Shown: positions 1-64,000 of the stretch, in pieces
Numbering within the stretch: the first letter of the stretch is position 1
Layout of the letters: each line of letters opens with the position of its first letter
Assembly (NCBI RefSeq): GCF_003918875.1
Contig: NW_025767046.1
Span: 2,604,001 to 2,668,000 of the forward strand
Length of the DNA: 64,000 nt
Direction: 5' to 3'
From: Haliotis rubra
Taxonomy: Eukaryota
Position numbers and translations under genes: made by a program
Notes under the pieces: model-generated
Databases searched by the model: none
What the model saw: only the letters and a program-made list of their open reading frames with translations
What the model was told of the DNA's origin: nothing

Positions 1-2061
1 AAATAACACTAGGAACGGGTTTACATGAACAAGGAATCTAATGTATATTGTATGCCATTGACCGTGTCTCTGAATTTTGTTCTGAACACCTACATGATTG
101 AGTGAGTGAGATTGTTTTACGCCGCACTCGGCAACATTCAAGCTATATGGCGGCAGTCTGTAAAAGTCTGGACCAGAAAATCGAGTGATCAACATCACGA
201 GCATCGATCTACGCAATTGGGATACGATGACATGTGTCAACCAAGTCAGCGAGCCTGACCACCCGATCCCGTTAGTCACCTCTTACGACACACATGGGTT
301 GCTGAAGATCAATTCTAACCCGGATCGTCACGGGTAACACCTACATGAAATACGAACTATCTTCAACGGTTGCATGCACAAACAAAAATGTAATTAATTC
401 ATTACAACTCATGCAGAGTTAGTATATTGTCAGTTTGTCCTTAAAGGTGACTATTATACAAAGCCGGTTCTGGATGCTGTCATAGATTGCATTATCGCCA
501 GAGGCTCGGTTTTGTTATTCAAGTCTCATAAATTGAATCGACGTTTGTCTGACAGGTCAAGCTGCTTATGGTCATGTTAAAGATCCTTCACATTCTTGAA
601 AGATATGTTATGCAAATATTAGAGATCTTACGCAATTTTACACCAGTGGTTATAACCTGAAAACGATTTCAACAGCAGCTCTTTCTTTAGTGACTTAGTT
701 AACAAGATATTATTAAATTTTATTGTCCAATGCAAAATCTAATTGTACTCTAAATTTATTTTTGGTAAAATGTAGTATTCTTTCAGCTCAGACGTCAATG
801 GCTCTGGCTCATTGTTACAGGGTTCTTCTTAATATTATTGTACGCTTGTATTTAACAAGAATGGTTTTATATCTATTCATCAGTTGAAACCTATTTTGTG
901 GTACATCAACACTGTTTTGCCGGCTTGTTTAAAAATAATGGTATATGTATGTTTTGGGTCAAAATATGCTGACACATCAGTATTCACAAACCAAACCACA
1001 GCTTTATTGCATTGATTACATAATAATGAAGCTGTTGCTTGAGGGTATATCCCTGTAATTAAGTTATTCCACTTCAAATTTCATATTATAAACTATGTAA
1101 AAATCCCAAGGACCCATTCATGTCAGTTTGTTCGTGGAGAAACATAAACCTCCATGAAAGATAATATGTATTTATTCTGAACATGTTTTCAATCTACAGC
1201 TGCATACTAAAATGTATGGGGATATAGGAAAGGGGTGATTTGATCATTATATATACATCATCAACAAACGGATAATCACATAACATGTGATGATACATTC
1301 TGAAACATTGTATTCTCCTCAAACCAGCTGCACGCAATCCTAAATGAATAATGTCTCCATTGCGTTTGAAATCTATACGTGTTTGTGCATTGAAGGACAT
1401 TTGTGTATGGTCGAGCGATACATCCCCGCTTCACGCATGTAGGTTCTAAATACGTACAGCGTCCATTTCGTTATGGATTTCATAGACTTCAACTTTCTCT
1501 GATACAAAATGTCCTTCTTGTGTAAAGAACTATTCACGGATTTGTTTTATATTTGGACTAAAAATATTTTATGATATCTTTTTAAAAATCTTCTTGTACA
1601 CTCTAAATCACTTTATGTAGAGACTGTAGGTGAAATCTGTCGATTTGCATGGGCTATTAGACATTTTCGTTTCAAGTTTAGGTCACTAAGCCATTTGCTC
1701 TCAGATACTGGAACCCTAACAACAGATCGTATTTCGTTTTTATTGCAATGCCTACTATATCCGACACCAGGTGTTCGAAAAATGGGGTATGCATGCCTCG
1801 TGACCTGTGGAAGGGATTATTCATGGAAATAAGTAATGCATTGATTGCGCCTGAATGAACGTGGGAGCCACAACATTGCGTAACCCAAATAAACATCGTG
1901 AGAAAATGTCCAGCGTGAAAGAGATATATATTAATGAGCGCCTCGTTCTTAACGTATCCTTGATGCCAGTCCTTAATTGCATATGTTACATGGGATAGGA
2001 CTTCTCTTTCATTTCCGTGGCATAATTACCGGTAATTACCAGCTTATTATACCTGTAGTGG

Positions 2062-2069
2062 TATATAAA
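2062..2069 (+). promoter_or_regulatory. TATA box of paralog A
   Basis: TATATAAA ~60 bp upstream of the ATG. Equivalent boxes upstream of B (~11498), C (~25631, minus), D (~35917, minus), E (~42954, minus) and F (~49118). Confidence 0.7.
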
Positions 2070-2124
2070 CCCAGTCAAATAGACACCAGCATTAACTCAG
2101 GTTCTTCTCGAGTACAGTTCTACC

Positions 2125-3969
2125 ATGGCTTTCCTCGCAGTAGCTCTTCTATCTGTCATATCTCACCTGGCTTTGGGTCAAGGTTTTGGACAGAGCAATA
2201 CAGGTGTTGGTCAAGCTAATGCAGGATTTGGTTTGGGTCAGGCAGGAGGGTCTTGGGGTCAAGCTGGATTTGGAGTTGGTGGAATTGGCGCTGGTGGATT
2301 TGGTAACCATGGACGCGGGATTGGTGGAGCAGGTTGGGGTCAAGTAGGAGCAGGATTTGGCCAGAACATTGTCAACCCTTTCCTGAGTGAGTATTAATGC
2401 ACAATATAATTTACAACCAGGTCAATTCGCTTTATGATCATCGAACGCCCGACAGTATTGTATATTGATACGGGAATACTTCAGGTGTCTTCCCGATACC
2501 CATGTTCACTTGACATGCGGGATGTATTGACAATATGTTATGTTTTACAAAACGATGTTTGTGTTTGAGGGTCCAGAATAGTAAACGGTTAGATCCTAAA
2601 ACATAAGTGCACATTTACTAACCATTAAACGCCTATTTGTATTATATATGGGGTAACGTATTATTTTCTTTTTGCCCCAGATACAACCATCACATGCACT
2701 GGAACAGCTACAGGATTTGCCTTCTCTGCGACCCTAAGGAGGATGCAGCCATCTTGGGGAGGATGGGGTGTAAGTAGTCTCATTCACTGACTGAATTGGC
2801 CTGGGGTTTCGGGTGTTAGAAACTTCTTTAAAGTTAAACACTACATTTAATAGTACCTACGTCAGTTATGTACAAACAGATTGATTCATTTGTCAATACA
2901 GCTTGGTCGATCTAGAAGTGGACTGACTGGATCTGCCGTTCTAAGGACTACAACCGCATCAGGAACCTACAACCTCGTCATCACTGAGAGGTCTCGTGTT
3001 GAGGCTGGATGTACCGCTGATGGACTTGGACCTGTCATTGGAAGGTAGGGACGAGGTGTTCTTGATATGGGTCGTTTGGATGGGGTGGGATTAGTTAAAA
3101 CAATATTGGGAAAGTATTATGTATTTTGGGGTTTGAACCACACACGTTTAACGAGTGTTTAAAGAATTTTCACATTTTTACGCTTGAATAAAACTTTTAT
3201 CCCGACCGGTAAAGAGAAGTTCTCTAATGCATCTTGATATCACACAATGTCTCTTCAACAGCAACGTTTGGGGCCAACGTCAAGGTCTTGGTCAAGGCTG
3301 GGGTCATGGTCTTGGTCAACAGTGGGGTCAAGGTCTTGGTCAAGGATGGGGTCATGGTCTTGGTCAACAGTGGGGTCAAGGTCTTGGTCAACAGTGGGGT
3401 CAGCCATGGGGACAGCAATGGGGACAAGGTTCATTGGGCACCGGAACGACCACCACCCCCGGAGTTGTCAGCTCTGTCACCCTCACTACCAACCAGGAGA
3501 CCATCGTTGACTTGGGTACTGCCAACCTACCATTCAGAGAGCTCGAGAGATACGGAGGACGTGGTCTGGCTGTAAGTATTTTTTAAAAACTTGTTTGAAG
3601 TCATTTTATAGTGTCCAGACAATTTAAAGGAAGTCCTATTGTCCGCTTATGTACGTTTTTAATCAAATCCACCATCGGCGTAACAGGGAAATTTGGATTC
3701 ATCACACATAGTTAACAATGTGTGAATCACTCAAATTGAAAACAGAACAAAACAAATGTCTGGTTAGACCTGTAAGTATTAAGTGTTATAATAAACTCTG
3801 TAAGATAGATGTAGCTCTGTAACTAATGGCATTGTCTTACTGTTGTTTTCAGTTGTGCACATCCTTGACCACTGGCACTGATGGACGTCAAGTGTGTATG
3901 GAGCCTATTCTGGCCTGCTGCAAGTTGGGATTCGACAACATGGACGCTGTCACACCAACACCTCCATAA
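2125..3969 (+). CDS. Paralog A: secreted Gly/Gln/Trp-rich protein with C-terminal 6-Cys (putative degenerate Cu/Zn-SOD-fold) domain, 306 aa
   Basis: Exons 2125-2386, 2681-2769, 2902-3044, 3262-3571, 3853-3969. All introns GT-AG; spliced frame open to TAA. Signal-peptide-like MAFLAVALLSVISHLALG|Q; C-terminus LCTSLTTGTDGRQVCMEPILACCKLGFDNMDAVTPTPP. Confidence 0.93.
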
Positions 3970-5589
3970 ATGAGTGATGGGGAAGATGGAAGAAGTGTGT
4001 GAATGTTGAATGCAAAATGTGTGAAAACGTTTGTTATGTTACCAATAATCAATATATTTAGATAATTATACAATTTCTCATATTTTCATTTCATGTGACA
4101 TTGCTACATTTGTTGTCTGCATGTCCCTGCATGTTTATCATCAGTCATTATCAAAAGTACAAAAGATATTTATTTCATAAATAAAAAAATACGAAAACAA
4201 CACGTGTTTCATACTTCTTATGTCAAAACAGCATCAGTAATTATGTGCAAACACGTGTCATTAGACACGTGGATCACTTCTCTGAGAGACGAAAGGTGAC
4301 TGCAGTGCCAAGGATTGTATGCCAGATCGTGGCTTTGAGTGAGTGAGTCAGTGAGTTTAATTTTACGCCGCACTCCTCATTATTCCATCTAAAATGACGG
4401 CGGTCTGTAAATAATCGAGTCTGGACCAGACAATCTAGTGATCAACACCATGAACATCGATCTGCGCTATTGGGATACGATGACATGTGTCAACCAAATC
4501 AGTGAGCCTGACCACCCGATCCCGTTAGTCGCCATTTACGACAAGCATGGGTTACTGAAGATCAATTCTAACCCGGATCTTCACGGGTCTCATGGCGTCC
4601 GCTTTGACAGACGAAAGGGTGACCCAAGTGCAAATGATTCATGTTGGATCACAGCTTGGATGGGAACATGTGGGACCCTGAGGTCGAAGACGCCAGAACT
4701 GATTGTGTACGCAGGTTTTCCATTTACACGGATTTGACAAACCTTGATGTAACTGAAATGTATTTTAAATAAGTGTAAAACGTTTCTCATTGAGTCACTG
4801 CTCTTACAGTATTATCATCGTAGAGGAATTCCTACCTTGAAGCGGATGCCTGCTTGATTGGTCAGAATAATATTAATATTAGAAAATGCACCAGCCTTTT
4901 CATACCTGGACTTCCGTATGATTAAACATATCCATCGATAGCCTATCAGTGTATACAACAATGGTTGTCTCTTTTACACTGCAGAAGCACCAGTCCAAAC
5001 ATTATGAAGTGAAGGTGAGGTGAAATGGGGTTTAACGTCGTATTTAAGAATATATCGCTCATATGACAACGTGCATGCGTGTGTATGTGTGGCTGCTTGT
5101 ACTAGCCCAGACTTAAGCTGGTTTTATAGTGCTAGCTCACTGAGATACCATGCCGCAGTTAAGCATGGCTACCCTACTCAGACACATTATACCGACTCCG
5201 ATCCGACCAGTCCCAGGCCGGGAACAACAAGTGCCATATTTTAACGTCTTTTGATATGACGCGGCCGAAGATCGAACCCGCGACATTTTGCTCTCCATAT
5301 AAAGAAGTCTGTTTCAAAACATATTAAATATAGCTGCTAGTGACCCATCAAACAAAAGTCTATATCAGTGTTAGCACAAGATTAATTCCAGTGCGATTGC
5401 TCCGTCACGGAAAGAAAGAATACTTAATTCATAAGATCATATTTTCAACACCCGGGGATCATTCAACTCGCGTAGCCACTAGACGCACCAGGTTAGTGTG
5501 GCTTTCCCATCCTTACGAGGTACCCATTCACAGCTGGGTGGACAGGGACACATAGTCACAGTACTTTGTCCAAGTTTACTGCACGTTGC

Positions 5590-5842
5590 TGTACCCGCAA
5601 CTAGATCTGTGCACGTATTCATGTGGTCACCATCTGGTCATTTACCAAAGGATTCGTGGGTTCTTTTAAGTGCACAGGGTTATGTACTGTACACTAGGGG
5701 TTGTGACAACACTGAAAGAGTCTGCACACAAACATGACTCCAAGGCTTTTTACACCCAGTGACAGATGGGCTCGATCCCGGCACCTCAAGCTCACTGGAT
5801 CACGAGTCTGGCGCCTTAGACAGCTCGCTCACCACGCCCCCG
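5590..5842 (-). mobile_element. Another tRNA-derived SINE
   Basis: Minus strand GGGGCGTGGTGAGCGAGCTGTCTAAGGCGCCAGACTCGTGATCC...GGGATCGAGCCC tRNA-like head. A SINE-like body fragment (GTCCACCCAGCTGTGAATGGGTACC) is adjacent at ~5450-5575. Confidence 0.55.
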
Positions 5843-6405
5843 AAAGAATGAAAAAGATGAAAAACATGAACGATACTCCTATTCAAGTACAATAGTCAAC
5901 AGTACAGGCCTAGGGATATTACACTTCAAAGTGGTTGTCATGTATTAATCGTCAGAAAAAAAGTACAATGATCAACCACTTATGGAGTTTAAAATACAAG
6001 TTATCGGGAAAACAAACTATTGAGAGAATTACAGGGACAATTGCATTAATGAAAATTTTTTGTTATCAATTTATTAGCATTTTGAAGATCTAATAATATA
6101 TAAGGTGCAGTTCGTGTCACTGGTCATGAGGCGCGGTGGGGAAACCTAATGGTTAAAGCGTTCGCTCGTCACGCCGAAGGCCAGGGTTAGATTCCCCACT
6201 TGAGTACAATGTGTGAAGCCCATTTCTGTTGTCCCCAGTCGTGATATTGCTGGAATATTGCTAAAAGCTGCGTAAAACTATACTCACTCACTCACTCACT
6301 AGTCATGATTAAATAGTCATAGTGAAACGCGTCTCAAATTGCAGGCCCTTCTTAAAAGAATACCAGTGACACACCTGGATACGCAGTGGACATATAACAG
6401 AACAG

Positions 6406-6752
6406 GGCCCATTCCTCAAAGCGATCGTAGAGCTAAGATACTTTAACATAGACTAACGACATACCATAACTCCCATACTTTAACATAGACTAACGACATG
6501 ACATAACTCCCATACTTTAACACAGACTAACGACATAACATAACTCCCATACTTTAACATAGAATAAGGACATAACATAACTCCCATATTTTAACATGGA
6601 ATAAGGACATAACATAACTCCCATACTTTAACATAGACTAACGACCATAACTCCAATACTTTAACATAGACTAACGACATCACATAACTCCCATACTTTA
6701 GCATAGAATAAGGACAGTCGTAGCGCTACGATAGCTTGGAGGAACGGGGGCC
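6406..6752. mobile_element. MITE (PIF/Harbinger-like) with an internal 37-bp tandem array
   Basis: Imperfect TIRs GGCCCATTCCTCAAAGCGATCGTAGAGCTA / TAGCGCTACGATAGCTTGGAGGAACGGGGGCC; CAG on both flanks; ~7 copies of CCCATACTTTAACATAGACTAACGACATGACATAACT. Confidence 0.7.
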
Positions 6753-9276
6753 CAGATCTCAGAGGATAACAACCATAATCTTAGGGATGGATCTAATTTA
6801 CAGTCAACAGAAGGGCCTAAGGGTATGCTAACATGTTTCTCACTTGTACGATTCCATTGTGGAACGCTTACCCCCAGGGTTTATTAACGCTTTCTCATTA
6901 TGAGAACTAAAGACTTTAATCAATGCTTCTGTCACTACAAATACAAATATATAGTTACATGTCGGTTCTAGATACCGTCATTTAATTCATTGTCGCCTCG
7001 GGCCCAGCTGAAGCATTGAATCTATATGCCTCGCTCTGGTCAAACTGCTTATGTGTCTTTTGTAAAATGTTTTGCGTTTTTAAGTATATGCATAAATCAT
7101 GCAAATATGATATGCATTATTCTTTCATTGATATAACCTGATAAGTTATAAACGACAGCTCTTCATTTAGAGACTCAGTTAACTGGAAACTGCTTAATCC
7201 GTCCACGAATTTATTGTCAATAGCAAAAGATTTGAATAATTGTGTAAAATTGTACACGCATATAACACATGGATATGTTGATATCAATTCACCATTTGAT
7301 TTCCGTGCAAAGGATTTATAAAGGATTATTTTGCATGTTTACCAGGTTGAATTTAACGCGCACATAGTGTCACATAGGCCACAATCCATCTCTATTTTCT
7401 AATTAGGAACTTGTCAAAGGTACTGCTTTAAAATAGTCATTTTTTGATGTTCAAAACATATGTGATTAAATGTTGAGAAAGGTTGTTTTGCCGGATTTCA
7501 CAACAAAAAAGTATAAATAAATGCTCCTCTCTTTCTATCACAGAATATTCTTGAATCAGTGACCGACAAAATATTTTGTCTCCTAAAAATACGCGACTCA
7601 CTCCTGAAAAGAAAATTGTTAAAAAATATCAAGATTCCGTTCAAAAGAAAACGTAGACCCCATGTTTGATGGTCAAACTAATAGAAAATGGGTAATCAAT
7701 GGTGATGTATTTGTATCTTGGACCTAAAGTTAGTATCGTTATAATAAGGTTGCAAATTGTTTGGACAAAGCCAATTTTAGTGTTCTTTCTTCTGGTCGGC
7801 AGTTTGTTTGGACCAATATCTGGGTAACATTTGCGCATGAAATTTAAATGTTAGGATGTTTAATGTTAGGATGTGTATCCATACATTTTGTAAACCTCCT
7901 TAATAATAATGAATGAAAACAATAATATTGCGGGAAGGATGAACACAGACATGTATGTAGTTTTATATATATTTTTGTCAGACAAGGAACCAATGTACAC
8001 TCGATATAGTAACCTCAGATGTTTCATTAAAGGACTGAATAAATGTTAAAGACAGATAACACATCAATTACTGTATAAATCACAACATTGCATAACTTAA
8101 ATAGTCGCTGTCAGGGACATATCTGGATTACAAGAACAGATGACCTCGAAAAGCCAATCCTCCATTACACAATGAACACGGGGTAGGACTTCCAGTTAGC
8201 GTCTTCCTTTATTTCTGTGGTACAATTAATCACCAGCTTTTTATTTAAAATCATTCAGTGAGTGAGTGAGTGAGTTAACGTTTATAATCACAGCGGCAGT
8301 ATTTCAGCCATATCGTGACTTAAGACAGTTATAAATTCATGACAAATGCGCAAATTTAAAAACCTGTCGACGAAGGACAGTAAAATCAACTAGTATATCA
8401 CAGTAATAGGAAATAAAACTAGCGTATATCTCTAAGATAGGATTTCAAATTAGGAAAATACAGTATAAAATAAGGCTGAGGATCGCCAATAACTAAAGGT
8501 AGATCACCAGTCTAGGGACCATGGGGACTTACAGTACAGTACCTAGCTGGATTCATACCATCCCTTCAGCCACTGGCGATTGTACTGATAATTAGCTATA
8601 ATAAAACAACAAATATTCTACGATTAAAAAGGTGTGTAGAACTAAATTGACTTGGGAAGTTTTGGGACTTACGTACCCTCTCAGGAGGACAATAAGTTTA
8701 CAGTACTTTAACCCCCCTCGAGGATACAGCCACTAAATATCTTAGTTGCTAGTTTATTGTACCGATTATAAAATATCATTTATCTATTCACAACACATAT
8801 AAATCAAATAAAATCATTCAGATAGATACCAACATTATCTCAAATTCACATTGATAGGCCTCTAACACGTTGAAATAATGGAACACTGGGCATGCTTACA
8901 CTTATGCTTAGAATATAGAAAGCTTCTTTAATGACCTAAACATGTTTTAAGGTGAAACAAGTTTTCAATCGAAAATATGTATATCAGTGTAAATGGGACA
9001 GGGGGGTGATATTTAATCAACATATCGATCTTGTTTGTTTGTTTGTTGTTTGACCCCGCACTCAGCAATGTTCAAGCTATATGGCTGAGTTTAAATAATC
9101 GAGTCTTGACTAGACAATCCAGTGATCAACAGCAAGCGTATCTACGCAATTTGGATACGATGACATGTGTCAACCAGGTCAGCGAGCCTGACCACCCGAT
9201 CCCTTTAGTCGCCTCTTACGACAAGCATGGGTTACTGAAGATCAATTCTAACCTGGGCCTTCACGGGTTATATATA

Positions 9277-10575
9277 TAACACAAAACATTTTCATAAGGT
9301 TTCAAAATAGTTGTTCAAAAACATTTTCGTCAAAATATTTTCTGAACGTTATAAACATGTTTCACAACAATTCATAATGTTATTGAAATGTTTTCAAAAT
9401 GTTATTCAAAAACATGAGACTACAACATGTTTGAAACTATTTCATAACATATCATTTAAACGTTTTTAAGACGTTGAAGAAATGTTGTGCAAGAACATGT
9501 TTAATTAAATATACTCATAACGTTTTTAAAAACATTGCCCACACAGTTATGCCAAATCATACAAATAATGTGTAAATCTCTAAAAAAAACCTAAAAACTG
9601 GAAATGATTTTGAAATGTTTTCAAAATGTTATTCAACATTGCCCACACAGTTATGCCAAATCATACAAATAATGTGTAAATCTCTAAAAAAAACCAAAAA
9701 ACTGGAAATGATTTTGAAATGTTTTCAAAATGTTATTCAAAAACGTCATGCTATAACATGTGTGATACTATTTCATAACATATCATTGAAATGTTTTTAA
9801 AACGTCGCAGAAATGTTGTGCAAGAACATGTTTAATTAAATATACTCATAACGTTTTTAAAAACATTGCCCACACAGTTATGCCAAATCATACAAATAAT
9901 GTGTAAATCTCTAAAAAAAACAAAAAAACTGGAAATGATTTTGAAATGTTTTCAAAATGTTATTCAAAAACGTCATGCTATAACATGTGTGATACTATTT
10001 CATAACATATCATTGAAATGTTTTTAAAACGTCGCAGAAATGTTGTGCAAGAACATGTTTAATTAAATATACTCATAACGTTTTAAAAAACATTGCCCAC
10101 ACAGTTATGCCAAATCATACAAATAATGTGTAAATCTCTGTTATTCAAAACGTCATGCTATAACATGTGTGATACTATTTCATAACATATCATTGAAATG
10201 TTTTTAAAACGTCGCAGAAATGTTGTGCAAGAACATTTTTAATGAAAAATACTCATTGTTTGAAAACATTTGCTAACCATTTCGAAAACATTTTGAAAAC
10301 ATTATAGCCAAATGTTTCTGAAAATGTTTCTAAAACATTTCTGGAACCATACAAAATCACGTGAATTAAACATTTTTTTAAACATTTCGAAAACATCTCG
10401 AAAACACATTTCAGGAAAACATTTTAAAAACCTTATAGTTAAACGTTTTTGAAAATGTTTCGAAAACATTTTTGGAACCATACAAAATCACGTGAATAAA
10501 ACATTTACAAAAATGTTTCTGGAACATTTCACGAAATGTGTTTGGGATGTTTTTAAAAGATTTTTGTGTTAGCAG
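9277..10575. repeat. AT-rich element with ~227-bp internal tandem units and short terminal inverted motif (probable non-autonomous DNA transposon)
   Basis: AACATTGCCCACACAGTTATGCCAAATC recurs at ~9531, 9635, 9862 and 10089. Ends TAACACAAAA / TTTTGTGTTA; many AAACATTT/AAATGTTT motifs. Confidence 0.6.
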
Positions 10576-11560
10576 GAATCCCTATCAGTACTACAGCTGC
10601 TCCTATAATGATATGTTTAAAGGTCACTGTATTGTGACACAACAGCACACAGAGACAAAACCTCACCTTAATTGCACAGTAATTATCTTGCCGCTGGAGG
10701 GTATTATTAATTCCCGTAGTGTTGTAAACAGGGTTTGTACCGAATTAGCTTTTACCTAATTGTCCCTAGGGATCCAAATAGAATTATTTAAAAAGAAAAT
10801 GATGAATTGAATTTTTTAAAAACGCAAAATATTGAGAAAAAGTGTTTTGCATGGTGGTCATGCCATGGACTTGGAGTCAAGACATTGTTCTGTTCTCCTT
10901 TCAGAAAAATAACAGAATTTGGCTGTGACAGAAAAGGTCTCTCACTACAATCTTAGGCACTCACTCATATAAAAGATATTTCGTTCAGGCATAAAAAATG
11001 TAAAATCTTTAACTTTCTAGAATAGTTTCGCAATGCATATGAACGCTGAGATCGCATAATTGTGTACAATGTCGACATATATCTTATAAACTTAATGAAT
11101 AATAATCGATGGAAACCATTACATAAAGGGAAGAATATAGAACTCTCAAAGAAGAATTCTAACAACATTTTTGTTAAAATAGCAATATACGCTTGGTATA
11201 GTTAAAACAAAAGTCTGATTAAACAGTGTTTGAGTAAAACATTTTTAAACAAGCAATGCTCATGAATGAATGTGGGAACCACAACACTACATAACCCAAA
11301 TAAAAGAGGTGAAAAAAATATCCAGGGTGAAAGAGATAGATGTTGATGAATACTTCGCTCTTAATGTATCCGTGAAAGCTGTAAATGTCTTAATGCCAGT
11401 CCTTTATTACATAAGCTGTTCGGGATAGGACTTCCGATTGTCACCCTCCTTAATTTCTGTGACGTAATTAATTACTGGCTTATCATACCTGTAGTGGTAT
11501 ATAAACCCAGTCAGATAGATACCAACATTAACTCAGGTTCTTCTCGAGTACAGTTCTACC

Positions 11561-13766
11561 ATGGCTTTCCTCGCAGTAGCTCTCCTATCTGTCATAGCTC
11601 ACCTGGCTTTGGGTCAAGGTTTTGGACAGAGCAATACAGGTGTTGGTCAAGCTAATGCAGGATTTGGTTTGGGTCAGGCAGGGGGGTCTTGGGGTCAAGC
11701 TGGATTTGGAGTTGGTGGAATTGGACTTGGTGGACGTGGGCTTGGTACCCATGGACAGGGAATTGGTGGAGCAGGATGGGGTCAAGTAGGAGCAGGATTT
11801 GGCCAGAATATTGTCAATCCGATCCTGAGTAAGTATTTATGACTTATATAATTTTCGTTTCAAACTGAAAATGTTCTTTCTAAATTTTAGGCAACAGCTC
11901 AAAATAGTTAACGCTAGACGCTAGACCTTTAAGAAGCTATGTTGATCGCTGGACTGTCTGGTCCTGACTCGATTATGTACCGCCATATAAATTGAAAATT
12001 GCTGAGTGCGGCTTGTAAGAAAAAACAAACAAACCAACCAATCCTTTAGAAGCTTGGACATTGCCTAACGAAATTATTCCTTGTATGTTTATATTGTACG
12101 ACTTAAAGAGTTTAACTCGAGGAACTCCCCGATACACATTGCAACTGGACATTCCCTGAACATTTGCTTACTTAACTACCATTTGTAAGTTCAGTGTTTA
12201 ACTGTAACTGTTTTCCCCCAGATACGACCATTACATGCACTGGAACAGCTACAGGTTTTGCTTTCTCTGCGACCCTAAGGAGGATGCAGCCGTCTTGGGG
12301 AGGATGGGGTGTAAGTACATGTAGTCTTATCTATTGACTGAACTGGTCTGGGGTTCTGAGGGTCAGATACTTCATGAAGTGTTTCTTCACTGACGGACAA
12401 AAGAAAGTATAAAATCGTGTTTGATGTGGGTCTCATGGTTGTTGAACCTGAAGTGTGTAATTGGCATAAGCCTGGTAACTTTAGATGAGGAATATTATAT
12501 GTATTTTAGCAAATCCACATTCGTTTTTGACAGTCACTACATACTCCTCCCCTGACTTGAGTGTTTTGAAACGAACTGAGATTGTTTTTATTACAGTTTG
12601 GTCGATCACGTAGTGGACTGACTGGATCTGCCGTTCTTAGAACTACAACAGCGTCAGGAACCTACAACCTCGTCATTACTGAGAGATCACGTGTGGAGGC
12701 TGGATGTACCGCTGATGGACTTGGACCTGTCATTGGAAGGTAGGGACGGGTCATTTGTCATTTAGATTCCTCTGAAGGGATGAGGGAAGTGTAAACCATT
12801 CTGGGAAAGAAGTATGTGTCTCCCCAAGCAAATGTTTAATATATCTTTGTATCAGTAAAGCATTTTCTCATTAGCAATTGTAAAAGGAAACGATTATAAA
12901 ACATCACCTAGTCTCCTCCACACCAGCATGTAATGGTCTCACCATTAACACTTAGCATTTAAAAAAGTATCACATTTTAAAAATGAATAAAATGTTTGCC
13001 GGAAAATTGTTGTCAAATGCATCTTGATATCACACAATGTCTCTTCAACAGCAACGTTTGGGGCCAACGTCAAGGTCTTGGTCAAGGCTGGGGTCATGGT
13101 CTTGGTCAACAGTGGGGTCAAGGTCTTGGTCAACAGTGGGGTCAAGGTCTTGGTCAACAGTGGGGCCAGCCATGGGGACAGCAGTGGGGACAAGGTTCAT
13201 GGGGCACCGGAACGACCACCACCCCCGGAGTTGTCACCTCTGTCACCCTCACGACCAACCAGGAAACCATTGTTGATTTGGGTACTGCCAACCTGCCATT
13301 CAGAGAGCTTGAGAGATACGGAGGACGTGGGCTGGCTGTACGTATTTTGTTTAAATCACATGTAAAGTTACTTCATAGTCCCCAGAGACTTAAATAATGT
13401 GTCTATTATGTACAATTTTAACCAAACCCACCGACGGGGAAATTGAAAGCTGTGAGTTGTTTCAATAATATTTTATGTCATTTCATAGTCCTCACAAAAT
13501 TGGAATTACACCCGCCGGGGACGTGTCGGGGAAATAAAAATGATTACGAAATACAATTTGTTGAGTGCTTCACAGATTTATCAGTGCAGGAAGGTAAGAG
13601 TTAAACTATCCACCCCAAACAAATAACACTACCTTACTATTGTTTTCAGTTGTGCACATCCTTGACCACTGGTACAGATGGACGTCAAGTGTGTATGGAG
13701 CCTATCCTGGCCTGCTGCAAGTTGGGATTCGACAACATGGACGCTGTCACACCAACACCTCCATAA
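11561..13766 (+). CDS. Paralog B, 300 aa (closest to A)
   Basis: Exons 11561-11828, 12222-12310, 12597-12739, 13052-13337, 13650-13766. Same phases and exon 2/3/5 lengths (89/143/117) as A. Confidence 0.93.
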
Positions 13767-14150
13767 CTGAGTGACATGAAACCTGAAACAAGTGTGTGAA
13801 TGGTGAATGCAAACTATGTGAATACTATTCTTATTTATGTAAACAATGATCGCTGTAAACAATTGCTCATATTGTTTTTATCATGTGACTTACTGAATTC
13901 ATGGCATGTTCTGTTCACGACGAATCATTATCAATACTCGTTTTAAAAGCATATGGGTTTTTATTTTATGAATAAAACTTACGAAAACAACAAGTGTTAC
14001 ATTATTCTTATGTCAAAACAGCATTAGGGATAATGTGAAAGCTGCTAATTTGCCGGCATGCTACGGCATCACACATTTTGAAAGACGAAAATGTTTATGT
14101 GATCATGACATCGATATGGGTAGTACAAGGGGTTGCGCGGCATGCGTTTC

Positions 14151-15907
14151 CATTAATATGAGCATTCCTTCAGAGCGTCCATCTACATTAATATGAGCAT
14201 TCCTTCAGAGTGTCCATCTACATTAATATGAGCATTCCTTCAGAGCGTCCATCTACATTAATATGAGCATTCCTTCAGAGCGTCCATCTACATTAATATG
14301 AGCATTCCTTCAGAGCGTCCATCTACATTAATATGAGCATTCCTTAAGAGCGTCCATCTACATTAATATGAGCATTCCTTCGGCGTCTTTCTACATTAAT
14401 ATGAGCATTCCTTCAGAGCGTCCATCTACATTAATATGAGCATTCCTTCAATGCTTCCATCTACATTTATATGAGCATTCCTTCGGCTTCTTTCTACATT
14501 AATATGAACATTCCTTCAGGGATTTCATGTACATTAATATGAACATACATACAGGGCTTCCATCTACATTAATATGAACATTCCTTCGGGGCTTCTTTCT
14601 ACATTAATATTAACATTCCTATAAGGCTTCCATCTACATTAATATGAGCATTCCTTCAGGGATTTCATGTACGTTAATATGAACATTCCTTCAGGGCTTC
14701 CATCTACATAAATATAAACATTCCTTCCGGGCTTTCATCTATATTGATATAGGCATTCCTAGACGGCTTCCATCTACATTGATATGAACATTCCTTCAGT
14801 GTTTTCATGTACATTATTATGAACATTCCTTCAGGGCTTCCATCTACATAAATATAAACATTCCTTCCGGGCTTTCATCTACATTGATATAAGCATTTTT
14901 AGACGGCTTCCATCTACATTGATATGAACATTCCTTCAGTGTTTTCATGTACATTATTATGAACATTTCTTCAGGGCTTCCATCTACATAAATATAAACA
15001 TTCCTTCCGGGCTTTCATCTACATTGATATGAACATTCCTAGACGGCTTCCATCTACATTGATATGACCATTCCCATAGGGCTTCCATGTACATTGATAT
15101 GACCATTCCTTCAGGGCTTCAATCCACATTGACTTGACCATTCCTTCAGCTCTTCCACCTACATTAATATGACCCGCGGTCCTTCAAGGCTTTCATCCAC
15201 ATTAATATGACCGGTCCTTCAGGGCTTTCATCCATATTAATATGACCGGTCCTTCAGAGCTTTCATCCACATTAATATGACCGGTCCTTCTTGGCTTTCA
15301 TCCACATTAATATGACCACTCCTTCAGGGCTTTCATCCACATTAATATGACCGGTCCTTCAGGGCTTGCATCCACATTAATATGACCGGTCCTTCTTGGC
15401 TTTCATCCATATTAATAAGACCACTCCTTCAGGGCTTTCATCCACATTAATAAGACCACTCCTTCAGGGCTTTCATCCACATTAATATGATCGGTCCTTC
15501 AAGGCTTGCATCCACATTATTATGTACGGTCCTTCTTGGCTTTCATCCACATTAATATGACCGGTCCTTCAGGGCTTTCATCCACATTAATAAGACCACT
15601 CCTTCAGGGCTTTCATCCACATTAATATGACCGGTCCTTCAAGGCTTGCATCCACATTATTATGTACGGTCCTTCTTGGCTTTCATCCACATTATTATGA
15701 CCGGTCCTTCAGGGCTTTCATCCACATTAATATGACCGGTCCTTCAGGGCTTGCATCCACATTAATATGACCACTCCTTCAGGGCTTTCATCCACATTAA
15801 TATGACCACTCCTTCAGGGCTTTCATCCACATTAATAAGACCACTCCTTCAGGGCTTTCATCCACATTAATATGACCGGTCCTTCAGGGCTTGCATCCAC
15901 ATTAATG
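14151..15907. repeat. 35-bp minisatellite, ~50 units
   Basis: Unit CATTAATATGAGCATTCCTTCAGAGCGTCCATCTA, drifting to CATTAATATGACCGGTCCTTCAGGGCTTTCATCCA. Confidence 0.95.
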
Positions 15908-16794
15908 TGGCAAGTCCAGATTTTGACCGAAATATTTGTTATCACCATACATACTTACGAACATCGGTGACCATTTAGAGGTTCAGCCATACTCACGCAT
16001 AACATTACCATTCAACTGTCTACTGGAATGTCCCAGTTTGAAATATCAGGACTTTTGTCTCTGATTCACACTTGTCTCGTGTTTACAGTTGTATTATAGC
16101 CTGGAATTCCGAGTACTCAGTACTGCACTCAAAATATTTGTCTTAAGGTCTTTGTCATGTGCCATGTCTTGTGTGGGTAGATTCATATGTTTGGGCGCAA
16201 AAATGCGACAATTTAGTCTCGAAATCTAGTTGCATTTGAATGTACATGGTAGGTGTTCATTTAAATATTATCAAATCTTTTCCATCAATCTATAGATTTA
16301 ACCCGGATAACTTGAATGTGGAAACAAACAGGCATCATGAAGTTTCAAATGTTAATAATTTATTGTTAAATCTGCAGGTAACCGAACTGTACATTAAAAC
16401 ACAGACGGTTTATCGCCATTCCGTGTTGCAATAATAGGTCAGCCCTTCGGCCAAGATAGGAATGAAGCGGCATTGGTTGACCAATGTTATTTATATGACT
16501 GAAGAAAATACTGATGATATCTTTGGCGCTCTATAAGCTCCAACTTGCTTTACAAATTTCTACTTTACTCACATATATGATAGGCATTGAAAGCGTGTAG
16601 CATGGGTACTTGGAAGTTCAACGTGAAGTGGGAGTCCAAAGAAAATTGATCACGACTTGCAGGGTTTCTTTCTACTAACGGATTAGAGGTCGACAGACGT
16701 CTCAGGAGCAGTACTTCACCGTGCTGTTGCATCCTTTGAACACACAGGCATATCGATGTGGGTTCGAATCCCGGTCCGCCTCTCTATGCTTCTA

Positions 16795-17038
16795 GGGGCA
16801 GTGGGGTAGCCTAGTGGTTAAAGCGTTCGCTCGTCACGCCGAAGACCCGGGTTCGATTCCCACTAGGGGCAGTTGTCCCCGGGTAGCCTAGTGGTTAAAG
16901 CGTTCGCTCGTCACGCCGATGACCCGGGTTCGATTCCCCACATGGGTACAATGTGTGAAGCCCATTTCCGGTGTCCCCCGCCGTGATATTGCTGGAATAT
17001 TGCTAAAAGCGGCGTAAAACCATACTCACTCACTCACT
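16795..17038 (+). mobile_element. tRNA-derived SINE family 1 (~170 bp); this copy has a duplicated head
   Basis: A-box TAGCCTAGTGG, B-box GGTTCGATTCC, tail GCGGCGTAAAAC..(TCAC)n, TSD CTCTATGCTTCTAGG. Approximate other copies: 6130-6299+, 17148-17311+, 20562-20660+, 20727-20841-, 23455-23675- (interrupted), 23868-24018+, 24250-24413-, 26298-26445+, 26976-27135-, 31100-31245-, 39242-39405+, 45797-45951-, 46071-46230+, 52964-53130+, 54409-54560+, 57298-57461-, 57539-57692-, 59379-59535-, 60017-60184+, 63052-63220+. Confidence 0.9.
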
Positions 17039-17514
17039 CTATGCTTCTAGGTTCGTCAGCACCACACCCGTGCTCGCTGGTTCCATCTGTGTGGTCAACG
17101 TCTGAAATCTGCATCATTTAGGTTTCCCCTCCCACATTAAGCTGACAGGGGCGGTGAGGTACCTGGTGGTTAAATCGTTCGCTCGTCACGCCGAAGACCC
17201 GGGTTCGTTTCCCCACATGGGTACAATGTGTAAAGCCCATTTCTGGTGTCCCCCGCCGTTATATTGCTGGAATATTACCAAAAGCGGAGTAAAACTAAAC
17301 TCACTCACTCATGTAAGCTGACATGCCGTTATATAACAGGTATACAGTTTACAGCTGGGTAAGGCACACTCACTAAATGCATCGGGCATCGCCACTAAGG
17401 CGTTACGCCGTTCGGATTTAAAAGATTTGATGTCACTCTTAAAAGGAGTACACAGGCTCGGGTAAAGCCCGATCGTGTCTTTATACCTCGGATCAACCTC
17501 ATTGTATACTGCCT

Positions 17515-17990
17515 GAAGGCACTTCAGTCGTTTCTAATTCAAAGTGGGGAGGGGACCAAGCTACCCACCTTCATCTATATCGATCACTGGTCCGCTCGAA
17601 GTTAGACTACGGCTCCTTCGTATATGGTGGAGCCTACAAAAGCAACCTAAAACTATTAGATCCTGTCCACCACCAAAGTCTAGGTATTATAGAACTTCTC
17701 CTGTTGACAGTCTCTTCGTCGAGGTCGATGGGCCATCTCTTAACCAACGCCGTATAAAATTAGGTTTACAATGTATTCCAAAACTGTATGCTAACGAGTC
17801 TAACCCTGCTTATAAATGTGTATTTAATCCTCTCTATGAGGATTTGTACAACAAGAAGTCTTCTCTTGTTCCGCCTCTTGGCCTAAGAGTCACACCTTTC
17901 CTTTCTACTGAGCACTGGCGTTGAGCTAGAAAATGCTTTCTTCTCCTCCTTGGCAAGAAGTAAGTATTACTTACCGCTTCATCATATTTA
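17515..17990 (+). mobile_element. Fragment of an I/Nimb-like LINE ORF2 (RT C-terminus/connection region)
   Basis: Translates as KWGGDQATHLHLYRSLVRSKLDYGSFVYGGA...LDPVHHQ, then after a frameshift YRTSPVDSLFVE...RRIKLGLQ...NPAYKCVFNP. These motifs are typical of RNase H-bearing I-group LINEs. Confidence 0.75.
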
Positions 17991-19507
17991 TACACCTGGA
18001 ACTTAATTAAGCACCCCCTGATATATTTCATGATAGTAGAGCAACTGTTAACCATCGTTAAACATGAATGATATCTCTGTATTACAACACATCTCTAGTA
18101 GTCTAAAAAGGTGTTTCAGTTCCTTTGCACTCGTCACAACGCATCCCTTGTGCACGTGAAGCATACAACCCACACATTTCCCAAAATTCAGTTTCTCTGA
18201 CATGCAATTGATGGGTATAAAAGCAGACAAATTTGTAACTATCTCCATTAATGAATACTGAAATGGCGAGGAGAAGACTTTCTGAAGCACTAAGGTGGCA
18301 AATTGTCGGCATGCATGCAACAGGCATGTCCTCCAAAGCTATTGGACGACAACTGGGCTACAGTCACTCGGTCATCAGCCGACGTGTCCGAAAACATCAG
18401 ATGACAGATGTGAGAGATCGTCCAAGGCCTGGACAACCCAGATAGACAACGGCCCGTGATGATCGCAGCCTGGCACGTCTGGTAAGGCGAGAACCCTTTG
18501 CCACAAGTTCGGTTTTGAAGCGCCTGTGGTTACCCTACGGACAATTATCCACCAGAACCGTCTGAAATCGCCTTAGGGCACTAAGTATGAGGTCCAGAAG
18601 AGTCATCAAACGTCCTGCTCTGTCTGATCTCCATAAGAGACGACGTCTGGAGTGGTATATGGCCCGTCGGCAGTGGAACCTGAGGACATGGAGGATGGTC
18701 CACTGGTCAGATGAGAGCAGGTTCCTCCTCCACGTTACAGATGGTCGAATGAGAGTGTGGAGGCATAAAACACTGCTTCCGTGCCCAGGAATATCCACCC
18801 TACTGTTCCTTATGATGGAGGATCGGATATGATCTGGAGTTGTCTTTCACACGACAGTAAACTTCAAATGGTGACTGTCCGAGGAAATCTTGATGGTCAG
18901 CAGTACATCCGGGATATTCCCCGTCCAGTTGTCGTGCCTCACTTTGACAACCACCCGTTGGCTACTCACCCGATATTCATGGATGACAACGCCAGGCCGC
19001 ATCGTTCACGTGCTGTGACCGCACATCTCCAGAATGAGGCTATCATGACATTACCTTGGCCAGCAATGAGCCCCGATTTGAATCCTTTGGAGCACATCTG
19101 GGACTTTCTTGGACGCCGTGTGAGGTTGAGAGAACCCCTCTCCAGCATCTTGAATCTGTCATCCAAGCACGTGGGGGATACACCCGATACTGATGCCAGA
19201 CCCATCAGATGTTAACATGTGACATTCCTTGTGCATCATTTCTTGTAATAGTCAGCCATTGACAATGCTACGACCATACTTGTTCAGTGACTATTTTCAT
19301 CAAGAATCAATAGTGACCAAATCACATTGGTTACGCTATTAAAACAACACGTATTGGAATCATTGTCTTGTTTTTCATTTGCCAATAGATCGTATGTTTC
19401 ACAATAGCTAAGGTTCCACTATCTTTGGAATAGTGAGAGAGTTACAGCAAGTTTTGTTTCTCATCATCCAGAAAATAGGGGGGGTGCTTAATTAAGTTCC
19501 AGGTGTA
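17991..19507 (+). mobile_element. Tc1/mariner DNA transposon (DD34E), defective
   Basis: TIRs TACACCTGGAACTTAATTAAGCACCCCC / GGGGGTGCTTAATTAAGTTCCAGGTGTA flanked by TA. Transposase from ATG 18263: HTH region, GQPR (GRPR-like), WSDESRF, FMDDNARPH, WPAMSPDLNPLEHIW with 34 aa between D and E. Two in-frame stops and a frameshift near 18780. Confidence 0.95.
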
Positions 19508-21751
19508 TATATACATACGGTTCCACCATACTCTGCACTTCATTTGCTTGATAAGGATGTAAGAAGCTGCACCGAAAAGGTTGTCCTCATTGTATTAAGC
19601 TGTTCATCCATGTAACTTACTTAAAAAATCTTCATACTCGAATTTCTTCATGCTTCTCAAATAAGTTAAGGAAGATCTTCTATCTTCATGTCTTCTTTGA
19701 GTGTCATTTTAGAAGTTGGGAAGTACAATATTGACAAACTTTATGGATAACAACTTCTTGCGGGACCATTGTTGACAACGCTAGAAGAATCTGTATCGAA
19801 ACGTCGCACTCACGAAATAAAAGAAGTTTGTCAATACTATATTTACATGTTAAAATCTTTGCGCTGAAACATACTCCGTTGGACGTTATTTGATTTACCA
19901 TTGAGTCATTTTAGAGCTATACCAATGTGTTCAATAAACCTTTTGACAGATAAAACAAGAGATAGCATGTGCACAGACTGTTATTTCATGTACTTCACGA
20001 AAAAGGTAAAGCAAAAAACCCAATTCTTTCATGTTACATTAGTTGATTTGTCAAGACGTGACATGACTAAAGTAATGCAAAAGAATCGAGTGTTCTTATT
20101 TTTTGTGTAGTACATCTCAGTCATTGCTCTCTGGAATGCTAATGAAGGCTCCCAAATTATCCGCTCATGCAACCGCGTTCATGTTGACACCATGAATAAG
20201 TAATGACAAACATATACATATATTTCTTGTCTTTATTACAAAATATTATAACAATAAATAATGATATTCATAGTCATTGTTTGAACACAATAATTTAAAA
20301 CCGTATTTTTCTGCTCTGTAATAAGAGAAGAAAACAATTTCGAAATTACTTAGCTTGTGGTATCTATGAAGACAGGTTATATACTGAATCGTGATGAAAC
20401 TGACATGTTATTCAACGATTCAGGTTTTGGTCTGTCAAAGAGGAGCTATGTTCCTCGACCTGCAGTCTATATATAATCCAGGCCAAGAATTTGATTTTAG
20501 AGTAGTTTATCATTAGCTGTTTAACAGATATATGTTGTAACATTCTTCTAAGACGATAACTGGGGCGGTTGAGTAGCCAAATGATTAAAGCATTCGCTCA
20601 TCCAAGACCAGGGATTCTCTACATGGGTACAATGTGTGAATACCGTTTTTGGTGTCGCTTGAATGTCCAGGATGTATGTTCTCACCAGTACGTATTTGTA
20701 TTTTCACACACAATTTAATAGATTAAATCACGGCGGGGACACCAGAAATGGGCTTCACAGCTTGTATTCATGTGGGGAATAGAACCCGGGTCTCTGGCGT
20801 GACAAGCGAACGCATTAACCACTAGGCTACCTCACCGCCCTTCAAATTGGAACATAATAAATAAATAAATAAATAAATAAAATACATGTATAAAGCAATG
20901 TTTGATGCAAAAACAACATTAAATGATTAATAATATTTAGAAGTTGTGCATTAGATACTGGTATTTAAGTGGTGTTTTATAACTTTTTTCAATCACTATG
21001 GTATTGTTTGCAATTTTGGTTCAACCTTTCTTGTGTATATTTCATTTTACCCTCTAATTTATGCTGGTATAATAGACCGCATTATACCATAATTAATCAA
21101 AGAGGCATAATTCTTATTCTGGGGTACCGAAACTATCAAATTTCCAAATTGAGCAAATCAGAATTCTATTTGTAAGCCTAAGTTGACTCTCGATATGATA
21201 TCAAGCAAGGTATGTAGTTCCTTCATGAAGCTCGCCCAAAAGCTTTATTAATTTCAAATTCAATAGTTTCAATTATAATTTAAGATGTTTGAGAGCCTGG
21301 ATTAATTTAATGGCCTTTTTCATTCTTGTCAATCCGAAGCAGAGAACCACTCTACAGCATATTTCATACTACTGTGAAGGAGTTAAAACCGAATTAAAAT
21401 ATTCATTAACATTACAGAAAATTTTAAACTCTTAAATATTCAGGGAATTGCAAAAGATATAATCACTAAACAAGAAATCGATAATGGGGAGAGGGGTTGG
21501 TTGGATTTGTCCATAATGTTTTACAAGATGTAACTCATATTCAATATTGCAATTTGACTGTACGATTGGATACAAATTTATGGCAGCGCATGTAACAAGG
21601 AAGTTGATGGAATGGAAATAGAATGATGAAGATGAGGAAGAGACAAAGGTTAGGTTGATTTAGTTCGTCTTCTCATTGGAAAATACTGTTGCACACATAC
21701 TGCACATAATGGCTATCAAATATGTTTGCAAAGAATGGATTGCTTCCTGCT

Positions 21752-24700
21752 TTAAGGGGCTGCCGGGGTGACAGCATCCATGTTGTCGAATCCCAACTTG
21801 CAGCAGGCCAGGATAGGCTCCATACACACTTGACGTCCATCAGTGCCAGTGGTCAAGGATGTGCACAGCTGAAAACAACAGTCAGGTAGTGTTATTTGTT
21901 CGTCTTAGAGAGATTAAGGCCATTTGGTTAAAAGAACATTTCCACTCTAAGGACACTTAAGAAAGATTTTCTTTTCGACATTTGATACTCTCATCCTTGA
22001 CCTGAATTGATTGCTAATAATCTCAAATATGAATATCTTAATAATAAGGAGAAGTCTTATAAAAAGCAACAAAGCATGCACAAAGCGCTAACACCCTAAT
22101 TTTTATTACCCCGGATAACCCAAGCTGCCTGTTTGGCGCTAGAAGGTTATAGTCACATGACTTTATCCAACCGGGTTCCCATTTTCTGCTGGGTGAACAT
22201 AGGCAAGTTTGAACAAACTCACTTGCCTAAGGTGAGACCACATGTATCGCACGTGCTTCGTTGTTGGGCAGGACGTAAGTCCTAGAAACTCTCAGGAGTC
22301 AAGTTTTCAAACACGGTCACCCATCCAATGACTGTCCGAGCTCGCCGCTGCTTAACTTCAACTGATTCGTGACCTGCGCTCTGTGCACAGGACCACACGC
22401 CACCACATCTTCAAATATATTGTAAATCTCCGGGGACTATGAAAGAACAATACATGCAATTTAAATCAACTACTTACAGCCAATCCGCGTCCTCCGTATC
22501 TCTCGAGCTCCCTGAATGGTAGGTTGGCAGAGCTCAAGTCGAGGACAGTCTCCTGGTTAGTACTGAGGGTGACAGAGGTGACAACTCCAGGGGTGGTGGT
22601 CGTTCCGGTGCCCCATGAACCTTGTCCCCACTGCTGTCCCCATGGCTGGCCCCACTGTTGACCAAGACCATGACCCCATCCTTGACCAAGACTTTGACCC
22701 CATCGTTGGCCCCAAACGTTGCTGTTGGAGAGACATAGTGTGATTTCAAGATGTAGTTGACAACAAATTTCCAGTAAACGTTTTATTCAAGTTTTAAAGA
22801 TGTGACCCCATCGTTGGCCCTACACATTGCTGAAAGTGTAAGGAAACATTCATTTCATATTCATCATATTATATCATTTTATGAAAAAATTGATGATTCA
22901 TCACTTGGATTCGTTATGATAACCTTAGAAATCATAAATATTTTCAGAAGTAAGTGATAATATAATAGTTTGTTGCTAATGCCACTTTCTAGAGACAGGC
23001 AGGATATGGTCAGATTTTTAACTTTTAAAGGTAGGTCCGAGATACAATACGCCAACATATCGCACGCATTTGACTATATGAATTTTGTAATCCTCCGCCT
23101 CCTTCGGAATCAAAATGATCCTTACCTTCCAATGACAGGTCCGAGTCCATCAGAGGTACATCCAGCCTCTACACGAGATCTCTCAGTGATGACGAGGTTG
23201 TAAGTTCCTGACACAGTGGATGTTCTCAGAACAGCAGATCCAGTCAGACCTCCGCGGGATCGACCCAACTGGAAAGGAAAAAACAAAACAAATATAGGGC
23301 ACTAGAGTTTGTGAAGATTCCACACTTCTGAAATGATGGAAGCGGATTTCAACAGTATGGCAACAGAGAATATATAATATCATTGCCAGACATTAACCAT
23401 CCTCGATTGTCTACCAAAACCGATTCCAATTGGCGTAAACGACAAAATTATATGAGTGAGTGAGTTGATTTTTACGACGCTTTTACGCAATATTCCAGCA
23501 ATATCACGGTGGGGAACACCTGAAATCGGCTGCACACATTGTAAGGCTTGCCCTCATTTCGCCTACAGTAATTTTAATGGCCATTTCTACCACCCCTATG
23601 ACAATAATGGGTATTACCCAACTGGCTGTTAACATTAAACAAATAGATCTTGTCTTCGGCGTGACGAGCGAACACCCCTGAAGTAATATGAACGGATAAC
23701 TGAAAAGCATGATGACACAAGACGTTTGTACAAAGGGAAAACATGTCCTGCACTAACTGTAACACGAACCACATTTTGCAAAATTTGTAGTTAAAGATAG
23801 GTATTGGTTTATTGTCTTACGCCGCACAGGAATACACCTGCAAAACGACCGCGGTCTCTAAACGAGTCGGGCGATGGGGTAGCCTTATGGTTAAAGCGTT
23901 CGCTGGTCACGTCGAAGGCCTGGGTTCGATTCCCCACATGGATACAATGTGTTTCTGGTGTCCCCCCGCCGTGATATTGCTGGAATATTGCAAAAAGCGG
24001 CGTAAAACCAACTCACTCGTCCTCTCTGAACGAGTCGCATGCATGGTACGCAGTTGACCTGTCATGTTGACCTGTTATATTTAAATAGAAGGAATTCAAC
24101 GTATACCACGGAGAACTTTGCTGACAATCACAGAAAGGTTATCAGGTCGAAACCGGGCTTCGAAACAAAGATCACGTGTTTCTGCCAGGCCTTAAGATCG
24201 CAACGTCGTAACGTCGCAACCGTAGAGACTGAGCAACAAATGTCTCTTAGTGAGTGAGTGAGCTTAGCGTTACGCCGCTTTAGCAATATTCCAGCAATAT
24301 CACGACGGGGACACCAGAAATGGGTTTCACACATTGTACCCATGTGGGAAGTCGAACCCGGGTCTTTGACGTGACGAGCGAACGCTTTAACCACTAGGCT
24401 ACCCCAGCGCCCCTTTTCCTTAGTGAATATGAAACAACCTCGTAGAACATCATTAAACAACTTACTCCCCATCCTCCCCAGCTGGGCTGCACCCTCTTCA
24501 GTGTGAAAGATCCCGTGATGCCTGTAGCTCCGAACGTGCAGGTGATGGTAGTATCTAAGAAGAAAAGCATAAATGTATAATTATAATTATTAGCCCATTC
24601 TTTAAAAAACCCTGCAGCTATTGATCTATTGCATTATTTATAATCATGTTTGATGTAAGTATTTAATCGATATTTCACGAAATACTGTTATGATCCATGT

Positions 24701-25569
24701 GTTTTCCTTGTTGCTTGAATGAATGTATTGTACATATACAGTTCTACTGAGATCACTACGAATATGACACCGATCCGGATCTGAAGTTGGACTGTAAATT
24801 GTTATACGGATTAGAATTGGTCTATGCTTGTTACGAGAGGCGAGTAACGGGTCAGGTTGTCAGGCTCGCTGACTAGGTAGGAACGCGTTAACGTATCCCA
24901 TATCGATGCTCATTTAGTCAATCACTGGATTGTCTGGATTGTTGCCTAGACTCGATTATTTATAAACCGCCGCGATATAACTGGGACATTGGTGAGTGCG
25001 GCGATAAACAACAGAAAATACCCACACACATAATAGTATCATACCTTAAAAGGGGGTACGGAATACATGGTGATGGCATTTTAGGTCGACGTAAATATTA
25101 CTGCCTTCGCTTACAGTGTTTTGTTGAAATAGTAGTATAACGAAACGAAAGCTTATCACTATAAATACTTACTGAGGAGAGGGTTAATCCTGATCTGTCC
25201 CCATCCTGTTCCTGCTTGACCCCAGCCAGCACCTGCTTGACCCCAGCCAGCTCCTACTTGACCCCAGCCTGCTCCTACTTGACCCCAACCGGCTCCTGCT
25301 TGGCCCCATCCAGCACCTGCTTGACCCAATCCAGCACCTGCTTGACCCCATCCAGCACCTGCTTGACCCAATCCAGCATTAGCGATTCCTTGTCCACCAT
25401 TGCCAAATCCAAGTCCGTTGATTCCAGATCCTATTCCAGCGGTGCCAATACCAAACCCAGCGTTACCTTGACCTTGACCTTGACCGGCGTTACTAAAACT
25501 CTGATCCCATCCTTGACCAAAGGTCAGGTGAGCTATGACCGATACAAGTGCTGCTGCGAGTAATACCAT
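21752..25569 (-). CDS. Paralog C, 329 aa, (GQAGAGW)n N-terminal repeats; mosaic gene
   Basis: Exons (minus) 25569-25173, 24554-24466, 23268-23126, 22721-22478, 21868-21752. Frame is open if the acceptor at 22722-22723 is used; a dead second exon-4 start lies at 22829. Confidence 0.88.
22105..22406 (-). mobile_element. 5S rRNA-derived SINE (SINE3-like) in intron 4 of paralog C
   Basis: Minus strand GAAGTTAAGCAGCGGCGAGCTCGGACAGTCATTGGATGGGTGACCG resembles the 5S internal control region (GAAGCTAAGCAGGGTCGGGCCTGGTTAGTACTTGGATGGGAGACCG), followed by a GTTCACCCAGCAGAAAATGGGAACC body. Confidence 0.65.
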
Positions 25570-27644
25570 GATAGAACGATGGTGGACGGGAGACGTACTG
25601 CTGTACTGCTGGACACGGTGGGAGTTTTATACGCAAGGAGTATAGTAAGATTGGCCATTAATTATGCCATGAATAAAGGTGTCCCCGTCGGATGTGAGGT
25701 CCCACCTTCGTTGCGCAATGAAGGACTGGTCAGTTAAGGTGGCTCATCAAAATGTAATTACAGGTCATTAGGTTAATCATAAAGCACCTTTAAAGTACTG
25801 CTAATTCAATTAAAGAATGCCTGTGAAACACGAGAGACCGTTGTATTACTATCAAGCGTATAAAAAGGAGTATTTTTTATAATTATCATAAGCATACTCA
25901 AAAGGTAGATTGAATTACTGGCGTCGGAACTGACACTCGGAAACAAAACCAAGCATAAAGCATATATCAATAGTGTTTTGTGCTGTAATATCAAAACATG
26001 TCTTTGAATTCACAACGAAACTATTCAATGTTCTCATCTTTCTTGAAGGCGATAAATAAAATTTGACAGGAAGCTATGTTTATGCGTTGGATTAACCAAA
26101 GTGTTACAAATGTTATCCAAGCGCTACCTGGCTGGAAACAAACGCCGAAACCTTATACAGTTTAGGTTCAAAATACCACTCTGATACCAATATAAAATAA
26201 CAATCAAATGATCTTTTCCTGGAAAGTTGAATTTTTATCCACCTTTAAACATTAGTGTACGTTAACATTTGCTCGGCAATTTAGTTTATTCCGGACAAGG
26301 GGCGATGGGGTAGCCTAGTGGTTAAAGCTTTCGTTCGTCACGCCGAAGACCCGAGTTCAATTCCCCACAAGGGTACAATGTGTGAAGCCCATTTCTGGTG
26401 TCGCCGACATGATATTGTTGGAATATTGCTAAGGGCGGCGTACGGTCGTATGAGACTCTAGAAAATTTAATAGTCACACTGCTGTCCCATCTTACCGGGT
26501 ACCTTTTCTATCCTGGGCCATCTGAGGCACAAGTCGATCAAAGTACCTCGGTTATGGAGGCACCACATGTGAAGCGCCTGGATTAGATTTACCGACTAGA
26601 GAGATAAGGCTTACATATGGCCAGACCGCCTCCGTGGTGTAGTGGTTAGAGCGTCCGCCCGGAGAGCGGAAGGTCGCGGGTTCGATCCCCGACCGCGTCA
26701 TACCAAAAGACGTTAAAATATGGTACTTGTTGGTCCCTGCCTGACGCTCGGCATTAATGTGTACAATAAGGACTGGTCGGCTCGGAGTTAGTATAATGTG
26801 TCTGAGTGGGGCATTCATGCTTCACTGCGGCATGGTATCTCAGTGGGCTAGCACTATAAAACCAGCCTCACATATGGCCAAAATATGGGATTAATAAATC
26901 AAATCATACCATATTTCTGATTGTATGAAGATCGTTCTTTACAAATTCACAGGCCGCGTCATGCCAAAAGACGTTGAGTGAGTGAGTGACTTGGGTTTTA
27001 CGCTGCCCTTAACAAATATTCCAACCAAATCACGTCGGGGGACACCAGAAATGGACTTTACACATTGTACTCAATTGGGGAATCGAACCCGGGTCTTAGG
27101 CGTGACGAGTGATCGCTTTAACCACGAGGCTACCAACCCCCCCCCCACACACACACACACACACACCACACACACTAGACACACACACGTATTTTAATTG
27201 TGTGTCACCAAGGACGATGGCATATCGTTTAATGCTTAAAATACTTAATACTTCAAAAGTAAGCTCTGAGATTTTGTATCTGACACAGTGTACTTCTGTT
27301 TGATATGGTTCCATCTGTATCCACCATTGTCACATTTGCAGCTCTCTTGCTCACAGCTGTTTCTCAAACGGTCCAACCTGTGTCTAACACAGCCCCAGAT
27401 GAATCTGATTTAGCTGTGTCTTGGCCCAGTCTGAATCTGACGTGGCCCAATCTGTGTCTGACAAAGTCCAGTCCGTGTCCGACCTTGATGAAGCTGTGTT
27501 TGAATTGGTCCCAGCTGTACCTGACATGACATCATGAGTAACTGACATTGTCCCAACTGTATCTGAAATGTACCCTTCTCCGTCTGAAACTAATGCCACG
27601 GTCCTAAAAGAATCTGGTATTGTCCCATCTGCATCCAACATGGT

Positions 27645-30600
27645 TCAGTATGTTTGTGTCATTGATGTAGCTGTGTCTGAATTGGTCCCAGAATCAGACT
27701 CGGTCCCAGCAGGATCAGAATCGGTCCCAGCTGTATCTGAAATTGATTCGGTCCATTCAGCATCTGACATTGTTCTATTTGTATCTGACTTGGTATCAGC
27801 TGTGTCTGACATGATCTCAGCTGTATCTGAAATTGATTCCGCTGTATAGGGCCCTGTGTCTGAATTTGACACGGTCGCACCTACATCTGACATCTTAGAT
27901 CTATTTGAAAATATTTCAGTTGAGTCTGATGCGGTCCAGTCTCCAACTAGCGTTATCGCACTTGTATCTGACTTATCACCATCATCTGCATCTGACATCC
28001 TGGATCTATCTGGTACTGTCATAGATGTATCCGACATTGATTCAATTATATGTGAATTTGATTCAGCTGTATGTGATGAGTTCTCGTCTCTACCTGACTT
28101 TAAATCTGATGCATCTGATGCAGTCCAGTCTGTATCTGACTTGGTCCCAATTGCATCTGACACCCTAGCTCTCTCTGATATTGTCCTAGATGTATCTGAC
28201 TTTGATACAGATGTATCAGAGCATGATTCGACTGTATCCGCTGTATTAGCTGATTCCGACGGGATCCAATCTGAATCTGATTTGGTCGCACCTATTCCTG
28301 ACGTCCTAGCTGTATCCGACGCGGTCCAATCTGAATCTGATTTGGTCTCAACTATCCCCGACGTCCTAGCTGTACCCGACATTTTGTCAGTTGTATCCGA
28401 CGGGATCCAATCTGAATCTGACTTGGTCGCACCTATTGCTGACGTCCTAGCTGTATCCGACATTGTGTCAGCTGTATCCGACGGGATCCAATCTGAATCT
28501 GACTTGGTCGCACCTATTCCTGTCGTCCTAGCTGTATCCGACATTGTGTCATTTAATTCTGAGGTGGTCCTTAATGTATTTGAATTTCTACCATCTGACA
28601 TTGTCACGTCTGTATCTGATATTGTCTCAGATGCATCTGAATTTGATTCAGCTCCATATGATGCGGTCCAGTCTGTATCTGACTTAGTCCCAATTGCATC
28701 TGACACCCTAGCTCTATCTGATATTATCCTAGGTGTATCTGACATGTTCTCAGCTGTATCTGACATCGGGTCGGCTGTCTCCGAGAGGATCCAATCTGAA
28801 TCTGACTTGGTTGCACCTATTCCTGACGTCCTAGCTGTATCCGACATTGTGTCAGTTGAATCTGACGTCGTCCTTAATGTATCTGCCTTACTGTCATCCC
28901 TATCTGACATTGTCTCAGCTGTATCTGACATTGAGCCAGATGTATCCGACGCGATCCAGTCTGAATCTGACTTGGTTGCGCCTATTCCTGACGTTCTAGC
29001 TGAATCCGAAATTGTGTCATTTAATTCTGACATGGACCTTAATGTATTTGAATTTCTACCATCTGACATTGTCACATCTGTATCTGACATTGCCTCAGCT
29101 GTAGCTGAAATTAATTCAGCCGTACCTGACGCAGACCAATCTGTATCTGACTTGGACCGACCTGCATCGGACCTGGTCCCATCTGCATCCGTCGTCCTGA
29201 TTCTATTTGATATTGTCCTATATCGATCAGAATTTGATTCAGCTGTATATGATGCCGTCCAGTCTGTATATGACTTGGTCCCAATTGTATCTGGCACCCT
29301 AACTTTATCTGACATTGAGTCAGCTGTATCCGACGCGGTCCAATCTGAATCTGACTTGGTCGCACCTATTCCTGACGTCCTAGCTGTATCCGACATTGTG
29401 TCAGTTGAATCTGACGTCGTCCTTAATGTATCTGACTTTCTATCATCAGTATCTGACATTGTCACATCTGTATCCGACGTGGTCCCATCTGCATCTGACT
29501 TGCTCTCACCAGCATCTAACACCCTAGCTCTCTCTGATATTGTCCTAGATGTATCTGACTTTGATACAGATGTATCAGACCTTGATTCGACTGTATCCGC
29601 TGTATTAGCTGAATCCGACTCGGTGCAATCTGAATCTGACTTGGTCGCACCTATTCCTGACGACCTAGCTGTATCCGACATTGTGTCAGATGTATCCGAC
29701 GGGAACCAATCTGAATCTGACTTGGTCGCACCTATTCCTGACGTCCTAGCTGTATCCGACATTGTGTCATTTAATTCTGAGGTGGTCCTTAATGTATTTG
29801 AATTTCTACCATCTGACATTGTCACGTCTGTATCTGATATTGTCTCAGATGCATCTGAATTTGATTCAGCTCCATATGACGCGGTCCAGTCTGTATCTGA
29901 CTTAGTCCCAATTGCATCTGACACCCAAGCTCTATCTGATATTATTCTAGGTGTATCTGACATGTTCTCAGCTGTATCTGACATCGGGTCGGCTGTCTCC
30001 GAGAGGATCCAATCTGAATCTGACTTGGTTGCACCTATTCCTGACGTTCTAGCTGTATCCGACATTGTGTCATTTGATTCTGACGTGGTCCTTAATGTAT
30101 CTGCCTTTCTATCATCGGTATCTGATATTGTCACATCTGTATCTGACGTGGTTCCGCCAGCATCCGATGTCTTGATTCTATCTGATCTCGTCCTAAATGT
30201 ATCTGAATTGAATGCAGCTCCATATGACGCGGTCCAGTCTGTATCTGACTTGGTCCCAGATACATCAGACATCCTAGCTCTATCTGATATTGTCCTAGAT
30301 GCATCGGACATCCTAGCTCTATCTGATATTGTCCTACATGCATCAGACATCCTAGCTCTATCTGATATTGTCCTAAATGCATCAGACCCTGATTCAGTCA
30401 CATCTGAAATGATTGTACGTGACGATGTCCCAGATGAGTTTAACATTGATTCAACTGTTTCTGATATGACACTTTCTGTATCCGAAATTGTATCTGACAT
30501 TGAGTCAGCTGTATCCGACGGGATCCAATCGGAATCTGACTTGGTAGCAACTATTCCTGACGTTCTAGCTGTATCCGACATTGTGTCAGTTGAGTCTGAC

Positions 30601-30665
30601 GTGCTCCGTAATGTATCTGACTTTCCCCCATCCGTATCTGACATTGTCACATCTGTATCTGACAT
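27645..30665 (-). CDS. Ser/Asp/Thr-rich highly repetitive acidic ORF (1006 aa); possible large exon or decaying gene
   Basis: Long open frame of SDT/MSDTARTSGIGATKSDSDW repeats. The same repeat continues past an in-frame TGA (27645-27647) into ORF 27384-27641 and upstream across apparent frameshifts near 30725 and 30785. No signal peptide found. Confidence 0.45.
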   Translation of the reverse strand: MSDTDVTMSDTDGGKSDTLRSTSDSTDTMSDTARTSGIVATKSDSDWIPSDTADSMSDTISDTESVISETVESMLNSSGTSSRTIISDVTESGSDAFRTISDRARMSDACRTISDRARMSDASRTISDRARMSDVSGTKSDTDWTASYGAAFNSDTFRTRSDRIKTSDAGGTTSDTDVTISDTDDRKADTLRTTSESNDTMSDTARTSGIGATKSDSDWILSETADPMSDTAENMSDTPRIISDRAWVSDAIGTKSDTDWTASYGAESNSDASETISDTDVTMSDGRNSNTLRTTSELNDTMSDTARTSGIGATKSDSDWFPSDTSDTMSDTARSSGIGATKSDSDCTESDSANTADTVESRSDTSVSKSDTSRTISERARVLDAGESKSDADGTTSDTDVTMSDTDDRKSDTLRTTSDSTDTMSDTARTSGIGATKSDSDWTASDTADSMSDKVRVPDTIGTKSYTDWTASYTAESNSDRYRTISNRIRTTDADGTRSDAGRSKSDTDWSASGTAELISATAEAMSDTDVTMSDGRNSNTLRSMSELNDTISDSARTSGIGATKSDSDWIASDTSGSMSDTAETMSDRDDSKADTLRTTSDSTDTMSDTARTSGIGATKSDSDWILSETADPMSDTAENMSDTPRIISDRARVSDAIGTKSDTDWTASYGAESNSDASETISDTDVTMSDGRNSNTLRTTSELNDTMSDTARTTGIGATKSDSDWIPSDTADTMSDTARTSAIGATKSDSDWIPSDTTDKMSGTARTSGIVETKSDSDWTASDTARTSGIGATKSDSDWIPSESANTADTVESCSDTSVSKSDTSRTISERARVSDAIGTKSDTDWTASDASDLKSGRDENSSHTAESNSHIIESMSDTSMTVPDRSRMSDADDGDKSDTSAITLVGDWTASDSTEIFSNRSKMSDVGATVSNSDTGPYTAESISDTAEIMSDTADTKSDTNRTMSDAEWTESISDTAGTDSDPAGTESDSGTNSDTATSMTQTY

Positions 30666-33286
30666 GGTCCCAGCTGTATCAGAAATTATTTCATCTGTGT
30701 CTGAAACGACCTTAGTTGTGACGATGTCCCAGCTGTGTTAAACATTGATTCAACAGTTTCGGATTTGACACTTTTGGTATCTGACTGTATCTGACACAGC
30801 CCGAGCAGTATCGCACTTCTTCCCAACTGTCCCATATACTTGTTCTACATAAGAAACAGGCACATTTGGTAAGGTCCATCTAAATATCTATGCTGTACAG
30901 TCTCTGAGTTGCGTCCCGTTATGTGAATTCACCGGTGCGTGTAATAAAACAATAGTGATACTAAACGTCTTCATGCGCCAGTCCGCATTGTACACAAGAA
31001 CACAGCCATGTATTCAATGACACCTAAATGTAAACAACGACAAGCAGTTAGTACCTGTGAAGAGCTTGCACATAAGTTTTCATCAACTCATCACGACACG
31101 AGTGAATATAGTTTATGCCGTTTTAACACCATTCCAGGAAAATCACGGGGGTCACCAGAAATAGGTTTCATACAATGTACCCTTGTGGGGAATCGAACCC
31201 GGGTCTTCGGCGTTACGAGCGGACGCTTTAACCACTAAGGGTACTACCCGACTTGCTTCCGATGCATACAAGGAAATCAAACACTTACACTGTACAACAT
31301 TCGAGCGTATTCTTCATTACATGAAGACCCACAGAGTCTTTTGTGTGACGACAAAATGAATATTTCCTCTCATCAAGTTAACAATGTCTCTTTGTGTCTT
31401 TTCAATGTCTCATGATCATTTGGACCAGGAGGCACAGGCATATGTATTCGGACAAATTCATGTCAGTCGAAGGCGTTGACGCATGTTTCAGTTGCACAAT
31501 TTAACATGAAAGCGTGCTGGGATATTATGTAATACAGGACGGGTCTCACACCCGCTAAGCTTTTTACGGGAAACAGTTACTGCACGTGTAAAATGATCAC
31601 GTCGCATGCAATGACAATACATGTTCAGGGTTCGTAGTGGTATATACCTCGGCCCTGAACCAGGAATATTTCACCCCAAACGGTTTAGGCTTAAAACCAA
31701 GTCTTTTTTCGGAATGACAATGACATAACTTTTCAAAAGTCATATTTCCTTTAACCCAGGTGAAGTTGTTATGAACTCTTCAACTCGGATACACCAAAAA
31801 GAAAACATTTAAGGTCGGTACTGGACACCAGCAATTCTATGACAAGTAAGCAATTTAAAAAATATAAATCGCTGTTATGGCGTTGAGCAAGTTTAAGGGG
31901 ATTGTGATTAACTATGAACAGTAAAGGTGATTTAGGTAAATTAAATATATATTGATACATCAGGTAGTGTGGAGATTCGGTCTTTTGCAATTCATGCTTG
32001 TTGTAAGAGGCGACTAACGGGATCGGATGATCACGCTCGCTGACTTGGTTGATGAATGTCATCATGTCCTCACTGTGTTGTGACCACCTCAGTGGTGTTA
32101 GTGGTTAGAGCGTCCGCCCGAAGGTCGCGGGTTCGATCCTCGATACCGAGTTTTCTATTGGGCAATAGAAAGTTATTTTTTTATAGAAAATGTTGTCAAA
32201 TACCACCATGCCTATTTAGCTATAATTCAATCCCACAACAGTGTGTTAGATTCAGTGGATATTTAATTTAGTGGTGCGAAAGTGCAACCACTTGACTTTT
32301 ATAATGTTTGGAGTGTCGGAAAATTTGTGCCGAAAAAATAACAAGCTAATTAATTTCTAAGTTACGATTGCTAAGATATCCATCAACAGTTGTGTGTCAT
32401 AAGCGAAAAAATGAAATAAAATAAACCCATATAGAATTATTCTTTGAGGGCAGACTAAGCGTTACCATAATTAACGCTTTTAGATTGGTTTTCGCTAACT
32501 AATGAAACATTTCAGCCGTAAGAAAATCAAACTAATGCCAAAATCAAGTGAAATGTACACTTCCGTTTGTTCTTCAGTTTACGTACCAGGTTGTAACTGA
32601 TAACGAAAAGAATTTAACCCTTGCATCAGTTTCATCTCATGCATTTGAATCCAGTAGAAAGGGTGTTTTCAATCTGTTTTCAAACACGTGTTATAAAATG
32701 AAACTTGAAGCCCGACCGTCATGAAACGATAGTAGTATACTACCATATAAAAACACGTCAGTGAATTAACAGTGTCATTTAAGAAATGTTCATTATACGA
32801 ATGGATCACTGAAAATAAGTGTGGACACCAGGTGTTCGAGGAAGAGGTGAGAGTGTAAGTGTCCCATCATTCACGTTCTTGTACAGAGTACACATTTTAG
32901 ACAAGCGACAACAAAGAATATTCTTAATTCGTTTTTTTATTTCTAAAATAAATTACTACGAACATGAAATATATACATCACATGAAACAGATAGCGATGC
33001 TCATATCAACGCTATTATACCCAACCATGTTGAATGATACCCAAAACACATTTACATACAGAACATTTTCATTGTTGATTCCATATCACCCTAACATCGA
33101 CATGATTTACTTTGCAATAGAAATATCGTATACGGCATCTCGACTGTACAGTGCAATCAATCACTAATCGTTTGTTCCATCTACTGATTCGTTGGTCGTC
33201 ATCATTTCTTGTGTGCTTACATTTATGTTTTCAAAACAAGTTTTCTTTGTAAAACTGAGAACGATGAGAAGAAACAGCTTCCTTAT

Positions 33287-35849
33287 TTAAGGTGCTGCCG
33301 GGGTGACAGCGTCAATGTTGTCGAATCCCAACTTGCAGCAGGCCAGGATTGGATCCATACACACTTGACGTCCATCAGTTCCAGTGGTCAAAGATGAACA
33401 TAGCTGAAAACAGTAGAAGATAATGTCATGTCTTTGTTTTTGAGTGCTTAGATCGTTTTAACAAGGATACGAGTGGCTCAGGACAAAATACAATGATTTA
33501 AATCCAATAATTTGTAAGCTTACACGTTAACAAAACTATATAGCCTTAACGTATAATACACTTTTATTAAAGGATGAAATATGTGAATAAAGACCTTCAT
33601 AAAGAGGTGAAACCTATCGGAACAGATATGTATTCTAAAATGATAACGCCTGTCAAAATGTGTCGAGCACTTACAGCCATTCCGCGTCCTCCGTATCTCT
33701 CGATCTCTCTGAATGGCAGGTTGGCGGAGCTCAAGTCAAGGACAGTCTCCTGGTTGGTGCTGAGGGTGACAGAGGTGACAACTCCGGGAGTGGTGGTCGT
33801 TCCAGTGCCCCAAGACTGACCCCACTGTTGACCAAGACCTTGTCCCCACTGATGTCCCCATGGCTGACCCCACTGTTGACCAAGACCTTGACCAAACCTT
33901 TGGCCCCACACGTTGCTGAAAGTTCGAAGGAACTATTATTTTCGTTCAGATCTAAAATATTTGACGTGAATTGTTGGCATGGAAAAAGTGGGTGAATTAG
34001 TGCATTACGCTAATGTTTTACCGTTAGAAACATTTTCTAAGTGGTTTACTAATTGGTTACATAACAACTTATGGTATGGATTGACAACGTCTTTATTTAC
34101 GACACGACGTTTCTGAGCTACTACTTGCCCCTTCATCAAGTGAAACATCATCACCTGATGAATGCCCGTGAAGATCCGGGTTAGAATTGGTCTTCAGTAA
34201 GAGGTGACTAACGGGATCGGGTGGTCAGGCTCGCTGACCTGGTTGATACATGTCATCGTATCCCTATTGCCTAGATCGATGCTCATGCTGTTGATCACTG
34301 GATTGTCTAGTCCAGACGCGATTATTTACAGACCACCGCCATATAACTGGAAAATTGCTGTGTGCGGCGTTAAAAATAACAATCACTTAGTCACCTGATG
34401 AAGTGGAAAGAAGTAGCCCAGAATCGTCGTGTTGAAAATAATAAAGAAATTGTAAATTCATATCATACGTTGTTTTGTTACCATCCAACAATCTGACTAA
34501 TTGGTTGTTCTTAAAGGAAGCTTCCCGAGACTCGCGAATGATAGTCAGATCTTTCAAGGACAGGTCCGAGACACAATGAGCCATCACATCGCACACTTTG
34601 ACTATATGATTTCAGTAATCCTTCGCCTATTTCGGGATCAAAATGATCCTTACCTTCCAATGACAGGTCCGAGTCCATCAGAGGTACATCCAGCCTCCAC
34701 ACGAGATCTCTCAGTGATGACGAGGTTGTAAGTTCCTGACACAGTGGATGTTCTCAGAACAGCAGATCCAGTCAAACCTCCACGGGATTGACCCCACTAT
34801 AATATGTAAGAAAGAAGATACGGGAATGTGTTCTTGTTGGTCATTCTGTGATGTTGCCCAAGTGCATAGTTTTCACGAAAAATGAATGTTTACACGATCT
34901 GACATATTCTGATAGTTCTACATAACCTGCGTACACATTAGTCGAAAGTGAAGCATGTTAGAAACGTTTCCCACTCTGACATCCCCACAACCGATTATGG
35001 TGCTAGCAAACAAGGAAATGATTCACGACTTAATCACTGAATACGATACAGATGCTGATGAATGAACAGAAACAACTTACGCCCCATCCTCCCCAGCTTG
35101 GTTGTCTCCTCCTCAGGGTCAAGGATCCTGTGATCCCTGTAGCTGTGAAAGTACAGGTGATGGTTGTGTCTGAAACCAAGACAAATGTCAAATGAAAACA
35201 GTGTTATACCATATACTCAAAGTAAAAAAACATCATATTGAAGCTTAGCCCTTGTCTACGTTGTCAGTTCATAATTTGAAACATATGTTTCAAGTTTCAT
35301 GTTACTTTCAAGTTTGAAAGTGGATATACGTTGTATAAATCATTTAAGATTATCTTACATTAAATATATGACATAAGAAACTTAAATGTTCTCACTCAAG
35401 ATAGGATTGATGATGTTCTGTCCAAGTCCTCCTATTTGTCCCCATCCTGCTCCAAGTCGACCAAAGCCAAGTCTGGGTAGACCAAGCCCGAATCCTGCCT
35501 GACCTAAACCTGCTCCGGCTCCAGCTTGACCAAATCCTGCTCCAGCTTGACCAAATCCTGCACCAGCTTGACCAAATCCTGCTCCAGCAGCTTGACCTAA
35601 ACCTGCTCCTGCACCAGCTTGACCAAATCCTGCCCCAGCTTGACCCACACCTGCTCCTGCTTGACCAAATCCGGCTCCTGCTTGACCAAAGGCTCCACCT
35701 GCTTGACCAAAACCTCCCCCTGCTTGACCAAAGGCGGCTCCAGCTTGACCCCAAGATGATCCAGTATTACCAAAGCCCATTTGACCCATACCTTGACCAA
35801 AGGCCAGGTGAGCAATGACAGATAGAAGAGCTACAGTGAGGAAAGCCAT
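33287..35849 (-). CDS. Paralog D, 347 aa, (GQAGAGF)n N-terminal repeats
   Basis: Exons (minus) 35849-35396, 35169-35081, 34796-34654, 33915-33675, 33403-33287. ATG 35849 chosen by homology (MAFLTVALLSVIAHLAFG) and a TATA box just upstream. Confidence 0.92.
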
Positions 35850-36359
35850 GGTGTACGTGTGCTCGTGAAGGACTGAAGATGTCGATATTGCTGACTTGAC
35901 CTGACGGGGTCTATATACACCAGGGGAATAATTAGCCAGACTATTTGTTATGTCACTGAAATAAAGAGAAGCGCCTCTGGTCACAACACTGTTCCCACCT
36001 TCTTATATAATTAAGGGGTGGTAGATTAGTTACTTATTACATCGGAACGATCCCAGTGTGCAATAAAGTAATTACCAATCCCATAAGTAATTGATCCACG
36101 TGCTCTAATTTGATGAAAATATGCATACACAGTTACAGTTAGTAGTACTAACGAAATAGCTTACAGAGCAGTTCTAAGTTACTGCAATTAAACGTTATTG
36201 CAATAATGTCGACAAACTAGGTGGCGTTATTGTGTCGTAAGTGATAACCATTTCTTTTGCAAATAAAGGCCTAAGTATGAGAAGGGTCATCTTTAGATTT
36301 AATTTTTGCAGTATCCAACATGCACATTAAAAGCTTCCAGTGGGTGTGAATATGTGTAT

Positions 36360-36507
36360 NNNNNNNNNNNNNNNNNNNNNNNNNNNNNNNNNNNNNNNNN
36401 NNNNNNNNNNNNNNNNNNNNNNNNNNNNNNNNNNNNNNNNNNNNNNNNNNNNNNNNNNNNNNNNNNNNNNNNNNNNNNNNNNNNNNNNNNNNNNNNNNNN
36501 NNNNNNN
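36360..36507. other. Assembly gap (N run)
   Basis: Run of n; a ~50-bp direct repeat lies on each side (~36255 and ~36628). Confidence 1.
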
Positions 36508-38195
36508 ACACACATTATATATTATTTTATTTAAAAAAAATTCATTTCTCTTTTTTCTCCCTGGTTATGTAAACACAAGGTGTCACAATCAGCAAATGTA
36601 CTTTGTCCAGGAATAAAAAAAATATTATTTGCAAATATAGGCCTAAGTATGGGAAGGGTCATCTTTAGATTTAATTCTTATGGAAACAAATTTTAAAAGC
36701 ATTGATACTTTAATAACTGCATAAGTTCATATGACTGTCATGATGGACTTTCTATGATAGAGAGGCATGGTAAGTGAAAAGAGAACCATAGAAATCGTGA
36801 GAATATCTACATCGCATAATATATATTGTAAAACTATGTTTGCACCGTTAATACCACATTTCGTTATAATTTCAGTGTGGATAAGCCACAAGTAACGGAC
36901 AAATGCTTCCTGAATTTTTTTTTGAAGTTTACATTTTGACAAGAATGAACTTGAAACATACTGGAACACACGGAATAATAGATACAGTACAGTAAGGCAC
37001 ATGTCCAATAACTTTCAATAATTTCGCTTAAACATAAATATATGACCGCAACGTTAGAACGTCATGTTGTTACGACGTCGTAGCGCAACAACGTGTCACA
37101 GATAGTCCACCAACATATCACTGTGTGTAGTATGTTAAACAGCATGCGGAACTATTTTAATCATGAAGCCATTAATAAATCCACTGTAGATTCATTCAAA
37201 CTATATGTTCGAGTAAATGTGATGATTTGATATTTTATATCCTTATCTTCGTCGAGTATAAGTAAGGTATGTTCATTCATTTGATCAGCCAAATTAATCT
37301 TCTGTCATATATTTCTGGAAAATATCATATTCTTAATGCTGCTTACAAGACGAGTGAGTCTAACGGCTTCTCTCTCACTCACTCACTCGTCAAGGTCGAC
37401 GGTTGTTTACGGTACATAGCACCACTACGCCATTATCGAAATATACTAGTATATGGCTAAAATGTCTCCACGCTGGCACAGTCAAACGATTGATTTGATC
37501 ATTACTGATCTGTTAATTATGCATTGTTTGGTATATGACTAATGGAAAACAATGAGACTCTGCTGATACCGGGAGCAGAATGAACGAGCCCCGTAGGGGA
37601 GATATTATTCTACTTCCGGAATCAAGAGTTGATTTCCCCGACTTATTGTGGCTGATGTATAATGTCTCTTTGATGTTGCATAATGACCTGACGTTGCGTC
37701 AGGTTTAGATGCACGCTCAGAAGGATAAGTGAATTCCTTGTTCAAAGCAAAACTAGTGTGTCGTCATCATAAGGTTTCAAACTGTACTCATAAACTAACT
37801 TGAACATATACAAAACTTCGTCGATCATTTACATATACTGATGGTGAAAAATATATCAAAGTAAGTCCGAATATTTGTTTGTTCGTACATGGATGGATGG
37901 ATGGATGGATGGGAGTTTTTATGGAGGGAGAGATTGATGGATAGATTGAATGGTGGATGATGAATACACATACATACATACTAACATTTGTATAGCGCCG
38001 ATATCCAGCTCAGCTGCTCAAAGGCGCTTTGTTTTTTCCTTCGTTCACTGGATGTCAATCTCAACGGCACATCGTATTGTCAATCTCAACTCCCTGGGGA
38101 GCATGAATGGTTGATGGATGTCGATAATAATGATGTTTTATATGTATTTTGTTACAGTCGTACACTTTTAAACCTGCATTTTGTTAATGTCAATA

Positions 38196-38456
38196 TATAC
38201 TACAAACAAAATGTATGGGAACACCCTAAAATTTGATAGTCATGTTTCGCTGTTTTTTTTACAATGTTTCATTTCGCTCAAACTTAACGAATATTGAATC
38301 AGTTGCTTCACTGCATGTTCTAACATGTCGTTTAAAGTGGCCATTAAGTACACAAAAAGTTGCATTTACCTTAGAATATAAATGACCTCACCACGTTTAA
38401 ATTTATATTTGACTATCAAATTTTAGGGTGTTCCCATACTTTCTGTTTGTAGTATA
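38196..38456. mobile_element. Tc1/mariner-type MITE
   Basis: ~47-bp TIRs TATACTACAAACAAAATGTATGGGAACACCCTAAAATTTGATAGTCA and its near-perfect reverse complement; TA ends. Confidence 0.8.
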
Positions 38457-38603
38457 TTATATGAGTATCCATCTGTGAGTCTATCCGTCTCTATATAACA
38501 ATCTCAAGCAAGTAACTTTGTGTCAACACATCTTCATTGAAACGTTTAATTAATGAGTACACAATGTCCTTTAGAAAGTTATCAAACCTGACATACTAGT
38601 GTG

Positions 38604-38765
38604 TATATTTGGGATTACACTTTCTAAGTAAAGTACTGATTCTAGTATACTGATTCTGAGTTTTACTTTTGTTCCAGCAACATCACGGCGGACAGATTCT
38701 AGTACTTTTGTTAGGTTGAAAGTACTAGAATATAAACTTTACTGATAACTGTAATCCCAAATATA
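38604..38765. mobile_element. Small MITE-like inverted repeat
   Basis: TATATTTGGGATTACA ... TGTAATCCCAAATATA, with further internal inverted similarity. Confidence 0.55.
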
Positions 38766-40672
38766 TCATGTTACGTTTAATCAAGATCTTGATGTATGTG
38801 TGAGATTTCACTATGGTATGGACAATATGTATTAATGCGTTTAACCAAGATTTTGCTAACATTAAGTGTGGAGAAAGAACGCGATCTTTGACATGTTGGC
38901 CACTTATAACGTGTCATCACTATTTGATAATGATTCATGAAAGCATGCTCAAGTTCTGGAATGGATCGTACAATGGATTTTGCTTTTAAGAGATCTCATA
39001 TCATCACCAACAAATAAGAAACATTTTCATAATCATAATCATAGTCTTTATAAACTTCTATCAGTCATAAATAGCTGACTATCTTTAATTGTCATATTAA
39101 AATGTGTGCATACCTCCCATGTTTGAATGAATACTTAAATGTACAATCAACACAATACCAGCACCAACTCTGAAATATATATTCTCTTTTCAACAGCACA
39201 CAAATGACTGAGTTGACGTAACGCCCTTTTATGCCACGTCAGGGCGGTGGGTAGCCTAGTGGTTAAAGCGTTCGCTCGTCACGCCGAAGGCCTGAGTTCG
39301 ATTCCTAACATGGGTACAATGTGTGAAGCCCATTTCTGGTGTCCCCCGCTGTGATATTGCCGGAATATTGCTAAAAGCGGCGTAAAACTAAACTATTTCA
39401 CTCACGTAACGTAACGTCACGTCACTTATGTTACGTCACGTCAGTTTGTTGTGATGGAAATCTCGAAGTGATGCAGGTCTGAGATAGATATCACTTTCTG
39501 TAAATCCGCCAGAACGGACATACCTAAAAATATTATACGGGCAAACAGAGATTAGAACCTACAGTTATGTACATTGCGTGTACAATGAATAGGGGAATAG
39601 CTCCGAGACTTCGAATCAGTCAGTTTAACATGAACGACAACGATTCCATGAGCGCGAGAGGCAAAACAGAAGTGAAAAATATATGCAAAGATAAATGAAA
39701 TGTATAATGACACTGGGTGCCAAGTCAAGCATGTCCTGCTTTACCGGTACCTGGAGCCACTCACACAGTTTGCATAAACAGTAAGCGTGTGTATAAATAC
39801 AAAATAATGTGATGTTTCTATGTTCTATTCCCGACTGGTTTCTATGCCCATGTTTCTGTTTTGGCCTCGGTTTACAGCGATACGGCTTCTTGTAGCTGGT
39901 TCAACATCAAGTATCTTGAGCCATCTGTTTCGAAAATCGATCATTTTGTATTTGTGTGTGTGTGTGTGTGCGCGTGCGTGCGTGCTTGTGTGTTTATTCC
40001 ATGTGACCCAACGACATAAACATAACCCTAAATATGTGTTAATGTTTCTTCGGCATCTCTTTCAGCGAAAACAATTATCTTAGCAGTCGTAGATAAAAAT
40101 GGTTTGTCAAATTGGCTTTTATGAACCATAAGAACTCAAAACAATATAGTTTTTTTCACTTCCTTTTATTGTTTCTAAAAACTTACACATCCGAATTGCA
40201 TTTGACATTTCCTAATATAAATACAGCATAAATAAGATTTTCTGATTGGAATGCAATGATGTGAAAATGTTTCCAAATAAATACTTTTTTTTGTAATACA
40301 AACGATTTCTATTCAATCGTAAATGCTTTGAATTTGAATTGGTTTTTCAGCTTCGTACATTTTCAACATTTTAAGAGTCAGACAATGAATAATTCAAGAT
40401 TAAATACATGTACAGCAATACTCATAAAGCCCCCAGAGGCTCATCTCTGCATAAGTAAGAAGAGGACAGGCAGATCTTCTTTGTTATCATATTAAGACTA
40501 CTTGCAATACAACAAATTAATGACATTTTGACAAATAGACAATATGCATTCTTTCACACATAACGTCACACCCAAAGAGTGCATCTGCGTTTGTTAACTT
40601 AAACAATTCATTTCAAAGGAATATAAAGCGGGGGTTTAAGAGTGATGAATATTTAATATCTTCTCAGTATGC

Positions 40673-42886
40673 TCAGGGGGCTGCCGGGGTGACAGCGTCC
40701 GTGTTGTCAAATCCCAACTTGCAGCAGGCCAGGATAGGTTCCATACACACTTGACGTCCATCTGTACCAGTGGTCAAGGATGAACATAGCTGGAAACAGT
40801 TTGAAGATAATGACATGTCATTGTTTTGGCAAGGATACACGTGGCTCAGGAAACAAACAATTATTCATTTTCAAATATCAAATTTGCAAGGCTATATATT
40901 TGCAAATACACTGTACACTGTTATAACGCAAAATGTGTTTTAAGGTTTAAATGGTATATTATGAGAATTGATTGAAGCTCAAATTTGTCAATAAAGACAT
41001 TCCTAAAGATGTAAAACCTGTCGGAGCAGATGGATATTCTGAAATGGTGCTGCATGTGACAAAATTATCGAGCACTTACAGCCATTCCGCGTCCTCCGTA
41101 TCTCTCGAGCTCCCTGAATGGCAGGTTGGCAGAAGCCAAGTCAACAACAGTCTCCTGGTTGGTGCTGAGGGTGACAGAGGTGACAACTCCGGGAGTGGTG
41201 GTCGTTCCAGTGCCCCATGAACCTTGTCCCCACTGCTGTCCCCATGGCTGACCCCACTGTTGACCAAGACCATGACCCCATCCTTGACCAAGACCTTGAC
41301 CCCATCGTTGGCCCCACACGTTGCTGAAAGTGTGAAGAAAAACTATTTTAGTCAAATCTGATTATCTTATCTCAGATGTTATTTTATGAATCGGTGAAAC
41401 AAAAACTTGCCTGAATCAGCTCGGTTTGATAAAGTAGGAATCTTTAACATAATGTTTCCCAGATAAATATCTTTTGAATATACTATGTCATGGATGGAAG
41501 GGGATTATTGTAGAAGCAGGATTTACAACACGAGATATGGTCAGATCATTGCATTTCAAGATAGGTCCGAGACGCAATCACATTGGATTATATACTAGTA
41601 TATTCAGTACACCCCTCCTCCTTTGGAAACAAAAAGATCCTTACCTTCCAATGACAGGTCCGAGTCCATCAGAGGTACATCCAGCCTCCACACGAGATCT
41701 CTCAGTGATGACGAGGTTGTAAGTTCCTGACACAGTGGATGTTCTCAGAACAGCAGATCCAGTCAAACCTCCACGGGATTGACCCCACTATAATATGTAA
41801 GAAAGAAGATACGTGAATGTTTTTTATAGTTAGTTATTCTGAGACATGCTTTTGAAGTAATAAGGACATAAGACATCTTCCAGGTTTACATAATCTACCT
41901 TCATTTCACGGCAGTACTAACCTAATGAAAGAACGAGGAAAGTTCCGTTTTGTTTTAGCATTGTTCAGTTGTTCCAAATCATTTACCATGTGGTGAAATC
42001 CACGCACATTGGGTTTTTTTGAAAAAGGGGTCATACAAACTAGCTGATATATACAAACGATTTTCAGTTTGACATAAACAGGTAACAAAAGCGCCCCTCT
42101 CTGTGGTGATATGTTAGTCTATCACACTGAATAAGTGACACATTCTGATAAGTGAACTGAAAAAAAAACTTACACCCCATCCTCCCCAGCTTGGTTGTCT
42201 CCTCCTCAGGGTCAAGGATCCTGTGATCCCTGTAGCTGTGAAAGTACAGGTGATGGTTGTGTCTGAAAACAAGGCAAAGCTAATTAAATCGTGCTGTACC
42301 ATTAACTTAATGTTCCAAAACATCATATTAACACAGCTTTGATCATTGCTCTACCGGCGTCTTACATTGCTTTACATCAGTTTAAATTTGTGTTCCAATT
42401 ACCATCTATAAGTTTGAAATTTGTTTGAGATTATCTTACATTAAAATGAATGTAATAAGAAACTATAAGAAGCTATGACTCACTCAAGATAGGGTTGACG
42501 ATGTTCTGTCCAAGTCCTCCCATTTGTCCCCACCCTGCTCCAAGTCGACCAAAGCCAAGTCTGGGTAGACCAAGCCCGAATCCTCCCTGACCTAAACCTG
42601 CTCCGGCTCCAGCTTGACCAAACCCAAACCCTGCCTGACCTAACCCTGCTCCTGCTTGACCAAATCCTGCCCCAGCTTGCCCCACACCTGCTCCTTCTTG
42701 ACCAAATCCGGCTCCTGCTTGACCAAAGGCTCCACCTGCTTGACCAAAACCTCCCCCTGCTTGACCGAAGGTGGCTCCAGCTTGACCCCAAGATGATCCA
42801 GTATTACCAAAGCCCATTTGACCCATACCTTGACCAAAGGCCAGGTGAGCAATGACAGATAGAAGAGCTACAGTGAGGAAAGCCAT
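40673..42886 (-). CDS. Paralog E, 331 aa (closest to D)
   Basis: Exons (minus) 42886-42484, 42262-42174, 41787-41645, 41323-41080, 40789-40673. GT-AG introns, open frame to TGA. Confidence 0.92.
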
Positions 42887-44445
42887 GGTGTACGTGTGCT
42901 CGAGAAGGACTGAATATGTCGATATTGCTGACTTGACCTGACCGAGTCTATATACACCAGGGGTGTAATGTTATTGCACATTATTATGTCACAGAAATGT
43001 AGGAATACGGAAGTCCCATCCCTGGTTCCCTACATAATCAAGGCCTGACCAATTAGATACGGCGTATGAATTTAAAAATACCTGACAAGTCATATATCAA
43101 ATGACCATGGTTTGATGACAACGAAGATGTTCACATAGATAACTAGTTGGACAGTCACCATGAAGCTCGATAGCTTGTGTCTGACAAATAATCAAATAAG
43201 AAGATTTATTTGGTAAGTGTGTCTTTAGCAGTGCTTTTTACTGATTTGTATCACTTTTGAAAAATTGAATTCGTGTTTCAAAACTGTTCTGTACTGAACT
43301 ACAACAAAGGGATTGCGAAAAGAAATTACATTAAACGTTAAGCACAACCTCCTCCTTCCATGTGTAATTCCATATAAAGTACGTTTGGACATTGTATAAA
43401 ACTATCGCGCAGTGTGATACCTTTCTGATGAAACGAATTTGGTTTTGTTCCCGTTGTTGCATTGTGAAATACGAAGCATAAAATCTGACAATTTATTGTG
43501 GAACATAATTTATCTCTTCAATCGTTTAGTCGGATCATTACATCGCACCATTGAAATGGCTTTTCCATTGTTTATTCTGTTGAGTTGTATTCCATCTTTG
43601 GGACGGCTGTCATTCTGTAAACAATACGTATACTCAGTATGAATCAGGAATTCTAGTGATTGACATCATGAGCATTGACCTACCCAATTGGGATACGATG
43701 GCATCAGCGAATCCGTTAGTCGCCTCTTGCGAAAAAGAACGGGTTGCTGAAGACTTAATCTAACCCGGATCTTCCCGGGGGAAGCTTTTCGACTATCCTA
43801 GGAACTTCTTTTAATTTTCTACAGGTATTTTTGCAGTGAAGAACATTCGAAATATATTAATATCACATGTAAATATTTGTATGGACATAAAAGGCACATA
43901 CAATTCAGAAAGGAGTGGTTCTTAGCTTTAACGTGTGTATCTGACGTTTGGATATTCTTACCCTTTTTCTTAAATATCTGGTGTAATCATGGGTTTCAGT
44001 GACCCATAATATAATTCACTATCATTTTGTCTTATTCGTTCTTTGCATTCTGTTTCATCAGGTCAGACTTCGAACATACGCGTTTGCTACGTTTTAACAT
44101 CTGAACAATATTTTCCTGAATGAGTTTTAAGTTGTCTCCGTGGATATTAATTTCGAACATTGAATCATATCGGACCATATAGTTCATGTACATACTGGCA
44201 CCTATTGCACCAGTGTGGAGGAAATGAAATAAGGCCATGTTTACATTCACATCTCCTTGGATGTATATTCAAGTGGTCAGGTGTATATTCAAGAACATTT
44301 AATCTTGAACGTTTATACATATGTGTTTACAAATGAAAAGATGTTGTTTTGAACGTTGAATCTTCAGTTTGAGAATGAACTACCGTGATATATGTGCTAC
44401 TACGTGTGTTACTTCTTTGTTGTAAAATTATCGGTACGAAGAATC

Positions 44446-44497
44446 TGAATGAATGAATGAATGAATGAATGAATGAATGAAAGAATGAATGAATGAA
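44446..44497. repeat. (TGAA)n microsatellite
   Basis: Direct reading. Confidence 0.9.
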
Positions 44498-47400
44498 TTA
44501 TCCACTTTTGACTCACCTACTTCTAGAATGCCTATCAAACAATGAATAATGAGTGAAAAATTTGAAAAGTAAAGACTCATACAAAGCACATTTTAACACT
44601 GAGGCGATATCAAATGAAATCTAAAATTTACATAATGTCATGTTACAGTTAGTGCTTTTGTCAGTACTGTTTGTGGGCATTTTCAAAAGTAGTGGCTGCA
44701 AGATTGTTCCAATTTTCATGCATAATGAAAATCAACGTAAACGTTTCCTTCAACAGATGCCTTAATAAACCTTGGCATGTATGAGTTAATAGTAAAGACT
44801 GAAATCGTATCATGAAATCTTCCACGGTGTATTAACAGAAACTAGCAGGCAAAATAAAATATACTTTTGAAAATGGGATTTGAACAAAACCATACATTTT
44901 CCAAATGTTACTTGGTTCGAAACAGTCGGCGAAACACTGACAACTTAAGTTCCAAAACGCAGTTACTATACGCGTATCGAATACGCAACCTTCGAATCTC
45001 CTATTTGCATACGTTTTCCGCCGATATGATAACGATTCCGCCAACAAACAAATGTCGTTGAGGCCAAGGATAGCGATAATACAGCCGGACAGAATTTGAT
45101 ATTTCATATCAGCGCCATCAGGAAACAGAGCACCTGTTGCTAAAACTACATATTCACACAACAACCCTAACTGCCCCTGTAAGAATATTTCATCGAGACT
45201 TTGAAATATACTATTCAAAAAAAGAAAAGCATAACCAAGAAAGCTGTTGCGAAAATGTTGTATTTTCAAACATGTATAACTCGTCCAAAAATAAACTTTT
45301 ATACATAAAGTTTAACATCAGTTTTGAAGAAGGAAATGTCTATACAAACAAGTGGATAATTTTAGATAAATTATTCACAGGTTTCGTCAAAACTTTCAAT
45401 GAAATGTCAATACATGTTGTGCCCACCACGTACACCACACATATGCGTTTCTGTTTTTGGATCGTATACGATATGATTATCAGATACAAAAATTATTCCA
45501 GTCTTAACAAAGATTAGATTCTTAACAAGGTCAAAGTACATTAGCATGAAAAATTGGAAAACGACATTTTCACCAAACATATTGAGTCTGTTAATATTTA
45601 AAACACACACTTTATGTATTGGACGAGCTGTCTATAATAGAAACTCATTAATCTGGGTGCAGCAGTGATCGTAGATCGTATCTAATATATAAATATTAAA
45701 GTAAACTTCATAAATAGCATGTAGGTTATAGCAGGCGTTGAGAGTAGCGAAATATATTGACAACAAATTTGACATTGCCATGTAATCGTAAGACTTAGTG
45801 AGATTTTACGCCGCTTTTAGCAATATTCCAGCAATGTCATGGCGGGGAACACCAGAAATGGTCTTTAATACATTGTACCCATATGGGGAATCAAACCCGG
45901 GTCTTCGGCGTGACGAGCAAACGCTTTAACCACTAAGCTACCCCATCACCCATTAATCGTAAGAGGGTGGGACCAGGAAGCTCAGCTAACTACGCGACAC
46001 AAACAGGTCTTCACTTGTTTTAACTTAGTCATCGTTTCTGTGCCTCGGCTTTACTTTACAGGTGGGGACAGGCGGTGGGGTAGCCTAGTGGATTAAGCGT
46101 TCGCTCGTCATGCAGAAAGCCCAGGTTCGATTTCCAGCATGGGTACAATGTGTGAAGCCCATTTCTAGTGTTCCCCGCCGTGGAATATTGCTTAAAGCGG
46201 CGTAAAACCTAACTCACTCACTCACTCATTCACTACAGCTGGGGAATCTGGCGTTTTCTTAGCCCATAAGCATATTGTTTTACGAATTCTTGAAGGCCTA
46301 CCGATACCTCAATTAATATTGTAGTTGAAACAAGACCAGGGACTGGTATATTCGCCACAAGTATGTCATAGTATGAGGAGGGCTACTGTACCAATGAAGG
46401 AGTTTTACACATTTTTAGAGCTTCATACAATCGATGTGAGAAATAAATGAGTGTCTGTTTTCAAACATTAATATGATTAATAATCTATCTTATGATTTTG
46501 TTCCATGCCAGTTACCTCTTTAAATGCATTTACAGTATGGTACGTGCTTACTGTAATTTACTGTGGTCCACGAAGATGAATGGCATTTTTAGCATGTTTT
46601 ACCTTCAGCACACACCAAAATGCGTTAATGTCGAACCGATTTGTTTACATGAGCAAGAACAAATGACTTCCTAAGCGTGACATTCCTCCTCCTCCACCCC
46701 TACCACTCCCCTCCCCTTTGCCCACGCGCCTAACCCCTCCACTTCATCATAGTAACCGAGCAGGTGGAAATGTGTAGTAGGTGTCAATATGTACAATATC
46801 GGCAAGACAAAATGCCCGAGGGGTCATCAGTTGGTGTACTACCAGACACTGTATCGAAGGGATAGATCCAACGATGCACACCCGTACCTGTGCTTCATGT
46901 TGATAATTAGCAGTGGGATGATGACCCCAGGCGTCCACACCTCTTTCCCGGGGCATGTGTACGTCATTATCGGTCATCAGCATGTTTTTCACTAATTATA
47001 TGAACTTACTGACGTCATATTAATTCATTTTAAAGTAATCTTTTAATCCTGTTACAGTATAGCTAGGATACTCAGCCAAATGTTAATGAAATCATATCAT
47101 TCATAATTATGAAAATATGGACTATGTTGTTTGCACGTCAAACGACTTGTCAAGACAGGTTAGCTATTTTTAATTTGATTATGGCACAAAAGCAAAATAT
47201 TTCAAATCCCTGGACACTTCTGAGGGAGCATCTGGGATGAGGAAGAGAAGAATGTTGTGACAGATTAAATTAAATTTCTGGTTAAAAGAATGTTGACATC
47301 CATGCTTGATGGCGGTTGATGTAAACTGCTATGGGGACTGTATTTAGCCCGGTAACGTTTTGATGGAGCTTTTTGGTTTTATTTTATTTTGTTGAATGCA

Positions 47401-49172
47401 GTTTTTTCAAGTATATACATTCTTTCACCTGACAGTTTACTTTGTGACCTATAATTAAAAGACATATGAAACATATCAACAGGCGCCAATCAGATTTTGC
47501 TGGGCCGCATCAGAGGTTTTTCAGGACATCCTACTATTTTATTGCAAAAACTTGCACCAAAATTAGTCTATTATTTTCACCATTTTCGAGAAATATATTG
47601 TTTCACAGAATATAGAAATAGTCAGTCCCTATTGAAGAATATAGGGTCATGTCACCGTAACCTGTGAAAGAAGGCAAGAAAAGTTAGAAACCATCGTAAC
47701 TGTTACTAAAACTTTAGAAAACATCCTGTGTTCATTGTCAAAACGATTATAATAAAGTACACTAGATTCCTTATTTTGATTATTCCTTGTTCTCAATAAT
47801 AGGAAAATGAAACATACTGTATTGCAAATGAATCATCATTTGTTACAGACTAATATATTCATGTGGCATACCATTAGATGCCTCTGTCCATTACTTATCT
47901 ATATTGTTTTCGAAATAACAAAAAGGCACTCAATAACTGATAAAACCCATCTGGTAAAAATTATCTGTTGATGTCTCATATTTGTTTAAATAACTCGGAC
48001 GTACTGTACTTTGTAACTGCTTCAAACATCGCTTAGATCTTGATAGTTTGGTTATAGCCGCTTTAGCGCTTGAGAAGATGACGTTACCTCAACCATCTAA
48101 ACTCCAATTCTCTTTAAATCCTCACTGAAGAACCTTAACAAATAACACATATAAATGAGAGCATCATCACTGTAAGTCATGATTGTTAACATTGATTTGG
48201 ATTCTTACCTTGTTCAATAAAAAACCCATGTACAATTTCATGAGTACAATCCGAAAGTAACACTCACCCGGAACCAAGACATTTTTCCTCATCAAATTAT
48301 TGATTATCAAAGGAAACAGATTCACTCTATGTTTCGTTTCTGGTAAACAACTAGATACAACTTGAATTACGAACTGAAATAAAATAAAAATGAAATAGAA
48401 ATAAAGATTATAAAATGCATATATGCCTTTTAACTACAGAAGGCATTTAATACATTGGTAAATCTAGACTACGAGTGTTCCGTCTATGAATATGATGCAC
48501 GTGTATAGCAGAACATGTGAGATTGTTTCAAAGTATCTACTTACGTTTGGTACCATCGTATTTTGGTGTCCAGTAGATCTTTCTAATTATATCAAACGAG
48601 TGTTAGGAGATGCTGTCTTCATAGGTGACTTGTATCACAGAATATGTGAATGAATTAATGAATTAAGGAACGTTGATAATATATCAGTGCTAGGATGTGA
48701 CATATATATTTGAAATACAAATTAGAAAATGTACATTCATGTGGTTCAGCCAGGCATCAAAAGTTTCAGCGGGACAATGAGCGTAGTTGTCACCCAAGGC
48801 AACACCAATTTCCGTCACAAAAATGTACTGCAGGTTAAGGAAGGTCTGTATGACCAGCAAGGGGTATTAGTGCCGCTTGAATGAGTAAAAAAAGGATGAA
48901 ATGGGATGGACTATCTTTGTACCTTTTGCCTATCACGAATTAGACGAACCCGAATGACGCAGATTATTTAAAGTGTTCCCTAAGAGCACCCCTAAGGTGC
49001 GCCAGCTTCACTTCTTTGACCTGTCCTCTACGGCAGTTGTATTTCACAAGGAGTGGGCACAAATTTCCTGTTTCCAAGTTTCAAGAGATTCTTTGGAGGA
49101 AAGCCTAACGTTGGCGTTATAAAGGTGTCACGAGAAGCAGAACGTCAGTTGATCCTGTAGACCAGTTCCACC

Positions 49173-52100
49173 ATGGCCATGCTGCATCTTGTTCTTGTGG
49201 CTGCTCTTGCTCACCTAACCTCAGGACAGGGTTGGGGAGCAGGACGTCTTTCACCTGGAAGGGGGGCTGTTGCACCTGGAATCGGGGGTGCTGGTCTTGG
49301 AATCGGAGGTGTTGGACCTGGAATAGGAGGCGCTGGATCAGGTTTTGGGGGTACTGTGTCTGGTTTCGGGGGTGTTGGGACAGGAATCGGGAGTGCTGGA
49401 CTTGGAATTGGTAGAACCTCTTCCTTTGGTCTGGGAGCATCATTGTTTGGTCTCATCAACCCTTACTACAGTACGTATGTTTCTTGTCGATTTTCAAAAG
49501 ATCAGTATATTATTATCGTTGATGACAGAAACAGAAAGGCAGGTTTCAGTGGTTTCTGTCACACCAGTCATTATAGTATCTTAAGAACCATAAGTTTCAA
49601 GGGTATTGTATATCCATGTCCATACAGTGCACGTGTCACCCTTACTTCATTGACTTACTTGACGTAGTTCTCTTTACTCCTTGAGGAGCATAGGGCCTCA
49701 ACAGTTGTCCTCCACGCTTGCCGTTCAATGGCTATGCTCTTGGCAGTCTCCCAGGTTAAGCCGGTTTCCATTAGTTCCTTATCCAGGCTTCGTCTCAAGG
49801 TCAGTTCTAGACGTCCTCTTTGCCTCTTGCCTTACTTCTTTACTATAGACAATATCAATATTTTTACAGACACAACAATCACCTGTTCTGGCACGGTGCC
49901 TGGATTCGCCTTCGCTGTTACCCTGAAAAGAGCACCACCAGTATTTGGAGCGTGGGTGAGTAAATGTATATTCAAGACGTTCTACACGTTAAGACAATCA
50001 TATTCTAACAAGTGGTCTCTTGTGACAACCTCTTGCCGCTTCACGCAACTTCATTAATGTCAAAAAGTTCGCGTTTAATGTCAGGTTCAAACTTCAAGGT
50101 TGAGGTTTCAAGTGAACTCTAGTGTTCGCAGTCTTCATATTCGAGTGTTGACATATCATTATCTATCTATAATTGTATGTATAATTGCGTCGATTTACTT
50201 GTTTAGAATGGTCAGTGAGTTCCTGAATTACTGCAACAAACAATACCGTGACGTCATTAAAGTGGTATTAAAAATAATTTCAAACGTGCACACAAACTGA
50301 CCTATGAGGAAGTGGTATAGCATTGGTCTTGCTTGACGACTATAGAGATTGGGTTGTCAGGTACATGGACTAGGCTGATGCATGTCATCGTATCCCAACT
50401 GCGTAGATCCATGCTCATGATGTCGATCACTAGACTGTCTGATCCAGACTCGAGTATATACAAACCGCCGCTATACAGCTGGACAGTTGCCAGGTGCAGC
50501 GTAAAACAACAAACTTTCGTCAATGAATTCTTGATTGTTACGGATCCAGTGGATTTATGTCCAAATGTATGTGTTTCCATTTTTTCACAGTGGGCTCAAA
50601 GGCAAGGTGGACTGAGTGGAAGCGTTGTGCTCAGAACTACATCTGCTACAGGGAACTTCCAATTTGTTCTCACTGAGCGAGCCCGTACTGAAGGAGGATG
50701 TACTCCAGATGGCCTGGGGAATGTCTTTGGCAGGTATGCCGTTAAAATGATACATCATGTCAAATGTACATAAGCTCCTCGTGAATTGATGTTCACGTGA
50801 ATCTTGTTCAAATATGGTTCATTGCTCCTAGCTCTGTTGATCGGAATGCATTACAGCTATCATTCTCAACTCCCTGGAGAGTATAACTCAAGCAGCCGAC
50901 GGGCGTTCGAAGGTGTTTCTATCAACCTCACATATCGTCATAGCAATTCGGGTTAGAATTGGTCCTAAACAACTCATGCTTGTCGTAAGAGGCGACATCG
51001 AATCCCAATTGCTTAGATCGATGCTCATGCTGTTGATCACTGGCTTTTCTGGTTCAGATTTGATTATTTACAGACCGCCGCCATATAGCTGGAATGTTGC
51101 TGAGTGCGGCGTAAAACTAAACTCACTCACTTCGAAGCTCGTTATGTGGATCACTGGATTGTCTGCCGCCATATAGCTGGGATACTGCTGGGTGCGGCGT
51201 AAAACTAAACTCACTCACTTCGAAGCTCGTTATGTGGATCACTGGATTGTATGCCGCCATATAGCTGGGATACTACTGGGTGCGGCGTAAAACTAAACTC
51301 ACTCACTTCGAGGCTCGTTATGTGGATCACTGGATTGTCTGCCGCCATATAGCTGGAATACTGCTGAGTGCGGCGTAAAACTAAACTCACTTCGAGGCTC
51401 GTTATGTGGATCACTGGATTGTCTGCCGCCATATAGCTGGAATACTGCTGAGTGCGACAAACGTTTAAACAACAAACAAACAAAATCACATACGTGAACC
51501 TTTTTCCTGAATGGTGGACTCTTTTTAACTTGCGCAGCATGACACTTATCTTTCCGACACTTGTGTTACGGATGCATCAATCGTTTTTTTTGTTGCACCC
51601 ACCTGGTCATCAAATGCATTACTAAGCACAGACGTTTTGCATAGTTCACTAATTAATTTTAGTCGTTTAGGATGTAATACAAACTTGAACTTTCGCTGTT
51701 CTTCATTCCTAAACTCAGCAATCCTTTTTTCCGTAGTAACGCTCTGGGCCTTGGACTCGGTCAAGTGTTTGGGCAACAGTGGGGTCGGGGTTTTGGAAAA
51801 CCATGGGGTCAGATATTTGGTACTGGCAGAGTCACCCGGCCTGGAGTCGTTGCCGATGTGACCATTGCCAACGGAGGCAGGACCCTTGACGTGGCCTCAC
51901 TCAATCTGCCGTTCAGAGACCTCGAGAGATATGCAGGACGTGCCTTTGCTGTAAGTGACTTTCCCAAACCGTATCCAAAACTAACATTTGACAGTATCAA
52001 CGACAATGTGTAAGTCAATTGTTTTACCTGTGACATAATGAAAGGCAATGATTGAAACAGATGTAGTAAGCCCTGTACGAATAAGACGTATGAAAACATT

Positions 52101-52784
52101 ACAATTCTTGCAATCGTTTAATGTTTTATGCAAAACTGCAAATTTGGAGATTCAAACTAATTACCCATGGTTTGTTAACTCCTTACGTCACCAAAGTTGT
52201 ACACGTTAAAGACCTGAACCTAGATTTTCGAAGCTCTCTTAGCGCTAAGATAGTCGTAAGTTAATGTTAATGTATGGCCCTTACTACTATCTTAGCGCTA
52301 ACCCAGAACTTCGAAAATCTAGGCCCTGAATCACATTTCAGGTAATGGACTCTTAGCGCTAAGAGAAATCTAGGCCCTGAATCACATTTCAGGTAATGAC
52401 TCCAACATTACCCGACACTTCTTGGTGTAACTGAAACGGCTCACTATATAGATTTTGAGCATGAAATGAAAACTGTTATATGACCTGTCACCGATGGAAT
52501 GGTTCAATTCTGTCCAAGGCTCACTATATCGATTTTGAGCATGAAATGAAAACTGTTATATGACCTGTCACTGATGGAATGTTTCAATTCTGTCCAAGGC
52601 TCACTATATCGATTTTGAGCATGAAATGAAAACTGTTATATGACCTTTCACTGATGGAATGTTTCAGTTCTGTCCCAGCCTGACTACAGGTGTTGATGGT
52701 CGCCAGGTGTGTATGGGGCCTATTTTGGCATGCTGCAAACTGGGATACAACAACCAGGACGCCGTTGTACCTACTCCGCTCTGA
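49173..52784 (+). CDS. Paralog F, 285 aa, divergent member with GIGG-type N-terminal repeats
   Basis: Exons 49173-49470, 49870-49955, 50591-50733, 51737-51950, 52668-52784. Conserved TTITC, EGGCTPDGLG, PGVV, LERYAGRAFAFC, QVCMGPILACCKLGY. Confidence 0.9.
51131..51455 (+). repeat. Tandem array (~88-bp unit x4) derived from the family-2 SINE 3' end
   Basis: Units begin TTCGA(A/G)GCTCGTTATGTGGATCACTGGATTG at 51131, 51219, 51307 and 51391. Confidence 0.9.
52217..52325. mobile_element. Short MITE (Harbinger-like) in intron 4 of paralog F
   Basis: TIR CCTAGATTTTCGAAG...CTTCGAAAATCTAGG with internal CTTAGCGCTAA motifs; CTG on both flanks; partial re-duplication at ~52351-52398. Confidence 0.6.
52438..52677 (+). 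repeat. 80-bp triplication spanning the intron 4/exon 5 boundary of paralog F
   Basis: Units start at 52438, 52518 and 52598. Confidence 0.9.
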
Positions 52785-54159
52785 GGACATTAATGGAACA
52801 TTACTTGTAACTTAATTCATGCCAATAGGCAGCCATGTACATATTTATCTTCTACTTGAACTGTATTGTGTTCCTCGAAACGTAGTTTATTTATGTCATA
52901 GAGACAAATGTAATTCTTCTACTGTTTTGTTACATAGCCACAATTACAGTTCATAGATTGATCGGGGGCAGTGGGGGTAGCCTAGTGGTGAAAGTCTTCG
53001 CTCGTTACGCCGAAGACGCGAGTTCGATTCCCCACATGGGTACAATGTGTGAAGTCCATTTCTGGTGTTCCCCGCTGTGATATTGCTGGAATATTGCTAA
53101 AAGCGGCGTAAAGCTAATCGCACTCACTCATAGATTGATTGCGATTTTGTGGTCATAACAAATAGAAGCGGTAAGAAGTATCCTAAATGACACGAACAGA
53201 AGAAAAGAAATCCACTGAGTAATAAAAATTCAATGTTTGCAAAAACATTCTGTCATGATGTTAGATCCAAAAGAAATGGAAAACAACTAATGTACCCTTT
53301 GAGTGAATTTTCAATAAATATTAGGGACTTAAGCCGAAAAGACAAATGCTCAGAAGATAGTGTTTCCTCTTTCGTCGTGTCAAAACTAATAATCTCAACT
53401 ACTCCTGACCTTAGGATAAAATCATTAGCTTTTCCCTTGATGCATAATGAACACATGTATGACATAATACATTGCTTCTCGTATTGCAGTTCATCTCTTC
53501 TTTACTAATATTTAAGTCATATCACATTCAAGATGTTTTCCTCCAACCTAATGAAACAGTCTGTTATTTATAATGAAAAATCATCTCGATTATGATCTCT
53601 TTGATTATGAATCAACATCTGTATAGGCTTTAATACATCATTGAGACACTTATATCGTTGTGACAACTCAAATAGGCTGTCTCAAAATATATTTATTGTT
53701 TGTTTTAGTTTTTCTGTTCGTGGTCTGTTCGTATTGCAGTGTGGATCTCTTTGTGAAGCTGAATTTGTGACACAGGTATTAAGTACCATGCACGTCACTT
53801 TTATACTGACATATGTTATGACATTTAGTAAAGTGAACTAAAGTGCTGTTTATATATGTTTTTCATCAGTGCTATATATACTTGTACAAGTTGAGCTAGA
53901 GACATTTACAATGGGTTGCAAATAAATGTTAAAACTCAACTCAATATAGTACGTTTATTTTTTCACTCGCGAAGCTGACACAGGACTTAGAACGTTAGTT
54001 CTATATGTTACCTCCACTGTTGTTCAAGGACTTCAATGAATGCACTGTCGCCAGATCTCTTTTTAAAATCTGCAACAACATGAAGACAGAGTAATTTACG
54101 TATTTGATATATAAGCCTAATCGTCACCCAAGGCAAAGGTAAGGATCAAATTGATCAGC

Positions 54160-54298
54160 NNNNNNNNNNNNNNNNNNNNNNNNNNNNNNNNNNNNNNNNN
54201 NNNNNNNNNNNNNNNNNNNNNNNNNNNNNNNNNNNNNNNNNNNNNNNNNNNNNNNNNNNNNNNNNNNNNNNNNNNNNNNNNNNNNNNNNNNNNNNNNN
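54160..54298. other. Assembly gap (N run)
   Basis: Run of n. Confidence 1.
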
Positions 54299-54819
54299 AA
54301 ACTCTTTCGGAGGACCAGAGTCTTTCATGTGTGTGTGTGATCCGTTTCAGTTACAAGTGTCATTAGCGGTCATTCAGCAGGTTATGCCTATCATTGCTGA
54401 AGTTGATGGACAGCGGGGTAGCCTTCTGATTAACGCGATCGCTCGTCATGCCGAAGGCCCAAGTTCGATTCCCCACATGGGTACAATGTGTGATCTCTGG
54501 TGTCCCCGCCATGGCATTAAGGTAATATTGCTAAAAGCAGCGCCAAACGAACTCATTCACTCTAAATTATATAACAGGGAAATACATATTCTTTTTATTA
54601 GAAGAGATGTTCCAGCCATATTTCTGAAACGGACAAGTACATTAAAACAGGGTCAGTCCTTGTGTCAAACGCTGATGACACACAAACAAGGGGCAAGTCA
54701 ACATTTCGGGCTTTCTTTAATAATACACACAAAAAAACACAGACAGTAGTATAGCTATTCTCGGTGATTATTTTGGAAATATAGTTTGCAAGGCGCACCA
54801 ATATTCCAGCTATATGGCG

Positions 54820-55298
54820 ACAAAAAAGTAAATAAAATATAGTGAAGTTATGATTGCAAATCCTCTTTATTTTACCTTGCCAATTGGACATTTAAATCTC
54901 ATAAGTTTATTCATCATAGGATAAAAGTTGTTTAACAAACGATCATAGTTTCAAATCCGTATTATTGGTTTTGTATTACAAGGGGTATGCACATAAAATG
55001 AAACACCTAAATCAAGTAGGGTTGGTCTAAGTTAACGCTCATCACACCGCACGTGCATTTGTTTCACTGTTCCAACTACTGCGCTTACCCCCTTGTAATA
55101 CAAACCAATATAAGCGATTTGAAACTATGATCGTTTGTTAAACAACATTTTTCATAACTTGAATACAAATCTAAGATTTAAATGTTCAATTGGCAAGGTA
55201 GAATTATGAGGATTCGCAATCTTAATTTCACTTTATTCGATTTACATTTTTGTTTAAAGTGCAGTTCACCGGTACGTTTTCACTGCAAACAGACTATA
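54820..55298. mobile_element. Second, inverted and truncated copy of the foldback MITE
   Basis: Reverse-complement match to ~55783-56270; ends ...CACTGCAAACAGACTATA. Confidence 0.7.
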
Positions 55299-55426
55299 AC
55301 CTCTGAATATGTGTAATTGTGATGGAAACGAACAATTGGGGATTCAGAACCTGAGCAAATCTAGACTTGATTTAGGCTGTAGCATTGCTAAATGGAAAGG
55401 GAAATAATGCGTTTCGGGGACTTGGA

Positions 55427-55781
55427 GACCGCCTCCGTGGTGTAGTGGTTAGAGCGCCCGCCCGGAGAGCGGAAGGTCGCGAGTTCGATCCCCGACCGCG
55501 TCATACCAAAATACGTTAAAATATGGTACTTGTTGGTTCCTGCCTGGCGCTCGGCATTAATGGGTAGAACAAGGACTGGTCGGCTCGGAGTTAGTATAAT
55601 GTGTCTGAGTGGGGTATTCATGCTTCACTGCGGCATGGTATCTCAGTGGGCTAGCACTATAAAACCAGCTTCAGTCTGGGCAAGTACAAGCAGTCGCACC
55701 TACACATACACACGCATGCACGTCGTCATATGAGCGAAATATTCTCAAGCACGACGTTAAACCCAATTCCACCACCACCAC
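55427..55781 (+). mobile_element. tRNA-derived SINE family 3 (V-domain-like)
   Basis: tRNA head (GGTGTAGTGGTT, GTTCGATCCC), body CATACCAAAA..GTTAAAATATGGTACTTG..CCTGCCTGGCGCTCGGCATT, (CCA)n tail. Copies at 5015-5285-, 26624-26868+ (3' truncated), 63230-63577+, fragment ~32085-32140. V-SINE assignment is from recalled motif similarity. Confidence 0.8.
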
Positions 55782-55782
55782 T

Positions 55783-56317
55783 ATAGTCTGTTTGCAATGA
55801 AAACGTACCGATGAATTTCACTTTAAACAAAAAGTAAATCAAATAAAGTGAAATTAAGATTGCGAATCCTCATAGTTTTACCTTGCCAACTGAACATTTA
55901 AATCTCAGAATTTTATTCAACTTAGGCTAAAAGTTGTTTAACAAACGATCATAGTTTCAAATCGCTATTATTGGTTTGCATTACAAGGGGGTAAGCGTAG
56001 TAGTTGGAACAGTGAAACAAATGCACGTGCGGTGCGTGATGAGCGTTAACTTAGACTACCGTAGAAACCAACCCTATTGTTTTCGGTGTTTCATTTAATG
56101 TGCATACCCCTTTGTAATACAAACAAATAATAGCAATTTTAAACTATGATCGTTTGTTAAACAACTTTTATCCTATGATGAATAAACTTATGAGATTTAA
56201 ATGTTCAATTGGCAAGGTAAAATAAAGAGGATTTGCAGTCATAACTTCACTATATTTTATTTACCTTTTTGTTTAAAGTGAAATTCATTGGTACGTTTTC
56301 ACCGCAAACAGACTATA
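55783..56317. mobile_element. Foldback MITE with ~200-bp inverted arms
   Basis: TATAGTCTGTTTGCAATGAAAACGTACC ... GGTACGTTTTCACCGCAAACAGACTATA. Related copies at ~54820-55298 (inverted, truncated) and 63577-64000. Confidence 0.8.
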
Positions 56318-59300
56318 AGCGTTAGTCTACCTAAAGATGGCCGTAACGTTTCATGCAAGTGGCCTCATGGCTCTGCCCTTACCACCTTCCCCCATGCCGC
56401 CATCAATCTCTCAGACACCACTCCCGATCATCCCATCCTCCCAGCCGCTGACAACACTAATCAAAGTCGACTTAAATAAATCCACTTAAACTCAGAATAA
56501 AACAAACACTTACTCTTTCATCTCCCACGTTTGGCAGTTGGAGAGACTGGGCCAGGGTGAGTCACAGTTTAGATAACTAATCCGTTTTGGAAGTTTCACG
56601 ACAAACTGAAAAACATCACAGCTGGAACAAGTAATCCACTTAAAGTCAGTGTAAAAGTACACTTGAATGTGTTTGCAATGGAGTTCCTTATAAAGGCACT
56701 GTGGTGACTTTATTGCAGCAAGTTGAGTTGTTTGTTTCAAAGAAAGCGCCACCATCTGTTACGCACAGGGCACAAGTTTCATATCACGGGAAGTTATGCA
56801 ACATCGGTCTTGGGGTACGGATAAAATAATGCCGCACACAGGGAATCTTGATTCCTGAGAGTTTCTGGGGCTTTGGTCCTGTCCCACACTGAAGCACCAT
56901 TAGCACATGTCATCTTTATGCATGTGACATTGTTCGAAATGTGCCTCTCTTCATCCAGCCGGATGGAAAGGGTATTGTGTCTGTTAACCATGCAGCACCC
57001 GAGGGGGCTTGAGTTGTATTCGCCTCAGGGAGCTGAGAATGGCAATCGGTGGCGCACTGATCCATTGAGCCGGGCGTAATTTCAGCGCTTTGAGCATGCA
57101 CTTTGTGTTTACCCATATTATTATTGAGATATCCAATACCGTCTTATTTGTTCATTGCGTGTCCAGGGTTGAGGAGGTAGCACAATGATCCTCATGGCCT
57201 GATTCCGCAACACGGATAATCTTGCAGCATCGCATAGTTTATAGAGTAAAAGTAGGAAATGTTATTTCAACAGTACAATGTACAATATCCAACCTGATGA
57301 GTGAGTGAGTCTTGTTTCATGCCCCTTTAGCAATATTCCAGCAATATCACGGCGGGTGACACCAGAAATGGGCTTTATATATTGTACCCATGCAGGCAAT
57401 GGAACCCGGGTCTTCGGCATGACGAGCGAACACTTTAACCACCAGGCTACCCAACCGCCCCTCCAGCCTGATGAAGGGATACGGGAAACATATTTACTGA
57501 ACTAAAACACGCCGAGCATTAAAGTGTACCTCCAAATATGAGTGACTTTGGTTTTACGCCGCTTTTTCAGCAATATTCCAGCAATATCACGGCGGGGGAC
57601 ACCAGAAATGGGCTTCACACATTTTGCAGGGGATTCGAACCCGGGCCTTCGGTCTTACGAGCGAACGCTTTAACCTCTAGGCTATCTACCCCTACCTTTC
57701 CACAATATTTAGGAAAATACACATATGTACAGTCGCTTTTGAAGCAAATGTTCATATTGTGCTCAGGGGCATGTCAACACCAGTACATTTACGTTGTGGG
57801 AAAGACTGATGCATTTAGAAGGTTATTAGTTATATCCTTGAGATAAAATAATTTGTGTATGCACAGCGTAGTAAGAAATGCAAAGCGCAGATGAAATATA
57901 TTACTTGCTTTGCAAGAACATCTTTATAAGAACAGACCCGTGACGACTCAGATTAGATTTGGTCTTTAGTAGCCCTTCAATTGTGAAGCCATAAAATATT
58001 TAAGGTGGGTAACACGTAAGTTTGATGGGTTTGCTTATATATGCCCCAGTAGCCATTCAAAATGTCATTAAAGTTGTGTTTTAAATGAGTTGGTATACCA
58101 CCCCATGCATTTACACTTCACCCAAGACGATGCCAGTTTTGCTAAAACGTCCAACTGTTGGACCATCAGAAAGTTCTAGATCAACTCTGAACTCGTCTTT
58201 GAACAATGTTTCAGTCTCGTCCTCAGATTCTCACACGTTGTTTACGTCACGTTAGATGCACCTGATTATAATACAGGGGACTATAGTGAGGTCGAAGTGG
58301 AAGTAAAATCTGCGACGTCGGGACCTAATGTGGTACATGTAGTTCCTTAACGGGTTAAGTACTTTGACACTAATTGGTGGACTCTCTCTCATTGCCACTC
58401 ATTGGTGGATTTCTCTAAGCAGTGAATGCAGCAGAGAGGTATTGATTCCGTAGATGTACACGGGCATGTGAAGATTCACACGTGAATGATCAGTGAATTG
58501 CTTTTCACGAGGGTTTACCTGTTGTAAATAACCTCCTCAAAAGATGTTTTTTGATGAACATTTGATTAACTTCATTTGCATAATTCCCACGGTTCGATGA
58601 AGTTGATTTTCAGTAGAACGTGTTTTGTTCAGCGTTAAACAAAAGAGTCTGTTTCTTCTGAACACCAAAGATGACCGTGTGCTCTTCACATTAAAATCCC
58701 TGGTGTGTGATATTTATTTTGAAACGTTTGGCAAAGCTAGAAACAGACTTCATTAAATAAGAAAAAGGGTGCATGTTCCTACATTTTAAAAAAGGAAATA
58801 TGATAAGTGATGCTTCAAACTTAAGTAAATTTACATTATCAGACAACATGTCCCCAAAACCCATTTCAGGAACCTTGAACGGACATATTTTGATGTACGA
58901 ACACCATTTCATTAAGCAAGGTTTGAAAAGAAACGTGATGCAAAACTTGGTCAAAATGGTGTCCAACTGAGTGTTATTAGCAAAATGTTTGCCAACGTGT
59001 AAGGATTCGAACCCTTTTGATTAACCCATCACATCCAACATGAAATTGGAAGAAATAACGGAAGATTTGTAAAGTGTGGTTTGGTGCTTAGTGTACAGCA
59101 GCTTTGATTCGGGATGTTACTATCCGTCCACTCCCTACCCCACAGGCATTTATATGTAAATTGATCTGCTGTCAAAGTCTATCGCGATCATATGCCATTC
59201 AAGGGCAAGTTCACGCGGAGCACTAATGAAGTATCATCGTTTCATATGGTGAATTTGTACTCGCGCAAGAAAATGATCAATGTATTTTGAAGGTTTCTTT

Positions 59301-60212
59301 GGACTCTGACATCTTCTCGGAGCCACTGTCTCTCTTGATATGAATTGGAATTGGATGTAATTTGTCTGACTGACTGACTGAGTTTGGTTTTACGCCGCTT
59401 TTAGCAATATTCCAGCAACATCACGGCAGGGTACACCAGAAATGGACTTCACACATTTTACCCATGTGCGGATTCGAACCCGGGTCTTCGGCGTGACGAG
59501 CCAACGCTTTAACCACTAGGCTACCCCACCGCCCTCGGATGTAATTTGTGTTGGGACAGACAAGGGAAAAGTTAACTGCCTTATTGTTTAAGGGATATAA
59601 TTCTTCCTTGTTTTGTGTGGAAGATCAAGGACCCATGAGAGTGTGATGCTTTCATGCGTTCACTACGCGCTTCCTGCTTGTGATGAGATGTAAAAAAGGT
59701 GTACAAAAAGATGTAGATTTCGGACTTTCCTTTCTTCAAGAATTAAAATCAAAATATATTTCAAAGTAACCTCTTTATTGTGTTCAATAGAGGCTGATAA
59801 GTTTAAATAATCTATTTCAACAGCTTTAATTTCTGATTGATGTTGGATGGCTTTTGGACATACACTCAATCACACCATATTGTGACACATTTTGTCCTGA
59901 CTTGAGGCCTTTGGGCCAGTGTTTCTTGATTTATAACTTGCATTTTCAAAGGGACGGTAAATAGGAGAAATCACGAACTGGGTCAAAAGTACCTATTTTT
60001 TATTCATGTCACTATCGGGGCGGTGGGGTAGCCTAGGGGTTAAAGTGTTGGCTCGTAACGCCGAAGGCCCGGGTTCGATTCTCCACATGGGTACAATGTG
60101 TGAAGCCCATTTCCGGTGTCCACCGCCGTGATATTGCTGGAATATTGCTGAAAGCGGCGAAAACAACACTCGCTCACCCACTCATGTCACTATCAATAAA
60201 AATTAAGAAGCT

Positions 60213-60455
60213 ACCCGTGAAGGTCCGGGTTAGAATATTGATCTTCAGTAACCCATGCTTGTCGTAAGAGGCGACTAACGGGATCGGGTGGTCAGGCTTG
60301 CTGACTTGGTTGACACATGTCATCGGTTCCTAATGGCCTAGATCGATGCTCATGCTGTTGATCACTGGATTGTCTTGTCCGGACTCGATTATTTACAGAC
60401 CGCCGCCATATAGCTGGAATATTGCTGAGTTCGACGGAAAACTAAACTCATTCTC
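60213..60455 (+). mobile_element. SINE-like family 2 (~240 bp), no canonical tRNA head, starts ACCCGTGAAG
   Basis: Contains CATGCTTGTCGTAAGAGGCGACTAA and shares the family-1 3' tail. Copies at 99-336- (TSD AACACCTACATGA), 4337-4588-, 9031-9268-, 24810-25012+, 34165-34380+, 43650-43778-, 50345-50512+, 50948-51130+, 61412-61595+, plus fragments. Confidence 0.85.
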
Positions 60456-61857
60456 TCACACTGGGTTCATCATCTCTTGTGAGAATTTACCTCGTGGTAA
60501 AGCAGAACCAGCTGATTTTGTAGAGGGATTCGTAGCTAAAATTAAGAAGCTATCATTTAATATTTGGTTAGGTGTGGTGTGGTGTTGGTAGTGTGTGTGT
60601 TGACAGTAATTACTTACTGCTTTAAATGTGCATATTAATTGGTTTGTTCACACATGCACAAACAAGATAACTTTCCTGCAAAATATGTAATAAAAAGCAA
60701 AAGTCAGATTTGCATTATTCGAGCATCATAAATTACATTTAGGAGGATCAGGTCACTCCATAGAAAATTATTTTAACTGATCCTATGGGATAGAATCACT
60801 CCCTGTATACTTCCTGCATTACATTCTGTCGGTAACAGCTCCCCCTTCCCTCTCCCTACCCAAGTTAACTACTTTCCCAAACCTTTATGGTGTAATTGTA
60901 TTAAACAGCTGTAAGACAAGTGAAAAGAGCCCAAACTTTGTCTCGCCAATGTACTGCTAAGATCTTAAAGGTAAATATATTAAAATGCATCTAATATGTA
61001 AGTATATATATATTCCATTGATCAGAATATAAATTTTCATAATGTTTCTTTATGTAGTTTGTAATGATTAAGCAATGCATGTTGTCTCAACTAATGAAAA
61101 TATGTGAAATATGCATAATTGTATATTTTGAATGAAGTGGGAATGTATTTCAAAATACAATGAAGATGTTAAGCTCCATGAGATAATATTTCAGCAGAGG
61201 TACTGAAGAATATAGCAAAGTGTGGAAGTGTAATGTCCTGAGCCAAATCTCTTACGTCATCGAGATCCTTGATGTCATCACTAGTGTGTTCGAGTGTGAG
61301 ATAGGTGCCAAAGATAACTTTGTTAAACCAAAGCAAAGCAAATTCTCTGTTCCACGAGACCATCTCTGTGAAGCAATTGGTTCATAACAATGTCATCCCA
61401 TACTAGTCACAGAAGATCCTGGTTAGATTTGGTCTTCAGCAACCCATGCCAGTCTTAAGAGCGAATAACGGGATCGGGTGGACAGGCTCGCTGACTTGGT
61501 AGACACATGTCATAGTATCTCATTTGCGAAGATCGATGCTCATGAATTTGATTACTAGATTGTCTGGTCCAAACTCGATTATTCACAGACTGCCATAAAA
61601 AACTTCTCCAATTCTTTATTTCTTATTTGATAGAAATACATCCCACAAATACAAATAATGTCTCAGCGTTTGTTTTTGAAGATGAGTGCACATTTTTCTA
61701 ATGTGCATGGTTGAGTTGAATAATGTATATCAGAGATTTTAAAATATGTGTCTGTGTAACCAAAATGAACACATTGCCTTGCCTGAATAGAAAAAGACTG
61801 AATTACTATATGTTCAAAATGCATATCGAGGAGGCCAGACTGGGAATATTTTTCCTC

Positions 61858-62965
61858 TTAGGGTATGGGAAGTAGGACGGCATCCTGGTTGTCATAACCC
61901 ACTTTGCAGCAAGCAAAGACTGGGTCCGTACACACTTGGCGACCAAAAGCATCTGTTGTAAAACCAGTACACAACTGCAACAAGATTTGACGACATCAGA
62001 CACTTAAGTTTAGGGCATTATATATTTTAAAAACGATAGACAATATTATTTAGGACAAACAACGCACAAAACTACCACTGTTTTCCTCCTTTGATATTCA
62101 TTTGTATATATAGTAAATTTTGTATTAAACATTATCGTAAGACCTCTTACAAAACATACATACTGTATTCTGACGGATATTAGCACGGTGTCTCAGACGG
62201 TTTGTATAAAAGGATATTTTCAGGAAAATACTGGAAAAAATTAAATGGCAGTTCGATTATATCAGTTGAATGTACAGTGAAATCTACTCACAGCAAGTCC
62301 TATTCCAGAATATCTCTCAAGGTCATCAAACGGCATGTTCACTGAAGCCACGTCAATCGTAATTTCCCTGTTTTGTTGCAGCGTTACCTCAGCAATGACT
62401 CCTGGTCGGGTATTTGCCGGGGCAAAGAAGTTGAAACGTTGACGAGGTCTTTGGTGGAAAACGAGAACAAGACATAATAAAGCTAGGATGTGCTTCTATG
62501 AACAATAAATGATACGTCTATTTACCAAGATAACTGAAACTCTAGAGAAAAATATACCAGCAAATGTTTTCATCGTGCGTCTTGTACAGAAACCATCTTC
62601 CTCAGCAGTGGTTGGAGAACTGCTAAAGCTGACACTAGCTCATCAGTGCTTAAGCAAAACACGATATGAATATTGACGGCAATTTTGAATGTAAATAATA
62701 AGTGGTTATCTTTTTCGCATGTAAAGTCACCAAACTGTCTGAAATGTTTAGAGATATGTAACGAAAGTTCTCTTTGTTTCACAAGAGCAGCGTTTATCAT
62801 AAATGATCTAAAATGATAAACATACCTTTGAATCACAGGCCCCAATCCATCAGATGTACATCCTCCTTCAACGCGGGCTCTCTCGTTGGCTACAAGTAAA
62901 AAGGTTCCAGAAGCCGTTGTTGTTCGGAAAACGAACATTCCACCAAGAGTTTGACGTCTGAGCCA
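61858..62965 (-). CDS. Paralog G, partial (exons 3-5 only; 5' exons presumably beyond the window); lacks the GQW insert
   Basis: Exons (minus) 62965-62826, 62448-62292, 61974-61858: WLRRQTLGGMFVFRTTTASGTFLLVANERARVEGGCTSDGLGPVIQR/PRQRFNFFAPANTRPGVIAEV...LERYSGIGLA/LCTGFTTDAFGRQVCTDPVFACCKVGYDNQDAVLLPIP*. Confidence 0.85.
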
Positions 62966-63576
62966 CTGCAAAAGGACACAACCCTTAAATATCACACACA
63001 TTTAATACTTATCTTACGTATACAAACATATCCTCGGGGTCTTGTTAGAATTGGGGAGATGGGGTAGCTTGGTGGTTCAGCGTTCGCTTTTCACACCAAA
63101 GACATGCAGGGTCCGTTTCCCGACATGGGTACAATGTGTGAAGCCTATTTCTGGTGTCCCCTGCCTTGATATTGCTGGATTCTTTGTATAAGCGGCGTAA
63201 AACCAAACTCACTCACTCACTATAGTCTGCCGTGGTGTAGTGGTTAGAGAGTCCGCCCGGAGAGCGGAAGGTCGCGTGTTCGCTCCCCGACCGCGTCATA
63301 CCAAAATACGTTAAAATATGGTACTTGTTGGTCCCTGCCTGGCGCTCGGCATTAATGGGTACAACAAAGACTGGTCGGCTCGGAGTCAGTATAATGTGTC
63401 TGAGTGGGGTATTCATGCTTCACTGCGGCATGGTATCTCAGTGGGCTAGCACTATAAAACCAGCTTCAGTCTGGGCTAGTACAAGCAGCCGCATATACAC
63501 ATACACACGCATGCACGTCGTCACATGAGCGAAATATTCTCAAGCACGACGTTAAACCCAATTCCACCACCACCAC

Positions 63577-64000
63577 TATAGTCTGTTTGCAATGAAAACG
63601 TACCGATGAATTTAACTTTAAACAAAAAGTAAATCAAATAAAGTGAAATTAAGATTGCGAATCCTCATAGTTTTACCTTGCCAACTGAACATTTAAATCT
63701 CAGAATTTTATTCAACTTAGGCTAAAAGTTGTTTATCAAACGATCATAGTTTCAAATCGCTATTATTGGTTTGCATTACAAGGGGGTAAGCGTAGTAGTT
63801 GGAACAGTGAAACAAATGCACGTGCGGTGCGTGATGAGCGTTAACTTAGACTACCGTAGAAACCAACCCTATTGTTTTCGGTGTTTCATTTAATGTGCAT
63901 ACCCCTTTGTAATACAAACAAATAATAGCAATTTTAAACTATGATCGTTTGTTAAACAACTTTTATCCTATGATGAATAAACATATGAGATTTAAATGTT
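63577..64000. mobile_element. Third copy of the foldback MITE (runs off the window)
   Basis: Near-identical to 55783-56205. Confidence 0.8.

What the first reader, a model, noticed from the sequence alone, without database searches (positions are those of the whole stretch)
2681..3969. The conserved domain of the gene family looks like a metal-free ('pseudo') extracellular Cu/Zn-SOD fold
Seen: the spliced domain reads TTITC...YNLVITERSRVEAGCTADGLGPVIG...[insert]...TPGVVSSV...ANLPFRELERYGGRGLALC...QVCMEPILACCKLG. All 6 Cys are invariant in A-F, and G keeps the 5 Cys of its visible exons. Established: human SOD3 reads HAAC...[23 protein letters not shown]...HPGDFGNF...SIVGRAVVVH...RLACCVVG, with disulfides from the N-terminal strand Cys and the GC Cys to the CC pair. 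Inference: the motifs align in order and spacing (NLVITERSRVEAGC = [14 protein letters not shown] without gaps; TPGVV = HPGDF; GRGLALC = GRAVVVH; ILACCKLG = RLACCVVG). The Cu ligands become V/T/C, the Zn His/Asp are lost and the catalytic Arg becomes I/V. The two extra Cys (LC...VC) could staple a shortened electrostatic loop. This suggests an enzyme scaffold co-opted as a non-catalytic secreted structural protein. SOD-derived mollusc proteins (cavortin, dominin, pernin) are a precedent, but I do not recall them carrying these Gly/Gln/Trp tracts.
Basis: partly seen in the sequence, partly recalled or inferred. Interest (0 to 1): 0.9.

Follow-up and report, generated by a model that had tools for sequence, protein, structure and literature searches.

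The report
Metal-free SOD-fold domain in abalone glycine-rich proteins
A cluster of seven abalone genes encodes secreted glycine-rich proteins whose only folded part is predicted to be a copper/zinc superoxide dismutase barrel without its metal-binding residues, so an antioxidant enzyme scaffold appears to have been reused as a non-catalytic module.

Summary
Window 2681-3969 carries exons 2-5 of a five-exon gene (A, 2125-3969). My splice model equals the NCBI Haliotis rubra protein P0021. Six further paralogs (B-G) lie in the window, and all six Cys are invariant in A-F.

- Pfam finds no Sod_Cu match.
- Profile searches of PDB sequences find no SOD.
- hhalign against real SODs gives P about 0.2, and Smith-Waterman scores are at chance.
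- Two AlphaFold2 models match Cu/Zn SODs end to end (Z 11-12). In a Foldseek-independent scan of 48,161 chains the top 14 hits are all SOD superfamily, then Z drops to 6.6.
- Protein-language-model neighbours are 98/100 Sod_Cu clusters.

In that register every Cu/Zn ligand and the catalytic Arg are replaced. The SOD disulfide Cys pair and the EC-SOD-type CC doublet are kept. The WGQ repeat sits in loop IV, the Zn loop, and is predicted disordered. The core is under purifying selection (dN/dS 0.04-0.26), and spliced transcripts exist in related species.

Tissue and function remain unknown, and no family peptides were found in the abalone shell proteome files I could search. I rate it a new variant of a known kind (SOD-derived non-enzymatic mollusc proteins), of moderate interest.

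The parts
2125..2386 (+). Gene A exon 1: start codon, signal peptide, Gly/Gln/Ala/Phe low-complexity N-terminal region; ends one base into a split codon
   Evidence: equals P0021; RNA joint 2386/2681; TATA-like ggtatataaa about 60 nt upstream
2681..2769 (+). Gene A exon 2: NTT sequon, Cys1 (TTITC), predicted strands beta1-beta2
   Evidence: Cys1 falls at the SOD1 Cys6 / EC-SOD N-terminal Cys position by the structural alignment ranges
2902..3044 (+). Gene A exon 3: strands beta3-beta4 and the EAGC motif (Cys2). His46 and His48 equivalents are Val and Thr
   Evidence: best hhalign local match to SOD is this segment in this register; block test z 4.4
3262..3440 (+). Gene A exon 4, first part: W-G-Q(H) octapeptide-like repeat inserted in loop IV (the Zn loop); length varies among paralogs and is almost absent in G
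   Evidence: AF2 pLDDT below 50 for model residues 84-144
3441..3571 (+). Gene A exon 4, second part: strands beta5-beta7 (PGVV ... GRGLA). His80 and Asp83 equivalents are Thr and Val
   Evidence: 39-column ungapped block test against real SODs
3853..3969 (+). Gene A exon 5: Cys3 (at the His120 position), Cys4, shortened loop VII, beta8 with the CC doublet (Cys5, Cys6), C-terminal tail, stop codon
11561..13766 (+). Paralog B (5 exons, 300 aa)
21752..25569 (-). Paralog C (5 exons, 329 aa)
33287..35849 (-). Paralog D (5 exons, 347 aa)
40673..42886 (-). Paralog E (5 exons, 331 aa; equals P0023)
49173..52784 (+). Paralog F (5 exons, 285 aa; equals P0013, named 'shematrin-like protein 2' by NCBI)
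61861..62965 (-). Paralog G, exons 3-5 only (rest beyond the window end); no WGQ repeat; C-terminal part of P0002

Best explanation
The conserved about 150-residue core of this Haliotis gene family is a degenerate Cu/Zn superoxide dismutase domain of the extracellular (EC-SOD) type. It is an eight-stranded Greek-key barrel that has lost every Cu ligand, every Zn ligand and the catalytic Arg, so it cannot dismutate superoxide in the canonical way.

It keeps the SOD disulfide Cys pair and the EC-SOD-type second Cys in the beta8 CC doublet, matched by a Cys on beta1. A third Cys pair lies in a shortened loop VII.

The Zn loop (loop IV) has become an expandable, disordered W-G-Q repeat. A signal peptide and a Gly-rich low-complexity arm precede the barrel.

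Inferred, not shown: the barrel acts as a very stable, disulfide-locked and possibly dimerising node. It would display two flexible aromatic/Gly/Gln arms that make multivalent cohesive contacts in a secreted extracellular material such as matrix, periostracum or mucus.
For: - Gene models and secretion signal.
- Fold, model 1 (P0005 core): pLDDT 71.8, pTM 0.69. The Foldseek PDB top 50 are all Cu/Zn SODs, with human EC-SOD 2jlp best. VIA-align gives Z 12.0 with 135 residues aligned, model 4-157 on SOD 1-153.
- Fold, model 2 (window protein A core): strands at pLDDT 85-92. In the Foldseek-independent scan of 48,161 chains, ranks 1-14 are all SOD, CCS or SOD-like (Z 11.1-7.9) and the next fold scores 6.6.
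- Swiss-Prot AlphaFold models: the top 30 are all SOD or CCS.
- Language-model neighbours: 98 of 100 nearest clusters carry PF00080, for both P0005 (score 0.91, 188/256 features) and A (0.85, 177/256).
- Register: the best hhalign local match is the beta4-GC segment, and the extended alignment puts GRxxxxC on GRxxVVH and ACC on ACG. Block tests support the same register.
- Loop VII: 20 residues between the Cys3 and Cys5 positions against 26 in a real SOD.
- Constraint: dN/dS is 0.04-0.26 between paralogs.
- Transcription and splicing.
Against: - No standard sequence method links the family to Sod_Cu. Pfam gives nothing at E up to 10. PDB profile searches find no SOD. hhalign gives P 0.13-0.25. 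Smith-Waterman scores are at chance.
- The block tests use registers chosen after seeing the motifs.
- Both positive lines (AlphaFold2, language model) are learned predictors run on a shallow alignment that is all Haliotis. Model confidence is only moderate.
- Disulfide pairing and dimerisation were not measurable.
- No tissue, proteome or biochemical evidence supports a structural role. The family was absent from the H. laevigata and H. asinina shell proteome texts I could search.
Confidence: 0.78

Rival explanations
1. The fold is SOD-derived, but the protein is a soluble haemolymph or immune protein like oyster dominin/cavortin or mussel pernin (carrier, pathogen binding), not a building block of a material.
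For: Bivalve SOD homologs without enzyme activity are major plasma proteins with proposed immune and biomineralisation roles (PMC9118643, PMC6530089). No family peptides appeared in the abalone shell proteome files searched.
Against: The family lacks the His/Asp-rich or metal-binding features of those proteins. It carries long Gly-rich and W-G-Q low-complexity arms typical of silk-like structural proteins. NCBI's automatic names (shematrin-like, fibroin-like, spidroin-like) reflect that composition only.
Confidence: 0.2
2. The resemblance is not homology. The domain would be an unrelated or newly arisen Cys-rich beta-sandwich that AlphaFold2 and the language model both pull towards the abundant SOD fold.
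For: All classical sequence tests are negative. The alignment depth is 10-17 sequences from one genus. Structural identity to SODs is only 10-17%.
Against: - The match is end to end, with a clean gap to other sandwiches (Z 11.1 against 6.6).
- The two SOD disulfide Cys, the GC and GR motifs and the CC doublet fall at equivalent positions.
- There are no indels across the 39-residue beta5-beta7 block.
- Three collinear blocks each lie in the best or nearly the best register.
Confidence: 0.1
3. The protein still binds copper or is redox active through new sites. One candidate is the His/Trp/Gly W-G-Q(H) repeats, which recall the prion octarepeat. Another is the extra Cys pair.
For: A weak Pfam hit of F's exon 4 to the prion copper-binding octapeptide region (E 0.14). 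GWGH units occur in A, C, D and E.
Against: His in the repeat is not conserved: there is none in F or in the G type. The hit is far below threshold. No conserved His exists anywhere in the core.
Confidence: 0.07

Closest known systems
Human extracellular Cu/Zn superoxide dismutase (SOD3, PDB 2jlp)
   Same: It is the best Foldseek match, with Z 10.1 in the wide scan. Both are secreted. Both have a Cys on beta1, a GC Cys after beta4 and a CC doublet on beta8. In EC-SOD these form the two disulfides (my knowledge of the EC-SOD literature, not checked here).
   Different: In the abalone family all metal ligands and Arg143 are replaced. Loop IV is a W-G-Q repeat. Loop VII is 6 residues shorter with an extra Cys pair. 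There is no heparin-binding tail. A Gly-rich N-terminal arm is present. Pfam does not recognise the domain.
Oyster dominin / cavortin (Cg-EcSOD) and mussel pernin
   Same: These are mollusc extracellular SOD homologs that lack SOD activity and were co-opted for other roles, including proposed roles in shell formation (PMC9118643, PMC6530089; pernin with Sod_Cu in the Perna viridis shell proteome, PMC6641155).
   Different: They are still recognisable as Sod_Cu by Pfam and are plasma proteins. The abalone family is not recognisable by Pfam and carries silk-like low-complexity arms and an in-loop repeat. I made no direct sequence comparison with them.
Domain II of the copper chaperone for SOD (yeast Lys7 1ej8, human CCS 1do5) and Bacillus subtilis SOD-like YojM (1s4i)
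   Same: These are non-catalytic SOD-fold domains and rank among the top structural matches (Z 11.7, 9.4 and 7.9). They show that the barrel survives loss of its metal sites.
   Different: They are intracellular or bacterial, serve copper delivery or have unknown roles, and have no low-complexity arms. The extra Cys pattern is absent.
Silk-like structural proteins / shematrins of mollusc shells
   Same: Signal peptide plus Gly-rich repetitive regions. NCBI names members shematrin-like, fibroin-like and spidroin-like. The general concept is described in PMC4944945.
   Different: The similarity is compositional only, and those proteins have no SOD-fold domain. The described abalone members (Has-CL10Contig2, Has-GRBP) are different genes: the GRBP primers are absent from the loci checked.

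Membership tests
Cu/Zn superoxide dismutase (Pfam PF00080 Sod_Cu) | Match to the Sod_Cu profile above the gathering score | tested here: not met
   No Sod_Cu hit at E up to 10 for single exons or for full proteins P0002-P0006, P0021, P0023 and P0027. Control viral SODs score E 1e-43. hhalign against a SOD profile gives P 0.25.
Cu/Zn superoxide dismutase (Pfam PF00080 Sod_Cu) | Eight-stranded Greek-key beta-barrel of the SOD type | tested here: met
   Predicted models only. Z 12.0 and 11.1 to SODs over the whole domain. The top 14 of 48,161 chains are all SOD superfamily.
Cu/Zn superoxide dismutase (Pfam PF00080 Sod_Cu) | Cu ligands His46, His48, His63, His120 (human SOD1 numbering) | tested here: not met
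   In the structure-implied register, His46 is Val, His48 is Thr or Asn, and His120 is Cys3. No conserved His lies in the segment after Cys2.
Cu/Zn superoxide dismutase (Pfam PF00080 Sod_Cu) | Zn ligands His63, His71, His80, Asp83 | tested here: not met
   His80 is Thr or Arg and Asp83 is Val (register). Loop IV is replaced by the repeat, or in the G type by a His-free stretch.
Cu/Zn superoxide dismutase (Pfam PF00080 Sod_Cu) | Catalytic Arg143 before the beta8 Cys | tested here: not met
   The position holds Ile or Val in PI(L/F/A)ACC.
Cu/Zn superoxide dismutase (Pfam PF00080 Sod_Cu) | Conserved intrasubunit disulfide Cys57-Cys146 | tested here: inconclusive
   Cys are present at both equivalent positions in nearly all members. 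The bond itself could not be checked because no model coordinates were available. The retrocopy P0027 lacks Cys2.
Cu/Zn superoxide dismutase (Pfam PF00080 Sod_Cu) | Superoxide dismutase activity and Cu/Zn content | not testable with these tools
   Needs recombinant protein.
EC-SOD (SOD3) subtype | CC doublet on beta8 plus a Cys on the N-terminal strand, giving a second disulfide | tested here: inconclusive
   The CC doublet and the beta1 Cys are invariant, and 2jlp is the top Foldseek hit. The pairing was not measured, and the SOD3 disulfide map comes from my own knowledge.
Mollusc SOD-derived plasma proteins (dominin, cavortin, pernin) | Sequence relationship to those proteins; abundance in plasma | not tested
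   No sequences of these proteins were available through the tools. Literature only.
Shell matrix proteins of Haliotis | Peptides recovered from shell matrix proteomes | tested here: not met
   The family motifs ACCKLG, TERSR, GRQVC, NTTITC, ACCK, EAGCT and TTPGVV are absent from 6.2 million characters of H. laevigata supplementary files, some of which were cut when stored. They are also absent from the H. asinina paper text. This is a weak negative.

The most novel reading that the evidence does not exclude
This would be a gastropod-wide class of biomaterial proteins, so far unrecognised. A Cu/Zn-SOD barrel stripped of its metals would serve as the folded cross-linking node of a silk-like secreted protein. 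The former Zn loop would have become an evolvable, prion-octarepeat-like W-G-Q(H) cohesive or ligand-binding arm. AlphaFold DB cluster hits hint that the family reaches beyond Haliotis: a 'spidroin-1-like' protein (A0A2C9M9I9, E 2e-8, 24% identity) and V3ZJZ5.
Probability: 0.25. Interest if true: 0.7.

Novelty: new variant of a known kind. Interest (0 to 1): 0.55.

Why it matters
Enzyme-to-structural-protein co-option is well known for lens crystallins but rarely documented for extracellular materials. Here one of the most stable enzyme scaffolds seems to have been stripped of all catalytic residues and kept under purifying selection. It is fused to silk-like arms and duplicated into a tandem family whose main variable is the length of a repeat grown inside the former zinc loop.

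The family is invisible to Pfam. Public annotation names it only by composition (shematrin-like, fibroin-like, spidroin-like, even 'RNA helicase-like'), so recognising the fold corrects those names and gives a testable structural hypothesis.

It also extends the mollusc theme of SOD-derived non-enzymes (dominin, cavortin, pernin) from bivalve plasma proteins to a gastropod family with a different architecture.

Tried and rejected
- **Pfam on single exons and full proteins:** no Sod_Cu match. Only sub-threshold noise appeared (FlgD_tudor, Keratin head, prion octapeptide).
- **PDB sequence search with the exon-3 and core profiles:** no SOD.
- **hhalign against an enterobacterial SodC profile** built from E. 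coli sodC and 79 genome loci: P 0.21. The profile was too narrow.
- **hhalign against 19-65 eukaryote-type viral SODs:** P 0.13-0.25.
- **Pairwise Smith-Waterman with shuffles:** z about 0.
- **Shell proteome link:** family motifs are absent from the Mann 2018 supplements, the Marie 2010 text and the silk-like-protein paper supplements.
[quoted passage not shown] Rejected.
- **A canonical SOD gene in the window as donor:** none found. The GFHLH strings come from a 35-bp satellite.
- **Sod_Cu genes next to the H. asinina family members:** none recorded.
- **Tissue of expression:** run and sample names are coded, and the word filter takes only SRA library terms.
- **Literature citation for the EC-SOD disulfide map:** not found in the library.

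Full report
**What is in the sequence**

The window is from a Haliotis (abalone) genome, most likely H. rubra. My spliced models of three genes are letter-for-letter identical to NCBI H. rubra proteins: A = P0021, E = P0023, F = P0013.

The finding's span 2681-3969 covers exons 2-5 of gene A. The full gene runs 2125-3969 with exons 2125-2386, 2681-2769, 2902-3044, 3262-3571 and 3853-3969, all with canonical GT/AG sites.

tblastn with A finds six more copies:
- B, 11561-13766, plus strand
- C, 25569-21752, minus strand
- D, 35849-33287, minus strand
- E, 42886-40673, minus strand
- F, 49173-52784, plus strand
- G, exons 3-5 at 62965-61861, minus strand; the rest lies beyond the window end

All complete copies share the same five exons and intron phases. 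The six Cys are invariant in A-F and in nearly all orthologs, and G shows the five Cys of its visible exons.

**Transcription**

Contigs of RNA runs from two related organisms lie on gene A at 90-99% likeness. Their joints are at 2386/2681, at 2769/2905 (three other letters stand in for the first codon of exon 3), at 3044/3262 and at 3571/3854. These are exactly the predicted exon borders. In one run the 3' exons reach a very high word depth. RNA runs labelled with the window's own species held none of it. Sample names are coded, so the tissue is unknown.

**Family range**

An exhaustive HMMER search of 1.84 billion representatives with the exon-3 profile found only five family clusters. Word-indexed searches brought the total to 17 proteins, all from H. 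rubra, H. rufescens, H. asinina and H. cracherodii. None carries a Pfam domain. Their automatic names come from composition only, such as shematrin-like, fibroin heavy chain-like, spidroin-1-like, glycine-rich cell wall protein-like, and even RNA helicase-like.

The architecture has four parts:
- a signal peptide;
- a Gly-rich low-complexity arm (60-250 aa);
- a core of about 150 aa with a variable W-G-Q repeat inside it;
- a short tail.

The repeat is long in A-E, short in F and in the P0006/P0014 subfamily, and nearly absent in the G type (P0002, P0005).

**Sequence tests of the SOD idea: negative**

- Pfam hmmscan gives no Sod_Cu match for exons or full-length proteins, even at E up to 10.
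- Profiles of exon 3 and of the whole core find no SOD among 177,635 PDB sequences at E up to 10.
- To run a profile-profile test I needed real SODs supplied by a tool. E. coli sodC and its genome relatives gave too narrow a profile (P 0.21).
- A degenerate DNA pattern for GFH(V/I)HEFGD then recovered about 120 eukaryote-type viral SOD genes. Examples score E 1e-43 on Sod_Cu.
- hhalign of the family against these gives P 0.13-0.25. Pairwise Smith-Waterman scores equal those of shuffled sequences.

It is still not arbitrary. The relaxed alignment also places GRxxxxC on GRxxVVH and ACC on ACG.

With the register fixed, I scored ungapped blocks of the family against the SOD profile:

| Block | Columns | z against permuted columns | Rank among other registers |
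|---|---|---|---|
| Gly82 to His120 | 39 | 3.3 (26 of 20,000 permutations reach it) | top 0.017% of 5,854 |
| beta4-GC | 20 | 4.4 | top 0.07% |
| beta8 | 9 | 1.6 | top 1.6% |

These registers were chosen after seeing the motifs. They are supporting evidence, not independent evidence.

**Structure tests: positive**

Model 1 is the repeat-free G-type core (P0005:55-220, 10-sequence alignment).
- AlphaFold2 gave pLDDT 71.8 and pTM 0.69.
- The Foldseek top 50 in the PDB are all Cu/Zn SODs, led by human EC-SOD 2jlp, at TM about 0.56.
- VIA-align gives Z 12.0 with 135 residues aligned, model 4-157 on SOD 1-153. In all, 256 chains score Z 8 or more.
- The top 30 Swiss-Prot AlphaFold models are all SOD or CCS.

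Model 2 is the window's own protein A (P0021:84-306, 17 sequences).
- The strands reach pLDDT 85-92, while residues 84-144 (the W-G-Q repeat) fall below 50.
- A scan of 48,161 PDB representatives that does not use Foldseek ranks 14 SOD-superfamily chains first. They are hSOD1 at 11.1, Megavirus SOD 10.6, CCS domain II 10.6, Candida Cu-only SOD5 10.1, EC-SOD 10.1, bacterial SodCs, and B. subtilis SOD-like at 7.9.
- The score then drops to 6.6 for unrelated sandwiches.

Separately from the structure models, a protein language model places both cores among Sod_Cu clusters: 98 of 100 neighbours in each case. The scores are 0.91 with 188/256 shared features for P0005, and 0.85 with 177/256 for A.

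**Residue mapping**

Numbering follows human SOD1, which is established knowledge. The register comes, checked on the tool-supplied SOD L089:7187-7642:-.

| SOD1 position | Role | In the family |
|---|---|---|
| His46 | Cu ligand | Val |
| His48 | Cu ligand | Thr (Asn in G type) |
| Glu49 | - | Glu, kept |
| Gly56-Cys57 | disulfide Cys | Gly-Cys2, kept |
| His63, His71 | Cu/Zn ligands | no conserved His after Cys2 |
| His80 | Zn ligand | Thr or Arg |
| Gly82 | - | Gly, kept |
| Asp83 | Zn ligand | Val |
| Gly114-Arg115 | - | Gly-Arg, mostly kept |
| His120 | Cu ligand | Cys3 |
| Arg143 | catalytic | Ile or Val |
| Cys146 | disulfide Cys | Cys5 |
| Gly147 | - | Cys6 |

There are no indels between Gly82 and His120. 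Loop VII is 20 residues long against 26 in SOD. Cys1 on beta1 falls at the SOD1 Cys6 / EC-SOD N-terminal Cys position.

By analogy with EC-SOD it implies C2-C5 and C1-C6 disulfides, leaving C3-C4 by elimination. I could not measure Cys distances because the model coordinates are not exposed. The pairing therefore remains an inference.

**Constraint**

Between paralogs the core has dN/dS 0.04-0.26, with dS from 0.11 to above 1. The non-catalytic barrel is therefore under purifying selection. What varies is the length of the repeats: exon 4 is 310, 286, 244, 241, 244 and 214 nt in A-F.

**Function**

*Shown:* the protein has a signal peptide, is transcribed and spliced in relatives, has a constrained core, and has no canonical metal site.

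*Inferred:* it is a non-enzymatic extracellular protein. A stable, disulfide-locked SOD barrel would carry two disordered aromatic/Gly/Gln arms that mediate multivalent cohesion in a secreted material.

I could not find it in abalone shell proteomes. The family motifs are absent from the H. laevigata supplementary files held as text, some of which were cut when stored. They are also absent from the H. asinina paper and from the silk-like-protein paper supplements.

The Met/Gly-rich subfamily is not Has-GRBP, because the published primers are absent from its locus. A shell-matrix role is therefore unsupported, though not excluded. Periostracum, radula, mucus or plasma remain open. A dominin-like soluble role is the main functional rival.

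**Comparison and novelty**

Non-catalytic SOD folds are known: CCS domain II, B. subtilis YojM, and the silkworm protein EA4. Molluscs have SOD-derived non-enzymes: dominin, cavortin and pernin (PMC9118643, PMC6530089, PMC6641155).

This family differs in five ways:
- every ligand is lost;
- the domain is beyond Pfam detection;
- the Zn loop has become an expandable repeat;
- an extra Cys pair lies in a shortened loop VII;
- the barrel is fused to a silk-like arm.

I found no paper describing it.

An AlphaFold DB cluster search hints at more distant members outside Haliotis. They are A0A2C9M9I9 'spidroin-1-like' (E 2e-8, 24% identity over 289 columns) and V3ZJZ5 (E 2e-4). Oyster segon also appears among the weaker SOD-like folds. 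I could not fetch those sequences.

**Verdict**

It is a new variant of a known kind, of moderate interest.

Noticed in passing
window 27146-30704: A minisatellite with a 21-bp base period (higher-order units of 39, 81, 165 and 468 bp) is open on both strands: 1006 aa on the minus strand (Ser/Asp/Thr-rich) and 961 aa on the plus strand.
   Followed up: partly
window 14151-15592: A 35-bp satellite with 41 copies at 84% matches lies between paralogs B and C. Its translations contain GFHLH strings that mimic a SOD motif by chance.
   Followed up: yes
L083:10001-11083 (H. asinina, another chromosome): P0027 maps as one continuous tblastn segment (1-307 over 1080 nt), without the family's four introns. 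It also lacks Cys2 (EAGC replaced by DGTK). It is probably a retrocopy of the family.
   Followed up: partly
P0026 (H. rubra, same 3.5-Mb scaffold): This 254-aa annotated protein lacks the exon-2 segment (no Cys1) and differs from B. It is either an exon-skipping isoform model or a further paralog outside the window.
   Followed up: no
P0006, P0014, P0015 (H. cracherodii, H. rubra, H. asinina); L204: A subfamily has a very long Met/Gly/Ala repeat and SSQSGWG repeats before the same core, with only a short in-loop insert. The annotated N-termini lack a signal peptide and may be truncated. In H. asinina the subfamily lies about 45-65 kb from the G-type gene on the same chromosome.
   Followed up: partly
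AlphaFold DB clusters: The best cluster matches to the protein A model are not SODs. They are A0A2C9M9I9 'spidroin-1-like' (E 2e-8, 24% identity) and V3ZJZ5 'jacalin-type lectin domain-containing'. By accession pattern these are probably Biomphalaria and Lottia (my memory, unverified). Oyster 'segon' appears at rank 24 with a SOD-like C-terminal part.
   Followed up: no
window 3262-3440 and the equivalent part of exon 4 in B-F: The exon 4 repeat length differs in every paralog (310, 286, 244, 241, 244 and 214 nt for the whole exon). His-containing GWGH units occur in A, C, D and E but not in F or G. F's exon 4 gives a weak Pfam hit to the prion copper-binding octapeptide region (E 0.14).
   Followed up: partly
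The first lies just upstream of paralog D.
   Followed up: no
window 3850-4070 (3' exon and UTR of A) in run X2: Contig word depth of about 1,400-2,500 in one RNA run of a related organism suggests very high expression of an ortholog or paralog in that sample. The sample identity is coded.
   Followed up: no

What the first reader, a model, noticed from the sequence alone, without database searches (positions are those of the whole stretch)
3262..3450. Variable GQQWGQGL octapeptide repeat inserted inside the globular domain, at the presumed Zn-loop position
Seen: between GLGPVIG and TPGVV, exon 4 carries 24-nt-unit repeats (GQGWGHGL/GQQWGQGL/GQQWGQPW). Exon 4 is 310 nt in A, 286 in B, 244 in C and E, 241 in D, 214 in F and 157 in G, which has no repeat. 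Inference: a surface loop freed from metal binding became a tunable Trp-sticker/Gly-Gln-spacer segment that could drive self-assembly or coacervation. The composition superficially recalls the prion octarepeat PHGGGWGQ; I treat that as convergence.
Basis: partly seen in the sequence, partly recalled or inferred. Interest (0 to 1): 0.7.

Follow-up and report, generated by a model that had tools for sequence, protein, structure and literature searches.

The report
Variable repeat loop in abalone pseudo-SOD
A cluster of abalone genes encodes secreted glycine-rich proteins whose folded core is a metal-free copy of the Cu/Zn superoxide dismutase barrel. The loop that binds zinc in the enzyme is replaced by a floppy Trp/Leu-Gly-Gln repeat that changes length from gene to gene, which suggests a tunable building block for an extracellular material, though no function has been tested.

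Summary
The window matches Haliotis rubra RefSeq proteins exactly and holds seven five-exon paralogs. In gene A, 3279-3430 is a 24-nt (8-aa) tandem repeat, far above shuffled controls. Its real period is a tetrapeptide, hydrophobic-Gly-x-x, with Trp and Leu alternating. A and B each carry a near-identical recent unit duplication.

Sequence searches (Pfam, PDB) find no SOD. Two AlphaFold models (core pLDDT >90) match only Cu/Zn SODs: Z 12.1-8.7 for the top 14 chains, with the next unrelated fold at 6.0. The barrel contains no histidine. The repeat lies between strand 4 plus the conserved Cys and strand 5, which is the zinc sub-loop of loop IV, and it is predicted disordered.

An exhaustive HMM search adds context. 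This is an unannotated family found across gastropods, and the same loop ranges from 21 to 107 residues with lineage-specific low-complexity fillings.

Self-assembly or coacervation remains an untested inference. Copper binding is unlikely, because each loop has only 0-2 His. No tissue or proteome evidence was found. This is a new variant of the known non-enzymatic secreted SOD-like proteins of molluscs.

The parts
2125..3969 (+). Gene A, five exons: 2125-2386, 2681-2769, 2902-3044, 3262-3571, 3853-3969. It encodes 306 aa: signal peptide, Gly-rich GFGQ/GWGQ tail, then a SOD-like barrel carrying the loop repeat.
   Evidence: Model equals XP_046578036.1 (P0007) exactly. Splice joints are seen in a spliced contig.
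3262..3571 (+). Gene A exon 4 (310 nt). It encodes the end of loop IV, the repeat, and strands 5-7.
   Evidence: AG/GT boundaries; joints 3044/3262 and 3571/3853.
3279..3430 (+). Tandem repeat of 24-nt units (8 aa; underlying period hydrophobic-Gly-x-x). It includes a 48-nt duplication whose two copies differ by 1 nt.
   Evidence: TRF, unit table, shuffle test. Predicted disordered, pLDDT 44-58.
13052..13337 (+). Gene B exon 4 (286 nt), repeat 13069-13196. Two adjacent 24-nt units are identical.
   Evidence: Model equals XP_046578037.1.
22478..22721 (-). Gene C exon 4 (244 nt), repeat about 22623-22708.
33675..33915 (-). Gene D exon 4 (241 nt), repeat about 33807-33908.
41080..41323 (-). Gene E exon 4 (244 nt), repeat about 41225-41310.
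   Evidence: Model equals XP_046578039.1 (P0001).
51737..51950 (+). Gene F exon 4 (214 nt) with a degenerate L/F/W-Gly-x-x loop of 35 aa. An alternative in-frame acceptor 18 nt upstream (51719) is not excluded.
62292..62448 (-). Gene G exon 4 (157 nt), no repeat. The loop is PRQRFNFFAPAN. Exons 1-2 of G were not found in the window.
   Evidence: Contained in XP_046578041.1. The G-type ortholog model has pLDDT 90.4.

Best explanation
Shown: genes A-G encode secreted proteins built from a signal peptide, a Gly/Ala/Gln tail with Phe/Trp at roughly every seventh residue, and a 153-residue, six-cysteine beta-barrel with the Cu/Zn superoxide dismutase fold. The barrel has lost every histidine, so it is a non-catalytic, metal-free pseudo-SOD. 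The stretch that forms the zinc-binding sub-loop of loop IV in the enzyme is here a disordered (W/L/F)-Gly-x-x repeat. It grows and shrinks by replication slippage or unequal exchange of 24- or 48-nt units, giving 15 to 66 loop residues among the seven paralogs. The longest versions are confined to the H. rubra A/B group. Inferred: the barrel acts as a stable, possibly oligomerising hub. The tail and the loop act as multivalent aromatic-sticker, Gly/Gln-spacer arms that hold the protein in a condensed, gel-like or elastomeric extracellular material. Candidates are shell framework, periostracum or another secreted matrix. On this reading, the paralogs offer graded numbers of stickers.
For: Gene models and repeat. 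RefSeq identity. Spliced contig. Fold: model of A has core pLDDT >90 with the eight strands in SOD order. VIA-align against 48,161 chains puts 14 SOD, CCS-domain-2 or SOD-like chains on top at Z 12.1-8.7, and the next unrelated fold scores 6.0. The Foldseek top 50 are all SOD or EA4 for both models. The repeat-free G-type ortholog folds the same way with pLDDT 90.4. His count in the barrel is 0 in A-G. The hydrophobic i to i+4 spacing with Gly at +1 holds in 14 of 15 positions. Family context: 55 HMM hits, with named members from Haliotis, Gigantopelta, Lottia, Patella, Lymnaea and Physella. The same loop is 21-107 aa (median 45) and is filled with G/Y/M/F/L/H low complexity resembling structural matrix proteins. 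The tree shows the long loops (59-67) only in the H. rubra A/B-type genes, against 40-45 in their orthologs. Precedent: the non-enzymatic SOD homologs cavortin, dominin and pernin form particles and are linked to shell formation (PMC6530089). A major Lottia shell protein combines a long disordered region with a SOD domain (PMC4094399).
Against: There are no tissue or protein-level data. None of six family-specific peptide strings occurs in the 28 supplementary files of the H. laevigata shell proteome or in the text of the H. asinina shell proteome paper. Sequence methods do not link the domain to SOD: Pfam finds no Sod_Cu on full-length proteins or on 51 family members, and PDB profile searches find nothing. 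The SOD relationship therefore rests on predicted structures. Disorder is inferred from low pLDDT only. Self-association was not tested. The P0014-type paralogs have short loops (15-17 aa here), so a long repeat is not required by the family.
Confidence: 0.55

Rival explanations
1. The repeat is a tolerated, slippage-prone surface loop with no function of its own. Once metal binding was lost, the loop was unconstrained, and simple-sequence expansion and contraction are neutral.
For: Unit duplications are very recent and differ between A and B. Loop length varies 21-107 aa across the family, with unrelated compositions. Some paralog types keep short loops.
Against: All six repeat-bearing paralogs and their orthologs in four Haliotis species keep the reading frame. 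They also keep the strict hydrophobic-Gly-x-x register and 6-8 Trp in the A-E types. Unrelated gastropod lineages all fill the loop with aromatic/Met plus Gly sequence rather than random composition. The N-terminal tail uses the same sticker-and-spacer pattern.
Confidence: 0.22
2. The WGHG units bind Cu(II) as the prion octarepeat PHGGGWGQ does, so the loop is a replacement metal site.
For: There is a superficial resemblance in composition (W, G, H, Q). One of 51 family members gives a sub-threshold Prion_octapep hit at E=0.1. Distant relatives carry His/Asp-rich stretches just before strand 5.
Against: His occurs only 2, 1, 1, 1, 1, 0 and 0 times in the loops of A-G, and it varies between near-identical paralogs (A against XP_046578035.1). 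The prion unit needs one His per repeat followed by Gly-Gly, whereas here His is followed by Gly-Leu. This comparison rests on established knowledge of the prion octarepeat and was not tested here.
Confidence: 0.06
3. The Trp-rich loop is a ligand-binding surface. It could bind chitin or another polysaccharide, or a mineral face in a matrix. Alternatively it could bind microbial patterns in a plasma defence protein of the cavortin/dominin type, with the paralogs giving varied specificity.
For: Exposed Trp commonly stacks on sugars (general knowledge). Cavortin and dominin are secreted pseudo-SODs reported to bind pathogen patterns and metals (PMC6530089). Tandem gene expansion fits either a defence or a matrix role.
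Against: There is no lectin-like or chitin-binding domain signal. The loop is predicted disordered and repetitive, not a shaped site. The Gly-rich tail points to a material role rather than a soluble receptor.
Confidence: 0.15

Closest known systems
Cu/Zn superoxide dismutase (SOD1/SOD3; Pfam Sod_Cu PF00080)
   Same: It has the same eight-stranded Greek-key barrel over its whole length (Z 12.1, 132 residues aligned to human SOD1). A nearly invariant Cys follows strand 4 and another lies in the last strand, where SOD1 has the Cys57-Cys146 disulfide. The shortest loop IV in the family (21-22 aa from the Cys to strand 5) is about as long as in SOD1.
   Different: There is no Pfam or PDB sequence match. 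The barrel contains no His, so the Cu and Zn sites are absent. The zinc sub-loop is replaced by a low-complexity repeat, and a long Gly-rich tail is fused at the N-terminus.
Non-enzymatic extracellular SOD homologs of bivalves: cavortin (Cg-EcSOD), dominin, pernin
   Same: These are secreted molluscan SOD-fold proteins without dismutase activity. They self-assemble into particles, have been proposed to act in shell formation, and occur as tandemly duplicated genes in oysters (PMC6530089; PMC9118643).
   Different: Those proteins are recognised as Cu/Zn-SOD domains by sequence, still bind metals, and are not reported to carry a low-complexity insert in loop IV or a Gly-rich tail. The present family is from gastropods and is invisible to Pfam.
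Lottia gigantea shell matrix protein Lotgi1|166131 (disordered region plus SOD domain)
   Same: It has the architecture of a long disordered region followed by a SOD-type domain, in a gastropod shell matrix protein (PMC4094399).
   Different: Its SOD domain is detected by standard domain tools, and the disordered part precedes the domain instead of being inserted in it. Relatedness to this family was not tested.
Gly-rich silk-like or elastomeric structural proteins (shematrin-type GYG/GLG repeats, silk-like structural proteins of McDougall et al. 2016)
   Same: They are secreted and Gly-rich, with short periodic aromatic residues. NCBI auto-names for family members (spidroin-1-like, fibroin heavy chain-like, elastin-like) reflect this composition. 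Silk-like proteins of H. asinina are expressed in nacre-forming mantle (PMC4944945).
   Different: Those proteins are not built around a pseudo-SOD barrel. The two H. asinina proteins described there have other repeats ([GN]n, GGSGGSGFG, GMGA, QQQV).
Prion protein octarepeat (PHGGGWGQ; Pfam PF03991)
   Same: An eight-residue Gly/Trp/Gln/His unit in a disordered, length-variable array.
   Different: There is no significant match (E=0.1 in 1 of 51 members). His is present in at most 2 units per loop. The real period is 4 residues, and the array lies inside a folded domain rather than in an N-terminal tail.

Membership tests
Cu/Zn superoxide dismutase (Sod_Cu, PF00080) | Eight-stranded Greek-key beta-barrel fold | tested here: met
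   AlphaFold models have core pLDDT >90. VIA-align gives Z 12.1-8.7 to 14 SOD-type chains, and the next unrelated fold scores 6.0. The Foldseek top 50 are all SOD or EA4.
Cu/Zn superoxide dismutase (Sod_Cu, PF00080) | Match to the family's sequence profile | tested here: not met
   There is no Sod_Cu hit at E<=10 for full proteins or domains, or at E<=1 for 51 family members. PDB profile searches find no SOD at E<=10. One Lottia member carries a UniRef name 'SOD copper/zinc binding domain-containing' from another source.
Cu/Zn superoxide dismutase (Sod_Cu, PF00080) | Cu ligands (His46, 48, 63, 120) and Zn ligands (His63, 71, 80, Asp83), human SOD1 numbering | tested here: not met
   The barrels of A-G contain no His at all. 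The only His residues lie in the repeat.
Cu/Zn superoxide dismutase (Sod_Cu, PF00080) | Intrasubunit disulfide between loop IV and strand 8 (Cys57-Cys146) | tested here: inconclusive
   Cys after strand 4 and Cys-Cys in the last strand are invariant or nearly so across 51 sequences.
Cu/Zn superoxide dismutase (Sod_Cu, PF00080) | Dismutase activity | not testable with these tools
   An enzyme assay is needed. Activity is expected to be absent because the ligands are absent.
Prion octapeptide repeat (PF03991) | Profile match and one His per PHGGGWGQ unit | tested here: not met
   The best hit is E=0.1 in 1 of 51 members. There are 0-2 His per loop.
Molluscan non-enzymatic extracellular SOD-like proteins (cavortin/dominin/pernin) | Secreted, SOD-fold, catalytically dead | tested here: inconclusive
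   A hydrophobic N-terminal signal-like sequence is visible in the models, but no signal-peptide predictor was available. The fold criterion is met and the ligands are absent. No sequence comparison with cavortin or dominin was possible, because neither sequence was available by reference.
Shell matrix proteins of Haliotis | Peptides recovered from shell proteomes | tested here: not met
   Six diagnostic peptide strings are absent from the 28 supplementary files of the H. laevigata proteome, and related strings are absent from the H. asinina paper text. Stored files may be truncated, so this is weak negative evidence.

The most novel reading that the evidence does not exclude
Loop IV of a metal-free SOD barrel has served across gastropods as an evolvable cassette for low-complexity 'sticker' sequence. 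This would create a hub-and-arms protein class, not yet recognised, that assembles extracellular materials. In this reading, tandem paralogs with different repeat numbers act as a built-in series that tunes material properties. It would be a natural counterpart to the aggregation of metal-free SOD1 through its disordered loops.
Probability: 0.3. Interest if true: 0.7.

Novelty: new variant of a known kind. Interest (0 to 1): 0.5.

Why it matters
The result gives a fold and a family identity to a set of abalone genes that RefSeq names misleadingly: RNA helicase A-like, glycine-rich cell wall protein-like, spidroin-like, collagen-like. It defines a pseudo-SOD family found across gastropods and absent from Pfam. 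It also shows a rare architecture in which a long, repeat-driven disordered segment sits inside a small, stable barrel, at the site that binds zinc in the ancestral enzyme. If the loop and tail drive assembly, the paralog series from G (no repeat) to A (66-residue loop) is a ready-made natural experiment on sticker number in an extracellular material. That would be relevant to biomineralisation and to protein-based materials. Nothing here points to a new mechanism of biology, and the function is still unknown.

Tried and rejected
- Pfam on single-exon translations and on full-length proteins gave no SOD hit. The only result was a sub-threshold FlgD_tudor match over strands 5-6, at E about 0.01-0.07 on the proteins scanned alone and 0.0009 at best among the 51 family members, which I treated as noise.
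- PDB sequence-profile searches with 6- and 51-sequence alignments gave only chance hits.
- Spliced proteins have no window reference. I reached full-length proteins by querying the word search with the uninterrupted open frame around exon 1 of gene D and restricting scoring to the exon part.
- Has-GRBP, the glycine-rich boundary protein of H. asinina, was considered as an identity for the family. I dropped it because its described repeats (GMGA, QQQV) do not match.
- Paper searches for the Lottia member's locus number, and for 'glycine-rich cell wall' together with abalone, gave nothing useful.
- The shell-proteome peptide search was negative.
- A search of earlier findings by words found nothing.
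- A residue-level alignment to SOD1, or a profile-profile comparison with a SOD alignment, could not be made. No genuine SOD sequence was available by reference, and I did not type one from memory.
- The N runs at 36360-36507 and 54160-54298 were left untouched.

Full report
**What is in the sequence.**

The window has introns, SINE-like elements and satellites typical of a mollusc. Around the finding I assembled a five-exon gene, A: 2125-2386, 2681-2769, 2902-3044, 3262-3571 and 3853-3969. All internal boundaries are AG/GT, and the frame encodes 306 residues. blastn and tblastn of its exons against the window found six more copies. These are B (+, 11561-13766), C (-, 25569-21752), D (-, 35849-33287), E (-, 42886-40673), F (+, 49173-52784) and G (-, 62965-61858). 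Exons 1-2 of G were not found in the window.

A word search seeded from the open frame around exon 1 of D returned Haliotis proteins. Models A, B and E are identical to H. rubra RefSeq proteins XP_046578036.1, XP_046578037.1 and XP_046578039.1, and G is contained in XP_046578041.1. Consecutive accession numbers (XP_046578032 to 41) on one 3.5-Mb scaffold show that the tandem array continues upstream of the window with at least four more family members.

**The repeat.**

TRF reports a 24-nt unit x5.2 (87% matches) and a 48-nt unit x2.6 (94% matches) at 3279-3402. Lag-24 and lag-48 identities are 0.78 and 0.86, against a maximum of 0.48 in 5000 shuffles.

In a 24-nt register, A reads LGQGWGHG, LGQQWGQG, LGQGWGHG, LGQQWGQG, LGQQWGQP, WGQQWGQG. 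The two 48-nt blocks differ by one base. B has two identical adjacent LGQQWGQG units. The expansions are therefore recent and arose separately in A and B.

The underlying period is four residues: a hydrophobic residue (W or L alternating, F in gene F) followed by Gly. In A, 11 of 14 spacings equal 4, and Gly follows the hydrophobic residue at 14 of 15 positions. G has no repeat; its loop is PRQRFNFFAPAN.

A 795-nt contig from a related organism, in a run guessed to be RNA, lies on exons 1-5. It has joints at the predicted splice sites and a repeat shorter by 66 nt that stays in frame. The repeat is therefore coding sequence, and its length differs between species.

**What the flanking domain is.**

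Sequence methods say nothing:
- Pfam finds no Sod_Cu on exon pieces, on full proteins or on 51 family members.
- HMM profiles of the family find no solved structure.

Structure prediction gives a clear answer. With a 51-sequence alignment, the domain of A (P0007:85-306) gives pLDDT above 90 in most 10-residue blocks outside the two loops. The model has eight strands in the order of the SOD barrel. It also has a stretch from about residue 88 to 147 with pLDDT 44-58 and no secondary structure. That stretch is the repeat.

VIA-align against 48,161 representative chains ranks 14 Cu/Zn SODs, CCS domain 2 and a SOD-like protein first. Their Z scores run from 12.1 to 8.7. Human SOD1 aligns 132 residues, model 4-213 against chain 1-153. 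The next unrelated fold scores 6.0. Foldseek's top 50 are all SOD or EA4.

The repeat-free G-type ortholog (P0018:56-220) folds with pLDDT 90.4 and pTM 0.84. It shows the same strand order and again matches only SODs, with a best E of 4e-4.

Both halves around the insert therefore belong to one barrel, and the insert is not an inter-domain linker.

**Where the insert sits.**

In the model, strand 4 ends at residue 61. The nearly invariant Cys is at 70, followed by a short helix at 72-75. The disordered repeat comes next, and strand 5 starts at 149.

In Cu/Zn SOD, loop IV between strands 4 and 5 has two parts. The first is a disulfide sub-loop holding Cys57. The second is the zinc sub-loop holding His63, His71, His80 and Asp83. 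This is established knowledge of SOD1. I could not make a residue-level alignment, because no SOD sequence was available by reference.

The barrels of A-G contain no histidine at all, so neither metal site can exist.

**Family context.**

An exhaustive profile search with a repeat-poor alignment found 55 proteins at E<=0.001. Two of these are bacterial repeat proteins that I set aside as spurious.

Named members come from Haliotis species, Gigantopelta aegis, Lottia gigantea, Patella caerulea, Lymnaea stagnalis and Physella acuta. The rest are unnamed transcript-sized contigs. One Lottia member is auto-named 'Superoxide dismutase copper/zinc binding domain-containing protein' in UniRef, which is an independent hint of the same superfamily.

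Across 51 aligned members, the segment from the conserved Cys to the Gly before strand 5 ranges from 21 to 107 residues, with a median of 45. It is filled with Gly plus Tyr, Met, Phe, Leu or His low complexity that differs by lineage. Low-complexity filling of this loop is therefore an old and recurrent trait, and the Trp/Leu-Gly-Gln version is the Haliotis form.

A tree built on barrel columns only separates five paralog types. The loop lengths below are as measured in that tree, which runs 1-3 residues longer than the counts used elsewhere:
- G-type: 12-16 residues.
- F-type: 35-36 residues.
- P0014-type: 15-17 residues.
- C/D/E-type: 40-45 residues.
- A/B-type: 59-67 residues in H. rubra, but only 40-45 in H. 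asinina, H. cracherodii and H. rufescens.

**How it probably works.**

Shown: a signal-like N-terminus, a Gly/Ala/Gln tail with Phe/Trp often seven residues apart, a six-Cys pseudo-SOD barrel, and a disordered periodic loop.

Inferred: the barrel is a stable hub that may oligomerise. The tail and loop are multivalent aromatic-sticker arms that hold the protein in an extracellular condensed or elastomeric material. Repeat number would set the valence.

Two precedents make this plausible. Cavortin, dominin and pernin are secreted molluscan SOD homologs without activity that form particles and are linked to shell formation (PMC6530089; PMC9118643). A major Lottia shell protein pairs a disordered region with a SOD domain (PMC4094399).

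Against it, I found no tissue or proteome evidence. Six diagnostic peptide strings are absent from the H. laevigata shell proteome supplements, and related strings are absent from the H. asinina paper.

The copper idea is weak. The loops of A-G hold 2, 1, 1, 1, 1, 0 and 0 His, His differs between near-identical paralogs, and the prion profile does not match. A neutral slippage-prone loop remains a serious rival. Conservation of frame, register and Trp content across four species argues against pure neutrality.

**Verdict.**

The functional interpretation is plausible but untested. The finding is a new architectural variant of the known non-enzymatic secreted SOD-like proteins of molluscs, and it marks a gastropod family that current domain databases miss.

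**Limits.**

- The sequencing runs were coded, so no tissue could be read from them.
- The assembly gaps (N runs) were left as they are.

Noticed in passing
window 27645-30665 (-): An uninterrupted 1006-aa ORF lies between genes C and D on their strand. It is rich in Ser, Thr and Asp (201 S, 171 T, 161 D) and built from 21-nt-period repeats. The opposite strand is also open (961 aa), as is common in such repeats. It may be an acidic matrix protein gene or only a repeat artefact.
   Followed up: partly
window 25199-25378, 35493-35750, 42606-42787 (exon 1 of C, D, E): The N-terminal tails are 21-nt (7-aa) tandem repeats (GAGWGQA / GAGFGQA) of 8.6 to 10.9 copies. Copy number varies between paralogs, as in the loop repeat. 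Exon 1 ranges from 262 to 454 nt.
   Followed up: partly
family alignment A3, between strands 2 and 3 (gene A residues about 109-124, QPSWGGWGLGRSRSG): A second loop of the barrel also varies, from 0 to 28 residues within the trimmed alignment. In full-length distant relatives a long Gly/Met/Tyr/His stretch lies between the first two strands and strand 3, so loop IV is not the only insertion site.
   Followed up: partly
P0021, P0022, P0028, P0038, P0045, P0053, P0057 (distant family members): In many distant relatives the loop ends with a His-rich then Asp/Glu-rich stretch immediately before strand 5 (for example HGHGHHFDDDAG). This is where SOD1 has His71, His80 and Asp83. It could be a remnant or a re-invention of metal or calcium binding.
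   Followed up: no
window 3430-3450 and equivalents (GTGTTTTPGV): A conserved Thr run followed by Pro closes the loop in A-E and may be an O-glycosylation site. A conserved Asn-Thr-Thr sequon opens the barrel in A-F.
   Followed up: no
window 14151-15906: A 35-nt satellite of 50 copies (85% matches) lies downstream of gene B.
   Followed up: no
window 100-300, 4330-4400, 51077-51456, 63100-63230: Copies of a SINE-like element begin with GAGTGAGTGAG...TTTACGCCGC. At 51077-51456, inside intron 3 of gene F, there is an 88-nt unit repeated 4.4 times.
   Followed up: no
window 51719 vs 51737 (gene F exon 4 acceptor): Two in-frame AG acceptors lie 18 nt apart. The upstream one would add six residues (NPFFRS-type) to the loop. 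The H. asinina F-ortholog has two annotated isoforms that differ by one residue at this junction.
   Followed up: no
RefSeq names of the cluster (P0001, P0007, P0012, P0014, P0020, P0081): The automatic names (ATP-dependent RNA helicase A-like, helicase glh-2-like, glycine-rich cell wall structural protein-like, collagen alpha-1(I)-like) come from low-complexity similarity and are misleading. XP_046578034.1 lacks exon 2, and XP_046578041.1 has an aberrant N-terminus.
   Followed up: partly

Follow-up and report, generated by a model that had tools for sequence, protein, structure and literature searches.

An abalone gene array that appears to reuse the Cu/Zn superoxide dismutase fold as a metal-free scaffold for putative secreted proteins

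Gene models and extent of the array

What do the repetitive genes that lie in tandem in the genome of the blacklip abalone, Haliotis rubra, encode, and what might their products be for? RefSeq labels these genes as 'spidroin-1-like' or 'fibroin heavy chain-like'. We analysed a stretch of 64,000 nucleotides (the window) and rebuilt the gene models both by hand and by script. The window contains seven paralogs (A to G) in the strand order + + - - - + -. All of their introns are GT..AG with phases 1-0-2-0, and none of the copies has an internal stop. An earlier note on this DNA had given the orientation, the phases, and the exon lengths (as ranges in the case of exons 1 and 4), and our models agree with it exactly.

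Three of the genes are on the forward strand: gene A (306 amino acids), with exons at 2125-2386, 2681-2769, 2902-3044, 3262-3571, and 3853-3969 (262/89/143/310/117 nt); gene B (300 amino acids), at 11561-11828, 12222-12310, 12597-12739, 13052-13337, and 13650-13766 (268/89/143/286/117 nt); and gene F (285 amino acids), at 49173-49470, 49870-49955, 50591-50733, 51737-51950, and 52668-52784 (298/86/143/214/117 nt). On the reverse strand, gene C (329 amino acids) has exons at 25173-25569, 24466-24554, 23126-23268, 22478-22721, and 21752-21868 (397/89/143/244/117 nt); gene D (347 amino acids) at 35396-35849, 35081-35169, 34654-34796, 33675-33915, and 33287-33403 (454/89/143/241/117 nt); and gene E (331 amino acids) at 42484-42886, 42174-42262, 41645-41787, 41080-41323, and 40673-40789 (403/89/143/244/117 nt). 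Gene G, also on the reverse strand, had been taken for an incomplete copy. Exons 3-5 are in the window (62826-62965, 62292-62448, and 61858-61974; 140/157/117 nt), and we found exons 2 and 1 just past its end, at window-equivalent positions 64589-64674 (86 nt) and 65308-65482 (175 nt), which were placed by homology only. G is complete, and its protein has 224 amino acids.

Every difference in length between the copies is a multiple of 3. The variation comes from 24-nt repeat units in exon 4 and from 21-nt units in exon 1, such as the 8.6 copies at 25199-25378 in gene C and the 10.9 copies at 35514-35750 in gene D. Introns range from 132 to 1197 nt. They had been described as heavily invaded by transposable elements, which is an overstatement: we found short dispersed repeats only in intron 2 of C (two inverted copies of a repeat of about 165 nt), intron 3 of F (one repeat), and intron 2 of G. 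The window has two assembly gaps, both intergenic: 148 N at 36360-36507, which is 510 nt upstream of the ATG of D, and 139 N at 54160-54298, between F and G (1.4 kb past the stop of F and 7.6 kb from the stop of G). Neither gap touches any exon or intron. The upstream sequence that D and E have in common is limited to 83 nt.

The earlier note had asked for the scaffold to be extended so that the members could be counted. When we did this, the array proved to extend for about 123 kb and to hold at least 13 loci, all on one scaffold, so "seven-member" describes the window and not the array. Ten copies have open frames. Locus H, which is outside the window, is a pseudogene with two frameshifts, and the array is flanked by isolated exon-3-like fragments.

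Expression and selection

The spliced translation of gene E is identical, residue for residue, to a RefSeq protein from H. rubra (331 amino acids). As for the junctions, whose presence in transcripts the earlier note had proposed as a check, a 795-nt contig from a related abalone joins all four of gene A (2386>2681, 2769>2902, 3044>3262, and 3571>3853), and the last of these is also seen in three further runs. Contigs that carry junctions come from three studies and two related species, with a depth of up to 3164 in one run; we call them transcript-like, as the labelling of the source runs as RNA is presumed. These contigs support expression, and we agree with the earlier note that these are real genes; their products combine a signal-like N-terminal helix, low-complexity arms, and a conserved domain with six cysteines.

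Across the conserved domain, dN/dS is 0.02-0.31 (NG86, 159 domain codons, all 45 pairs), which shows purifying selection and is far from 1, the value that had been named as evidence against it. The copies are not collapsed alleles, because dS between them is 0.10-3.1. The pseudogene H and the exon-3-like fragments might suggest that the whole array consists of decaying duplicates or assembly artefacts with no function. We consider this extremely improbable, given the ten open frames, the dN/dS and dS values, the spliced transcript-like contigs, and the orthologs in three other species of Haliotis (H. asinina, H. rufescens, and H. cracherodii for F; H. asinina for G).

Descent of the domain from Cu/Zn superoxide dismutase

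Each protein begins with a signal-like N-terminus, followed by a disordered arm and an eight-stranded beta-barrel; the fourth part, a WGQ repeat, lies inside the barrel. The arm is made of 7-residue Gly/Ala/Gln repeats, and each unit has an aromatic or other hydrophobic residue. Judging from the N-terminal sequence, the proteins are probably secreted.

The barrel corresponds to the "Cys domain" of the earlier note, and its descent from Cu/Zn superoxide dismutase (SOD) is strongly supported. For the model of E, a VIA-wide search placed Cu/Zn SODs or domain 2 of CCS at all of ranks 1-13 (Z 6.8-8.7), and the best Foldseek matches were SOD and EA4. We also modelled an intronless paralog, domain only (pLDDT 81, pTM 0.78). 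Its best 49 matches in Foldseek were all Cu/Zn SODs or their relatives EA4 and CCS, with probability 1.00, a best E of 3.5e-4, and TM scores of 0.6-0.7. In VIA-wide, the SOD family supplied all of its top 14 matches, which had Z 11.3-14.9 and covered 113-144 residues with rmsd 2.4-3.4 Å; after these, Z dropped to 7.3. Sod_Cu is carried by the three best clusters by language-model features, and UniProt names one of the members from Lottia 'SOD copper/zinc binding domain-containing protein'.

The gene structure points the same way. A ligand-complete SOD gene from the same genome has four introns with phases 1-0-2-0, at places equivalent to those of the abalone family. In the SOD gene, the first precedes strand 1, the second follows strand 2, the third interrupts the codon for Arg79 of the zinc loop, and the fourth is at GRAIV|VHAG; in the abalone family, they are at (N)|TTITC, GGWG|LGRS, GPVIG(S)|NVWGQ, and GRGLA|LCTS. 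In both, the last intron falls exactly between GR..x and the position of H120. The family and SOD also share the anchors TC, GCTS, RY..GR, and ACC.(I/L)G, and each of the ten intact copies has a cysteine at both anchored positions of the intrasubunit SOD disulfide (in GCT and, near the C-terminus, in ACC). As the family descends from Cu/Zn SOD, the "fixed exon architecture" that had been noted is the inherited structure of a SOD gene.

No sequence method that we used (Pfam profile, family HMM, or hhalign) ties the family to SOD. The Pfam model Sod_Cu (PF00080) did not match the exon translations of A, F, or G, the intronless paralogs, 63 representatives of the family (E ≤ 0.01), or six more (E ≤ 10). 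In a genome-wide scan, PF00080 matched 26 places, none of them in the array. The family HMM had no match among PDB sequences, and hhalign of the family against one SOD domain gave a probability of 0.25%.

Loss of the metal site and the insert in the zinc loop

The metal ligands of human SOD1 are H46, H48, H63, H71, H80, D83, and H120 (six histidines and one aspartate). We mapped these positions by ungapped anchoring at short motifs to the ligand-complete SOD of H. rubra. At the positions equivalent to H46, H48, H63, H80, D83, and H120, the family has V, T/N, G, N/P, G/R, and C, while a deletion has removed the stretch around H71. By this mapping, all seven ligands are lost, and because of this we predict that the proteins have no dismutase activity; the barrel would be a folded scaffold instead. 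A family of active extracellular SODs with unusual ligands would fit with the fold and the descent, and with nothing else that we found. The barrels of F and G contain no histidine at all, the ligand positions are substituted or deleted, and a disordered repeat replaces the zinc sub-loop, so we give this explanation almost no credence.

That repeat has an 8-residue unit and occupies the former position of the zinc sub-loop. In exon 4 of gene A, it spans 3279-3430 on the forward strand (Tandem Repeats Finder: 24-nt unit encoding 8 amino acids of the GQGLGQQW type, about 5 copies, 48-nt super-unit) and begins 2 residues past intron 3, at the place that the ligands H80 and D83 occupy in a real SOD; exon 4 of G lacks it. 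In the AlphaFold2 model of E, the WGQ stretch is disordered; strand 4 and the disulfide sub-loop precede it, and strand 5 follows. The copies other than F and G have one or two histidines in the domain, all of them inside the WGQ insert. The insert does not qualify as a copper-binding octarepeat of the prion type (an HGGGW-type unit with one histidine per repeat): each protein has only 0-2 histidines, and the Pfam model Prion_octapep scored below threshold against exon 4 of F (E 0.14; 12.7 bits versus a cut-off of 32).

Outside the abalones, the domain family occurs in Patella, Lottia, Gigantopelta, Littorina, Nucella, Lymnaea, Physella, Bulinus, Plakobranchus, and Elysia, and among the 30 clusters that we looked up, all of the named members are from gastropods. 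The subfamily with the WGQ insert has so far been found only in Haliotis. The array had been called lineage-specific, which may hold for this subfamily but not for the SOD-derived domain family, which is spread across the gastropods. In 56 anchored representatives, the same loop segment has 43-132 residues and is filled with unrelated low-complexity sequence that is rich in glycine along with Q/W, M, D/F, Y, or H.

A predicted dimer

A homodimer of E was predicted with an ipSAE of 0.69, versus 0.00 for the best control. Of the solved structures used as benchmarks, 21 of 30 homodimers attained this mark and none of the 23 monomers did (for eukaryotes, 17/29 homodimers and 0/30 monomers); these benchmarks left out partly disordered chains, and the prediction itself, which did not draw on our alignment of the family, may recall solved SOD1 dimers. 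Between dimer runs, 76% or more of the contacts are shared, and the partner has a pLDDT of 70 or higher. The interface is made up of residues 138-143, 193-198, 285-291, and 317-322, and these cover the most conserved motifs. The model suggests that the barrel dimerises via a face like that of SOD1.

Possible roles

We think it reasonably likely that the array in H. rubra encodes secreted proteins built on a metal-free, SOD-derived barrel, whose dimers self-associate into an extracellular material. The product would be a secreted, probably dimeric, self-associating protein, and the array would be a case of an antioxidant enzyme being reused as a scaffold. Each dimer would display two arms and two loops that are rich in aromatic residues. 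These arms and loops could associate multivalently to give an extracellular gel, coat, or particle, and slippage of the repeats in exons 1 and 4 could tune the lengths of the arm and the loop copy by copy.

Could the proteins instead be matrix proteins that the mantle secretes and that become part of the shell or the periostracum, which the earlier note had named along with adhesives and egg cases? Like many shell matrix proteins, they look secreted, are glycine-rich and repetitive, and belong to a tandemly amplified and fast-changing family. Relatives in other gastropods have poly-Asp or Tyr/Pro-rich repeats, which are typical of mineral-binding or sclerotised proteins, and SOD-domain proteins that are inactive do enter the shell matrix of oysters (PMC6530089). 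We searched for eleven family motifs (within tryptic peptides) in 28 supplementary files, some of them partial, of the nacre and prismatic proteome of H. laevigata, and for the Lottia members 155722, 228102, and 228678 plus two peptides in the shell proteome of Lottia (17 supplementary files), and we found none, which is weak negative evidence. These two proteomes are not known to cover the periostracum. The motifs of the member from Lymnaea were absent from two supplements of the Lymnaea mantle atlas. Also, the family has members in the sacoglossan sea slugs Plakobranchus and Elysia, which to our knowledge have no adult shell. We consider a role as shell or periostracum matrix unlikely, and the calcified layers of the shell look unlikely as the site of use.

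Another explanation is that this family is the gastropod counterpart of cavortin, dominin, and pernin, that is, an abundant SOD-fold protein of the haemolymph or mucus that forms particles and serves in defence, metal handling, or transport. The class of ancestry is the same (an SOD fold that is extracellular and lacks catalytic capacity), one run had a very high contig depth, and tandem expansion is typical of immune effectors as well. However, cavortin and dominin are described as having a Cu/Zn SOD domain (PMC6530089), the abalone family has no Pfam match or any ligand, only 0-2 histidines per protein are left to bind metal, and a partial file of reading frames from the haemolymph and tentacle of H. 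laevigata contained no family motif. This too seems improbable to us.

Returning to the self-associating scaffold, two extensions of it are more speculative. It is conceivable, though we would not bet on it, that gastropods made a programmable building block out of a Cu/Zn SOD: a stable, metal-free barrel that dimerises and that can take up, in its former zinc loop and at its N-terminus, low-complexity cassettes that differ between lineages. Abalones would have WGQ cassettes, sea slugs poly-Asp with Gly/Phe or Gly/Tyr, and other members Met/Gly or His/Gly. If so, each lineage tailors an extracellular material from one chassis. Also, the Trp/His/Gly/Gln loop of abalones, which resembles the prion octarepeat, might restore weak copper binding at the lost zinc site.

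Comparison with known systems

Two silk-like proteins from abalone mantle, Has-GRBP (GMGA and QQQV repeats) and Has-CL10Contig2 (GN and GGSGGSGFG repeats), are also secreted, glycine-rich, repetitive abalone proteins (PMC4944945). The likeness is one of composition only, and a SOD-like domain is mentioned for neither of them (PMC4944945). The CSRPs are extracellular molluscan proteins that derive from SOD and have a modified metal site, as in the abalone family, but they are arrays of SOD domains that are proposed to be extracellular superoxide dismutases, whereas the abalone proteins join one domain to repeats (PMC12217663).

Cavortin (Cg-EcSOD), dominin, and pernin are secreted, SOD-derived molluscan proteins without dismutase activity, and we predict the same for the abalone family. 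They aggregate with themselves into particles, and they bind both metals and microbial patterns; cavortin and dominin are homologous in sequence to Cu/Zn SOD and carry its domain; and dominin occurs in the shell matrix (PMC6530089). In contrast to their SOD domain, the domain of the abalone family is not recognisable by sequence. They are major plasma proteins of bivalves, while the named members of the abalone family are all from gastropods. For cavortin, dominin, and pernin, the same paper mentions neither a low-complexity arm nor an insert in the loop (PMC6530089).

Compared to Cu/Zn SOD itself (SOD1 and extracellular SOD; PF00080), the abalone family has no Pfam match, has lost the seven ligands, and has the WGQ repeat in place of the zinc sub-loop. 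Its electrostatic loop is about 6 residues shorter, and it has four extra cysteines and a long glycine-rich arm at the N-terminus. What it shares with Cu/Zn SOD is the eight-stranded Greek-key barrel (Z up to 14.9), the positions and phases of four introns, the anchors, the two cysteines that pair in the SOD disulfide, and, as predicted, a dimer face of the SOD1 type.

Gene models and transcript support

The main new point of this analysis is that the seven paralogs in the window (A-G) encode members of a metal-free scaffold family, derived from Cu/Zn SOD, that is found across gastropods. The window lies on contig C2156 of a 1.38 Gb genome. We rebuilt the gene models from the list of open reading frames and the sequence, by homology and by inspection of splice sites. 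The exons are 262/89/143/310/117 nt in gene A (+ strand), 268/89/143/286/117 nt in B (+), 397/89/143/244/117 nt in C (-), 454/89/143/241/117 nt in D (-), 403/89/143/244/117 nt in E (-), and 298/86/143/214/117 nt in F (+). In G (-), exons 3-5 are inside the window (140/157/117 nt). Every intron in A-G is GT..AG, the phases are 1-0-2-0, and there is no internal stop in any frame. An earlier note on this DNA had listed these exon lengths, phases and open frames, and the rebuilt models give identical numbers. The in-frame variation that it described for exons 1 and 4 is also present: the differences in length are always a multiple of 3 and come from tandem units, which are 21 nt in exon 1 (seven residues, FGQAGAG or GQAGAGW type) and 24 nt in exon 4 (eight residues, GQGLGQQW type).

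Two runs of N, at 36360-36507 (510 nt upstream of the start codon of D) and 54160-54298 (1.4 kb beyond the stop codon of F), are intergenic. No exon or intron crosses either gap, so the reading frames are independent of both. Upstream of the start codon, D and E have only 83 nt in common (35850-35932 vs. 42887-42969, 93% identical), which is too little to judge continuity across the gap beside D; this proximal region could hold the core promoter. In gene A, TATATAAA occurs at 2062-2069, about 60 nt before the ATG.

The spliced translation of E is identical to a RefSeq protein of H. rubra (P0003, 331 aa). To check junctions, we compared gene A to contigs from four public runs, which cover two related species and three studies and whose RNA label is putative. 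One contig of 795 nt has the joins 2386>2681 and 3044>3262 exactly, and it has 2769>2902 with three and 3571>3853 with one substituted letters. The junction 3571>3853 is present in three other runs and 2769>2902 in one other, so all four predicted junctions of gene A were seen in contigs of related species. The junction contigs are 90-99% like gene A and begin in its 5' leader, so they do not derive from a diverged intronless copy on contig C25. Contig depth on gene A reached 3164 in one run. In the H. rubra runs that are labelled RNA (X8-X13), no sampled word of the gene was present. Exon references and intronless loci served as search queries, together with database proteins (for example, P0003); the joined models of A-D, F, G, and three members upstream of the window (M3-M5) were used solely for translation, dN/dS, and the tree.

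Descent from Cu/Zn SOD

The Pfam profile for Cu/Zn SOD (PF00080) has 26 matches elsewhere in the H. rubra genome. In one of these loci (L015, on C2431), four domain exons encode a ligand-complete SOD with HGFHVH, GGHYNP, THG...RHVGD, and IVVHAG, whose translation ends in ...SRVACCVIGRGVK. Its introns have phases 1-0-2-0 and lie immediately before strand 1 (x|YATCVV), after strand 2 (SQTD|YCGYYGD), within an Arg codon in the zinc loop (DEK(R)|HVGD), and at GRAIV|VHAG. The introns of our family have the same phases and are at equivalent places: (N)|TTITC, GGWG|LGRS, GPVIG(S)|NVWGQ, and GRGLA|LCTS. (By phase alone, a chance match is expected about once in 81.) In exon-wise alignments, the family and L015 also have the anchors TC, GCTS, RY..GR, and ACC.(I/L)G in common. 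Because intron places, phases, and anchors all agree, we read the fixed exon architecture as inherited from a Cu/Zn SOD gene, with an exon for the signal peptide and the low-complexity arm placed in front. Judged from these sequences, the gene structure shows descent from SOD and goes beyond resemblance. Conserved intron phases are rare gene-structure evidence of descent in a family that no longer has similarity at the sequence level.

At C2431:9000-66000, several copies of canonical Cu/Zn SOD genes (L015, L017, L018, and L020) are close neighbors, so genuine SOD genes probably form a tandem array there. On another contig (C2665), two overlapping ORFs in different frames (L016, 1333-3370; 489 and 275 aa) together contain several SOD domains, some of them degenerate, and are similar to the copper-only SOD repeat proteins of oysters.

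Predicted fold of the conserved domain

Pfam gave no matches, either exon by exon or on whole relatives, and neither phmmer nor a family HMM matched any PDB sequence. When the family profile was aligned to one H. rubra SOD domain with hhalign, the probability was 0.25%. Whole-domain pairwise alignment (global, with free end gaps) gave no meaningful result, so alignments were made per exon on the common introns.

Structure prediction gave a clear answer. In the model of E, the arm and the stretch with the WGQ repeat are disordered and there are eight strands with pLDDT of 70-86. In the VIA-wide search, each of its ranks 1-13 (Z of 6.8-8.7) is either a Cu/Zn SOD or the copper chaperone's SOD-like domain, and the best Foldseek matches are SOD and EA4. 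A domain-only model of an intronless paralog (L004) has pLDDT of 81 and pTM of 0.78. Among the Foldseek matches listed for it (to rank 49), all are Cu/Zn SOD, EA4, or CCS, with probability 1.00 and TM of 0.6-0.7. Its best 14 VIA-wide matches are all from the SOD family (Z of 11.3-14.9, rmsd of 2.4-3.4 Å over 113-144 residues), and the first match after these is at Z = 7.3. A language-model feature search, which we treat as a lead only, had Sod_Cu as its three best clusters (score of 0.86), and in UniProt one of the Lottia members is called "SOD copper/zinc binding domain-containing protein." The models predict a SOD-type fold for the conserved domain.

The N-terminal sequence and a predicted helix suggest that the product is secreted. 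With the disordered arm and the eight-strand domain of the model, they uphold the secreted, low-complexity-plus-domain architecture proposed in the earlier note.

Loss of the metal site and repeats in the zinc loop

We read the ligand positions by ungapped anchoring on GCTS and the last intron. By this reading, the positions of H46, H48, H63, H80, D83, and H120 (human SOD1 numbering) have become V, T/N, G, N/P, G/R, and C, respectively, and the stretch around H71 is deleted. This ligand-by-ligand replacement is our interpretation of the anchoring. A census of histidines is alignment-free: the domains of F and G have none, and in each other copy the one or two that occur are within the WGQ insert, so a dismutase site cannot exist.

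The WGQ repeat begins two residues after intron 3, exactly at the former zinc sub-loop. Across 56 anchored representatives, the segment from the disulfide sub-loop to the GRG motif varies from 43 to 132 residues, and its fillings are low-complexity and unrelated. Abalone has G with Q/W, Plakobranchus has poly-Asp with G/F, Elysia and Physella have G/Y (the RefSeq name of the Physella member is "elastin-like"), and others have M/G or H/G. The zinc-loop site is a family-wide hot spot that repeatedly takes up repeats. The family is a clear example of an enzyme fold that was put to new use as a scaffold, with one loop repeatedly accepting low-complexity repeats. We also considered a copper octarepeat and rejected it, as the Pfam match was sub-threshold only and there are too few histidines.

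Size of the array and selection

To find further members, we compared profiles of exons 3 and 5 to the whole assembly and mapped exons on 134 kb of the scaffold. The earlier note's cluster of seven stands for the window, but not as a total: on extending the scaffold, the array has at least 13 loci and covers about 123 kb. M3, M4, and M5 are three further intact A-type genes upstream of the window. Two divergent members have the same domain: M1, which equals the RefSeq protein P0039 (424 aa), and M2, which has a long exon 1 of the GGAMGG type. Beyond the window, pseudogene H (C2156:2672745-2675700) duplicates G but has frameshifts in two exons, 1 and 3. The same scaffold region also contains two isolated fragments that resemble exon 3.

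G is complete, with exon 2 (86 nt) 589 nt and exon 1 (175 nt) 1308 nt past the window's end. By homology-based placement, exons 1 and 2 are at window-equivalent 65308-65482 and 64589-64674, and the resulting protein is 224 aa long, with a short arm and without a WGQ insert. The RefSeq protein for this locus (61858-62965, continuing into L013, C2156:2668001-2678000) is P0027 (XP_046578041.1, 211 aa), which appears to be chimeric. In its N-terminal part, 44 residues (SVPVLQQ...ERKIGP) are out-of-frame exon 5 of pseudogene H, joined directly to exons 3-5 of G, whereas our homology-based model is a normal family member.

For ten intact copies (all 45 pairs), dN/dS by the Nei-Gojobori method was 0.02-0.31 across 159 aligned domain codons, which are from exons 2, 3, and 5 and the non-repeat part of exon 4. 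These ratios are not near 1, and dS ranged from 0.10 to above 2, so the copies are distinct loci under purifying selection, as had been claimed. In the tree, every one of four lineages (G, F, E-type, and A-type) includes orthologs from H. asinina, H. rufescens, or H. cracherodii, and one clade, which contains A, B, M3, M4, and M5, is unique to the H. rubra lineage. It follows that the array is an old one in Haliotis and that its expansion was recent.

Repeats and other elements in the window

The introns were said to have heavy TE insertion. They are short (132-1197 nt), and dispersed repeats, also short, occur in only three of them (intron 2 of C and of G, and intron 3 of F), so "heavy" is too strong. 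Most transposon material is intergenic. Intron 2 of C contains an inverted pair (23869-24018 and 24249-24413) of a dispersed repeat of about 165 nt. Its translation reads GRWGSL.VKAFARH...HMGTMCE, and a first look at the genome gave over 12,000 candidates for this repeat, which is probably SINE- or MITE-like. Between B and C, ORFs at 18587-19215 have a Tc1/mariner-type transposase signature (...SPDLNPLEHIWDFLGRRV...) that was recognized by eye only. Between C and D, 27270-30850 is a 3.5-kb degenerate minisatellite with a period of 21 nt and higher-order units of 81, 165, and 468 nt. It has a Ser/Asp/Thr-rich reading and is open on both strands (1006 aa on - and 961 aa on +), so a stop-free repeat fits better than a gene.

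Distribution among gastropods

A domain profile compared to 1.84 billion representatives found 62 clusters at E ≤ 0.001. We looked up 30 of these, and every named one is from a gastropod: Haliotis species, Gigantopelta, Patella, Lottia, Littorina, Nucella, Lymnaea, Physella, Bulinus, Plakobranchus, or Elysia. Calling the genes lineage-specific was therefore too narrow, as the named clusters spread the domain family across gastropods.

A second subfamily of H. rubra has no introns. It combines the SOD-derived domain with C-terminal repeats of the GMNQGLP type and has no loop insert. Its loci are on C266 (five or more clustered copies, such as L006 1074-2072), C2600 (L004 1055-1948), C313 (L005), and C2405 (L007). 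The copy on C25 (C25:550485-551783, or L003 986-2284) instead belongs to the window's subfamily; it is processed, has no introns, and encodes 432 aa in an open frame. This copy has an ortholog in H. asinina (P0002), so it is conserved there, and it is missing the cysteine of the SOD disulfide (GC to TK); possibly, it is a retrogene that was kept for a changed role.

No description of the family turned up in literature searches by RefSeq-style name, by Lottia protein number, or by topic (SOD-like shell proteins). Stretches of its domain include ...SGTYNLVITER and ...QVCMEPILACCK. An unnamed gastropod family is now identified, and the automatic labels of its members ("spidroin-like", "collagen-like", "PE-PGRS-like", or "RNA helicase A-like") are wrong.

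Proposed mode of action and relation to known SOD-like proteins

A homodimer prediction for residues 134-331 of E gave ipSAE of 0.69, vs. 0.00 for the best control. In calibration, 21 of 30 solved homodimers and none of 23 solved monomers attained the mark for ipSAE (for eukaryotes, 17 of 29 and 0 of 30). Runs had at least 76% of contacts in common, with partner pLDDT of at least 70. The predicted interface (138-143, 193-198, 285-291, and 317-322) comprises strand 1, the residues that precede the disulfide cysteine, the loop with RYGGRG, and KLGFDN at the C-terminus, and it coincides with the most conserved motifs of the family. We take it to correspond to the dimer face of SOD1. The score may come from known SOD1 dimers that the model was trained on, so it shows likeness and not binding.

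We propose that the product is a secreted dimer that would display two disordered arms and two loops, with evenly spaced aromatic residues in a Gly/Gln/Ala background. This multivalent layout would fit self-association into a gel, a coat, or particles, and repeat slippage may have produced copies that differ in arm and loop length. A small, well-folded, and probably dimeric domain makes questions about how molluscan materials or particles form directly testable.

As for which material, the earlier note had suggested shell or periostracum among others. The family's motifs were absent from the searched portions of the H. laevigata nacre and prismatic proteome supplements, three Lottia members were absent from the Lottia shell proteome supplements, and motifs of the Lymnaea and Patella members were absent from the mantle atlas supplements and from one supplement of a limpet mucus study, respectively. 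Family members occur in sacoglossans (Plakobranchus and Elysia), which are not known to have an adult shell. These data do not support a shell or periostracum reading; periostracum, mucus, haemolymph, and radula are all still candidates. For abalone biology, the result draws attention to an expressed array, with 13 or more genes, that shell proteomes have missed at the product level. The glycine-rich boundary protein Has-GRBP was considered as an identity for the product and is ruled out by its different repeats.

The closest known proteins are cavortin, dominin, and pernin from bivalves, which are secreted SOD-domain proteins that are inactive and self-aggregating; dominin is present in shell matrix (PMC6530089). 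These three bind metal and are recognizable by sequence as homologs of Cu/Zn SOD, whereas neither is true of the present family.
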